DNA from: Ylistrum balloti
Taxonomy: Eukaryota
Direction of reading: 5' to 3'
Length of the DNA stretch: 64,000 bases
Assembly: GCF_031769215.1 (NCBI RefSeq)
Contig: NW_026782425.1
Location: 62,001-126,000 of the forward strand
The position numbers and the translations under genes were made by a program. Numbering within the stretch: position 1 is the stretch's first letter; each line of letters starts with the position of its first letter. The notes beneath the pieces were generated by a model. That model saw only the letters and a program-made list of their open reading frames with translations. It did not search any database and was not told the origin of the DNA. Shown here piece after piece: positions 1 through 64,000 of the stretch.

Positions 1-250
1 TTATCTCCCTTATTCCTTGAAATACAGTGACATGACATTAAACGCTACCTCTTACAAAGCAACAATCAACTTTGATCTTCTAAAGGTATTCACTACAATT
101 CGAAATTCCATAGAAACTGATGTTGATGTAAAATATTTTCTTTCCCCATATATTTCATCTTGGAAAGCTGATGTTGCAATTAATACTTTAATTGTTAATT
201 TTTTCAATCATAACATAAAAGCAGGTAAAAAAACTGTTTTTTTCTTCAGA

Positions 251-422
251 AACAGCTCACCTGACCTGTGTACATGTGAACAGCTTACTTGACCTGTGTA
301 CATTATAACAGCTCACCTGACCTGTATACATTATAACAGCTCACCTGACCTGTGTACGTGTTAACAGCTCACCTGACCTGTGTACATATTAACAGCTCAC
401 CTGACCTGTGTACATGTTAACA
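251..422. repeat. Minisatellite, 28-29 bp unit (AACAGCTCACCTGACCTGTGTACATGTT), about 6 copies
   Basis: Tandem copies read directly, just 3' of EMC3. Confidence 0.9.
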
Positions 423-611
423 TAATACACATAATTGTGTGTAAAGCTACATTTTCTGTTTGAAATTCAACACATTTGAAACTTACAAAATGTCACCATA
501 CCAAAATGGAATTATGTGAGTTGATATCAGGTTTAAATATCACTGAAGAGGAATGGAAATGTGGGTCAACATCAGAAGGGAAACAAATGAGATCATTCAT
601 CAATATTCTAA

Positions 612-3600
612 CTAGGAGTATTTGTTTTTGATGTAAATTGTCTCTGGTTGTATATGTCCATCAATGAGTTCCTCTTCTACACCAGCCAAACACCAGTTGT
701 GTGTGCTCACCTCCAGCGACTCCCACTCAGATTTGAAGGCTTTCATGGGGTCCTGTGGGGTCATCATCCCCGCCCCTGACATCTGTTCCTGCATTGCCTT
801 TGTTTGATCAGCAGCTGTTTCAACAAGTAAATTAAAATGGAAATTAAATTCTCTTTAAATGTGTGATACCTGTTTCGCTGTTTGCACAAATGTATGCAAA
901 AATTATTTAACTGATTTTCTTCGGTCACCATATAAAGTGAAATATAAATTTAGAACTTAAAATATATTCGATAATTTTGTTTGTCTACAAATTGTTTATG
1001 CAGTACTTCAATAATACTTGGGATTTATATTTTACTGCACGGATCACAAAAGCTGCTACCATGAACTACAGTTAAATTCACAGCATTAATTCTTAACAAT
1101 AGTGAATTATTTTTACATTACATATGTTTCTGATTATAAAGATGAAATATACAGCATTTTACATAGCAATTTAAGCATGTATATATTGATCCTATAGCCA
1201 TCTAGATATCATCAGCAACAAACTGCTACACGTACCATTGTCTTGTCCTAGTATCAGAGTATACATACTTCGCAGACCAAAAACATTAAGGAAATACCAA
1301 GATGCTGAACTAACCCTGCAAAGAAAAATGTTTTTAAATAAATAAAATATGTACAAATGTGATCATTTGTTAACATGAAACATTACAATAGAATAGGTAT
1401 CAAAGGCAAGATAATTGCATTAAATGGTGTTTATGAAATCCTGACTGTCCAGAGGTTTTTACAGGTAAAATAGGCCATATTATTAATAATTGTCATGCAC
1501 AGTTGTATAAGTTATCAAAATAGATTCTCTTTATATTCAAGTATTTAGATAGAACTTAAACTGTGCCATAGTAAAATGTATGGCATATTGGTGAATGTAG
1601 ATGAAATGATAAAGGAATAGTGCTCTAGACCACACCCTGGTGACCTTATTTAAATGATACTCTCATGCACAAGTGTTATCACTCCACATATACTTATGCA
1701 TGTGTTCTAACTGTGAACAAAGGGCAATAACTATGTATAAAATCCATCTTAAGGCACTATGACCTTAAATTATTTCTGTTCATGATACCTATTATTATAA
1801 ATGATACTGGCAATCTTGAGTGTCATTGTTATCAAACGTGGGGTAAGATTAAGCTGCAAATGGTTAACGAAGGGACATAACTCTCCATATAAAAGACAGC
1901 AACTGTTTCATTTATTTTTTTACATTAATGGCAGACCTGAAGATGTAAAGGCATTTCATATACTCACCATGATGCATCTAATGACTGCAATTCTATCCCT
2001 CTCTGCAACATTGGCTTGAATCTAAGAGTCAATGGAAATGGTACTTTTGCTGTAAAAAAACAGAAGAGCATTTTAGTGGGACTATAAAGTTAATCATTTT
2101 TGATGGAAGTGATAAACTATGTACACACAAACAGTTTTGCATGTCAGATAATCATGACACTCGATGATGGTGGCCTCACAGAATCTTTGATCTTTCCATG
2201 AAAAAAAGAGCCCAATAGCTATATCATGTGCACAGCCCCTACTTTGAACCTTTAATTTCTATAGAAAAAATATGCACAATGCTTGGGTTTTTACGGATGT
2301 ACACCACATATGATTTTAGATCACCACATACTTGTTAAAAAGCCTGAGAAAGCCCAGTTGATCCATCCTCCTATGACTATCATAGGTAAGACATTAGTAA
2401 CGTTGCCTTTCAACATGTCTGTCATCATGTTAGGATCTGCAACATATAAATCATTCAAAATTTTGATTAGTTTCTTCAGAGGAAAATACAATCACTTTCC
2501 CTTTCTCTTTAAAACTGCAAAATTGTATTATATTCAAAAAGAAGGAATTTAATTGATTTTATGGAAAACGGTGTAAATTATGTGAATTTATAATTCGATT
2601 AAGAAAGAATATTAAACCAAATACAAACTCCTTCCGAGGACCATCGCTCTGATGTTTGTAGAAGTAGCTAGTTTTGTTGAACCTTGGTAAACTTAACTGT
2701 TTGACATTTACACAAAGTAGATTTTAGCAAAGAATATTACCAATAAGAACAGGGAATTTTTAATCAATGAAAATGGCCATAAGGCCTATATGTATATCGC
2801 TCACATAACCAACACCCACCTGTCATTGGATTCTTTGCAACACCTTCACGTTTCTCCTTTTTGAAAAATCCATCATTTTCATGATTGAAAAAATGTTTGC
2901 GCATCAAAAAACTCTGTAATAATCAAAAATGAACAATTTATCTCAGAAAGAGTACAGATGAAATTCGGATAACATGCAACATCAACAAAACACGTAACTA
3001 TGACTTACATAAGTTCAAATGTTATGAGTGGACATATTGTACTTACCTGTTTTGGAATGTATTTCCCATTTTCTCTCAACATCCTGCTGCGGATGAGTGC
3101 ATGACTGCAAAGATATTAAAAAGAAAAATATGAAGAAATACATACTCCAGGGGTTACACTCACAATCACTCTCTGCACATTTGGAACATGTACATTTAAG
3201 GCAAAATAAATGGTTTCCAGTGTGACACTTTGTGGATAAGAGGGAAAACTAATTTGGTCCTTGGACGTACATCAAAAAAATCTTCAGTCACATAATGGTA
3301 TGATGTACTAGCTTTGAAGTTTGGTGTCACTCCTTCATAGTATAATCAAAAGAGTGTATCAGTCTGTAATTGATAACTTTTTTATCTCAAGAAACCCCCT
3401 CTAGACTAATCAAATTACTTCATTTGTGCCTTCTATTTTGCCAGGAAATGTTCTAGGGGGCAAAGAGAGACAGTGAGAACACCTGGAGTATGGAGGATAT
3501 AAGAAATATATAATGACTGTTTTATCTTGTGAACAGATTGCTCAATATTGGAAGTCCACTTGGTTTCCTTAGGTGACCAAAAATCCATTTTATTTCAATT

Positions 3601-4520
3601 GATATTACTTTGGAGATGCTTGGTCTTGAGTTGCTGCATCACTTATTTTTTTGGCTGCCAATTTTATATAATTTGATTTATGGCATCAATGCCTGTATAA
3701 GATAATTTTGGGTCATTAAATTTACTGAAGGAAAAAGGAATATACATTTACAGCAGAACTCAACTAATGTATCTGTTGTGTTCAAGAGTTAATAATATAA
3801 CTGAGCATTGAAAAGACATTCCTGTTGATCAGCCGTAACGAGTTGAAACAGTCTCAAGCAAGATGATAGACCACAGTGTTGGCTCTACCCAAGTCACAGA
3901 AACATATGCATGCTGTCAGTTGAATGAAATTCATATTTTACACCATGAATATTTGACAATTATACAGAATACTATATGTTTGCAATTATATATGAAATTC
4001 AATGTCATTTCTGAGCACATTTTGATTATGCAACAATAATAACAACATCACATGTCATATGGGATTACTGGATTTCCAGTCTATGACAATGAAACAATTT
4101 TTAATTGCACCTAAAACCACATTATTCCTACATGTATGCAATGAAACATGAACTAATATCTATCATATCATATTCCAATTTACGCTGTTTCTGGTAAGAC
4201 AAAAACACATTTCCATACAAGAAAATAAAATAATTAGGTTTAGGTCAATATTAATCTATTATTGTTTCAACTGATCCTTGCTGAATAACACATACAGTGG
4301 ATGGGCATGCTGTATTTTTCAATTATGCACAGGCCTGAAATCAACAGATTAAAGTACAGAAGTATGTTTACCTATCGGATACTTGTTGTAACTCTGTCTT
4401 TTTCTCTGATGATAAAAGTATTGTTACATAGTGTCTGATTATTCCAGTTAAGAAGGTGATCACTACTATAGGTAGGAAAACCCAAAATCTAATGTTGGAA
4501 TCGAGCAATAGTTCTGCCAT
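612..4520 (-). CDS. EMC3: ER membrane protein complex subunit 3, 256 aa, 7 exons: complement(join(612..814,1236..1315,1968..2049,2332..2436,2820..2913,3047..3104,4372..4520))
   Basis: All introns are GT-AG and phases are compatible (771 nt in total). Translation: [32 protein letters not shown]...[25 protein letters not shown]...[28 protein letters not shown]...[20 protein letters not shown]...[17 protein letters not shown]...[11 protein letters not shown]. This matches the EMC3 sequence I recall, and internal exon sizes 58/94/105/82/80 equal the human ones as I recall them. Confidence 0.97.
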
Positions 4521-4746
4521 CGCTGCGGCTTAACCGGAAAGTGGCTATAGGAAATCTGTAACGACATCTAAAATGTAATTACAAAAATAACAGGTTAGTA
4601 GTAAGAGCTTTAAAATGACATGTGTGACAAGATAGTTTAATTATAATACAATGAAATTGATCTTTTATATAAAGTTAAAGCATATTCAATGTCGCAAAAG
4701 TTATACCGGAACTAGTGCGTATGTGCTAATAAGCAGAACGGAAAAC
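4521..4746. promoter_or_regulatory. Compact bidirectional promoter shared by EMC3 and UXT
   Basis: Only 226 bp separate the divergent ATGs. ETS-type CCGGAA at 4534..4539 and 4706..4711; no TATA box near either start. Confidence 0.7.
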
Positions 4747-7590
4747 ATGAGCAACACCGTTCCGGAGAAAGTATTAGCCTATGAAACCTTTCTAAACGAA
4801 ACACTAAGAGAGGATTTGAGGTAATATGGACAAACAGCTCTGTATATGATCTAAAGAAATTGTTTCTTTATGTTGATTCAAGAGTAACGTATGTCAAAAT
4901 CAAATAACCGCAATATACAGGTACCGTGGGTACTGAGGGAACTGTTCCATGCATTGAGTTATATATACAGATATCGTGGGTACTGAGTCTGAGGGAACTG
5001 ATCCATGCATTGTTATATAAACAGGTACCGTGGGTACTGAGGGAACTGTTCCAAGCATTGAGTTATATATACAGGTACCGTGGGTACTGAGGTAACTGAT
5101 CCATGCATTGAGTTATATATACAAGTACCGTGGGTACTGAGAGAACTGTTCCATGCATTGAGTTATATATACATGTACCGTGGGTCATGAGGGAACTGAT
5201 CCAAGGATTGAGTTATATATACAGGTACCGTGGGTACAGAGGGAACTGATCCAAGCATTGAGTTATATATACATGTACCGTGGGTAATGAGGGAACTGAT
5301 CCAAGCATTGAGTTATATATACAGGTACCGTGGGTACAGAGGGAACTGATCCAAGCATTGAGTTATCTATACATGTACCGTGGGTAATGAGGGAACTGAT
5401 CCAAGGATTGAGTTATATATACAGGTACCGTGGGTACAGAGGGAACTGATCCATGCATTGAGTTATATATACATGTACCGTGGGTAATGAGGGAACTGAT
5501 CCAAGCATTGAGTTATATATACAGGTACCGTGGGTACAGAGGGAACTGATCCAAGCATTGAGTTATATATACAGGTACCGTGGGTAATGAGGGAACTGAT
5601 CCAAGCATTGAGTTCGTCTCGTTTAGTTGAAGGGATGCATGGCCGTGTACAAGCTGATTTCTATTGAATGTTATATGAATGCTACATAGTTTCAGACGGC
5701 GAACTTTGAATACAACATACTCTCACTTTTCACCGATCTAATGATCTTTCTTACAAATGTATCTAATTCTACAATAATACCCTACGCAATACCAGCTTAG
5801 TTATTGCCATTAGGGTATTGTATTTAGGAGTAGATTTTAGTTCATGTTATATGGTTTAGGGAATACATGCTTCAGAATAATAGGGGTATTGTGTTCCACA
5901 ATCCCCATTGTTATACAACATTTTCTTATTTGATAGAAATATGTTGCATTTGATGAAAAATTGTTTATGTATTTTATGCAAGTTTGTATCATTTGACATC
6001 TACAGAAAACTTTTGGAGGAACAAGATAAACTTTATGGACAGGTTGCAGAATATTTGCAGTTGAAGACAGTTATAGAAAGAGTTCAGGTAATTTACAGTT
6101 TACAATAAATTAATTTGTAACAGGGTTTTCATTTTTACAACAGCTGACAATGAAACTTCTGCAGTCATTTTGATTTCTTTAAACATATCAAATGGGATAT
6201 TGCCAAACTTGTACCTATAGATACAATGACCCTTTGTTATGGTTAATGTCACAGTGAATGGTTGCAATACCTCTGTATTCCTTTTTGTAAGGCATTGTAT
6301 ATCTGCTTTGCTTTACCTACCTGGATAAACTGCCCTGAATTTTGAACTCTTAAATATATTTCATTGGACTATTTATAAATATTGTGCATTTGTGATTTTA
6401 CCTATCATTAATGAATCACTACGAGAAAATAAAGAATTGTTGGTGTAACTGACCTCTTTTTATCTTCATTCTTCAGAGTACAGATTATACAAAAGAAGAG
6501 CTAAAGACAAAAGTTGATATTGGATGCAACTTTTATGTACAAGCAAATGTGTAAGTAATTAGGTAATTTGAAATTAAATTATGATTTAAAATCTACAACA
6601 CACAGTCAGTGTTATTAACTGGACAATGGTCGATTAATGTCATTAATTCAGCTGGTCTCATTCTGGCATCTAAATTATTATTAAAAATCTTACCTATATC
6701 TAACTGAACACAATTTTGAACAAATTATTCAACTCACATATTGACTGTTGATAGTTCATTAGTAGGAAAGTTCTACAATAATATACAGCTATCTCAGAAA
6801 TGTACTATCAGTGTCTCTGGTGCCATGATTAATTTTGATTTTGTCTTGTTATTTCAGACCAGATGCTTCCAGAATATATGTCTGTGTGGGTTTTGGATTT
6901 TTTGTGGAATTCAAGATGGAAGAAGCTCTCAGGTTTATTGATAAAAAGACAGCCAGGCTAAATGATCAATGTGAAAAGATCAGCAAAGATATTGCCAAAG
7001 TGAAAGCTCACATTAAACTTGTCCTTGAAGTAAGCAATTTCTCTGTTGTTTGTGGTATGACAAATGGATATATCTTAGGGAGTTTACTTTTTAGTAACCA
7101 AATGGTCAGCTACTCTCCATACTCTCTACAATATTGAACATACATTGAATTCATAGCATAATGCCCCATCATTGGTGTAATAAAACCTATTACCTGTAAT
7201 ATAACCTAGCAGAGCTATGATTGATTGAAGGTTCCTACTGTGACGTAATATCTTTTTGGTGTCCTGTGTTGTGATGATCCTCTATGTATTGCAAGATTGA
7301 AATCCCATGTACAATGTGTTGGATTTCCCACTAGGAGAATTAAACTGCTCCCATGTCTTCAAGGCAAACATCAGATAGTAAAGTTATAAACTGTAGTTAT
7401 AAGGAAATTTAATGCAGCACTATGCTCATAAAATAATGTCATCAGATTTATATTTGTCAGGTTTCATTTATGGTAACATTGGGGTCTTACTGCTTTAATC
7501 TAAGTCGACAACTTTTATTTTCAGGGACTCCGGGAGATGCAAGGAATCAGTACAGAATCTGAAAAGCCATTTCGGGATATCTTAAGCTAA
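4747..7590 (+). CDS. UXT: UXT (prefoldin alpha-like), 155 aa, 5 exons: join(4747..4820,6006..6087,6477..6550,6858..7029,7525..7590)
   Basis: GT-AG introns, in frame (468 nt). Translation: MSNTVPEKVLAYETFLNETLREDLRKLLEEQDKLYGQVAEYLQLKTVIER...[31 protein letters not shown]...EALRFIDKK...KAHIKLVLEGLREMQGI. Contains the UXT hallmarks KVLxYETF, DxGCNF, SRIYV and KAHIxxxLEGLRExQG. Confidence 0.96.
4913..5614. repeat. Minisatellite, 50 bp unit, about 14 copies, in UXT intron 1
   Basis: Unit GAGTTATATATACAGGTACCGTGGGTACAGAGGGAACTGATCCAAGCATT. Confidence 0.95.
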
Positions 7591-8779
7591 CCCAGAAAGC
7601 TCTGTCATGAAACAGAAACTTGGGCTTCATTTCAATTGAATATTCCCACCATGTTTCAGCAGAAATGTCTGTATTTCTGTATCCATACCAGATGTCTCTG
7701 CATGTATAACCATTAAGGATGATGACGACGACGATGATGATGATGATGGTAGATGTTAAAGGGCTATTAGCCATTTCATAGAGATCAGGAAAACGTTTAA
7801 TTGTCAGCATAGAAATAGTTAAAGGGACTAAATGGTTAGATATTTATTTCATAACTGATAAAAAGCATTATCACATTTTAATATCTGTTAAAGATTGTGT
7901 ACTTTCTGGCAATTATAATATTTCAAAGTTTGCGTAACGGTTTTATTAACAATGCCTAAAAATTGAAATAAAATAGAAGCAACTCAACACTTATTCATAT
8001 CATTATTGTTTGTAGAATGTAAACAATATCTTTGCGCATGCAATTTTAGACTCAGATTAATTCAAATTCATTTATTTCGCTCTGTCACACGTATAGCATG
8101 AAACAAGAGGCCATTTTACAAAGTAAGAATCAAAACATGGATGGCAGATTAAGTTTTGGCTAATTACATAATTATATATAGTGAGAAATCATATAAAAAT
8201 GGCAGGTTTAAATGAGGTTCTGAAAGGTCAGGTGATGACCTTGGCTATCTCCGATTAAAACAGTGATGGGTAGTAGACACAGCATCAAGTGTTGACTAGC
8301 ATTACTTTAAATCTGATAATCTTGATCAATTTCTCACAGAGAACGTCATAATTTTGTGAAAGAGTCTAATTTTAAGTATTACGATACTTGCTCGAAATGA
8401 AATGCATGGAAAAATAATGAAATTTCACCATTTAGTTCCTTTAAGAGAAGCAGTGTTGACACATTAGCATCCATTGATATTGTTTGAACATTACCCTAAC
8501 TGTATCAATACAATTTGGTGGCAATTGATTTACCAATGAAAGTGATAGTTTTGTTACAATGAAAAGTTGTACTATTATGTACTAGGATCAAAGCATGACA
8601 CGACTGAGGAGACAAAACACGAATCAGTTGTTATATTAATTAGTGTACTGTTATCTATTCTTGTGTTGTTCTACGATTAAAATATTATTTTGTCAAGATT
8701 TCATGTGTTGATATTCTTGTTACAATTCAAACTCATATCGGGATACACAGGTTAACTTTACAGTGTTTTTTCCCAGGTT

Positions 8780-9340
8780 TGAAAACCGATGACAGTGAGA
8801 TTGGTGATGTTATACACTGAATATGAAGGATCTGAAAACAAAGTAGTAGTAGATTGAAGATTTTTATACATTTAACTCCTATAACCTTGAATGTAGGTCA
8901 ATGTAATTCATGGGACAATGATGATGGCCCTTCTATCTTCACCCAATCATACATGTATTTGTGGCAAAATATTATGACCATGGGTCTCTTGATTATTGAG
9001 AAGTACATAATGTAGTTTGAAGATTTTAACACATTATTCCTTTGACCAAAAAGTAGGCCAGTTTCACTTGACTGTAGAACTTGATAACCCAGCATGCCAG
9101 CATACTATGGCCATACATCATGAACTTGGGCTTTTGATTATTCAGAAGATATTGGATAATCTTAACACTTTTGACCTCGATTGAAAGTATATACAGGTCA
9201 TTCATTCAAAGAAATTAATCCTTCATTCCAGGTTTTGCATGGAAGCTGTTAAGTATCTAGGTCCTGAGTCTGTTGGTTTTTTAGAGGAAGATGTTAGATG
9301 ATTTTAACATATTTAACTGCTGTGATCCTGAAATATTATT
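8780..9340. repeat. Possible highly degenerate 145-165 bp tandem repeat (3-4 units) between UXT and FAM185A
   Basis: Recurrent blocks GAAGATTTT (8857, 9019) and ATGA-c-a/t-TGGG..TTGATTATT(G/C)AGAAG (about 8975 and 9120). Old and diverged, unit boundaries uncertain. Confidence 0.35.
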
Positions 9341-9710
9341 TTGACGCTTGAAGTGGGATAGATTAATTTATATACTATTCCCAATTATTTGTAGTAGAGG
9401 CAAACTAAAATCCTTAATGTCGCAAACAATGAGGCACAATTCAAAGTAAAAATACTCCTAGTCAAATCATAATTTAGTTACATATACTGATGTAGACACC
9501 TAGTTCATTTATGCAAACACAACAGCTGCATACACAATGTAAAATGTACCAAATAATTTACCAAATCATCCTAATATTCTAACTTCTCTCCCGCCTTAGG
9601 AATAAAAATCACTTCTCTATCTGTCCTGTGATGCATGCCTTAAAAACAGATAAAAAAAAACTCTTCTTTCTGATTGGAAATAATTTAATGTTGTTGGACA
9701 ATGTAATTAA

Positions 9711-12700
9711 TTATCCAGACTGAAACTTGAGATTAAGAGACTGGAACCAGTCATGTTGTTTTACATTTACACATCCTTCTGAGGTTTCCACAGAGATCAT
9801 GGCCTGGCTTCCATTCATACAGCCTGTGAATAGAAAACAAAAATCTTACTATTGAAACGTGTATTTCTACAGGAATAAACTGTCAATATAAAGAATGAAA
9901 TGCTTAATTACAACAATCCACATCTGACTCTAGGAAAAGATTTAGATATATACATGTGGACAATTCATTATTATAAAATTTATAGGAACCAAGGGCTATT
10001 ACTCTTATTCCTCCAGGGATTACAGACAGGACAGTGTTGGGGATCCTGATCATGTCTTTTCTTTTTTTGTACTTCTTGGTGTTGTAGTGATGTGGAGTGA
10101 AAATCATACTTTCTTTTGTTAAAGCATCATAATATACCTGAAAGTGATTAATAGGAGTGTTGCCTGATTTTGGCGTGTTCCTGTGTATGTAACTTACCTT
10201 TTACTGAATTCTTATTATCACAAGCAGTTGAGCTCTCCTCACGGAATTCTAGTGTGTCATCAACAGTTACTGTTTTACCATGTAGCTCAAATTCAGAGTT
10301 GATGGTCTTGTCTACCCGTAAACTGATATCACCTGAAACAGAAGTGTTAACTTCATTAGTATGACATCAGAGACCAATACTGAGAAACAGTACACAAAAT
10401 CTACATAATATATCTTTCAACTTTCTAATGTAGACACCACTAAAGATGTAAGACACCTTTCTAATGTAGACACCACTGAAGATGTTAGACACCTCTCTAA
10501 TGTAGACACCACTGAAGATGTTAGACACCTCTCTAATGTATACACCACTGTAGATGTTAAGACACATTTCTAATGTAGACACCACTGTAGATGTAAGACA
10601 CCTTTCTAATGTAAACACCACTGAAGATGTAAGACACCTTTCTAATGTAGACACCACTGAAGATGTTAGACACCTCTCTAATGTATACACCACTGTAGAT
10701 GTTAAGACACATTTCTAATGTAGACACCACTGTAGATGTAAGACACCTTTCTAATGTAGACACCACTGAAGATGTTAAGACACATTTATAATGTAGACAC
10801 CACTGTAGATGTTAGACATCTTTCTAATGTAGACACCACTGTAGATATAAGACACCTTTCTAATGTGAACATCACTGTAGATGTTAAACACTTTTCTAAT
10901 GTAGACATCACTGTAGATGTTAGACATCTTTCTAATGTAGACACCACTGTAGATGTTAAACACTTTTCTAATGTAGACACCAATGTAGATGTTAAGACAC
11001 ATTTCTAATGTAGACACCACTGAAGATGTTAGACACATTTCTAATGTAGACACCACTGCAGATGTTAGACACATTTCTAATGTAGACACCACTGAAGATG
11101 TTAGACACCTTTCTAATGTGGACAAAACTCTAGATGATAGACACCTTTCTAATGTATACACCACTGAAGATGTTAAGACACCTTTCTAATGTAGACACCA
11201 CTGAAGATGTTAGACACCTTTCTAATGTGGACAAAACTCTAGATGATAGACACCTTTCTAATGTAGACACCACTGAAGATGTTAAGACACCTTTCTAATG
11301 TAGACACCACTGAAGATGTTAGACACCTTTCTAATGTGGACAAAACTCTAGATGATAGACACCTTTCTAATGTAGACACCACTGAAGATGTTAAGACACC
11401 TCTCTAATGTATACACCACTGTAGATGATAGACACCTTTCTAATGTAGACACCACTGAAGATGTTAAGACACCTTTCTAATGTAGACACCACTGAAGATG
11501 TTAGACACCTTTCTAATATAGACACCACTCTGGATGATAACAGAAAATATGTAGCAATTGGGTAGAATGTTCTGATTATATTTTCTCTATAAGTTTTTGG
11601 TTGGGATTTTCTTTGTTATTTTGTTTTCTTTCTGGCTGCTGGAGCTGTTATTTGATTTTCTAGACCCTTTATAACTTCTAACCTGAGTGAGGCAGAACTC
11701 ATTGTAAGACCTTAATTAGAGTAGAGTTCATTGACTGGCTAAGACGGAATAGATTACCTGTTTCTGATTTAACTTTTACTTGCTCAGGTCTTGTTATAAA
11801 GATATCTGTTGATCCTTTCTGAACGTCAGCATTCAAATTCCCCTCAAACGAATCTGTAAAAATGATCATCAGTTGAAATAAAAGGCAATATAACAAAGAA
11901 CACCTTCCTGCTTGAATGCTTCAACTTCGTGACTATGAATTTACCCGATTACAGGCTTTGTTTGAAATCTCAATAGAATACAAACCTATTGTCAAGTTTC
12001 CCTCAGGAACTGTGACATGTGTATCAGCATGACAATTGGTCAGCTTAATGTTTCCATTCTGACTGGTGAATCCTGCCTTACTGGAGTATACAGAAGAACA
12101 TGTGATGTTACCGTTATCTGTGCTACATGTAATTTCTGTTCCCTGAAGTCTATCTGTGAGTATGTTCTGTAAGTATAAATAAACAATATTTACTGAGTTG
12201 TTTCTTCATCACTATACTGTGATGTAGAAAAGCATGCGAGCTGTATGGTACTACTATTTGACTGAACTTCAAATATTACAATATGTCATACTGGCTACTC
12301 AAAATCACATTAAGACAAATTTATGGATGAAATGAATGGAATTTCACAGAAAATAAAGTCGATTGTTTAATGAAATGAATGCATAAATAAAGAAATGCAG
12401 GAGCAGTTTTCTGTCATGTTACTTAATTTGAAACGTACCGAATTTCCTTTAACCTGGAGATTAAGATTGCCTTGGAGAAGATTCTGACAAACAAGATCAC
12501 CTTCACTACATGTAGCAGAAATGGAGCCACTCTGAATCAGAAATCAATCATTCTTCTTTTAAAAAAATAGCACTGCAGTGATGAAATATATGAAAGCAAA
12601 AACTTCAATTTATTTGGCATGAACTAACAGACCACTATCTCTTATATACCAGATAACTGGTGTATGTACTGAACAGACATAATTTCAGGATACTTGTTTT

Positions 12701-14534
12701 ACATTATTTTTGTATGTAAATAATAATAAAGGTCATTCTAATAAAAAATCAAATCATATTTGCTCAACAAAATAAATACTTCTTTTAATGGAGATGTGTA
12801 TTTTCTGGCCTATTTTTATGTAAGTTATAATGAAATTTCATGGTATAATTAATACTTCCAGCATCATGAATATCAAATGGTTCAACAAAGTACCAAATGT
12901 TGAAGTGCTACAAAAAGTCAGGATGCAAGGCATTGATACTTTGTTAATACTGTCCCAGTTGAGATTGGCAGGACACCTGGTGCGCATGTCTGATGATAGA
13001 CTGCCAAAACAACAGAAGGGCACAGACTAAGAGGAAGACCAACGCTTCGCTTCAAAGACACCCTGAAAAAGTCGCTCCAGAATTGCAGCATCAACATGGG
13101 CTACTGGGAAACCACCACTTCAAGCAGGTGTGTCTGGAGACAAGTAACAGGAAGGGAACAGCTGCTTACCAACAGGCCAAACCGAGGGCTAAGGCTTAGT
13201 AGCATGCAGCAACCAAGGCCAGAAGTGAATCTAGTGAATTCTCTATACAGTGTCACTTTGGAATCAGATCCCACTTACTGGTGCACAGATAAATCACCAA
13301 TCAAAGTGCTAGGCTGGATCTTATCGTTTTCAAGTAGACCATATATATAATTCTTCAGAACCAAAACTGAAATCTTGCGAAACAGATTTTTATCCTATGA
13401 ATAAATCTATATTTTTTATCATTAAGGAAAGTATCATTCCAATGTTACCTTGGTACTAATGAAGGTACATGACTTAGCCTTAACGTTGATAGTGTCACTC
13501 TCCATCCCTTGTATAACAATACTCTCACTGCTGTTTACATCCAAATCTGAAACAGATCATGTGGCACTTTACATAAAATCTGAATTTATTTTTGAATAGC
13601 CTTTAAAAACTTAGGTTTATTAAAGCAGTATCCCATCAGCAAAATGGTCTAAGGGGAAACAACTCATTTTTTCCCCTTCAGCTGTAGACAGACAGCTGTG
13701 TAATGTATATGCTGTAGATTGCTCATATGATAGGATATAATCAAACATATGATTCTAAGTGTGACATTTGTAATGGTGGTTTTATTATTCAATTATCACT
13801 AGCACTGACTTTGATCCTTATCTACAACATTAATCTGTATCACAATTAAAAGTAAGTCTACCTGTACTTCTATTACTGACTTACCATACTGAACATCATG
13901 TCAGTGTATTATAATGGTGATTGTTTGCATGAAAAGAAGGAGAGAGATTCTAATTTTTGGAAAGAGATGAAATACAAAATTTAAAGATATCAAGAGTGTT
14001 GGAATTACTAGATCTGCCAAGAGTTTATTACCAAATATCCTTACCAAATTTAATTGGTATTTCACAATGACAAGAAATTGGCAGTTTTGCTGCCTTAAAT
14101 CTTCCGTCTACAGTGATTTCTTCTGGGCACATATCGTCGTGGGTGTCAAATTTTACTTCGTACAACTTTGTTAAACCCGATAAAAATTCGTGCACATCAT
14201 CAGTTGCTGGCATTTCAGGAGCAATATACAGCAATCTTATAATCACTTTATTCATGTCGGGATATAGTTGGGGATTAAGACTAGACACGCGGGTTTCAAA
14301 CGGGACATTCAACTTCAGCTTTCCAAAGTGCTGGACTCCACAGCACCATTGTTCCAGTAATCTGTTGACTAAATCCTCCTCAGTGTTGCTATTTGTGTGT
14401 GCACTTCTACCGAGGACGTCTGATGTAAGCAGTTGTTTATTGTTGGATTTCGAGTACACTACCGGTCTGGACAGTTTAACTATTTTACCGATAAACTGTA
14501 CAGTTTTTCTGACGAATAGACTCATCGTTTCCAA
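9711..14534 (-). CDS. FAM185A: FAM185A-like protein (DUF4097/adhesin-like beta repeats, probable mitochondrial presequence), about 401 aa, 7 exons: complement(join(9711..9823,10198..10332,11758..11853,11986..12166,12439..12531,13449..13546,14045..14534))
   Basis: GT-AG introns, continuous frame (1206 nt). EQWCCGVQHFGKLKLNVPFETRVSSLNPQLYPDMNKV resembles recalled human KEWTLQVSPFGRLRARLPCHLAVRPLDPLTYPDGDRV; EIPIKFDLDV resembles APLKFGLDI; TDRLQG resembles IDKLQG; C-terminal DWFQSLNLK resembles SWFQSLKL. The start could be 14534 or 14525. Confidence 0.88.
10421..11537. repeat. Minisatellite, 36-37 bp unit, about 30 copies, in FAM185A intron 5
   Basis: Unit CTTTCTAATGTAGACACCACTGAAGATGTTAGACAC; explains the repetitive ORFs at 10367-11189. 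Confidence 0.95.
12858..13170 (+). mobile_element. 3' fragment of an RTE-clade non-LTR retrotransposon RT ORF, in FAM185A intron 2 (antisense to the gene)
   Basis: IMNIKWFNKVPNVEVLQKVRMQGIDTLLILSQLRLAGHLVRMSDDRLPKQ, then after a deletion/frameshift RGRPTLRFKDTLKKSLQNCSINMGYWETTTSSRCVWR. This is the typical RTE C-terminal pattern (W..kVpN.EVL..., lRw.GHv.RM...R.PK, RGRP..R.KD). Confidence 0.85.
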
Positions 14535-14591
14535 TCACTTTTTAGCAGTTTTAAATTATGTAACTATGTAACCGGCTTCTCTTCTTCTTGA

Positions 14592-14599
14592 CCGGAAGT
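14592..14599. promoter_or_regulatory. ETS/GABP-type site CCGGAAGT upstream of the FAM185A-like gene
   Basis: Perfect CCGGAAGT about 60 bp 5' of the minus-strand ATG at 14534. Confidence 0.45.
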
Positions 14600-16879
14600 T
14601 TTCAATGGAGTGTTTGACGACCGGTGTCGTGTCAAATTTATGACCGTTTCTTGTTAGTACCATATCCTGGATATGATAGACTGGGAATCTAATCATATGT
14701 TTACAAGTTTCAAGTAAAGTTGTATATGCTACATATTTGACAAAATGTGCAGGTTTTGAACTTCTCCTATGCAAGAGATATCGAAAGTGACATAAATTAC
14801 TAATCCCTTTGTAGCATCCAGATGTTTAAATTTGTAGTAGATAAAAATTAACATGCACAGTAGCTTCAGTACATCTTAAAATCAAATGCCCTACGCGAGT
14901 TGTTTTTATAAGAGCTTTTGAAATGATAACTCAAATTCAGGTTGTTATTAAAGGATGTTCTGTTATGTTACCTATCATATTTTACACTCGAGTCCATGTG
15001 TATCGGTAGTAAGTTTCCAAATGTTTTCTTAACCTTATAATCTTATAGTTAATTTTACTATGTAATTTTATTGAAGAAAACCAATTTCTACGTCTTACGA
15101 AAAGACTACAGCACACCATAGACTAACAAGCCCACATTATTCAAATGATGAAAAAGGAGATATAGAAACCTACATAGAGATCAAAAGCTGTATTTTTTTT
15201 TTTTTCAACTCCAATGACATTGAAAATGAATTTCATTTTGTATTGAAATGTAACTTGTTTAATAACCTACGACTTCAGTATATTAAGTCGTTTTACTATA
15301 GAAGACTAAATATTTCAAATTGATTCAGCTATTAGACACTCAAATACGAAAAAATTAGTAAAACTAGGGAAGTTTCTGTCATTAAGTTAAAAAAAATCGA
15401 AAAGATAATTTCTAATTATGTATATGCATTTCACTGCAAGCTCTTTGTTGCAACACTTTATTTGTATATCAAAAAATGTAAAGCATTCTATTGTATGATG
15501 AAAATAACTCAGTATTGTAAATTCCATTATTGACAATTATCTATGTGTATTTCACTCTGCTATGATATACTTGATTGTGAATTGTCTTCGTGCTAGAGTG
15601 TATTTGATATCTACGAATATTTCAGTAGTAAGTTGATATACTTAATTATAGTATTGTGTTAAATGTTACTGCATCAGACTAAATCGATTCATTGTAACAT
15701 GTGGCGGATCTCGTTGTAAATAAAACCTTTGCCCGTTCTTTATTTCATATTAGTTTATTCTTTTTTTTTGTTTTTTATTCATATGGTGCACGTGTGTGAT
15801 AAAATAAGCATCATCCATCTACTGAGTAATGCGCTGTACACGCGCACCATATGTTGGGTACGACAGTAAGTAAATGTATACTACACACCAATGAATGTAA
15901 AAAAATAATCAATTGATAAATAAGAAATAAATCACACAATCATTTCATATAATTACACTCAGATTTTGGACGGAAAGAGAAGATGCGACATTCGTATACT
16001 CCTGGCCATGTTATGAAATGAGAGACCAAATTATAATTACATTGCGAGTAATAAGACAATATCTGTCAAAATTCCCAGAGATTTCATATCATAAAGATAT
16101 CAATATGAGACCAAGTACAATTGTAAACAATAGCATTAAAAAACATGATATTAAGAAAATACCGACATGTCAGCAATGTCAAAATGGATGAAACGATGGA
16201 AGAAAAAAAGAAAGAAAATAAAAGATACACAGAAATCCTTTATTTACTCCAGGAGATAAGAGTCTTCCGTTTCATCTACTGTATCCACTTTGTAAACTTT
16301 GACTAATCAAAGTACATAATGTCATATTCTCAAAAATGAGATCAGGTTACAAATAAACCAAATGAGATGGATTATTTTCCGTGACCATAATTATCCGTCA
16401 GTGTATACGAGTTATCTCCCATGTTCTGCAGTATTCAAACGAAACCTGAAAGATGTACAGAATAAATGAGGAGATATTTGACAAGAATACAGGATGTCAT
16501 GAATAACGTTTAGAATAGACAGGGTGAATTAAAAGTCAGTACAGCTGACGGACGTTATATCATTTATTTTGTCTGTGGCCACAAGAAGACACCAACACGT
16601 CAACATAATCATAACCCAAACTCAGATTTAATAAAACTAGGGCAAAATACAGTAAAACAAGGATAAGTTGCAGTCGACAAGACCAAATGAAATATTCGAC
16701 CTATCCGATGGTTCGACTTAGCAGTGGTTTAGATACGTGTTTCATAGTATGGTGTGACAGTATTTAATGAGTAATAAATAAATAAAAATATTTTGTTATT
16801 TTATACATTAACGATATACTTTATTTAAACAGTTTAAAGTGCGAATAGAAGAAAGATTCTTATGGAGACTCTTAAACAG

Positions 16880-17290
16880 TACTAGGAGAATAAGACCAGG
16901 TGTTCTTCAAGAGTAAGCATCACCAAGAACACCTACCATGTAAATCTGGGTATATCCATTAATGTCATGTTTTCAAACGAGTACACTACAATAAGGGAAC
17001 CAACATGTATGATAAAGATCACCAATCACGTCCAGCTTCATGTCACACACGGAATGTTTATCAATGAGATCAATATGTCGACCCGAAATCTTCCCCAAAT
17101 AATCTTTATCAACCTGCCCCTCTTGAAACCCTGTGATATAAGTTTGTCATTTGACGACTTCTTCCATAAAATCGGGATATTGGGAAGCGGGCCTTGAATA
17201 TAAAGTCAACTGCGACATGTAAACACCAAAGGTTGGGGAGGTAGCGATGTTTCTATTCAGAACTGGAAAATTCACACTAGGGAAATCATC
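16880..17290 (-). mobile_element. C-terminal fragment of a Penelope-like element RT
   Basis: Minus strand reads DDFPSVNFPVLNRNIATSPTFGVYMSQLTLYSRPASQYPDF, then frameshifted KLISQGFKRGRL...GRHIDLIDKHS, as in mollusc PLE RT tails I recall (DDFnFpIVNFPFL.SNIP..PAYGVYISQLIRY.RAC). Confidence 0.75.
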
Positions 17291-18145
17291 AAACAGTTTA
17301 AACGTAATCATGCATATATCACATGTGCTTGGACCAATTACATTTTTAGATTAACCTAGGTCTCGATTGTGTTAAAGTTCTAAATGATAAAATAATAGTT
17401 ATACAAATATTGGCTTGCTTTTTGTTTTCTTTGTTTTTCTATATGTTTGGGTTTTTTCACCAAAAAATCTTCCTATTTTCTGCCGAATTCTGCGTCACCA
17501 GTTGAGTGTTTTTATAATACAGAACCAAAAATAAATAAATGGCAAAGAGTAGAAAGACAAATATGAATATCAAAGTGCTGTCATTGAAGTAGAATTAAAA
17601 AACCTTTCCATTTCAATGACGGATTGTTATACATTAAAAACTTGGGCTTGCTTTTCTGCCATATTATTAGAACCTTGTCATCACATTTCGATAACCGCCG
17701 TTTCCCTAACAAGTACCCTTGAATGGCTCTTCTTCAATGGTGTGTGAATACAAGAGACATCTTTTCCATGTACGATTTTCCGAGAGTATTGAAACCGATA
17801 GAACGCCATGTTTAAAGGGCTTTGAGTAATGAAAACCCCACATGACTAAGACGAACGATATGTGTTTAATACATTCCTTTGAAAAATACTCGCCTACACG
17901 GCTTTACTTTCTGTAATGTGGTTATACAAATAATACCATTTTAGATTTAAATGTATAAGGTTAAGAAATATGTAAGGATGGTTCTGCTATTTAATCCCTG
18001 TCATCAAACTATAGTCAACTTTTTTTCCTTTTAGAATAGAAAGACGCGTACTTCCTCGAATTTCATACTTACATACCGATACATGTATATCGTAATCCCC
18101 ACTCCCGTCCGGAGCACGAGAATTTTAATATACAGACATTCTGTT

Positions 18146-18187
<42 letters not shown>
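18146..18187. repeat. (ATC)14 microsatellite followed by a T run
   Basis: Direct reading; source of the poly-Met and poly-Ile ORFs. Confidence 0.95.
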
Positions 18188-19459
18188 TTTTTTTTTTGTT
18201 TTGTTACATTTTTTAAGATTATCATTTTCCGTTTTCAATACCATTTCAAACAACTGACATTTCTAATAGTGTTCATTCATAAATGATGGGAGTTTATAAC
18301 TGGTTAGGTTCTATATATTTTAAAAAAATCATACCGACTTGACCAACTATTATCTATATGATAATGACAATCACCCGTTAATTTGAATACAATCCTGCGA
18401 TCATCTTAACATCACATCAATATTACTTGGTATCGACAATATACCTGATAATGATAGGTATATTACAAATGTAATGACATTCCTACCGTAGATTTATTTC
18501 ATTACAAAAAATTACTGATTATAGCGCAATTTACAATGAATCATGCTCAGCACATGGTCATCAGTCAATATTATCGTGTGCATTGTGATATTAGCTACGT
18601 AACAATTCGGTAGACTGGGCCAGCTTGATTGAATTTACATCTACACATAATGTTTTATCAGACATTAGCTACAGCGATGTATCTGTCGACAACATTACAT
18701 GATACCACATTGTGTTAACTAAAACAGACGATAAGGTGTTTATAAGTACTAATCAAACAAATGTTCTGTATGTTATAATCGTTTTACGATTTTACATGTA
18801 TTTTGATTTTTAAAATCGGAAACCTATTAGCAATTAAACAACCAAACATCAAAATGATCTTCATTATCTGAAAGTCAAGCATTACACATCTTCAGGCATA
18901 TTTCCATTTCTGTTTGGGTTTTTTTTTGAAACATTTTTTAATGAAACCTGACGCAACATGCTCCTTATCGAGGTAACTTGGTTGAGTAAACATCGGCCAT
19001 GGAGACAATATATAACTCATTATCCTGTATACAACTAATTGACAGACACTTGAAAGGCACTACTATTCTGCCTACCTTAGGTAAAGGTCATTTTAAAGTT
19101 AATTATATACACAAGATTAAATAGACCCAGGTGCGGTGTTAAGACGATAAATACCTCTACACTATAACTTCCAGTTTGTTTTCCTGATACCATAGTGAAC
19201 GTGATTGAAAACAGACCGGTAATATTAGCCTCTCTATAATATTCGGCGATTGCCAAAATTTAATAGATCTTGCTTTGAAACGAAACTTTTAAAATCACTG
19301 GCCGTTTTGTAAATCGATTTGTAAACCCTGTGTTAGTAACATAACATAGCTACAATCAACTGACCTATATTAACTATCATTAAGCAATCAATTAAAATAA
19401 GTTTATATGTTATCCATTAACAGATGCTCTTAGTTATATCTTTCTTAAAAATAATACAG

Positions 19460-19932
19460 AACTACTGAATCAATTAAACATAACCAGACCAATCAACCAC
19501 TGAATCAATTAAACATAACCAGACCTATCAACCACTGAATCAATTAAACATAACCAGACCTATCAACCACTGAATCAATTAAACATAACCTTACATATCA
19601 ACTAATGAATCAATTAAACATAACCAGACCAATCAACTACTGAATCAATTAAACATAACCAGACCTATCAACCACTGAATCAATTAAACATAACCAGACC
19701 AATCAACCACTGAATCAATTAAACATAACCAGACATATCAACCACTGAATCAATTAAACATAACCAGACCAATCAACCACTGAATCAATTAAACATAACC
19801 AGACCAATCAACCACTGAATCAATTAAACATAACCAGACCAATCAACCACTGAATCAATTAAACATAACCAGACCAATCAACCACTGAATCAGTTAAACA
19901 TAACCAGATATATCAACCAATGAATGAATTAA
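19460..19932. repeat. Minisatellite, 35 bp unit, about 13 copies
   Basis: Unit ACTGAATCAATTAAACATAACCAGACCAATCAACC. Confidence 0.95.
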
Positions 19933-20139
19933 CAAACAAGTGACTTCTGTTTCATTCTTTGTGCCAGTTAACTGAATCAATAAGTCTATTTGTCAGATTT
20001 CAATAGTAAACAATGGGTATATTTACTTCAATACATGGATAACGGTAAAGTAATTAATGCCCTGCTTCCTGGTTCTCTGAGGACTGAGTTTACAGTCCAA
20101 TTACCTTAATCAAAGGTTGTCTTGCCTTTCAATGGTTGC

Positions 20140-20735
20140 TATGTCTATAAATGATCGTCTTTACCACCTATCAATATTTCCCTCTACCTACATATGATCG
20201 CCCTGCCTGTCTATCAATGGTTGCCCTGTCTATCAATGGTTGCCCTGTCTATATATGATCGCCCTGTCCACCTATCAGTGATTGCCCTGTCTATATATGA
20301 TCGCCTGGCTTGCCTGTCAATGGTTGCCCTGTCTATTAATGGTTGCCCTATCTATCAATGGTTGCCCTGTCTATATATGGTCGCCATGTCCGCCTGTCAA
20401 TGGTTGCCCTGTCTATATATGATCGCCCTGTCCGCCTATCAATGATTGCCCTGTCTATATATGGTCGCCCTGCCCGCCTATCAATGGCTGCCCTGTCTAT
20501 ATATGGTCGCCCTGCCCGCCTATCAATGGTTACCCTATCAATGATCGCCTTGACCGCCTATCAATGGTTTCCCTGTCTATCAATGGTTTCCCTATCTATC
20601 GATGGCTGCCCTGTCTATATATGGTCGCCATGCCCGCCTATCAATGGTTGCCCTGTCTATGAATGGTTGCCCTGTCTATCATGGTCAACTTGTCTACCTT
20701 TCAATGGTACCGGTTGCCCCGTTTGGTTACCCTGT
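20140..20735. repeat. Degenerate minisatellite of 19-23 bp units (ATGGTTGCCCTGTCTATCA / ATGATCGCCCTGTCCGCCTATCA)
   Basis: Two interleaved unit variants; source of the repetitive ORFs at 20194-20875. Confidence 0.9.
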
Positions 20736-22657
20736 TTTTAAACAGTCGCCTTTCTTGTCCTTCATTAACCTACATACTAACATGCCTGCCAATGGTTGCT
20801 CACAACAGTTACCCAACTTACTGCGATTTTAGCCAGTTTAGTATGTTTCTAGATATCAATGATCATCTGAACTAAAATAATTCTAATGTAATGGGGAGTC
20901 TATAAATCATCAATATCGCGTTTCCCCATAAAGCTGGTCTCTAACACGGTAATATTAAAAGAACTACGGTGAGATCAATAGAAACCAGTAAGCGCCATGT
21001 GTATATCACACACACAACTCGACATCTGGATAAAAAGCCTATTTACGGGAGTTAAGGTATGCATCAGTTCATTTGAACAGGCCCATTTACCTTGAACCGA
21101 ATTCATTTTGTTTATTTTGATGGTCGTCTTGACGTTAGGAATTCGATATCAACATAAACTCCATAATGGTTGTATGTGTGGCAGTAGAAAATAATGTATT
21201 CGCCCAATATACGACCATAATGCCTCGTAACAACTCTGACTTTCAATCTACGCTATTCAGTGAGCCAGGCAATAATATAACACATATTCTACAAAAAATA
21301 CAAAATAAGCAATTTGTGGTACTGCGCTAATTGTACAATTAATTATATACAAATCCCACTGCTGTATACATAACCATTGATGGCAATGGCTTTAATCAAT
21401 TTTATTGTTTCATTGAGATATAACATTTGTTGGTAAAATGTAGGAATCCGCTCGGAGTATTTAACGTGTAAACAAAGAAAACAAATTGCCTTGGTCAAAA
21501 TACACCTAGTGTGATTGTTAATGACAAAGTCCTACTATTTTAAAGTAATGTTTGTATGACAGAAGAAGTGTCCTATCGAGGCTTCATCTATCTACACACT
21601 GTATTTGTGATGTTTGTTTTGAATAATAATGTATTTCCATTGTCGGTTTCTGATTTAGTGTGATAATGACATGTTTACTACGTTTCGCCAATAACACATT
21701 CCAATTTTTACATGTTGTTGGTAACCTTTGATCTAAATCTATAACGATATAAACCGTCAGGTTTTTGTATAGAAAACCAATATAGATTTTTTGGAACGTT
21801 TTCAAGATTTTAATTTAACGACTTGTTGCATCAGACGTAAGTAACAGTCTGTTGATATTACAGCATATGATGTAATATATTTTAATTTTGAATGTTCAAT
21901 ATATTTCTTTTTTTGTTTTTCTTGTTGTGTGTTGTTTTACACGTCATGTGCTTGTTTGTTTCTTAACGAATCAGGCACCGTGTCTAGGATTATAGAGTTT
22001 AAAACAACATTAACAGAATGTGTATCTATCTGCAATATACATACATGGTATATAGATTTCACTTTATTCAGAGATGCGTTCGTACAAAACTGGATATTGT
22101 ACAGACGAATCTTGAGGTTTTCGATGTTTCGTGGGAAAGTATGATTTTAGTCACCATTTTGTCTACTCTGAGTGCCATCATAAATATAATTATGTACATG
22201 TATTTTAAAGGTATTTTAAACGACGTTTTATAATTATCTTGAACCACGCACAGGTAATTAAACTGCTATTGACCAGCTCCAACCTGACTACCGCTGTCTG
22301 AAAACATACACATCTAATGTTTCGAACACTGTACATTTTTACTGTCAATGAGATCCAAGGGTGACACCTAAAGTTACGTTTTATTGACATATACCCATAT
22401 TGCTAAGTGATTTAAACTGACGTATATTTAAAGGGCAACAAACGATCATACAGATATAACTGTTGTAAGGCAAGCCAACGTATCAAGGAGCAATGTCGCT
22501 CCATATTCCATTTCATATTTCATTTCAATGATGTGTTACAAGGTATATCAAATATCGTATTCGAATATGTGTATAAGATATCACGTATATCATACAAGAT
22601 ACATCTTTATATACATATCTCATATATACCATATTTTATATAAAATGTTTTTTATTT

Positions 22658-24031
22658 ATATAGAATATAGTAAGTAATATCGACGGTATGGTCCAATATT
22701 GGTACTGGATCTTCTATATATAGAATCTAGTAAGTAATATCGACGGTATGGTCCAATATTGGTACTGGATCTTCTATATATAGAATCTAGTAAGTAATAT
22801 CGACGGTATGGTCCAATATTGGTACTGGATCTTCTATATATAGAATCTAGTAAGTAATATCGACGGTATGGTCCAATATTGGTACTGGATCTTCTATATA
22901 TAGAATCTAGTAAGTAATATCGACGGTATGGTCCAATATTGGTACTGGATCTTCTATATATAGAATATAGTAAGTAATATCGACGGTATGGTCCAATATT
23001 GGTACTGGATTTTCTATATATAGAATCTAGTAAGTAATATCGACGGTATGGTCCAATATTGGTACTGGATCTTCTATATATAGAATCTAGTAAGTAATAT
23101 CGACGGTATGGTCCAATATTGGTACTGGATCTTCTATATATAGAATATAGTAAGTAATATCGACGGTATGGTCCAATATTGGTACTGGATCTTCTATATA
23201 TAGAATATAGTAAGTAATATCGACGGTATGGTCCAATATTGGTACTGGATTTTCTATATATAGAATCTAGTAAGTAATATCGACGGTATGGTCCAATATT
23301 GGTACTGGATCTTCTATATATAGAATCTAGTAAGTAATATCGACGGTATGGTCCAATATTGGTACTGGATTTTCTATATATAGAATCTAGTAAGTAATAT
23401 CGACGGTATGGTCCAATATTGGTACTGGATCTTCTATATATAGAATCTAGTAAGTAATATCGACGGTATGGTCCAATATTGGTACTGGATCTTCTATATA
23501 TAGAATATAGTAAGTAATATCGACGGTATGGTCCAATATTGGTACTGGATTTTCTATATATAGAATCTAGTAAGTAATATCGACGGTATGGTCCAATATT
23601 GGTACTGGATCTTCTATATATAGAATATAGTAAGTAATATCGACGGTATGGTCCAATATTGGTACTGGATCTTCTATATATAGAATCTAGTAAGTAATAT
23701 CGACGGTATGGTCCAATATTGGTACTGGATCTTCTATATATAGAATCTAGTAAGTAATATCGACGGTATGGTCCAATATTGGTACTGGATCTTCTATATA
23801 TAGAATCTAGTAAGTAATATCGACGGTATGGTCCAATATTGGTACTGGATCTTCTATATATAGAATATAGTAAGTAATATCGACGGTATGGTCCAATATT
23901 GGTACTGGATCTTCTATATATAGAATATAGTAAGTAATATCGACGGTATGGTCCAATATTGGTACTGGATCTTCTATATATAGAATCTAGTAAGTAATAT
24001 CGACGGTATGGTCCAATATTGGTACTGGATC
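22658..24031. repeat. Highly homogeneous 60 bp tandem array, about 23 copies
   Basis: Unit TAGTAAGTAATATCGACGGTATGGTCCAATATTGGTACTGGATCTTCTATATATAGAATC; only two variable positions among the full units. Confidence 0.98.
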
Positions 24032-26137
24032 CTAACAAACAAATGTTCGTTGGATGTGTATTACTGGAATAGATATATGATCAATAAAGTAATAGCAACA
24101 GTACGGACGAGCGAATTGTCAAATTTTCGAGACAATCTGTCCCTTTATCAAGAAACAAATATTACATAAATTACATCACATACGTATAACATAAAACAAA
24201 TACAAAGTTATAAACTGAAATCGAGAACAATAGCGTAAGTTTAGCTGTCTCGTATAATCCTTTCGGCCGCTGGACACCGATTGCCCTTTATAACGGACAC
24301 AAAAAACGACCATTAGTTGTTGTATGGAAGATGGTGATTAAAATATCAAAAATGGTTTATATTTATCTCGGTATGTTTTGAACTCAGACACTGTGCGTAT
24401 TTGTGATCGCAACGAAAACAATAGTATATCACGCTATATATTTTATATATCATATTTACTATAACTCATTTATCATTTAAGAGAAATCGTGTTTCTATGT
24501 CTTATACATATTACATAAATCTCATATCAAAGAGAAATCTTTATTTTTTTATGTATATCTTCTATATTTGATATAAAGTTATGCCATTTTGTATATAATG
24601 CGAAGTCTTGTTTTGCAGAGAATATCTTAAATAGGGACGAGACTTTGTCAAACTTTCAAACTCGAGCACCGTCACACGAAAGTCGAGTGTGTCATTGGAC
24701 AAATCGTGATATCTTCTGACACAGGGAGAGCGGGGTTTTATCGTTTTTATGACCTATAATACGTTCTGACATGGACAAACAATCTCGTTTCTCAATGCAT
24801 TTCTCGACATCGTCGAGCAGAATATCCCTTTCGTCACTGATCGCATATTCCGAATGATTCTTTAAGAGACTTAAGCTTTCCTTTACCAGCCACGAAGTCG
24901 CATTCTATGTATGATATCTCTCATAGAAAAGAGATTTCAATTATGCAATTATCTCGTATACGACAAAGGATATCCGATGTATTTCAGAAATTATTCTTTA
25001 TAAGATCCAGTTAGATATCTTGTATAATGTTTATCTTATATGCTAAATATAAATATCTTATATGCTAATCAAAAATATCTTATTTAACTTTTACACAAGA
25101 TATATATCTAATATAATGTATAGACTATCTTATATATTAAGTAATATCTAAGTAAGTAGCACCATTACACATACCGGCTAAGTGTGTCTTACATATATGA
25201 TGCACTAAGTGCAGATTTATTTAGATAGATATGATGGATATCTAGATTATCGCATGCATGTCTAATTAATGGGTATACGATACATTGTTTCTCGTACATA
25301 ATTATACATATTTGATCAACAATGTACAGGTGCAGACAAGACGTCTGATATTTTTAACTCTACAAACACTATTACATATGTGCACTGCTCCATAATCTTA
25401 TCTTTCCAAGAAACCTATTTCCAACTGACAATGCTCAAATATTGTAATTTTTCGGAGAACTATATAACAATCGGAATACGGGTCCCCCTCTGTTGATATT
25501 GAATTCCTAGTTTCACAAGAATCTTTAATATCATCATTTTATTGCTGGCTCTCACCAAAGCCTTTATCGAAATTTCCTTCACCACATTGTTCACTTTTAG
25601 ATCTATTTATGGTCTTCTTGCAATAATGCACATCAATAGTGATTTTAACAGTATGTCGAATGTAAAAAGCAGAATGGAGCTTTTGATTAATCTTGAAAAT
25701 CCGCTTATGAGCAACCTATCTCCCATAAAAACACTTGAAGTTTTCTTACTGTATACTATAACATCTCGTTATTTACTATTGGAACACACTCATTCTCTAG
25801 TTATAAGTAGCCTATGTCTGATCTGAAGTAATCTGAGCCGCAAAATGTCAAGTAAATTTGTTAGTATATAGCAATCTTCAAATGTCACAATTTCCTTGGC
25901 ATATATCGTTAGCTAAGAAAACCATGTGATCTGAGTGATACAGGTTGATGAAAGGAACAGAAAAATGTTTCGGTTGTTAGTTTTCTCGAGGGTTGCACTG
26001 TAAGTAACTCGTTTCTCATTATGAGAACCTGCAATTAATTAGACTGACATAGAAAGATAATATCAGATGTATCCTTCTCCGACCTTTTCTAAGACATTGG
26101 AGTAAGAACCTTCTTGCTCTCCATACATAGGTATTTC

Positions 26138-26206
26138 GGGTTTGGTCAGTCGGTAGAGCATCGGTCAACCTCGGGTGAAAGTGTTTGTTGTTCTATCCCT
26201 GTTAGG
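26138..26206 (+). mobile_element. Possible decayed tRNA-derived SINE head
   Basis: A-box-like TGGTCAGTCGGTAGAGC (26143-26159) and B-box-like GTTCTATCCC (26190-26199); no cloverleaf. Confidence 0.3.
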
Positions 26207-26456
26207 AAATATTTGTGCTTTTCGGGAAGATGAAATAACGATCTGTTCTATACAGTCTGGTATATGTCTTTGGCCAGACCACTTTATCATAAATTCTTAC
26301 GATATCATGAGGCTGACATCCCACATGGTAACCATAGTATTCACTCCAATGTGATATTATCTCTAAATTACTCTATTTTTCCATAGGTCGGACATCACCG
26401 TTCATTTAAAAAAATCATAATTAGATAGTATAGAACAAAATAATGACTAACCTATC

Positions 26457-26600
26457 TCATACAGCTGTTTCGTCTTTCTGGAACATCAGTGATGCTGACG
26501 TCCTAAATCTTAAAACAAGGAGGCGATTGAGCAAAACAGAAATTGATCGAATGAAATGTCAGAACTAAATGGAGCGGTGTATCAGCTCTATGAAAGCAGC
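26457..26600 (-). mobile_element. Dispersed repeat copy 1 ending in a degenerate minimal hammerhead motif
   Basis: Aligns by eye over about 150 bp with 48594..48720 (+) and 54019..54155 (-). The end reads GCATCA CTGATG-TTCC AGAAA GAC GAAAC AGCT GTA TGA. Confidence 0.65.
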
Positions 26601-28283
26601 TTTTGGTTTAATATTCTTGTATCTTATATCCTTGTACATGATATTGCCGAGTTCAAATATATTAACAATTACCGTTGCAGTATCCCTGAAGTAAAGATTC
26701 ACCAGTCTACCCGTAGAAAGTATTCCAGCTCAAATGCGATAAAACTTAGGCAATTTAGATGCATACTTGAAGACGTACTTGGATTGGCCTTTTGCCGTCA
26801 CAAAATTCATATCAGGTATCGAGTTTTATTGGTACTCGAGGTATACACAAAGCAGTATGCATGGCACGACATCTTAGCAAGCTAACCACAAATAATTGAA
26901 AGGTCCGAAGTAAACTTTTGTTGTCGCATTGACTGGACTTTCGCTAGAAACTGAATTCATTGAAGCGTACGGATGAGGATAATGTTTTACAAAGGAATGA
27001 ATATATGACCGATAAAATCGATATACCGCTTGGAGATTAGGAACCGATCATAACCAAGACCAAAATAAAGCGAACTGAATTATAGATTATTACAAACCCG
27101 ATATTAATTTCGATATATCTATTTACAGCAGGTAATAACAACAGAAATGAGTATAGAAATATACATAGAATGAGATTATTTCACACAGTTTATTCTTGAC
27201 CTAAGTTACTAGAAGAATAGTACAACATTGCTTATGTACTTGGCTTACACTATGAGACGTTAACTGAAGATTCCGGACTCTTGATTGTATAATTTCAACG
27301 ATTTGAGAGACAAAACAAAGTTGGCATTTTATCAAGATAACCAACATTTATTTTATGTTGTTTTGTAGTAGAATCCAACAAAAAATCATTAAAATCGTTT
27401 TCGATACACATCTTAATATATTCAGTATTAACGCCCATGCACTGTCCCGTATAGTATATCCATACCATGGCAAAGTTCTTTCGGAATTATCTCATTCCTT
27501 TTCCACGCTTATACATCATGCTTAATACCAATTATCCAGATCTTTGATATAAGTCATATGTCCATCTTCCAATCACTAATTAGCATCATTTTTACTCGAA
27601 CACATTTCACTGATATTTCCAGTAGACTCTTGAATATTACACGATGTCTTTAGACCAACGATTCGTGAGGCAATGTATAGAATTACGGATTCTTTTTCAA
27701 GGTGATAGCATCATATCTATGAGAACTGTGACGATGCTGCGAAAGTCATCCAACTCATCGTCAATAGACATTCCATCAAAACCCACTATTGGATAAACAG
27801 AAAGCGTCAATCAAACATCAACCTACCTATTCACAATTCTTCGAACAGATTTCATTGGTTATGATTAATCGTGTTGCATTGGCGACCATTCAATATAAAC
27901 CTGATAAACATACGAAATCAAGCTGATCGAATTTGGTTTATAAAGTCCTTTTAGCAGACATGCATGATTGCCTGAGAGATTAAATTTGCAAGCCTGGCTA
28001 AGACATCCTCCTCATTTACATATGCTTTCAAGCATATCGTTTTTGAAGAGAGACTCTAAATGCATCACATTTTGAGTGTTATTAAATATCTTTTCAAGAT
28101 AACTGCTAATGGGAAACGGAGAAAGCATCAATAATATTATTTGTGTATGCCTGGTCTCCCTGGATATGTCTTGTGTTTGGGATATATAAAGGTCAGAAAA
28201 GCCTACCGACCAGTTGTGACTGGATATCTGCCTGTGTGCATCTCTTATCGGTGAAAAGTTAATACCAACAGGCAAGTTGCACC

Positions 28284-29278
28284 ATGGCTCAGCTTACTGA
28301 AGGTGAATGTGATTTGGAAAATAGGGACCCAAACAATCTAAACGACCATTGTAAGGTAAGGCCAAATAATTTTGATTATACATTGGTTGAAATTTAAAGT
28401 TATATCTGACATTTGCTGAATCGATCTTTTTTAAAACTATACATTTTATCAAGTTCTTTTGTTGGAAAACTACTTATGTTAATTAAAAGATTATTAATTC
28501 CTTGAAATATCTGAAATTGTAAATAAAGCGCAACTTGTGATTGTTGACTTTCGGTTTAACTTCTTTACTCACTGAATTTTCTCTCCTTCGAGAATAGGAA
28601 AAAAATCTTTGTAAAGAAAAATCTTTTATAATTGAGTTTGAAATTAATGTAACAAACAAGAGTATGTAGCAATGTTTTATTCCATTTTTTAATGTTTCAA
28701 TTTCGGCATATAGAAACGAAACCTAGAATTCCACACAACATAAAAGAGGAATACTGTTGTTCGCACGACTATATTGAGACCGATGTCACATCTACCGTAT
28801 TTTAAACATGATGCGTATTTGATAACATATAGGTAGATAGCACATATTCAATACATAATATAGATCTGACAAGAGAACCGTTAGTATTACAAAAAAGGTT
28901 GCTTTTGGAATTTGTTCATGAGTGGTTTCTTTTCTTTCCAAGGTCGCGTTTGAAGATGTCCTTGGAGAACCTGATTATATACGAAGCATTGACTGTGTAT
29001 GGAAGAACAGCTACTGGTGTTTCAACTGCGGTAAAAACTGCTGCTACAAATTCATGACCTGTCTTTGTGGAATTTGCATCGCGCTCTACTGGGGCTGTGA
29101 GTTCGCCATTATTGCTTTCGATCAAATCTGGTGCATAACTCCGTCTCTCAGAGTCTTCTCCATCTACTGCGGCTGCGCGCAGAAGTTCTTCGGTACCATC
29201 ATCCAATGCTTCTTGGCTCCAATCTGCGAGACCTTCGCCCTATGTTTCAGCCGTATTTCTGTTACAAACTCTTCTTGA
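28284..29278 (+). CDS. Caveolin-family protein CavA, 135 aa: join(28284..28355,28943..29278)
   Basis: Exon 1 MAQLTEGECDLENRDPNNLNDHCK, GT donor, AG acceptor, exon 2 VAFEDVLGEPDYIRSIDCVWKNSY...GICIALYWG...ITP. Has the DLxNRDP motif and the FEDVxxEP caveolin signature. The phase-0 intron sits where vertebrate caveolins have it (K|xxFED). TATATAAA at 28183, AATAAA at 29562. Confidence 0.95.
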
Positions 29279-31276
29279 TTCTGTACTACAGACTGATGAT
29301 TGCTTCTCGTGAAACTGTGAAAGGGCGAATATTCTATGGGCTACTGTCTTACTGTTATTCTAATAGATAAACACTTTCACCAAATGGAACAATAACATAT
29401 CTGAGCGGCCTATACTATTGTTTCCGGAATTGGATACATTATTTACATTTCAAGGAAAGGCACTGCCAAAATATTGAAGCTCATGTGACGACGACGGTGG
29501 TTAAATCTGTGATATTCCATGAATATTTTCTTATTTATGACTTTATTATATATATTATACAAATAAATTTTGTGTTTCGTAGCAATTTGTCTTGTTTTGA
29601 CTGGATTTAATATTTCAGATGATTTGAAACATAGTGCACGTATATGTTATTCTGATTAAAAAACAACATGTATTATAAACCAAGGATGGAAACAAACATA
29701 GCAACCAAACAAATTTATTGTTGTAGCAACCACCTGGATATACCAGTAGACTAGTTCATAGCAACCAACCGAACAAATTAGCAAACATGTTCATAGCAAC
29801 CCACCGGATATATCACTGTTTGTATCAATATATACTTTATAGGTATTTAACTTATTAAATAGAAATTAAGGAACGCTACAACATTTTATCCAATATAAAC
29901 CGGAAAATAATGATTTTTATAGGTTATTGTAGAAACGTGTAAACACACGCAGGGTATAACAATTTAGACTTTTATAACATGCGCTAAACTGACGTTGAGA
30001 TGATCAAGCCTGGAACATTGCCTTCGAATGTTCAAGAACAGAAAATAGTTACGAATTAGTTGTTAAAAGAGCATGCACCCTGGGTTTTTAGAAAAGCGAT
30101 GAAACTATGTAATTATCGTGAACTAGTTATATGTCCATGTAATCACTCCACAAAGCACTTTTAACAACATGCACTTGATAGTTTCATTAATGTGTTGTTT
30201 AATTTCTGTTTCTTTCAAAAACCTATCAAAACAGGTAACACAGATCTTGCGAAGCGATTTGACAGAGGGGTTCGAGATATGTATATTTGTGAAGATAATA
30301 AGGAAGTTTTACAGTCGCCATATATGATAGTTTCTTGTGCGATACGAAGTCGTTGTTTACCTTGTTCTCATTTAGAAATGTGACTATTTGGATTGACCAA
30401 CATTAACATTATGGGTGTCGTCGATGAAGAAGAAGGCGCTTTCCATTCCTGAAAACATAGTCTTATTTTCCTTGGAATTTTTTTCATTAGACTATTTTTT
30501 TGTTCGTAATTGCACCAGTCACATCGAATTCGAATTTCTATTTGAAAACTTTAAAAACAGAATAGTCCACGCTGGCACTAAGCTAAACACACTGCTATTT
30601 GACATGCTCCTAAAAACGATTAGGATTTAGGATGATCAGTGTATCAATAAATCAAATCATATTTTTCTATATAAGAAACGAAAAGAAAATACCGCCATGT
30701 CAATAGATTTCTAAATCAAACTCAAATTCAGTGAAACCAGGTTAAAGCATGAACAAACGAAAGATTAAAACAAAGACTCCTGAAAAAACCACAAGGTGTT
30801 CCGGAGGAGTACGCGTCTGCTGCTTCATCGTCGATACCGTCCCTTCCCCTTTAGACGAATAGCTGTAACTAAGCACCAACGAGTTTTAGCACAGAAAATA
30901 GTCTGATTAGTGATACAAATCATAATTACACTAAACATTGTATATTGAATCATCTTCGAGTTAAAAGCTTAATCTGGTATAACTAAACAACCATCTCAAT
31001 ACTCCACCCATACAAGTATATTTGGTGGCGTACACACGGAACACAATTCACATTGAACAGCGATTCCTTTGGACATTTAGAGACAAAGAACAAATGTTTC
31101 GCCTCAGTGACAATTGGTTGTCTATCGCTTCCTTCTACGCGAATCAACATTAAGATCTGCGTCATTTAACATACTTCTAGCAGGCTTACATACTGCGCAT
31201 TCTGTAAATTCTTTATTTAAAGTCATTAACAGTCTGCATCTTAATTTATGTATGCAATTATTTAAATATCATAAAA

Positions 31277-32160
31277 ATGACAGAGCAATATGCAGCACTC
31301 GATTTGAAATCAAGGAATGCGATCCTAATTCTCTTCATGGAAACGTGCAGGTTAGTCTTGGTTGTGTAATATGATGGACATTGTCCATTTTAAGCAATTA
31401 AGTCATGATTTTAAAATATGATAATTGTAAAAATGAAAATGAAACTAAATCTTTGTGGTATTAAGACACGATATGGCTGTGTAGAATATATTCATAGTAT
31501 AAAGAACACAATGATATGAGAAAATACGGATTATTTACTTCCTTATGTTATCAATGTGTTGCATTTATGACTATTGTTCACAATGTTTTCGGGAACGTCA
31601 TAAAGACTGGACAATTCGAATTAATCAGAAAATTGTTTTCTACCGTCGATCAATGCGCTAATAGTTTTCATAATGTATTCTGGTAATTTAAACCCTCACC
31701 ACTTCAACAAAAATAAAAAGTTAGAACATATATATATATTGTTATTTTTGACAGTAGTATTAACGCACTTGAAGAAAGGAATTCCATGGGTTAAAATCTT
31801 ACTTCACATACAACCTTTCGTTTAACAGGTAGATTTTCATGATGTGCTAGGCGAGCCTGATGAAACTCACAGCGTAGAATGTTTATGGGCTCATCTCACA
31901 GGTGCATTATCTGCTCAAAGAACTGTTGTTACAAGTTTGTGACATTTATATGTGAGCTCCGTACAGCTCTAGCATGGGGCCGTGAATTCGCCATCATCAC
32001 GTATGTGTAAATTTGGATCCGTGCCCCGGCTCTGAAAGCCTACCAACTGACCACGGGAATTCTGCAGCGGTTCTTTGGAACATGCATCAGTTGCTGTTTA
32101 GCTCCCGTCTGTGAAACAGTTGGATTATGCTTCAATAATATTTCAATGAAAAAGCTATAA
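31277..32160 (+). pseudogene. Caveolin pseudogene psi1: exon 1 31277..31350, exon 2 31829..32160
   Basis: Exon 1 MTEQYAALDLKSR + 5 extra nt (AATGC) + DPNSLHGNVQ|GT, a frameshift. Exon 2 VDFHDVLGEPDETHSVECLWAH, then a 1-nt frameshift to HRCIICSKNCCYKFVTFICELRTALAWGREFAIITYV*IWIRAPALKAYQLTTGILQRFFGTCISCCLAPVCETVGLCFNNISMKKL*, with an in-frame TAA. Confidence 0.9.
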
Positions 32161-32754
32161 ATATGAATGACATATGCTGAAACCTAAAATATTTGGACTT
32201 TCCAAACTCATCTTCTGGATGTCGTATTAATTTATTGAAACTTATCCTTTTAATAAGATAAAAATAGTTGTATCTTAATACATATGGGAATACAAATTTA
32301 TATGTTATTTACAAATAAGTTTTTAATTAAATAAAAACATAGAAAATGAGTAACTTTTGTTGAAATTCGCTTAAGTTTAATGAAATATATCAGTATGTTC
32401 AACATAGAATTCTAAAGAACGTTAAGTGCTACCATTCAAATAAATTAAAACATGAAATTGCTTTGTCGAAAAACAGTTTCAAATTTCATAACACTCTGGC
32501 AATGCCAAATCTTTGTTAGAACTATTTTCGTGCAAGAAATCGTCAATTGACGGGAAAACATGTAACACAGTGTTTCAAAGGATGTAGATAATGAAAAGGA
32601 AGTTTTATCCTGGTAACCAGAAAATAAATCACTGACAGTCATATACATGTGATAGTACTCCTCTTTTTTTATTTAATTAAACGGAGAAACGACTCTACCG
32701 AAAAGATACTTCATATCTATCGTAAACAAAAATGAATCGCTTTATTTTTACACC

Positions 32755-32993
32755 AATTGTTAGTGCAGATGTGATGACAGACTCTACACAAGCCTGCCCA
32801 AATATCTATTATCCATTGAAGACTAAGACACATCTTTGTGTCACTTTCAATCCTAGACATGTTCTGAGAACCAAAAATGAAAAAACATTCAACTTCAATT
32901 GTTAGTGCAGATGTGATTTTAAGACACATCTTTGTGTCACTTTCAATCCTAGACATGTTCTGAGAACCAAAAATGAAAAAACATTCAACTTCA
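32755..32993. repeat. Local duplication: 74 bp block (32824..32897 and 32920..32993) plus 22 bp block (32755..32776 and 32896..32917)
   Basis: Identical TAAGACACATCTTTG...TTCAACTTCA blocks 96 bp apart. Confidence 0.9.
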
Positions 32994-33332
32994 GGGGAGT
33001 ATCACAAATGAATCGCTGCTTGGTTGTTATAGGACTCCTTGAATGAAGAACGTCCGTGATTTCATCAGGGACTACTGGATATAATGTGTTTGTAGTCATA
33101 TATCATATGCAATCGCGTTTTATTTAGATTATGTGCACTTATATCAGAGTGTCCCACATATGAGGTGCTTGATAAGATTTCCTTGTATTTCGATTGAAGC
33201 ACACAAATGAAAATAAAACAATTAAGTACATATGTTATAATTCGGTGTTGTTATTAATCGATCTAATTGGAGTCGCCATTAGCTATTTATACTGCCATCG
33301 TCCCTTTTTCAATATCCTAACTAAGTTCAGAG

Positions 33333-36300
33333 ATGTACACTATCACCCTATAAATGATTTACTTACATATCATCGGAACATAGCGTCCATGTACATTATC
33401 ACCCTATATATGATTTACTTACATATCATCGGAACATATCGTCCATGTACATTATCACCCTATATATGATTTACTTACATATCATTTCGGAACATAGCGT
33501 CCATGTACATTATCACCCTATATATGATTTACTTACTTATCATTTCGGAACATAGCGTCCATGTACATTATCACCCTATAGATCATAGCGTCCATGTACA
33601 CTATCACCCTATATATGATTTACTTACATATCATTTCGGAACATAGCGTCCACGTACACTATCACCCTATATATGATTTACTTACATATCATTTCGGAAC
33701 ATAGCGTCCACGTACATTATCAGCCTATAGATGATTTACTTACATATCATTTCGGAACATATCGTCCATGTACATTATCACCCTATATATGATTTACTTA
33801 CTTATCATTTCGGAACATATCGTCCATGTACATTATCACCCTATATATGATTTACTTACATATCATTTCGGAACATAGCGTCCATGTACATTATCACCCT
33901 ATATATGATTTACTTACATATCATTTCGGAACATAGCGTCCACGTACATTATCAGCCTATAGATGATTTACTTACATATCATTTCGGAACATATCGTCCA
34001 TGTACATTATCAGCCTATAGATGATTTACTTACATATCATTTCGGAACATAGCGTCCACGTACATTATCACCCTATAGATGATTTACTTACATATCATTT
34101 CGGAACATATCGTCCATGTACATTATCACCCTATATATGATTTACTTACTTATCATTTCGGAACATAGCGTCCACGTACATTATCACCCTATAGATAATT
34201 TACTTACATATCATTTCGGAACATATCGTCCATGTACATTATCACCCTATATATGATTTACTTACTTATCATTTCGGAACATAGCGTCCACGTACATTAT
34301 CAGCCTATAGATGATTTACTTACATATCATTTCGGAACATATCGTCCATGTACATTATCACCCTATATATGATTTACTTACTTATCATTTCGGAACATAG
34401 CGTCCACGTACATTATCACCCTATATATGATTTACTTACATATCATTTCGGAACATAGCGTCCACGTACATTATCAGCCTATAGATGATTTACTTACATA
34501 TCATTTCGGAACATAGCGTCCACGTACATTATCAGCCTATAGATGATTTACTTACATATCATTTCGGAACATATCGTCCATGTACATTATCACCCTATAT
34601 ATGATTTACTTACTTATCATTTCGGAACATAGCGTCCACGTACATTATCACCCTATAGATGATTTACTTACATATCATTTCGGAACATATCGTCCATGTA
34701 CATTATCACCCTATATATGATTTACTTACTTATCATTTCGGAACATAGCGTCCATGTACATTATCACCCTATATATGATTTACTTACTTATCATTTCGGA
34801 ACATATCGTCCATGTACATTATCACCCTATAGATGATTTACTTACATATCATTTCGGAACATATCGTCCATGTACATTATCACCCTATATATGATTTACT
34901 TACTTATCATTTCGGAACATAGCGTCCATGTACATTATCACCCTATAGATCATAGCGTCCATGTACATTATCACCCTATAGATGATTTACTTACATATCA
35001 TTTCGGAACATATCGTCCATGTACATTATCACCCTATATATGATTTACTTACTTATCATTTCGGAACATATCGTCCATGTACATTATCACCCTATATATG
35101 ATTTACTTACATATCATTTCGGAACATATCGTCCATGTACATTATCACCCTATATATGATTTACTTACTTATCATTTCGGAACATATCGTCCATGTACAT
35201 TATCACCCTATATATGATTTACTTACTTATCATTTCGGAACATATCGTCCATGTACATTATCACCCTATAGATGATTTACTTACATATCATTTCGGAACA
35301 TATCGTCCATGTACATTATCACCCTATATATGATTTACTTACTTATCATTTCGGAACATAGCGTCCATGTACATTATCACCCTATAGATCATAGCGTCCA
35401 CGTACATTATCACCCTATATATGATTTACTTACATATCATTTCGGAACATAGCGTCCACGTACATTATCACCCTATATATGATTTACTTACTTATCATTT
35501 CGGAACATATCGTCCATGTACATTATCACCCTATAGATGATTTACTTACATATCATTTCGGAACATATCGTCCATGTACATTATCACCCTATATATGGTT
35601 TACTTACTTATCATTTCGGAACATAGCGTCCATGTACATTATCACCCTATATATGGTTTACTTACTTATCATTTCGGAACATAGCGTCCATGTACATTAT
35701 CACCCTATATATGGTTTACTTACTTATCATTTCGGAACATAGCTTCCATGTACATTATCACCCTATATATGATTTGCTTACATATCATTTCGGACTATAG
35801 CGTCCATGTACATTATCACCCTATATATGATTTACTTACCTATCATTTCGGAACATAGCGTCCATGTACATTATCACCCTATAGATCATAGCGTCCATGT
35901 ACATTATCACCCTATATATGATTTACTTACCTATCATTTCGGAACATAGCGTCCACGTACATTATCACCCTATATATGATTTACTTACATATCATTTCGG
36001 AACATAGTGTCCACGTACATTATCACCCTATAGATGATTTACTTACATATCATTTCGGAACATATCGTCCATGTACATTATCAGCCTATAGATGATTTAC
36101 TTACTTATCATTTCGGAACATATCGTCCATGTACATTATCACCCTATAGATCATAGCGTCCATGTACACTATCACCCTATATATGATTTACTTACATATC
36201 ATTTCGGAACATAGCGTCCACGTACATTATCACCCTATATATGATTTACTTACCTATCATTTCGGAACATATCGTCCATGTACATTATCACCCTATATAT

Positions 36301-37078
36301 GATTTACTTACCTATCATTTCGGAACATATCGTCCATGTACATTATCACCCTATAGATGATTTACTTACCTATCATTTCGGAACATATCGTCCATGTACA
36401 TTATCACCCTATATATGATTTACTTACATATCATTTCGGAACATAGCGTCCATGTACATTATCACCCTATAGATGATTTACTTACATATCATTTCGGAAC
36501 ATAGCGTCCACGTACATTATCAGCCTATAGATGATTTACTTACATATCATTTCGGAACATAGCGTCCACGTACATTATCACCCTATAGATGATTTACTTA
36601 CATATCATTTCGGAACATAGCGTCCACGTACATTATCAGCCTATAGATGATTTACTTACATATCATTTCGGAACATAGCGTCCACGTACATTATCAGCCT
36701 ATATATGATTTACTTATTTATCATTTCGGAACATATCGTCCATGTACATTATCACCCTATATATGATTTACTTACTTATCATTTCGGAACATATCGTCCA
36801 TGTACATTATCACCCTATATATGATTTACTTACATATCATTTCGGAACATAGCGTCCATGTACACTATCACCCTATAGATGATTTACTTACATATCATTT
36901 CGGAACATATCGTCCACGTACATTATCACCCTATATATGATTTACTTACTTATCATTTCGGAACATATCGTCCATGTACATTATCACCCTATAGATCATA
37001 GCGTCCATGTACACTATCACCCTATAGATGATTTACTTACATATCATTTCGGAACATAGCGTCCATTTACACTATCAC
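33333..37078. repeat. Minisatellite, 58 bp unit, about 65 copies, with interspersed 33 bp deletion units
   Basis: Unit TCATTTCGGAACATAGCGTCCATGTACATTATCACCCTATATATGATTTACTTACATA. Confidence 0.98.
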
Positions 37079-38698
37079 GAATGATTTACAACGAATTATT
37101 CTAATATAACGAATAAACCTAAAATGAAATAAATTCGTAGAAATATTTAAGTTAAAATTTAAGTTCTGAGAATTCTTTAATCAAACATTACCCAAAGGAT
37201 AAAGCAGCTGTGAAGGTAAACGAAACTTTCCGATCAACTGAATGCATTCACAACATGATCAAATCTGAATAGTTTGTGTACACTACGTACAATATGATTT
37301 AATCATTTAATGCTTAAGGAATAAATGTAATGGACACCTAATACGTTACGGTGACCTATGTAGGCAAGGTGTACGTTGCAGTGATGTTTCATTTCTAAAC
37401 AGTAAAAAAGTGCCAAAACGCAGTACATACGATCATTATTCCCAAGTTACTCTAAAGTTGGTTCGAATAAATAATTGAATCGTGAAGTATTTAGACGACA
37501 CTGAAAAGGAAATTACAAAGAGAACTGACACACTGAAATATCAATACGACCCGTCGCAACAAATTTGCAAATGGAAAATGAAAAGAAATATTTCCAATAA
37601 GGTTAATTTCATATTTGATGTTTTTAACTTACGATTGGTCAACTTTGAACAACTGGGGCCAGAATGCAAAGCATGCAACATATATCAATGAAAAAAGGCT
37701 TAGTTTCCTATAGCTGTAGAGAACATTATCGTCCTTGAATAATTACTGATTATCAAAGTCTTTTTTCACAAATATCACTTTATTGAAATGCGTGCGTACC
37801 TAACTCTATAAATTGGTTTGTCCATTCACCTGTAGCTCTCCGTTAGCTGCCATCAAGCACAAAATAATATCACTTGATATGATGGTTTTTAAACAAATCA
37901 CTCATGCAATATGCACAAGGTCAAATACGTATTCAGAGAAAGAAGTTTTTGTATACAATCGATTTCTTCTTTATTTCTGTTATAATGTATAATGCTATGT
38001 TTTAACACTTTAGGTGATGTGCCGAGATGCCGTATTGTTATATTAGTAAAGAAAACTGACGTAGGATACATGTGCGTGTTTCGATGTAATAAGATAGTCC
38101 TTAGTGATTATATTGCACTAAATTTAAAATACGCTGTGATCACCTTGTGTCGTTTATAGCATACAAGTAAGCTAGAATGGAAAGAAAACCTGATACCATA
38201 CTTATAAGACGAATCTAAATGTTAGCGATGACCTTGGTTAGAGTATGTTCTATAGTGATATCTATCATGACATTCGAGTGGTATATTTTAGAGTAACTCA
38301 ATACGAGAACAAAAGTTTTCAGAAAAAAAATCCAACCGAATGTGTAAGCACACTTATCTACTTTTTCATCGGTCAAATCAATAGCGCCGTTAGTTTTCAG
38401 TCCGTAAATAATAGGGCTTTAACATTTTCATTCATACCGATTAACAATGCCTATGTTAAATACTATACTTCCATTGGAGACAAAGCTAACGTTATGTCTA
38501 GGAGAGCTTTCGTTAGGTCGTTGCCAATGACGCCGAGTTTTTAATGAAAATGACCCACCCCTTTCCGTCAGCCTGACAGTTGTCAAGCAATTATCAATCG
38601 ACAAAAAGGGGTATAAAATCCGACCAAGGGCCGCTCGCTACCACTCTCCAGAAAAGGTCTGCTTTGCTCACCTCAGTATCTCCAAAAGGCACACCAAA

Positions 38699-39594
38699 AT
38701 GGCGGAGCAAGCAACGGAAGTTGATTTGGATAACAGGGATCCTAACTCTCTTAACTCCACAATTCAGGTATGAATATATAAGTATTTAAACATCTTGCTC
38801 TTCGTAATTGATATTTCAGCATTTGAACCTGTTTAATCTATTGATAATATTGTTTCATGAATTAACAGATAGATAATAACTATAACTTTGGATTAAAGTT
38901 AGTGAAATTGCATTCTGCTTTCAACATGGTTTTGATAATTATTACTATGTTGAAACTGACTCATATTATCATACATTTTTTGCCTTCAAATATCGATATT
39001 AAAAATGACATTCACTTCAATTAGCGCTGTGGCGGTCACTATAGTGACCAGTAAGAAGAAACACTCAATTTAACCGCTTTGGAACTTTATCAGAATTCCA
39101 CTACAATATTGATAATGTTAAATATAATATGTACAAATCTTTGCAAACCATTTCTTTATAATGTATATAAAAGGCTACCATGTATCTAACCAGTTGGCGT
39201 TGTGTGTGTTAGCATGTCACGATTCCTTTGTAGTCATCAGTGTTGTTTTATGATTCGACAGGTCGCCTTTGAAGATGTGCTAGGAGAACCAGAGGGAGCC
39301 CATAGCATCGACTGTGTCTGGAAAAACAGTTACAAATGCTTTACATGCGGAAAGAACTGTTGTTACAAGTTCATGAGCACACTGTGTGGAATATGTATCG
39401 CTCTGTACTGGGGATGTGAGTTCGCCATGATCACATTTGAGATGGTGTGGTGTTGTACACCTGCTCTCAAAGTTCACTCCATTCTTCTTGGAATCTGTCA
39501 ACGTTTCTTCGGATCTTGCATCCAGTGCTGTCTGGCTCCTGTCTGTGAAACGATTGGATTATGTTTTAGCAACATTACTATTACTAAAAAGTGA
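38699..39594 (+). CDS. Caveolin-family protein CavB, 133 aa: join(38699..38767,39262..39594)
   Basis: MAEQATEVDLDNRDPNSLNSTIQ|VAFEDVLGEPEGAHSIDCVWKNSYKCFTCGKNCCYKF...; GT-AG intron; TATAAAA at 38612; AATAAA at 39782. Confidence 0.95.
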
Positions 39595-41751
39595 CATACT
39601 TCCAGTTATCATTGAACTCTGTGCCATCTACAAATTAAATGACTGTGATATGAAGATAACTCCAATAGTTTTCTGAAAACATGTAACATTTTACAAACAC
39701 TTGATCTTATATTAATTTCATGTGGAATTGTACTTGATATGTTTATTGCTACTCTGTTTATCATTGATGTATTTCTTTTACAATAAATTATTTGTTCATA
39801 TTCATATCAAACTTACGTCATGATTTTTGTTTATTATACACTGATGTAGATATAAAAACAGGAAGAACGTCAATGGGTAATATAACCAATTAATACATCC
39901 AGAATCGGAGACGCAGACACCAAATTCTATAGGCGGTGTTGTTGTTGCCATGGTTACTATCAGTTGACGGCTAATAACATTTTGTGCTATTGGGGGATAT
40001 ACATGTGCCAATCAAAGATACGCTGCAGTGTAAAGCAATCAGTAACAGCACAATTTAAAGATATTTACTTGTCTTTCTATTAATTTGAATTAAAAACTGA
40101 TAAATGATAGCAAGACATATTCTCGAGTTGATGTGACTAAAGATAAAGAAGTACCTATTGGGAGGTAAAAAGCATTTCCATCAAATTTTGTATGACAGTC
40201 TTGTGAAAATAGTTCTGGATCTGATATGTCCGTCAATCAATTATATATAATGCAAGGAAGACCTCTCAAATTATTGACTGTGTGTAGAATAGGTTAATCA
40301 GGCAAGCGTAAGAACGTATACACATCACAAAAGATTATCTTTCAAAAATGAACGTATTTGATAATGGATATTTGTTCTGTTGTGATGATTGAATGATAGG
40401 CAAAGACAAATTTATTTGGAAAGATATTGATGAAAGGCAATAGTTAAGTGAAAAAAACTTACAAATAAACTATACACTTCTAAGCTATTAGTGTTTAAAT
40501 ATTATCTTGAACATTGTTTTCAATGAAATTGATAGACAATGTACTTGACTTTTATAGAATTAAAATCCAAATAGATTATGTATGAGTTACCTAAATGCGT
40601 TTCGAAAAAAGAACCAAAAGCGAAAAAATAAAAATCAAGATACAGCAAGTATTAAAGAAAAACCCCAAATACTAGCGCACAAACAACGTATATAAGTATT
40701 ATACTGTCTGTAACTGAATCAACCATAAAAAAATTCACAAATAAGTCGAGTGTATGAAAAAACATTTTCCTTATGATGAGATGTAAAGAAAATGTATAAT
40801 AAGAAAATTTAAGGTCACTTCACAATACAGAATTTGAAAAATGCTCTAAATTCCACCATTAGTGACACGTCAGCCAAGTTCATCTGACAGAAGACAAGTT
40901 GAAATGGTACAGCAATATACAACGAAACAAGAACAGGATGACAAATACATCAACATAAACAAAACTAGCTGACAAGTATTTGAATGTCAATTCTGAAGAA
41001 TCTACTGGTATTACATAAACAATCCTGTTATAGAACCACCGTATAAATATATATAGAAAATGCAGAAAGGGGAAGGTTTGACGTTTGGGCATGGCATCCC
41101 ATTTTAAGATATGAAATATAAAATTCAATATTTAGTTAGGAAAAACTTTATTTTATATCTCTTAGTATGGGTGAAATGTGAAGATTTTAATCTTCCGAAC
41201 CTTACATGGTACATTTTACAAATGACACATGAGTATTATCATATGAAAATAGATATTAGATACATTAAGTGATAAATAATTTTATTATGTTTCTTTCAAA
41301 TTATAAATTCAGCTCCGTAATGCAAATATTTTGAAATATATCAATATTTCTGCAAACGTGAAGTGCATGTGTGCCTTCTGAGCCATTTTGAAAAATGTGT
41401 CTAATCCATAAAAAAGATTTTAGATATGATGCCCCTCAAATACATTCATGTATCAGGTGCACGATTTATGTTCGTATTTTCTTTTTAAAAATGTTATCAG
41501 AAATTCAAACCAATTTCAAGGAGACGCAGTATCAAGTACATTTACTTGAATTTGCCATAAAACACAGTAGTGAGGGAATAGTATACTTTTAAAGGCTGCT
41601 ATACAAAGTATTTTACATAGATCTTATTGCATTACATGCAAATTATTTTGCGTTAACATTTTAACTTTTAATTATTTAAAACAAAAACAAAAGAAAACGT
41701 AAAGTAAGAAACAAAACAAGGAAACAAAAACATAGCAAACAGGAAAAAACT

Positions 41752-41892
41752 TAACGATGGTTGACGTAACAAAACGTTAACATTTATAAAGAAATTGAGA
41801 AAAAAAGCAAAACATGAAAACAGAAAAAAAATCAAACAGGACAGAAGCTAACGATGGTTGACGTAACAAAACGTTCACATTTATAAAGAAAT
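41752..41892. repeat. 44 bp direct repeat (41752..41795 and 41849..41892, 1 mismatch) upstream of CavC
   Basis: TAACGATGGTTGACGTAACAAAACGTT(A/C)ACATTTATAAAGAAAT occurs twice. Confidence 0.9.
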
Positions 41893-42213
41893 GTTTAAAT
41901 ACATCAGACTGATTGTAGTTTTTAAGATCAATAGTTACAAAGTCGTACAGAGGTATTCAAAAGACACTGCCAGGAGGTTACTAACAGTCAGATCATTAAA
42001 ATACCTTATTATTATACATAATGACGTTTCCCTTGGATTCTTTTCATGGAATAAGACCCTCCCCTTTTTCATGCACTTATTCAGTGTTAAGTGACAGTTG
42101 TCAGGTAATCGCTTGGTACACAAAAAACAGAATATATTCGAACCACAGAAAACTGAGCACCACTTGTGTCCATTCCTTTACTGTGTGTGGATTGTACGAT
42201 ATTACCTACAGTC

Positions 42214-43274
42214 ATGGATGAGTCACCAATCGATCTGGAGCTAAGGGATCCCAATTCCTTGAATGCAAACGTGCAGGTACAAATCGTTTGTTTTAGTTCA
42301 GTTCTTGTTTTAACCTTTAAGTGTTTTAAAACGATATGTCTATTGGCAATATACGAAATAGCGATACATCGTTCCATTAAAAATTAAAATAGTAGATATT
42401 GTGTCATAATTGTGTGAGGGTGTTTTACCAACATTTTTTTCATACGCATGTACCCATTCAATATTATTTGTTCATAACTGAATCAGAACTAATTTTCAAA
42501 ACATTTCTTTTTGTATTTCATGTTTCGTATCAGGATTTCAGCTATATAATATTACTTACAATGTTTCTCACTTGATAACGATTAAGAACTCAGTGTTATA
42601 TTAAATCCGTTTAAAATCAGTAAACCAATGGAAATTACTATGCAAAGGAATTAACCAGACTTATAGGATATCAGGACTGTAGCATTGTATAAAAATGTCG
42701 CTTTTGTTCCTCTGAAAACGGCGTTTTAAATAGTATAAAGTTTATGTGCCCTATACATTTAATTTCTCTTCGAAGCAGCGTCAGAAACCACACACATTTC
42801 AGAACATGCTGTTTTCATCCTTAACGTTTTGAAAGATATCTGTTAAAACTACTCTTTTGTCGCTTATTTGTCCCTATCTTTCTCCTTTCACATTGGGATT
42901 AAGATTTCTATTGTATGTCCACAATCCCTTGTTCTCAATAGGTCGCCTTTGAAGATGTGCTAGGAGAACCAGAGGGAGCCCATAGCATCGACTGTGTCTG
43001 GAAAAACAGTTACAAATGCTTTACATGCGGAAAGAACTGTTGTTACAAGTTCATGAGCACACTGTGTGGAATATGTATCGCTCTGTACTGGGGATGTGAG
43101 TTCGCCATGATCACATTTGAGATGGTGTGGTGTTGTACACCTGCTCTCAAAGTTCACTCCATTTTTCTTGGAATCTGTCAACGTTTCTTCGGATCCTGCA
43201 TCCAGTGCTGTCTGGCTCCTGTTTGTGAAACACTCGGGTTGTGTTTCAGTAACATTACTATTACTAAGAAATGA
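42214..43274 (+). CDS. Caveolin-family protein CavC, 131 aa: join(42214..42276,42942..43274)
   Basis: MDESPIDLELRDPNSLNANVQ|VAFEDVLGEPEGAHSIDC...; GT-AG intron; AATAAA at 43631. Exon 2 is nearly identical to that of CavB. Confidence 0.93.
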
Positions 43275-43984
43275 TCTCCAAATTTGTAGCTGAATTCGTA
43301 CCTACTAAGGTTAACGAAATAAGCATTCCAAAATTTTGCAACGAATGTCCTACAAAGTTACTATGCTGATACGACCCTCCAAACTCTCTTGGACCGATAA
43401 TTTATTGTGAAACTGTTCAATAATACAGCACATTGTTCAACAGTTTAACAGCAAATGAGGTAACGCTATTTATTGAATCTACAGGATGATTAGACCTACC
43501 AGTTTCTGGAGGACATATGACTATCAGCAACGATCCACCTATGTGAAAATTTGTGATATATCGCATGTACTTTGCTCAAAGTTTTGTATCTCTACTAGAA
43601 CTGTGGGAATTTACCTCATTTTACCCTTTTAATAAATTATTTTATCATTTCTAAAAATTGTGTTAAATGTTATCATTGACATATTTAAAAGTGATTAAAA
43701 TGGCGACAAATTTAGCCACATCTAGGTCATTCAAGAAATGTCAAGTTTTCAAATAAGAACTACGTTTATAACAATTAACCACATAAACTAACTTGCCTTC
43801 TACCGAAAAGATTATTTAAGAACAAGATAATGCCAATTTGAAAGTGGAAATGAATTTTTTATCTGTGTTGCTAATCTTTCAGATTAATTCAGTTATATAT
43901 GAAATATATCGAGATATTAGAAACATAACCTTGAAAATCGTATCAATTGCGACACGTTCACGCCATAGGTTTGGGATGCAGGGG

Positions 43985-45440
43985 TGCTACTAGTCTGTCT
44001 TGTCTTTGATTTCCAGTTCTGGTGGGTATATACGATGGACGTGGTCATCAAAGTTCTTGTTATTTAAAGACAAGACATCATCCATATATCTGAAAGTGAT
44101 TTATAGCGACTTTGCGAAGTCTTTGTGACCTGTTTTGATAAACTCTTCGATAAATTCAGTCTCGTATGAAAACAAAAACAAGTCAGCCAACAGAAGGGCC
44201 CAGTTAGTTCCCATAGGTATGCCGATAGTCTGCTGGAAAATCTTACCACTAAACACGACGAAGATGAAATCTACCAGAAACTCGATCATTTTTATGATTT
44301 CGTCCTCTATTTATTTCTTATATTGGACGTATTTTTACGAAAGGCGTGCTTTCAGTGTAGAATGGGGTTAAGTGGTGAACAGAGCGTAGAATCAAATGTT
44401 CTTAAAGAGGAAACGCTTTTTAAGAAGAAGGTGTTAAATATTGGTAATAAGCTCTTTGGAATTCAGTAAATCCAAATACTATCAATTCGACTCCTTTAGT
44501 AAGCAGTATCACTTGCTCTAACTTGATAGTACTAAGAATGATGGTTAAGAGATTTGACAAAGGCTTGGTTGAATAGGTAGATGAACCAGAAATAAAACGC
44601 TATTTATATGGATGTTTGTGAAGTTAAGGAATCCATTATAAAAGGGGCAGGTCCGTATCCTTACAACTATCCGGCAATCTAAATAATTTTAGTATCTCTT
44701 CTTTTAAAAGATTGCATAATGTATGGGTGGGGTTACCTGCGTAAACAAGCAAGACTAGTTCTCGTTTATACAGAAAAAGTAATAATGTTTGCAGACGAGG
44801 ATGAAATTATTGGACACCTAATCTGTAGGCACAATGACATACATGTCATGTAAATCTGGATGTATGGATTTAATATCAAGATCGGGGAAAGCGGATGTAT
44901 GTTTTGTCTTCAAGCTGTAAATTAGATTGATGAATCGAATAGATTCCACCCACTCAGAAAGTGAATCCACGACATGTTTTTTTTTCATCCATTCTCAGGC
45001 ATAGTTTTAAATAGAATTCACAAATATTCTGAAATCCATATTCCAATTTACGTAAGGGGTCAAAATATTTAGGACCCTTCATGGAAAGCTCTCTTATCTT
45101 AACATTTTAAAAACTGCTTAAATCACCACTTACTATGTGCCCAATTGGACCCTAGTCATAAAAAAGAGGTTGATCAAGAACAAAGTGACAGGGGAGTAGT
45201 TCTTGGGTCATCTTCAGATGTTCCAGATGTTGCAGTGATTTTGTAGTTAAAAAGTTTGTAATTACAGTGATGTTTCTGCTTTGAAAGTATGGTGGAATAT
45301 TAGGTTGAAGAGTTTTCTGTTGTAAAATATTGCTGATGTTTTTAGCATTCACTCCCTTGTTTGCAAAACTTAACTTCCATGAATTGGTGAGTTGATTTAG
45401 GATCTCGGCTATCTGAAGGTAAGGTTTTAAAATTATGATT
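43985..45440 (-). mobile_element. Decayed Penelope-like retroelement ORF (N-terminal region through RT core), many stops and frameshifts
   Basis: Colinear minus-strand motifs: KLSFANKGVNAKNISNIL, GHIVSGDL, KGPKY, DSLSEWV, YVIVPTD.VSNN, DLPLL*WIP*LHKHPYK*RFISGSSTYSTKPLS, RTFDST, MIEFLVDFIFVVFSGKIFQQTIGIPMGTNWALLLADLFLFSYE, TFRYMDDVLSLNN, RIYPPELEIKD. Confidence 0.88.
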
Positions 45441-46830
45441 TTTGTCACATCATCAATAAGAAGTCTCCATACTGGTTTCCACCGGTCACCAGAAGCAGTA
45501 TTTGCTGAATTCTCTTGACGTTGTCGTAGCACGGAAGGAAGGGAATATAACGTAGTTCGACCATGATTGACAACTATTGATTACTGTAAAGTATCTCCAA
45601 AGGTGATGGTATATCCTCTAGATTTATTGTCATGCCTCTGTCCATGGCTACGGTTACGTCTAGTTTGAGGAGTGAATAAACCCATAACCTAGTGTTACTG
45701 CATCCTGCACTTGGCACGCGGCCATTGCAGTTTTATGACGCAGCAGTGCCAAGGAGTCTTATTTAGGTTCCTAACGTTATCTACGGCACGGTGTACTCAT
45801 TGTGGGGTCATTTGTTGTATTTTTGTGCAAATTAAGGACAATCATCGATAGTATGGAATGGTTCGGGATATTGAAATGTCGATACCAACATTGAACTCAT
45901 ACATTGTCTTAACTGTCCTTTGCTTTCACTAACATATACTAAACCACACAGAGCACACTCAAAATCATAAATAACGTTGAAAGTTGAGTATCCGTGATAA
46001 TCGAGTGCGCCTGGTTCTTTTGTAAAGTTGAAAGTATAATTAGCAGACCAGGACTGGGTAATTGTTTACTGTGTAATGTTGATATTGACATCAATAATTC
46101 ATTTATGATTTTAAGCTGTGTCTTTCAGAATGGCGAGCGTAGCTCGAGCGACCACAACCCTATAGATAACACGTGCAGCGGGAAAAAGTGCGAAGATTTT
46201 CTATTATATACTATCACTAATAAAGTTGTGACACGGAAGTTGAAGTCCCAGTAATTATTTCGGCCAATGGCGGATAGCAACATGGCGGACATAGCAATAA
46301 ATAGTTCCGGTCACCTAGACACTTCATTACGCGAGTAGACTACATGATTAACAACTTATCCGGTAAATCAGATTGTCTTAAAGAATAAACAAGTAAATCC
46401 GAAACATCAGGAATTCATTAGAAACACAATAAATACAATATTTATTGTAGCCAAATATTTTGTCACGTTTGTTTACCACAATGAAATGAATCAGTGATGA
46501 GAGAACAAGGGCACTGGCAAGTAACATTATCTTCCACTTTAGACGTTTACAGTGAATTTATCATTATATGTGTCTACAATGATTCAGTTTCGCATGCCGG
46601 TATACGACATATGGCTGTTTTCAGAAAGTGAAAGTGTAAATTATCTCTAGATATTTATAGGCATCAACTTGCTATCTATGGTGAAAATATTCTTAATAGA
46701 TAAGACATGTATCTCACAGATATCGAAATACAGATAACGTACGTTCATTTTAACTTTAATTCAATACCCTATCGTTCTTCTTACTAAGTTTCTATGTCAC
46801 TTAAAAGCATACTGCATGTACTTTGAAGTA

Positions 46831-47005
46831 CAATCAAACCTGCGTATAAAGGTCACTCAATGGAGCAGATAAAAGTGGCCTTTATACACAGCTGGCCTTT
46901 ATAGAGGTTAAATTAATATGAGCTGAATTATATATGGGACAAAAAACGCGCCCTTTGTAGACAGGCCGCCTCAAATAAAGTAGGAATTAAAGACAGATTT
47001 GAGTG
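46831..47005. mobile_element. Non-autonomous Tc1/mariner-superfamily (pogo/Tigger-like) MITE, 175 bp
   Basis: TA on both sides (46829-30, 47006-07). Terminal inverted repeats CAATCAAACCTG / rc CACTCAAATCTG (10 of 12). Internal inverted repeat GTATAAAGGTCAC...GTGGCCTTTATAC and GGCCTTTATA-type subrepeats. Confidence 0.65.
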
Positions 47006-47449
47006 TACTTTCTATGAATCTTTCCGTTCCCCTTCCTTGTTTACTTTCCTATTTGATTTAAACTACGAAACTACTGGAAAATCATAACTATGATGTTTGT
47101 TACTGGGTACATCACTATTACGTGATCACACGTTCTTACTTGGTTCCATCGATTGCATCGGTATTCCTACAATCAAACAAATAGGTTTGTCATACAAATA
47201 TATTTTCTTTAAATGATCTTACACGTGCTTTGCACTCAAGAAACAGGTCAAGCGGCTAAAAGAAATTGCGTTCGAATAATAAAATAAAAACAAAAGCACT
47301 GTCTGGAGAGGAAAGACTTCTCAATCTTCAATTATCGAAATATTCAATAATTATACATCAGATACAGGATTATATTGTTAGGTTGATTACCTATATAAAA
47401 GGCCTATGTAAATGTAATTCGTACCACGATATTTCACACAAGAGCTAAG

Positions 47450-47570
47450 GTTGATTTATGTGCTGTTAGAATCAAACACTGCCCATAACATCGATAGTGA
47501 TTGGACCAACAGCTGCAAATAATACCTGCGGAGGAAAGAACTGCTACAAGTTCATGAGTACACTGCGTCG
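47450..47570 (+). pseudogene. Decayed caveolin exon-2 5' remnant psi2 (possible matching exon-1 relic at 46130..46178)
   Basis: After AG|GTTGAT, allowing frameshifts, it reads AHNIDSDWTNSCK*..TCGGKNCYKFMSTLR versus AHSIDCVWTNSYKCFTCGKNCCYKFMSTLC in the intact paralogs. Similarity ends near 47570. The exon-1 relic (ATGGCG...CACGTGCAG, no GT donor) is weak. Confidence 0.75.
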
Positions 47571-48593
47571 TCAAAAATTTGGTTAAAGTTTGTGATATTT
47601 TGTTATGAAGTCTCTTTAGCAATGAATATTTTTAAGTATGTTTTGTATTGTTTGTTTGTGATTATATGCTAAAGGCATAATGAACTGAAGATGAGGATTT
47701 ATTTATTGTAAAACTGTTCCATCCATTTTCTAACAATGGAGCTTTCAAACAAGAAAACTTTTTTATATCAATGAATATGATCAAACATTGCTGATATTGT
47801 CCTTAGTTAAATGAAAGTTAGAAATATCATATCTGCAGTATTAGCCCAGTATGAAAATTAACTTTAGGTGACGTTCAATTGTATGAAAAAATAAAAATGT
47901 TGAAGTGTTTATAAAGATTTACTAACACATCAACAGTAAAATGATATTAACTTCTACAAGTATCGTGCTCTGTACGAGTATCCGAGTTGATCTCCTTGTA
48001 GCATCATGTCATGTACAGTTAACAGAATATCACCGTGTTCTGATATACAGGTATGTATGTACAGTGACATATATAGGATCTTACACCAGTATATGTATAT
48101 GGTCCTGATTTGCTACGTCACAATATAATATGTATGTGACGTCATTTCATATGTCAAAATAGGTTACATTGCATTTGTATATGAGAAATTACACCACCCA
48201 CCAAAATGCTACATTTTAGTTGTCACCTTTCCCAAATGAAACTTTTTCGGCATTGTATGTATTTGTATCATGGCCTTTTCAACGAAACAAAACGACGGTA
48301 TACGAGTCACATTAACTTTCACTTGTTCCATCTTTTTTCAAGTGGGGACGAACATTACAAAAACACTGAGCGAAAATGAAAAAGTCTGGCTGAAGGATAA
48401 AAATACTTTAAGGCGAATTAAAAATAACCGTGGACAAATGTTTCAACACATACTTTTTTGACAAGATATGATATATAAACGTTGAATAATTGTTGTAAAG
48501 GCTTTAAGTACAGTTTTGGAGAAACACGACAGAAGTATGAAACTGATGAAAGCTTATCAGATAAAGGAAAAATAGGAAATTTTGTTGATCTGT

Positions 48594-48720
48594 AGGACTA
48601 ATGCACATCCCTATCTAATTTGTGACTTTTCTTTCGATCACTTTAGATTTTCCTTAGTCGCCTCCTAGCTTTGAAATTTAGTCCTTTAGCACCAGTGACG
48701 AGTCCTGGAAAGACATAGCT
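48594..48720 (+). mobile_element. Dispersed repeat copy 3 with degenerate hammerhead motif
   Basis: ...TTTCGATCACTTTAGATTTTCCTTAGTCGCCTCCTAG...TTTAG...GCACCA GTGACGA GTCC TGGAAA GAC ATAGCT; homologous to copies 1 and 2. Confidence 0.6.
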
Positions 48721-50296
48721 CAGTTTACTTCATCATTTGACCCTACTGCATCTAACTCTTAAGTTGTGTTAAATGATTCTCTATTCACTTGCGTGTCTTT
48801 TGTAAAATCTCAGCATGACAAAGCGATATAACAATCAGCAAGCTAGTCATGATATAGACAATCAGCACACAACATGTTAAGGAGAGACAGAATGCATAGC
48901 CATGTAAACATGATTAACATAACACACATATTTGGTAAATCAACCGTAAAAGACATTGTACAGAGTAAAATAAAACAGTGGTGAAATCACACCAATCACT
49001 CTCTGGTAGTCTAAAAATAGTGAACACTGGAGACTTTTCAATTTGCATGAAACTATAGTTTATTCTGACGAGTTTAAACCTTAAATCTATATTTGTTAAA
49101 GTCTAAATGTTACTTATGTGTATCCAATGTACAATACTAACACATCGCTATAAAATCTAATCTACTTACTATATCTGACGGTAACACATACACTGTTTAT
49201 CAACAGCATTTCATCTTTAATGTTGCAATAATAAAAAACAAGTCATATTTAGCGTCAATACTAAGGTAAACACTAAAGAAGTAGACAGATTAAATGTTTA
49301 AGATGAACCGGAAGTAAACTTACGTACACGTTGACACGGTAATACAACAGATGTAAGGTAAGAGATTATGTATTTAACTAATCATTTTCTGTCTTGTTTC
49401 AAGGAATCTCTAACAATTACGTATCCTGTCTGTCCAAGACTAAGGTTTTAATGATATGATTTTAAGTACTAGAATAGTTATGATCATAATGATATCGATG
49501 TATTACCTACAAAGTTAATATCACTAACTTTTATAGAAAAACGCCACAGTAATCAACCGTTTAATTTCTTATATTGGAAAATGTCCTCTTAACTTCAAAC
49601 GGTAAACAATATTAACATTAAAGTCATACTTTGCTCCCCTAATTATTGTTAAACATGTATCTTCAAAAATTACTATTAAAACTGCTACATGGCTTAGACC
49701 TTCAAAGTGCGAGTTCACACACGGAGATATATTATTCAAAACGGTAGTTACATCACCGAAAGCTTGCTTTATTATTGTCAGTATACTTAAGTTTTTTAAT
49801 GAGTAATCATCGAGGTAATTAGCACAGTTCTGGTTACATAGACTACACAATATGTGAATTAAATCACTTCTACACGGATACATAAGTAATCAGTTTTCTT
49901 CTATTGTTTCTGATCACGCTGTGTTTCAATAAAATCACTACAAAGTTAAGAGAAATGGTACACTTATATATATCTAACATAAACCATATAAACATTTGCG
50001 ATAAAATCGAGCTTACAATCGAAATCCAGTCCATAGTTTTCTGAGCGAGAAACGAATCACGAAATTAGAGTAGACTGTTTATCTAACGTTAACAGAAAAT
50101 GTACAAATATAGTCCATTACAAACGGCCTTAAGTTTTCAACCAACACGACCTTCATAGGTGAAAATAATCTTCTTGGTTTGTAGACACTAGAACGTTGGA
50201 ACGAATAGCAACGACATGTTATTTTAAAACAAGTACCTCACTAGTTTTTAATGATCTGTCAGAAACAACTAAAAACGGGAATTTTTATGTTATTTC

Positions 50297-51377
50297 ATGA
50301 TGTCGTCTAATCGTTATGGAGGAGTTGATTTAGAAAACCGGGACATCAATTATATTAACGATAACCTTCAGGTAAGTTACACTGATTCTAGAATAGTGTT
50401 ACTTAGTACACGAATGTTCAAGCGGAATGCTGTTTAGTGATATATCTGGTCAGAACCTAAATACTTAAAGGTTAATCATAATAATGCAAGACTATTCCCT
50501 TTAGCTTAAAAAATCATCTCTGTCACAGATGCATATTTCGCCTTTGTTTCTCTTGTTAAACTCATACATACAAATACATACAAATTCCCTCTGATGTACT
50601 ATTTAGNNNNNNNNNNNNNNNNNNNNNNNNNNNNNNNNNNNNNNNNNNNNNNNNNNNNNNNNNNNNNNNNNNNNNNNNNNNNNNNNNNNNNNNNNNNNNN
50701 NNNNNNNNNNNNNNNNNNNNNNNNNNNNNNNNNNNNNNNNNNNNNNNNNNNNNNNNNNNNNNNNNNNNNNNNNNNNNNNNNNNNNNNNNNNNNNNNNNNN
50801 NNNNNNNNNNNNNNNNNNNNNNNNNNNNNNNNNNNNNNNNNNTTAAAGTCAGAGATGAAGAACATTCACAAGTTGTTGTTATCTGTCTAAACATCAGTAG
50901 ACAATGGTAAATCGAAATCATTTCAAACATGATCAAACTTTTTATTTTCTGATTATGATTACGATCTTATCAGTTAATGAATTAATGTATTGGTGCCTTT
51001 TTATTGTTGTTTTGAAGGTTGTCTTTGATGACGTTCTTGGAGAGCCTTGGGGAACACACAGTTTTAACTGTGTATGGAGTGTCAGTTTTTCGTGTTACAC
51101 ATGTGGAAAAAACTGCTGCTACAGATTTTTGACAATACTTTGCGGACTTTGCATAGCATTATACTGGGGATGCGAATTTGCTGTTATCTCTTTTGAAGTT
51201 GTATGGTGTTGTACCCCAATATTCAACGTATGGCAGATGATTATTGGAATATTTAAAAAGATCAACGAAACGAATATCAGATGTTGTATAGCACCATTCT
51301 GTGAAAACATTGGCCTCATATTTAGTAAAATACAATGCAAGACCAGATTAACTTATATAGACTTAAAACGTGTCTGA
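50297..51377 (+). CDS. Caveolin-family protein CavD (divergent), 144 aa: join(50297..50371,51018..51377)
   Basis: MMSSNRYGGVDLENRDINYINDNLQ|VVFDDVLGEPWGTHSFNCVWSVSFSCYTCGKNCCYRF...; GTAAGT donor and AG acceptor. The intron spans the N gap, so the exon pairing is assumed. Confidence 0.88.
50607..50842. other. Assembly gap (236 N) inside the CavD intron
   Basis: Run of N. Confidence 1.
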
Positions 51378-52432
51378 TGATTCAATTTTATCCGTATCAG
51401 GCACACCTGCTGGGATTGGGGTTAGGGCCGGTCTGTTTAAATATACCATACATTCCCACTATCATGTCTTTTTAATAGAAAGGTTTTGTCATATTTTATG
51501 TCGGATGTTTACATAGCAATTAATGATGACAACTGTCAATTCCTTTACAGAATTGTTTTAACTTAAACGTAAAGCTTCATATTTCTTGTTTTCAATTTTG
51601 ATAAGATACTGAACGGAAAACAATAATAGGAATCACAAAGCATTGAATAGTAGACTATTTTGTAATTTAGCTTCAAGAAGAGGTCTGTAACGAGGAGATG
51701 AAATATTCTCTAAATATACTACACTGTTTATTGGAATCGAGTCCCGATTCTAATCATAGAAGGTGCCTGGTGTGAAATATCATCGCATGCACCATGATAA
51801 ATATGGAGGATTGTAAGGCTATTTTTCTGGTGCTGTAAATTGTACATTAGAATGTCATAAAAGATATTACATACTAGGTTTAATATCACAAACTAAGGCA
51901 GAATCCCTTTCCATTTCGTATCTACAAGTATATAATAATTGTTTGCAGCAACAAAAACAGTACACAAATGATAAAAGCAATCCAAAACATATCTTATCCA
52001 AATCATAGACAACAGTTCTAATGTAGGGTGATGTGGTTTTGTTGACAAAATATCATGAAGATAATGATCCAAGTGTAACTTTGATCTAAAGATATGGATA
52101 AGATTACCTTCATGGCCTGATTCACTTGTTAAACTTCAATATTGGGCGCGTGCTTTAGCGGTAAATGGCTGTCGTTTTCTATCTATCGGTTATGTAAATA
52201 CCTCTCGAAAAACATTTACATTGTTTGACCATCAAATAGACAAATATGAAGACGGCGTTGTAGTTTGACCCACTTAAATGGCTTCAAATCTGAAAAGCTA
52301 GATGTTGTGTTTTGGAGATGGGTAGGTATGGATACGGGTAGTATATAAGGACCAAGTTGACAGCGAAAGTCTTAGACGCATTCTGAGACAACTTTGCAAC
52401 ACCGTAGGATATACCGGGAACCTACTTTCAAC

Positions 52433-53458
52433 ATGTCTGACGGAGAAGTTGATCTGTTGAATAGGGATCCTAATGGATTAAATAACACTGTGCAGGTTCG
52501 TTCAACTAATTATATTAAATTATCGACATTGAGAAATTTTTGTTCTAAATAACTGCAAATTATGTTATCTATAATGAAAATGTTCTAAATCTCATTATCA
52601 TTAATGATTTGTGAGAATGAAATAAATTCAACCAATTTTGTAACACAATATAAAACCAGAATTAAAAGCGAATGCATACTATGACAGAAAAGCCTGACAT
52701 CAAGTCAGAATCAAATGCTTAACATCTGCATTACGTTTTATTTGAAAAAATAACATACGTACATGAATAGGAGAATGTAATTAATTGATGCAGATATTGT
52801 TATTTTCTTTTTTTCTTTTTCTTTTTTTTTTTTTTTTTTTTTTTTGTTTTTTTTTTTTTTTTTTTTGTTTTGTTTTTTTTTTTTTAAGACAAGTACATGT
52901 ATGTATTATGTTATGACTTACTACCCTAGGTTTAAACGCAAACTTTCTAGATATGCGATTTCATTAGATCTCCATAGGCCGGAATTTGATACGTCTTACT
53001 GAAGTTAAAAAAAATCCTATACGCTAACCAGAATATAAAAAAAGTAAAGAACATACAATATCATTCACCTTCTACAACGATACCGGTAAATAAAAACAGG
53101 TAACACTATGGGTTATTTTTTCTAGGTAGCATTTGAGGATGTCCTCGGTGAGCCAGAAGGTACCCACAGCATTGACTGTGTCTGGACCAACAGTTACAAA
53201 TGCTTTACATGCGGAAAGAACTGTTGTTACAAGTTCATGAGCACTCTGTGTGGAATATGTATCGCTCTGTACTGGGGATGTGAGTTCGCCATGATCACAT
53301 TCAATGCTGTCTGGTGCTGTACTCCTGGCCTCAAGGTCTACACCATTACCTGTGGAATAGTTCAGAAGTTCTTCGGTACCTGTGTCACTTGTTGTCTTGC
53401 TCCTCTGTGCGAGACCTGTGGACTCATGTTCAGCAAAATACAAATAACGAAGTCATAG
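52433..53458 (+). CDS. Caveolin-family protein CavE, 131 aa: join(52433..52495,53126..53458)
   Basis: MSDGEVDLLNRDPNGLNNTVQ|VAFEDVLGEPEGTHSIDCVWTNSYKCF...; GT-AG intron; TATATAA at 52342. Confidence 0.95.
52803..52885. repeat. About 80 nt poly-T-rich tract in the CavE intron
   Basis: Direct reading. Confidence 0.9.
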
Positions 53459-54018
53459 GGATGACCACAAGCCAGCTACACGATGGGTCAATTTGTTCGG
53501 ATATAAACTTGCAGTATTAATAGTGATCTTGAAGCCATTTTCGGAAATTCGGACGAATTTGAATATTTATTCTCATGACTAAGACCAACATATACATTTG
53601 TGCTTTCACTTACTTGGGCAGTTAGCCTTACTGTGATATTCCCGGTGAATGTGATGACTTTTATAGCTATTAATACTCAAACATGGTATTTAATGTATGT
53701 CTTTTCCATGAATATAGCTATAAGAATGAACATTTGGATATAGTAAAGTATTAAAACTTAGTCCTATGTTTGTCTTTTTATTGCTGACAATTTGTACACC
53801 AAACTCAATCCTAATGTTCAACATTAGTTAGTGTAATTAATTGACAATAGTATCATGTATGTTTTATCATACGAGTACCATTAATGAAGCATGGTTTAAG
53901 TGTCTCAAAGTAAAGACTCACTTTTCTCCAGGGACCGATTTTTTCAATGTTTTGAAGGTTGCACATTTAATGCAAATTTGGATAAGATACAGTAGAGCTA
54001 GATAGTCAATTATACATT

Positions 54019-54155
54019 ATCATACAGCTGTTTCGTCCCTCTAGGAGTCAATGATGCTAAGAAACTAAATGTTAAACCTAGAAGACGACTGAAGAAATTC
54101 CTAAGTAATCGAAAGTAATGTTAAACTCTTGACAGGGAGGTGCACTAGTCATATA
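54019..54155 (-). mobile_element. Dispersed repeat copy 2 with degenerate hammerhead motif
   Basis: Minus strand ends GCATCA TTGA---CTCC TAGA GGGAC GAAAC AGCT GTA TGAT; upstream sequence is homologous to copies 1 and 3. Confidence 0.65.
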
Positions 54156-54625
54156 ACTCAGTAAAATTCGTAACTAGCATATCTCTGTACTTCTAGAAGC
54201 ACGTTAAGCACAATTGTATACTCCGAAACGTGCCACTATTCCATTGAATCGCAAACATGGCTTGCAGGTTACGGCAAACCTCCGGGACTAATAATTATTC
54301 AGCATGATTGTCTATAAAATACACAGTATTCCTTAAAGATAAACTAGATGAACTGAACGTATATAAAACAAACTAGTTATTTCTTAGAACGTGAGCCAGC
54401 TTCAAGTAAGCAATAGTTTTATTAACACACATAAAGAACATCAAATATTACATAATCCTATATGTTAATTTAAACCAGTATCAGGATGGCATTTATGGCC
54501 AATATAAATGCCAAAGCTTTTGTTACACAATGAGGTATTTTTGCCTATCATTTAAAACAACTATAAATACTATAACTATACCCTTCAATGGTAATATAGG
54601 TCGTGAAAATTCAATGTCTGAAAAA

Positions 54626-55209
54626 GTCGGCTCGCTGGAACTTTCTCTTGTTTGAACTGCGAATTCCCAGTCTGTCGACTCGCTGGTAACTTTCTCCAGT
54701 TTGAATTGCGAATTCCCAGTCTGTCGACTCGCTGGTAACTTTCTCCTGTACTGTGAATTCCCAGTTTGTCGGCTCGCTGGAATGTTCTCCAGTACTTAGA
54801 ATTACCAGTCTGTCGGCTCGATGGAATTTCTCCAGTATGAACTGTGAATTCCCAGTCTGTCGGCTCGCTAGAACTTTCTTCAGTATGGACTGTGAATTCC
54901 CAGTCTGTCGGTTCGCTGGAACTTTCTCCAGTATGGACTTTGAACGACCAGTCCTGTCGGCTCACTTTTACTTTCTCCAGTACTGTAAATTTCCAGTCTG
55001 TCAGCTCGACGGAACTTTCTCCAGTATGAACTGTGAATTCAAAGTCTGCCGGCTCGCTGGATCTTCCTCCAGTTTGAACTGTGAATTCACAGTCTGTCGG
55101 CTCGCTGGAATGTTCTGCAGTTTGAACTCTGAATTCTCAGTCTGTCGGCTCGCTGGATCTTCCTCCAGTACTGACTGTGAACTGCTGGAACTTTCAGTCT
55201 TTCGGCTGG
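54626..55209. repeat. Minisatellite, about 48 bp unit, about 12 degenerate copies
   Basis: Unit GAATTCCCAGTCTGTCGGCTCGCTGGAACTTTCTCCAGTATGAACTGT. Confidence 0.92.
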
Positions 55210-55586
55210 TAAGATTGAACCCGAACAAGTACCATACTAAAATTACAAAGTTACAAGAAATCTAGGAAGCTTAATCTATCAGTAATTGTAATTGGTCATG
55301 GCAAAATGTAAGTAAAATAGCTTAATAATAATGGCTAGTTTAAAGCACAGTCAAGCTGACAAAAAGTTCACTAAAGCAGATAAGACTGTACAGGACTTTT
55401 TTTAGACCATGAGTTAATGGCGTGTGTCGTTGATGAAGCAGAAAACGTCTATTCTTAGTAACACCTTTTCGTATTTTACTTTTTCAGTAGTATGTAGGGT
55501 ATTTCCTCCTCCAATATTTTGCCCTAGCATCTGATTCTGTTGGCATTTCAGTAATTTATTTGTTGTTCTCATTTCTTGACCTTATA

Positions 55587-57773
55587 AGTTGACATGTACC
55601 AAGTGTACCAAGTGTACATGTACCAAGTGTACCAAGTGGACATGTACCAAGTGTACCAAGTGTACATGTACCAAGTGTACCAAGTGTACCAAGTGTACCA
55701 AGTATACATGTACAAAGTGTACAAAGTGTACATGTACCAAGTGTACATGTACCAAGTGTACCAAGTGTACCAAAAGTACATGTACCAAGTGTACCAAGTG
55801 TACCAAGTGGACATGTACCAAGTAAACATGTACCAAGTGGACCAAGTGGACATGTACCAAGTGAACATGTACCAAGTGTACCAAGTGGACATGAACCAAG
55901 TTAACATTTACCAAGTGGACATGTACCAAGTGTACCAAGTGGACATGTACCAAGTGGACATGTACCAAGTGAACATGTACCAAGTGGACATGTACCAAGT
56001 GTACCAAGTGGACATGTACCAAGTGGACATGTACCAAGTGCACATGTACCAAGTGAACATGTACCCAGTGAACATGTACCAAGTTAACATGTACCAAGTG
56101 GACATATACCAAGTTAACAAGTACCAAATGGACATGTACCAAGTTTACATGTACCAAGTGGACATGTATCAAGTGGACATGTACATAGTTAACATTTACC
56201 AAGCTGACATGTACCAAGTGGACATATACGAAGTGAACATGTATCAAGTGTACCAAGTGGACATGTACCAAGTTAACATTTACCAAGCTGACATGTAGCA
56301 AGTGGACATATACCAAGTGAACATATATCAAGTGTACCAAGTGGACATGTGCTAAGTGGACATATACCAAGTGAACATGTACCAAGCTGACATGTACCAA
56401 GTGGACATGTACCAAGTTAACATTTTACCAAGTGTACCAAGTTTACCAAGTGGACATGTACCAAGTTAACATTTACCAAGTGTACCAAGTAGACATGTAC
56501 CGAGTGGACATGTACAAAGTTAACATTTACCAAGCTGACATGTACCAAGTGGACATATACCAAGTGAACATGTACCAAGTGTACCATGTGGACATGTACC
56601 AAGTAGACATATACCAAGTGAACATGTACCAAGCTGACATGTACCAAGTGGACATGTTCCAAGTTGACATGTACCAAGTGGACATCTACCAAGTTAACAA
56701 GTACCAAATGGACATGTACCAAGTTTACATGTACCAAGTGGACACGTACCTAGTAAACATGTACCAAGTGTACCAAATTTACATGTACCAAGTGGACATG
56801 TACCAAGTTAAAAGTACCAAGTGGACATGTACCAAGTTAACATGTACCAAGTGGACATCTACCAAGTGGACATATACCAAGTGAACATGTACCAAGTGTA
56901 CCAAGTGAACATGTACCAAGCTGACATGTACCAAGTGGACATGTACCAAGTTAACATTTACCAAGCTGACATCTACCAAGTTAACAAGTACCAAATGGAC
57001 ATGTACCAAGTTTACATGTACCAAGTGGACACGTACCTAGTAAACATGTATCAAGTGTACCAAGTTTACATGTACCAAGTGGACATGTACCAAGTTAAAA
57101 GTACCAAGTGGACATGTACCAAGTGGACATCTACCAAGTGGACATATACCAAGTGAACATGTACCAAGCTGACATGTACCAAGTGGACATATACCAAGTG
57201 GACATGTACCAAGTGTACCAAATGGACATGTACCAAGTGGACATGTACCAAGTGAACATGTACCAAGCTGACATGTACCAAGTGGACATATACCAAGTGG
57301 ACATGTACCAAGTGGACATATACCAAGTGGACATGTACCAAGGGAATATGTACCAAGCGGACATGTACCAAGTGGACATATACCAATTGGACATGTACCC
57401 AGTGAACATGTACCAAGTTAACATGTACTAAGTGGACATCTACCAAGTTAACAAGTACCAAATGGACATGTACCAAGTTTACATGTACCAAGTGGACATG
57501 TACCAAGTGGACATGTACCTAGTAAACATGTACCAAGTATACCAAGTGGACATGTACCATGTTAACAAGTTCCAAGTGGACATGTACCAAGTTAACATGT
57601 ACCAAGTGGACATGTACTAAGTGGACATGTACCAAGTGGACATATACCAAGTGAACATGTACCAAGTGTACCAAGTGGACATGTACCAAGTGGACATATA
57701 CCAAGTGAACATGTACCAAATTAACAAGTACCAAGTGTACCAAGTGGACCAAGTGGACGTGTACCAAGTAGAC
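55587..57773. repeat. Minisatellite of 15 bp (GTGGACATGTACCAA) and 9 bp (GTGTACCAA) units with larger internal duplications
   Basis: Direct reading. Blocks near 56681-56835 and 56967-57123 are near-identical higher-order copies. Confidence 0.97.
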
Positions 57774-58825
57774 CTGCATTCAATGTTACATGTTAAGTCA
57801 AATCGCAAAATATTAAAGATGTCTTTAGTTTCATAAAATACAAAAATGTAGAATAGTCTTTATAAGTGTCGAGGACCTAAAACAAATAGCTGAATATTAT
57901 AATATTGACCATAATTCGGTCGCTAATTGGCCCTTTTATCCTATTTACATAACCTTAGCTTGTTGTTATCATATACCGACCATAGCTCATTTTTAACTGA
58001 TATAAATAGAAAGTAATTGAAAATCTAATGCATCAGACGGACCGGTCATTTAGATGACGAAATGTCACCGCTGTGATGGTGGGTGGGTGGGTGGGTGTCT
58101 GTGTGTCTGTGTGTGATTGTGTGTCTATATGTGTGTATGTTCTCAATCAAACACATTTACAGTATTAGATAGTAACCAAGGTGAATATGAATTAAGGTTT
58201 AAAGAATACCGTATACGATCATAGTGTACGACTGATGAAAAAAATTCCTGATTTCTTCAATTCCAAATCCGACTTATCAAAAATACGACATAGTAAGACA
58301 CAAATCTCGGTCATCGAGGCTCGATAAATTTTAAAATCTACGACGGTGTTAAGAACTCCTATGAATGGAAACTAGTAAATGATCCTGATAGTACCTCACC
58401 TCACTGACCATAGTATGCTTCAAGACAAAAACATTTGCTGTGCCTCAGTCGGAAATAAAAATGATATAAATAAACTTAGTCAGGTATTGGTAACCCGCGT
58501 GTAGAGGCATATGAAAGTATTAAATGCTGGCGTTCAATTATCTTTGTAAACAAAGGAAATGCCGTATTCGCGATTGCATTTGCGATGTTCTATTTAAACT
58601 GACATATTGTTTGCTAAGTCCTCCAAAAAAAACTTCAATATCAACAGAGGTAAAGTATGATGATGTATCTCCCTTTCCTTAAAACCAACAATGAATGGGT
58701 CTTGATTCCCGTAGTTATGGGTACCGTAAGTATATAAAGGAAAGGCAGAAGGACCCAGGGTATACCGTGTCCAACACCAAACGTGCCAACATAGTCCGCC
58801 TTGAAACGTGCTATAAGGCTGAGAC

Positions 58826-59619
58826 ATGGCTGAACAAGAGGTTGATCTCCTCAATAGGGATCCAAATGGACTTAATGAGCACGCACAGGTGAGAGAATAT
58901 TTAAATGTATTTTGTGAAATATCAAATATATAGTTACCGGTTTCCCTGAAATTCTGGGTTTGTTGTAAAATAGTTCAAGATATTTGGTTAGGAGGAAAAC
59001 TGTTACAAGTTATTGAAGAAATCAAATTGGTTGGTCGGGTGGCTCAGCGGTAACGCACGAGCCTTTCACCTAACCGTTCGGGGTTCGATTCCTGTAACGG
59101 GCGTGAAGAGGTAGGTGGTTACCTGCCCGACCACGTGGGTTTCATACACCTGCTAAGTGTTTCATTTATTATGTTTCAATGGCATCTTTACTTGTGATAA
59201 ATGCTACACATTTCAAGTAATTGTTGATATCACTGTTTTCTTTCTTAAATATCTACCTGTAATGAATGCTGTCTGCCTAATTCCAGATCGCTTTTGAAGA
59301 TGTCCTCGGTGAGCCAGAAGGTTCCCATAGCATCGACTGTGTCTGGACCAACAGTTACAAGTGCTTTACATGCGGAAAGAACTGTTGCTACAAGTTCATG
59401 ACAACTTTGTGCGGTATCTGTATCGGTCTGTACTGGGGATGTGAGTTCGCCATAATCACCTTCAATGCTGTCTGGTGCTGTACACCTACTCTTAAAGCCT
59501 ATGGCATTGTCTGTGGAATTGTTCAAAAGTTCTTCGGTACATGCGTCACCTGCTGTTTGGCTCCTCTCTGCGAAACATTTGGATTAATATTCAGCAAGAT
59601 TCAAATGACGAAGTCTTAA
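58826..59619 (+). CDS. Caveolin-family protein CavF, 131 aa: join(58826..58888,59287..59619)
   Basis: MAEQEVDLLNRDPNGLNEHAQ|IAFEDVLGEPEGSHSIDCVWTNSYKCF...; GTGAG donor and CAG acceptor; TATATAAA at 58731; AATAAA at 59669 and 59978. Confidence 0.95.
59033..59143 (+). mobile_element. tRNA-derived SINE 5' portion in the CavF intron
   Basis: A box TGGCTCAGCGG 59040..59050 and B box GGTTCGATTCC 59082..59092, followed by GTGAAGAGGTAGGTGGTTACCTGCCCGACCACGTGGGTTTC and truncated there. Anticodon and acceptor stems do not pair. Confidence 0.75.
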
Positions 59620-61338
59620 CAGCACTATCGTCAATTTCACAACAACGACTCTTTCATGTCATTAACTAAATAAATCACACCAACTGTTAATCTGATAAAA
59701 TCGCCTGCTGTTTGGGGTGTGAAACTCACAGATAAAGATCGAATGAAGAATGACAGAATTGGTGATGCTATAACAACGAACAGATCGCGACACTAAAGAG
59801 AACGTTTCCGTTCCACGCTACTTCTGTTAAACTGTTAACTCAACTAAGAGACATCAAGCAACTGTTTAGTCTTTGTACTATCACACTGTAGAACATTTTA
59901 ATCTACAGTGTAGATCAGACCTTAAAATGTGATATATATTCTGTGTAATGAGTTATTTATTTATTAATCTATTATTCAATAAAGATCCATTTATGGCAAT
60001 GCATGTTTTACGTCATCTTTTATTGAACATATCCCTTTAGCTAGTCACTCGGGTCGGATACAGCTTTTCCTTGCCATTACCCATGTTTTCCTAGAGACTG
60101 ATACCCCTATACTGTATAAACAACTTGGCAGGTCATTCCTTTTTCACAGTATCATCAATTAATGTTTATTTCCTTTATATCACTGACGTTCTTCTTTGTT
60201 GATATTGATTTTTTCGTTAATGACATACACCTCCTACTTCACTTTTACTTTTGTCATAATTCGTATCATCATCGATTTTCCTTTTCGTCCTTTATCGATA
60301 TAGCGTGGATGTTCTATTTAAACGATTGTTAGCTTAAACATCCACAGCTACGCACAGAAAGAGGGGTTTCTTAAATTAAGTGCCCGGATTGACCAATCTT
60401 TACATGGCTGTCGTCGCCTATCAAATGGAAGCGTTAACCCTTCTGGAACTCCTGGTCTTTTTCTCCTTGTACTTTTATCGTGAGCCTCCTTTTTTTAGTT
60501 CCTATTTTGCTTGAGTTAATTGAATTTGACTTTCAATTGAGATTCCGTTTGACATTTTGATCATTTTTTTTCTATTTTGTTTTTTCAACAACGGTCGATG
60601 TTTGATAGCACCGGTATATATCACTTCTTTCAGTGAAATGTCGTGCTTTTTGTATGATAAATAATATAGTATTTATAAATATTTTATCATCCGTACGAAA
60701 GATATTTCCATGCTCCGAGAATTACGGTTCGTTAGCACCAGATGACTTGGTGTCGCACTCTGATGAACCAGTTTTATAATTTAGTTATGAATGCATACAT
60801 CGGGGATTTAGGTGTAAAAATGTAGGTCAATGAATAGATTAAATCCAACAAAGGACCAGTATACTGAATTTTATACAGTAAAAAGTATATATCAACCTAG
60901 ATGATGCAGTTTAAATCGTTGTGGATCTACTGCATTTACTTCTAACACCAAACGGTATGGCCATTTACTGTGACGGAGCACTTATCAATACGACGATAGG
61001 TAAATATGCATTCGAAGTCACCCTGACTAATCATAGAGCGTTTAAATCCGGAAATGGATGTGTACGATTAAAGCTGGGAAATGTACAAGAAAAGGCAAAA
61101 CAAAAGGTTACTTCAATGGTCGGATTACTCCATAATATGTTACCTTTATAGTCCTGAACATGTATTGAACATTGAGATGACATTCTATCATTTATATATA
61201 TACATATTTAAGGACAATCGCCGCTTCAATCAGTTAATCAAAATCCGCATTTTGAAAGAAAAAAAAATAATAAGAATATCATTATGTCAGTAACTGAGAT
61301 CGAACGTGCGACCGCAAGTAAATTCGACTCGCCAGGCA

Positions 61339-64000
61339 ATAACGTCTTACCGTCTGTACCATACATACTGAGGTAGGACTAACACGGGAGTAACGTCTTA
61401 CCGTCCGTACCATACATATTGATGTAGGACTGACATAGGAGTAACGTCTTACCGTCCGTATTTTAGACACTGATGTAGGAATGACACGGGAGTAACGTCT
61501 TACCGTCTGTGCTATAGACACTGATGTAGGACTAACATGGGAGTAACGTCTTACCGTCCGTACCATACATACTGATGTAGGACTGACATGGGAGTAACGT
61601 CTTACCGTCTGTACTATAGACACTGATGAAGGACTAACACGGGAGTAACGTCTTACCGTCCGTATTATACATACTGATGTAGGACTGACACGGGAGTAAC
61701 AGCTTACCGTCTGTACTATAGACACTGATGAAGGACTAACACGGGAGTAACGTCTTACCGTCCGTATTATACATACTGATGTAGGACTGACACGGGAGTA
61801 ACGTCTTACCATCTGTACTATAGACACTGATGTAGGACTAACACGGGAGTAACAGCTTACCGTCTGTACTGTAGACAATGATGTAGGACTAACACGGGAG
61901 TAACGTCTTACCGTCTGTGCTGTAGACAATGATGTAGGACTAACACGGGAGTAACAGCTTACCGTCTGTGCTGTAGACACTGATGTAGGACTAACACGGG
62001 AGTAACGTCTTACCGTCTGTGCTGTAGACACTGATGTAGGACTAACACGGGAGTAACGTCTTACCGTCTGTGCTGTAGACAATGATGTAGGACTAACACG
62101 ACAATAACATCTTACCGTCTGTGCTGTAGACACTGATGTAGGACTAACACGGGAGTAACAGCTTACCGTCTGTACTATAGACACTGATATAGGACTAACA
62201 CGGGAGTAACGTCTTACCGTCTGTGCTGTAGACACTGATGTAGGACTGACATAGGAGTAACGTCTTACCGTCTGTGCTGTAGACACTGATGTAGGATTAA
62301 CACGGGAGTAACGTCTTACCGTCTGTACTATAGACACTGATGTAGGACTGACACGGGAGTAACGTCTTACCGTCTGTACTATAGACACTGATGTAGGACT
62401 AACACGGGAGTAACAGCTTACCGTCTGTACTATAGACACTGATGAAGGACTAACACGGGAGTAACGTCTTACCGTCCGTATTATACATACTGATGTAGGA
62501 CTGACACGGGAGTAACGTCTTACCATCTGTACTATAGACACTGATGTAGGACTAACACGGGAGTAACAGCTTACCGTCTGTACTGTAGACAATGATGTAG
62601 GACTAACACGGGAGTAACGTCTTACCGTCTGTGCTGTAGACACTGATGTAGGACTAACACGGGAGTAACAGCTTACCGTCTGTGCTGTAGACACTGATGT
62701 AGGACTAACACGGGAGTAACGTCTTACCGTCTGTGCTGTAGACACTGATGTAGGACTAACACGGGAGTAACGTCTTACCGTCTGTGCTGTAGACAATGAA
62801 GTAGGACTAACACGACAATAACATCTTACCGTCTGTGCTGTAGACACTGATGTAGGACTAACATGGGAGTAACAGCTTACCGTCTGTACTATAGACACTG
62901 ATATAGGACTAACACGGGAGTAACGTCTTACCGTCTGTGCTGTAGACACTGATGTAGGACTAACACGGGAGTAACGTCTTACCGTCTGTGCTGTAGACAC
63001 TGATGTAGGATTAACACGGGAGTAACGTCTTACCGTCTGTACTATAGACACTGATGTAGGACTAACACGGGAGTAACGTCTTACCGTCTGTACTATAGAC
63101 ACTGATGTAGGACTAACACGGGAGTAACGTCTTACCGTCTGTACTATAGACACTGATGTAGGACTGACACGGGAGTAACGTCTTAACGTCTGTACTATAG
63201 ACACTGATGTAGGACTAACACGACAGTAACATCTTACCGTCTATACTATAGACACTGATGTAGGACTAACACGACAGTAACATCTTACCGTCTGTACTAT
63301 AGACACTGATGTAGGACTAACACGACAGTAACATCTTACCGTCTGTGCTATAGACAATGATGTAGGACTAACACGGGAGTAACGTCTTACCGTCTGTACT
63401 ATAGACACTGATGTAGGACTAACACGACAGTAACATCTTACCGTCTGTGCTATAGACACTGATGTAGGACTAACACGACAGTAACATCTTACCGTCTGTA
63501 CTATAGACACAGATGTAGGACTAACACGAGAGTAACGTCTTAACGTCTGTACTATAGACACTGATGTAGGACTAACACGGGAGTAACGTCTTACCGTCTG
63601 TACTATAGACACTGATGTAGGACTAACACGGGAGTAACGTCTTACCGTCTGTGCTGTAGACACTGATGTAGGACTAACACGACAGTAACATCTTACCGTC
63701 TGTACTATAGACACTGATGTAGGACTAACACGGGAGTAACGTCTTACCGTCTGTACTATAGACACAGATGTAGGACTAACACGACAGTAACATCTTACCG
63801 TCTGTGCTGTACACACTGATGTAGGACTGACATAGGAGTAACATCTTACCGTCTGTGCTGTAGACACTGATGTAGGACTGACATAGGAGTAACGTCTTAC
63901 CGTCTGTACTATAGACACTGATGTAGGACTAACACGGGAGTAACGTCTTACCGTCTGTGCTGTAGACACTGATGTAGGACTAACACGACAGTAACATCTT
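61339..64000. repeat. Satellite, 51 bp unit, more than 50 copies, running off the window end
   Basis: Unit GTAACGTCTTACCGTCTGTACTATAGACACTGATGTAGGACTAACACGGGA; source of the 640 aa and 242 aa repetitive ORFs. Confidence 0.98.

What the first reader, a model, noticed from the sequence alone, without database searches (positions are those of the whole stretch)
28284..59619. Tandem birth-and-death array of eight caveolin loci (6 intact, 1 pseudogene, 1 relic) in 31 kb
Seen in sequence: eight same-strand caveolin loci share one two-exon plan and the same phase-0 intron, while introns and flanks look unrelated, and live, dead and decaying copies alternate. Established: vertebrates have three caveolins, with CAV1 and CAV2 adjacent, and invertebrate lineage-specific expansions exist. 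Inference: a local array this large with ongoing turnover suggests a diversified caveolin repertoire (tissue- or stress-specific paralogs, or hetero-oligomers) rather than one housekeeping caveolar scaffold. The family itself is known; the array and its dynamics are the interesting part.
Basis: partly seen in the sequence, partly recalled or inferred. Interest (0 to 1): 0.8.

Follow-up and report, generated by a model that had tools for sequence, protein, structure and literature searches.

The report
Conserved scallop caveolin gene array
The window holds eight of the twelve members of an old, same-strand row of small caveolin (membrane-shaping protein) genes in the saucer scallop Ylistrum balloti; the genes are real and under selection, but already annotated, and other scallops carry the same row.

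Summary
Between 28284 and 59619 there are six intact two-exon caveolin genes, one pseudogene and one 111-nt relic, all on the + strand. All six intact genes have GT..AG, phase-0 introns at the position of the last human CAV1 intron.

The N gap lies wholly inside the intron of the sixth locus, so no reading frame crosses it. The Mizuhopecten ortholog has the same two exons around an unbroken 758-nt intron.

The genome is Ylistrum balloti. Five of the six genes equal RefSeq 'caveolin-1-like' proteins exon by exon.

The array is larger than reported: 12 loci in 62 kb, four of them beyond the window. There is a second cluster of nine, and about 23 caveolin core exons genome-wide. Mizuhopecten has a matching array in the same order, and Pecten and Argopecten carry orthologous genes.

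Orthologs show dN/dS of 0.04-0.15. No paralog pair shares intron or flank sequence.

This is therefore an ancient, conserved array with occasional gene death and gene conversion confined to exon 2, not rapid turnover. A haplotig artefact is excluded. Expression in this species could not be tested because no RNA run was available.

The scan had already noted other caveolin clusters elsewhere in this genome.

Interest is modest.

The parts
28284..28355 (+). Locus 1 (W01) exon 1: ATG plus pin motif, 24 codons, donor GTAAGG
   Evidence: equals the N-terminus of RefSeq XP_060078221.1
28943..29278 (+). W01 exon 2: caveolin core, 111 codons plus TGA. Positions 43-236 (28985-29178) are a tract shared with the tenth array gene, 42 kb downstream
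   Evidence: Pfam E 1.3e-29
31252..31350 (+). Locus 2 (W02, pseudogene) exon-1-like piece. The pin motif is degraded (CDP instead of RDP) and the usual start is not recognisable; donor GTTAGT is kept
31829..32160 (+). W02 pseudogene exon-2-like piece: 1-nt deletion near 31888, in-frame TAA at 32008, conserved Cys replaced. Closest to the Mizuhopecten My01/My03 type
38699..38767 (+). Locus 3 (W03) exon 1, 23 codons
   Evidence: XP_060078220.1
39262..39594 (+). W03 exon 2, 110 codons plus TGA. The first 222 nt (39262-39483) are identical to W04
   Evidence: Pfam E 2e-32
42214..42276 (+). Locus 4 (W04) exon 1, 21 codons
   Evidence: XP_060078219.1
42942..43274 (+). W04 exon 2. 42942-43163 is identical to W03
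47458..47568 (+). Locus 5 (W05) relic: 111 nt matching exon-2 positions 14-126 of the W03/W04 type, with three indels and no exon 1
50297..50371 (+). Locus 6 (W06) exon 1, 25 codons. Pin motif carries Ile in place of Pro; donor GTAAGT
   Evidence: orthologous to exon 1 of Mizuhopecten My08
50607..50842 (.). Assembly gap (236 N), wholly inside the W06 intron (50372-51017)
   Evidence: letters not looked up
51018..51377 (+). W06 exon 2, 119 codons plus TGA, with a C-terminal tail also present in the Mizuhopecten ortholog
   Evidence: Pfam E 6.6e-28
52433..52495 (+). Locus 7 (W07) exon 1, 21 codons
   Evidence: XP_060078222.1
53126..53458 (+). W07 exon 2. Positions 64-176 (53189-53301) are a W03/W04-type patch with 1 difference in 113 nt
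58826..58888 (+). Locus 8 (W08) exon 1, 21 codons
   Evidence: XP_060078226.1
59287..59619 (+). W08 exon 2, 110 codons plus TAA

Best explanation
The region is the first two thirds of an ancient tandem array of twelve caveolin loci in the scallop Ylistrum balloti. Ten are intact, one is a pseudogene and one is a relic. All lie on one strand within 62 kb.

Each live gene has two exons. Exon 1 encodes the start and the 'pin' motif. Exon 2 encodes the signature motif, scaffolding and spoke regions and the C-terminal strand. The product is a 128-144 residue, cysteine-rich protein that corresponds to little more than the structured core of human caveolin-1 (residues about 47-175).

The duplications predate the split of the scallop lineages compared here. 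Since then the genes have been kept by purifying selection. At least one lineage-specific death has occurred, and short gene-conversion tracts inside exon 2 have homogenised some paralogs (W03/W04, W07 from W03/W04, and W01 with the tenth gene).

Shown: gene structures, family membership, array extent, orthology, selection, conversion tracts, and tandem linkage of W03 and W04.

Inferred: that the proteins form caveolin-type membrane discs, and that the paralogs are used in different tissues or conditions.
For: Family: PF01146 at E 1e-13 to 2e-32 on exon 2 alone, and 1e-37 to 1e-39 on the matching RefSeq proteins, covering profile positions 4-132 of 133. Alignment to human CAV1 (7SC0) is gapless over residues 67-173 for exon 2. 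For the RefSeq product of W03 it runs over 47-173 and includes the pin motif.

Gene models: ATG, GT..AG, phase 0, no internal stops. Five of six are identical exon by exon to RefSeq Ylistrum balloti proteins.

Extent: 11 Pfam-level core exons plus the relic on the 211,790-bp contig, and none in the flanking 38 kb upstream or 14 kb downstream.

Age: the Mizuhopecten scaffold carries 12 full and 3 degenerate loci on one strand in matching order. Supported orthogroups span up to four scallop species.

Selection: dN/dS 0.04-0.15 at dS of about 1-1.8.

Conversion: the W03-W04 identical run of 222 nt gives permutation p<5e-5, and their dS is 0.17 against about 1.3 for orthologs. W07 switches partner within exon 2. 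W10's exon 1 and position are My14-like, but its exon-2 core is W01-like.

Linkage: a contig of a DNA run that differs by about 0.7% bridges 39486-42974. The shared tract has about twice the depth of its flanks.
Against: No RNA data for this species could be found, so transcription and splicing of each gene rest on RefSeq models, intact signals and selection.

No annotated product was retrieved for W06. Continuity across its intron gap is supported only by the ortholog's structure.

dS is saturated and the backbone of the trees is weakly resolved. The age of the whole array is therefore inferred from orthogroups and order, not from a dated tree.

The gene sets from Argopecten and Pecten are incomplete samples.

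The tract borders used in the Fisher tests were chosen after seeing the data; the run-length permutation test does not have that problem.
Confidence: 0.85

Rival explanations
1. A fast birth-and-death array: most copies are young, lineage-specific duplicates that are continually gained and lost.
For: There is a pseudogene and a relic among live genes. The W02 type is alive in Mizuhopecten and Argopecten but dead here. Mizuhopecten has a 4.9-kb unit duplicated at 99.2% identity and another of about 2.9 kb at 88-90%, plus its own degenerate copies.
Against: In this genome no pair of copies shares intron, UTR or flank similarity. Orthologs are retained in order across species. dS between orthologs is saturated while dN/dS is 0.04-0.15. 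The similar pairs are explained by tracts confined to exon 2.
Confidence: 0.2
2. An assembly artefact: allelic haplotypes or collapsed/expanded repeats laid in tandem.
For: Bivalve genomes are highly heterozygous. There is an assembly gap in the array. W03 and W04 share a 222-nt identical stretch.
Against: Copies differ by 2-48% in exon-2 protein sequence and have unalignable introns and flanks, which alleles would not. A contig from a run with about 0.7% differences runs from the end of W03 exon 2 through the spacer, W04 exon 1 and its intron into W04 exon 2. The shared tract has about double depth. Mizuhopecten shows the same array and order.
Confidence: 0.02
3. Besides one-gene-one-transcript use, the row also works as a complex unit: read-through transcripts splice an upstream exon 1 to a downstream exon 2. 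Every junction is phase 0, so this would give in-frame pin-motif/core combinations.
For: All loci are on one strand, closely spaced (1-6.5 kb) and share the intron phase. The GenBank models of Mizuhopecten join exon 1 of one member to exon 2 of a later one (OWF35034.1) and fuse two neighbours (OWF35036.1).
Against: Each exon 2 has its own exon 1 400-670 nt upstream. No orphan exon 1 was found in 114 kb. RefSeq models here are one-to-one. The Mizuhopecten models span near-identical duplicated units and may be prediction errors. There is no RNA evidence.
Confidence: 0.1

Closest known systems
Orthologous caveolin array of Mizuhopecten yessoensis (scaffold NEDP02076743.1, about 276-354 kb; OWF35031-OWF35040), with the RefSeq 'caveolin-1-like' gene runs of Pecten maximus and Argopecten irradians
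   Same: Same two-exon genes, same strand, and matching order of types. Orthologs are W06-My08, W09-My13, W11-My15, W12-OWF35040 and W01-OWF35031. It also contains dead copies and exon-limited homogenisation.
   Different: Copy number per type differs: three W03-type genes there against two plus a relic here. The 'AFHDV'-type gene is alive there (two copies) and dead here. Mizuhopecten has very young whole-unit duplicates, and this genome has none.
Vertebrate CAV1-CAV2 locus and human caveolin-1 (PDB 7SC0)
   Same: Same family: PF01146, pin motif, signature motif, and gapless core alignment. Paralogs are adjacent in the genome. The last intron is at the same codon boundary, CAV1 K65|I66; this rests on established knowledge of the CAV1 exons of 30, 165 and 342 nt.
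   Different: Twelve loci instead of two. The proteins lack the about 45-residue disordered N-terminus and carry 13-17 Cys in exon 2 against 3 in CAV1. No cavin gene was detected in this genome (a weak negative).
Tandemly expanded gene families of bivalves (for example C1q-domain genes, PMC6835236; IAPs, PMC7831173)
   Same: Local tandem arrays with pseudogenes and lineage differences in copy number.
   Different: Those families are much larger and largely lineage-specific. This array is small and old, and its members are kept as orthologs across scallops.
Concerted evolution by ectopic gene conversion in tandem families (for example globin and histone clusters; established knowledge)
   Same: Paralogs within a species are more alike than orthologs over short tracts, with mosaic exons and unconverted flanks.
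   Different: Only some members and only 110-220 nt tracts are affected. Homology, and hence conversion, is confined to the exon-2 coding sequence.

Membership tests
Caveolin (Pfam PF01146) | Profile score above the curated cut-off (25 bits) | tested here: met
   48.7-112.4 bits on exon 2 alone. 127-135 bits on the identical RefSeq proteins, covering profile positions 4-132 of 133.
Caveolin (Pfam PF01146) | Signature motif (FEDVIAEP in CAV1) followed by scaffolding, spoke/intramembrane region and C-terminal strand, collinear with CAV1 | tested here: met
   Gapless phmmer alignment of W03 exon-2 residues 2-108 to 7SC0 residues 67-173, E 4.7e-22. The motif reads FEDVLGEP.
Caveolin (Pfam PF01146) | Cysteines at the palmitoylated positions of CAV1 (C133, C143, C156; established knowledge) | tested here: inconclusive
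   In the alignment, the W03 residues opposite C143 and C156 are Cys and the residue opposite C133 is Ala. There are 14 further Cys. Acylation itself was not tested.
Caveolin (Pfam PF01146) | Assembly into disc-shaped oligomers in the inner leaflet | not testable with these tools
   Needs expression and EM or biochemistry.
Type II caveolins (Han et al. 2025, PMC12330381) | Pin motif (CAV1 residues 49-60) before the hook | tested here: met
   The RefSeq product of W03 aligns to CAV1 47-173 with the pin motif conserved. The same D-L-x-N-R-D-P-N-x-L-N pattern occurs in exon 1 of W01, W03, W04, W07 and W08. W06 has Ile for Pro.
Type II caveolins / CAV1-3 gene structure | Last intron, phase 0, just before the signature motif | tested here: met
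   All six junctions fall between the residue aligned to CAV1 K65 and that aligned to I66. The human exon border itself is from established knowledge and was not re-derived here.
Vertebrate-type caveola coat (caveolin plus cavin) | A cavin (PF15237) gene in the genome | tested here: not met
   No six-frame match at E <= 0.01 in the 648-Mb assembly. This is a weak negative, because the controls hold no positive genome.
Birth-and-death multigene family | Tandem paralogs kept as orthologs across species, with pseudogenes among them | tested here: met
Birth-and-death multigene family | Recent duplicates (units sharing introns and flanks) | tested here: not met
   None in this genome's array. They are present in Mizuhopecten: 4.9 kb at 99.2%.
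Concerted evolution by gene conversion | Tracts where paralogs are more alike than orthologs, with significant clustering of differences and unconverted flanks | tested here: met
   W03-W04: 0/222 against 12/108 differences, longest-run permutation p<5e-5. W07 and W10 are mosaics. Flanks are unrelated.

The most novel reading that the evidence does not exclude
The paralogs co-assemble into mixed caveolin discs. Conversion confined to exon 2 keeps a shared, cysteine-dense oligomerisation and membrane core interchangeable. The parts that are not homogenised (the pin-motif exon 1, the 5' end of exon 2 and the C-terminal tails) stay paralog-specific and tune rim contacts or partners. Occasional cross-gene splicing would add further combinations.
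Probability: 0.15. Interest if true: 0.55.

Novelty: new member of a known kind. Interest (0 to 1): 0.3.

Why it matters
Caveolin biology rests almost entirely on the three vertebrate genes. Here is a compact set of ten minimal caveolins, hardly more than the structured core and very rich in cysteine. They have been kept under selection across scallops, in a genome where no cavin was found.

That makes the array a natural series of variants. It could be used to ask what a caveolin disc does without the caveola coat, which positions tolerate change, and whether paralogs mix.

As genomics, however, it is ordinary: an old tandem family with some gene loss and gene conversion. Its genes are already in RefSeq, although six searches of the held literature found no description of the array.

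Tried and rejected
Haplotig or assembly artefact: rejected.

cDNA-templated conversion, suggested by the W03/W04 tract starting exactly at the acceptor: rejected. The two exon 1 sequences differ right up to the donor, and all homology between copies simply ends at the exon-2 coding borders. The tract starts where homology starts.

A further relic upstream of locus 1 (27484-27554) and one at 22061-22138: alignment scores of 33 and 42 against shuffled maxima of 30. Not accepted.

W02 as the ortholog of the Mizuhopecten pseudogene at the same array position: rejected. W02 matches the live My01/My03 type, whereas the Mizuhopecten pseudogene is of the W03 type.

Exon 1 alone in Pfam and PDB searches: too short, no hits. 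Database proteins identical to the models were used instead.

RNA evidence: the one run found holds the region as DNA.

My first look for the My08 exon 1 failed because 610 nt between two fetched loci were missing from my merge. This was not a gap in that assembly and was resolved.

Literature: six searches gave no description of molluscan caveolin arrays.

Exons were never joined into a spliced protein for any search. All searches of my models were run exon by exon, by reference.


Full report
OBSERVATION. A Pfam scan of the long + strand ORFs gives Caveolin (PF01146) for six of them, at E 1e-13 to 2e-32. tblastn with these ORFs against the whole window finds the same six. It also finds a two-frame match at 31817-32154 and a short two-frame match at 47460-47565. 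It finds nothing else above noise in 64 kb.

A motif scan and a small profile built from the exon-1 peptides locate one short ATG-bearing exon upstream of each core exon.

The six intact genes are:
- W01: 28284-28355 and 28943-29278
- W03: 38699-38767 and 39262-39594
- W04: 42214-42276 and 42942-43274
- W06: 50297-50371 and 51018-51377
- W07: 52433-52495 and 53126-53458
- W08: 58826-58888 and 59287-59619

Each has an ATG, a GT donor, an AG acceptor behind a pyrimidine-rich run, both exons in multiples of three, and no internal stop. Introns are 398-665 nt.

THE GAP. The 236 N at 50607-50842 lie inside the W06 intron (50372-51017). Exon 1 is complete upstream of the gap and exon 2 is complete downstream, so no reading frame crosses it.

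Whether the two sides are one molecule could not be tested directly. No RNA run exists in the index. I did not lay DNA reads over the gap, because that would read its letters.

There is indirect support. The Mizuhopecten ortholog (My08) has an exon 1 with the same unusual features: an R-Y-x-G-V-D-L-x-N-R-D start and a pin motif without proline. In the GenBank model it is spliced to the orthologous core exon across an uninterrupted 758-nt intron. The assembled W06 intron of 646 nt is within the range of its neighbours.

No annotated W06 product was retrieved.

THE DEAD COPIES. W02 keeps a donor (GTTAGT) and an acceptor. Its lesions are:
- a degraded exon 1, with C-D-P in place of R-D-P and no recognisable original start;
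- a 1-nt deletion near 31888;
- an in-frame TAA at 32008;
- substitutions of conserved cysteines.

W05 is a 111-nt remnant of exon-2 positions 14-126 of the W03/W04 type. It shows 72% identity and three indels, scores 97 against a shuffled maximum of 35, and has no exon 1.

WHAT THE COPIES SHARE. Self-blastn of the window, with satellites masked, gives hits between copies only within the exon-2 coding sequence. For W03/W04 the hit runs from 2 nt before the acceptor to the stop codon, at 96.4%. Introns, UTRs and spacers give nothing.

ORGANISM AND ANNOTATION. The word search with W03 exon 2 returns scallop caveolins first. Cluster look-up lists RefSeq proteins named Ylistrum balloti on a 211,790-bp contig, and the window's contig has that length.

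Checked exon by exon (starts with exon 1, ends with exon 2, lengths add up), five models match:
- W01 = XP_060078221.1
- W03 = XP_060078220.1
- W04 = XP_060078219.1
- W07 = XP_060078222.1
- W08 = XP_060078226.1

I never joined exons for a search. Full-length tests used these database proteins. They match PF01146 over profile positions 4-132 of 133. The W03 product aligns to human caveolin-1 (7SC0) residues 47-173, including the pin motif. Exon 2 alone aligns without gaps to residues 67-173.

The intron therefore falls between the residues aligned to CAV1 K65 and I66. From established knowledge of the CAV1 exons (30, 165 and 342 nt), that is the last CAV1 intron.

THE ARRAY IS LARGER. A six-frame Pfam search of the 648-Mb assembly finds 23 core exons:
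- eleven on this contig (seven in the window plus four beyond it, at contig 129.8, 133.6, 140.2 and 152.0 kb);
- nine in a second cluster on another contig (347-425 kb, mixed strands);
- three singletons.

The four extra genes on this contig have their own exon 1 and intact exon 2. Two of them equal RefSeq proteins. Scanning contig positions 52-166 kb with both exon profiles shows 12 loci between 90.3 and 152.4 kb, all on the + strand, and nothing outside that span. The second cluster encodes clearly different proteins, so it is not the other haplotype.

COMPARISON WITH OTHER SCALLOPS. On Mizuhopecten scaffold NEDP02076743.1 (276-354 kb) there are 12 full and 3 degenerate core exons with their first exons, all on one strand.

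The order of types matches: the W03 type, then W06, the W07/W08 type, W09, W10 and W11. The orthologs of W01 and W12 are the flanking locus tags OWF35031 and OWF35040.

Trees give strongly supported pairs or groups:
- W06-My08
- W09-My13, plus one Argopecten protein
- W11-My15
- W12-OWF35040
- W01 with proteins of Pecten, Argopecten and Mizuhopecten

Between the two species, orthologous core exons are 79-83% identical in DNA, with dS of about 0.8-2.5, dN 0.06-0.14 and dN/dS 0.04-0.15. All intact genes, W06 included, have therefore been under purifying selection for a long time. Non-coding DNA is almost entirely unalignable between the species.

W02 matches the My01/My03 type, which is also alive in Argopecten. 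That gene type therefore died in the Ylistrum lineage.

GENE CONVERSION. W03 and W04 differ at 12 of 330 sites. All 12 lie after position 222, and the longest-run permutation test gives p<5e-5. Their dS is 0.17, against about 1.3 to the Mizuhopecten orthologs.

W07 differs from W03 at 1 of 113 sites in positions 64-176 but at 75 of 217 sites elsewhere. Against W08 it differs at 11 and 38 sites.

The tenth gene has the exon 1 and array position of the My14 type. Its exon-2 core is nevertheless W01-like (7 differences in 194 nt against 39 in 136 outside), and it nests inside the W01 orthogroup. The two genes are 42 kb apart.

The tract borders were chosen after inspection, so those p values are optimistic. 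The run test is not affected.

Because the first exons of W03 and W04 differ up to the donor, a cDNA template is not needed. The tract simply begins where homology begins.

These results confirm two earlier notes on this window, s1-234473 and s1-234474.

NOT AN ARTEFACT. The only run holding the region behaves as DNA of the same species with about 0.7% differences: 36 substitutions, five small indels and one 54-nt deletion in 5.1 kb.
- One of its contigs runs from 39486 (W03 exon 2) through the spacer, W04 exon 1 and the intron to 42974 (W04 exon 2).
- Another covers 38300-39294.
- The contigs break inside the shared tract, whose pieces have depth about 20 against 10.8 for the flanks. That is what two genomic copies with identical sequence would give.

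WHAT IT MOST LIKELY DOES. The products are caveolins of the type with a pin motif, reduced to the structured core, with 13-17 cysteines in exon 2, eight of them invariant among the ten array genes.

By homology they should form membrane-embedded oligomeric discs. This is inference. No cavin gene was found (a weak negative), so a vertebrate-type caveola coat should not be assumed.

Paralog-specific expression or mixed oligomers remain untested.

A paper on Argopecten purpuratus larvae reports caveolin transcripts among differentially expressed genes (PMC10020363). Short contigs from other, unnamed organisms encode spliced full-length relatives. Neither bears directly on this species.

NOVELTY. 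The family, the gene structure, tandem arrays and gene conversion are all known kinds. The genes are annotated here and in three other scallops. The recent survey of caveolin evolution notes multiple paralogs and includes Pecten maximus, but does not describe such arrays in its text (PMC12330381). Six searches found no description of them elsewhere.

The scan itself had already noted other caveolin clusters in this genome.

Verdict: a real, well-defined but unsurprising gene array, new only as an undescribed member of a known kind.

Noticed in passing
beyond the window: contig positions 129.4-152.4 kb (window-equivalent about 67.4-90.4 kb); loci L014, L016, L018, L009, L031-L033: Four more intact two-exon caveolin genes continue the array on the same strand. 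The window cuts the array after its eighth locus.
   Followed up: yes
another contig of the same genome, 347-425 kb (L001, L002, L004-L006, L011, L013, L017, L020), and three single loci (L003, L021, L022): A second cluster of nine caveolin core exons on mixed strands. It includes four near-identical copies (94-95% DNA identity) of a type whose exon 2 starts one codon earlier. There are also three dispersed, more divergent genes with long C-terminal tails.
   Followed up: partly
window 28943-59619 (all exon 2): The proteins are very cysteine-rich: 13-17 Cys per exon 2 among the ten array genes, eight of them invariant. Human CAV1 has three. In the alignment many of the Cys replace hydrophobic residues of CAV1.
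   Followed up: partly
window 38390-38698: About 310 nt upstream of the W03 start codon are 76% identical to the region upstream of the Mizuhopecten ortholog, although synonymous sites are saturated. This may be a conserved 5' UTR or promoter block. No other array gene showed one.
   Followed up: no
window 53623-53679: A 57-nt element about 165 nt downstream of the W07 stop codon is 89% identical to sequence downstream of both Mizuhopecten W07/W08-type genes. This may be a conserved 3' UTR element.
   Followed up: no
window 50297-50371 and 51340-51377: The W06/My08 lineage has lost the proline of the pin motif in both species. It carries a C-terminal tail (L-T-Y-I-D-L) that is shared by the orthologs and absent from the other paralogs.
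   Followed up: partly
window 33333-37078, 55604-57773, 61340-64000, 22657-24031, 10421-11529: Large satellites fill several spacers: a 58-mer x 58, a 15-mer x 150, a 51-mer x 52 that runs off the window, a 60-mer x 23 at 98% identity, and a 36-mer x 30. The Mizuhopecten array also has long satellites in its spacers.
   Followed up: no
L024, L027, L028 (Mizuhopecten scaffold): Two GenBank gene models there join exons of different array members: OWF35034.1 (exon 1 of one gene to exon 2 of the gene after next) and OWF35036.1 (a fusion of two neighbours, 226 aa). They may be prediction errors across a 99%-identical 4.9-kb duplication, or a hint of cross-gene splicing.
   Followed up: partly
window 6835-7137 (+): An ORF that matches Pfam Prefoldin (E 4.6e-9), probably an exon of a neighbouring gene upstream of the array.
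   Followed up: no
window 44101-44289 (-): A short ORF that looks by eye like a fragment of a reverse-transcriptase domain, in the spacer between W04 and the relic. It has no Pfam hit.
   Followed up: no
whole genome (G000): There is no six-frame match to the cavin family (PF15237), so these caveolins probably work without the vertebrate coat partner. This is a weak negative.
   Followed up: partly
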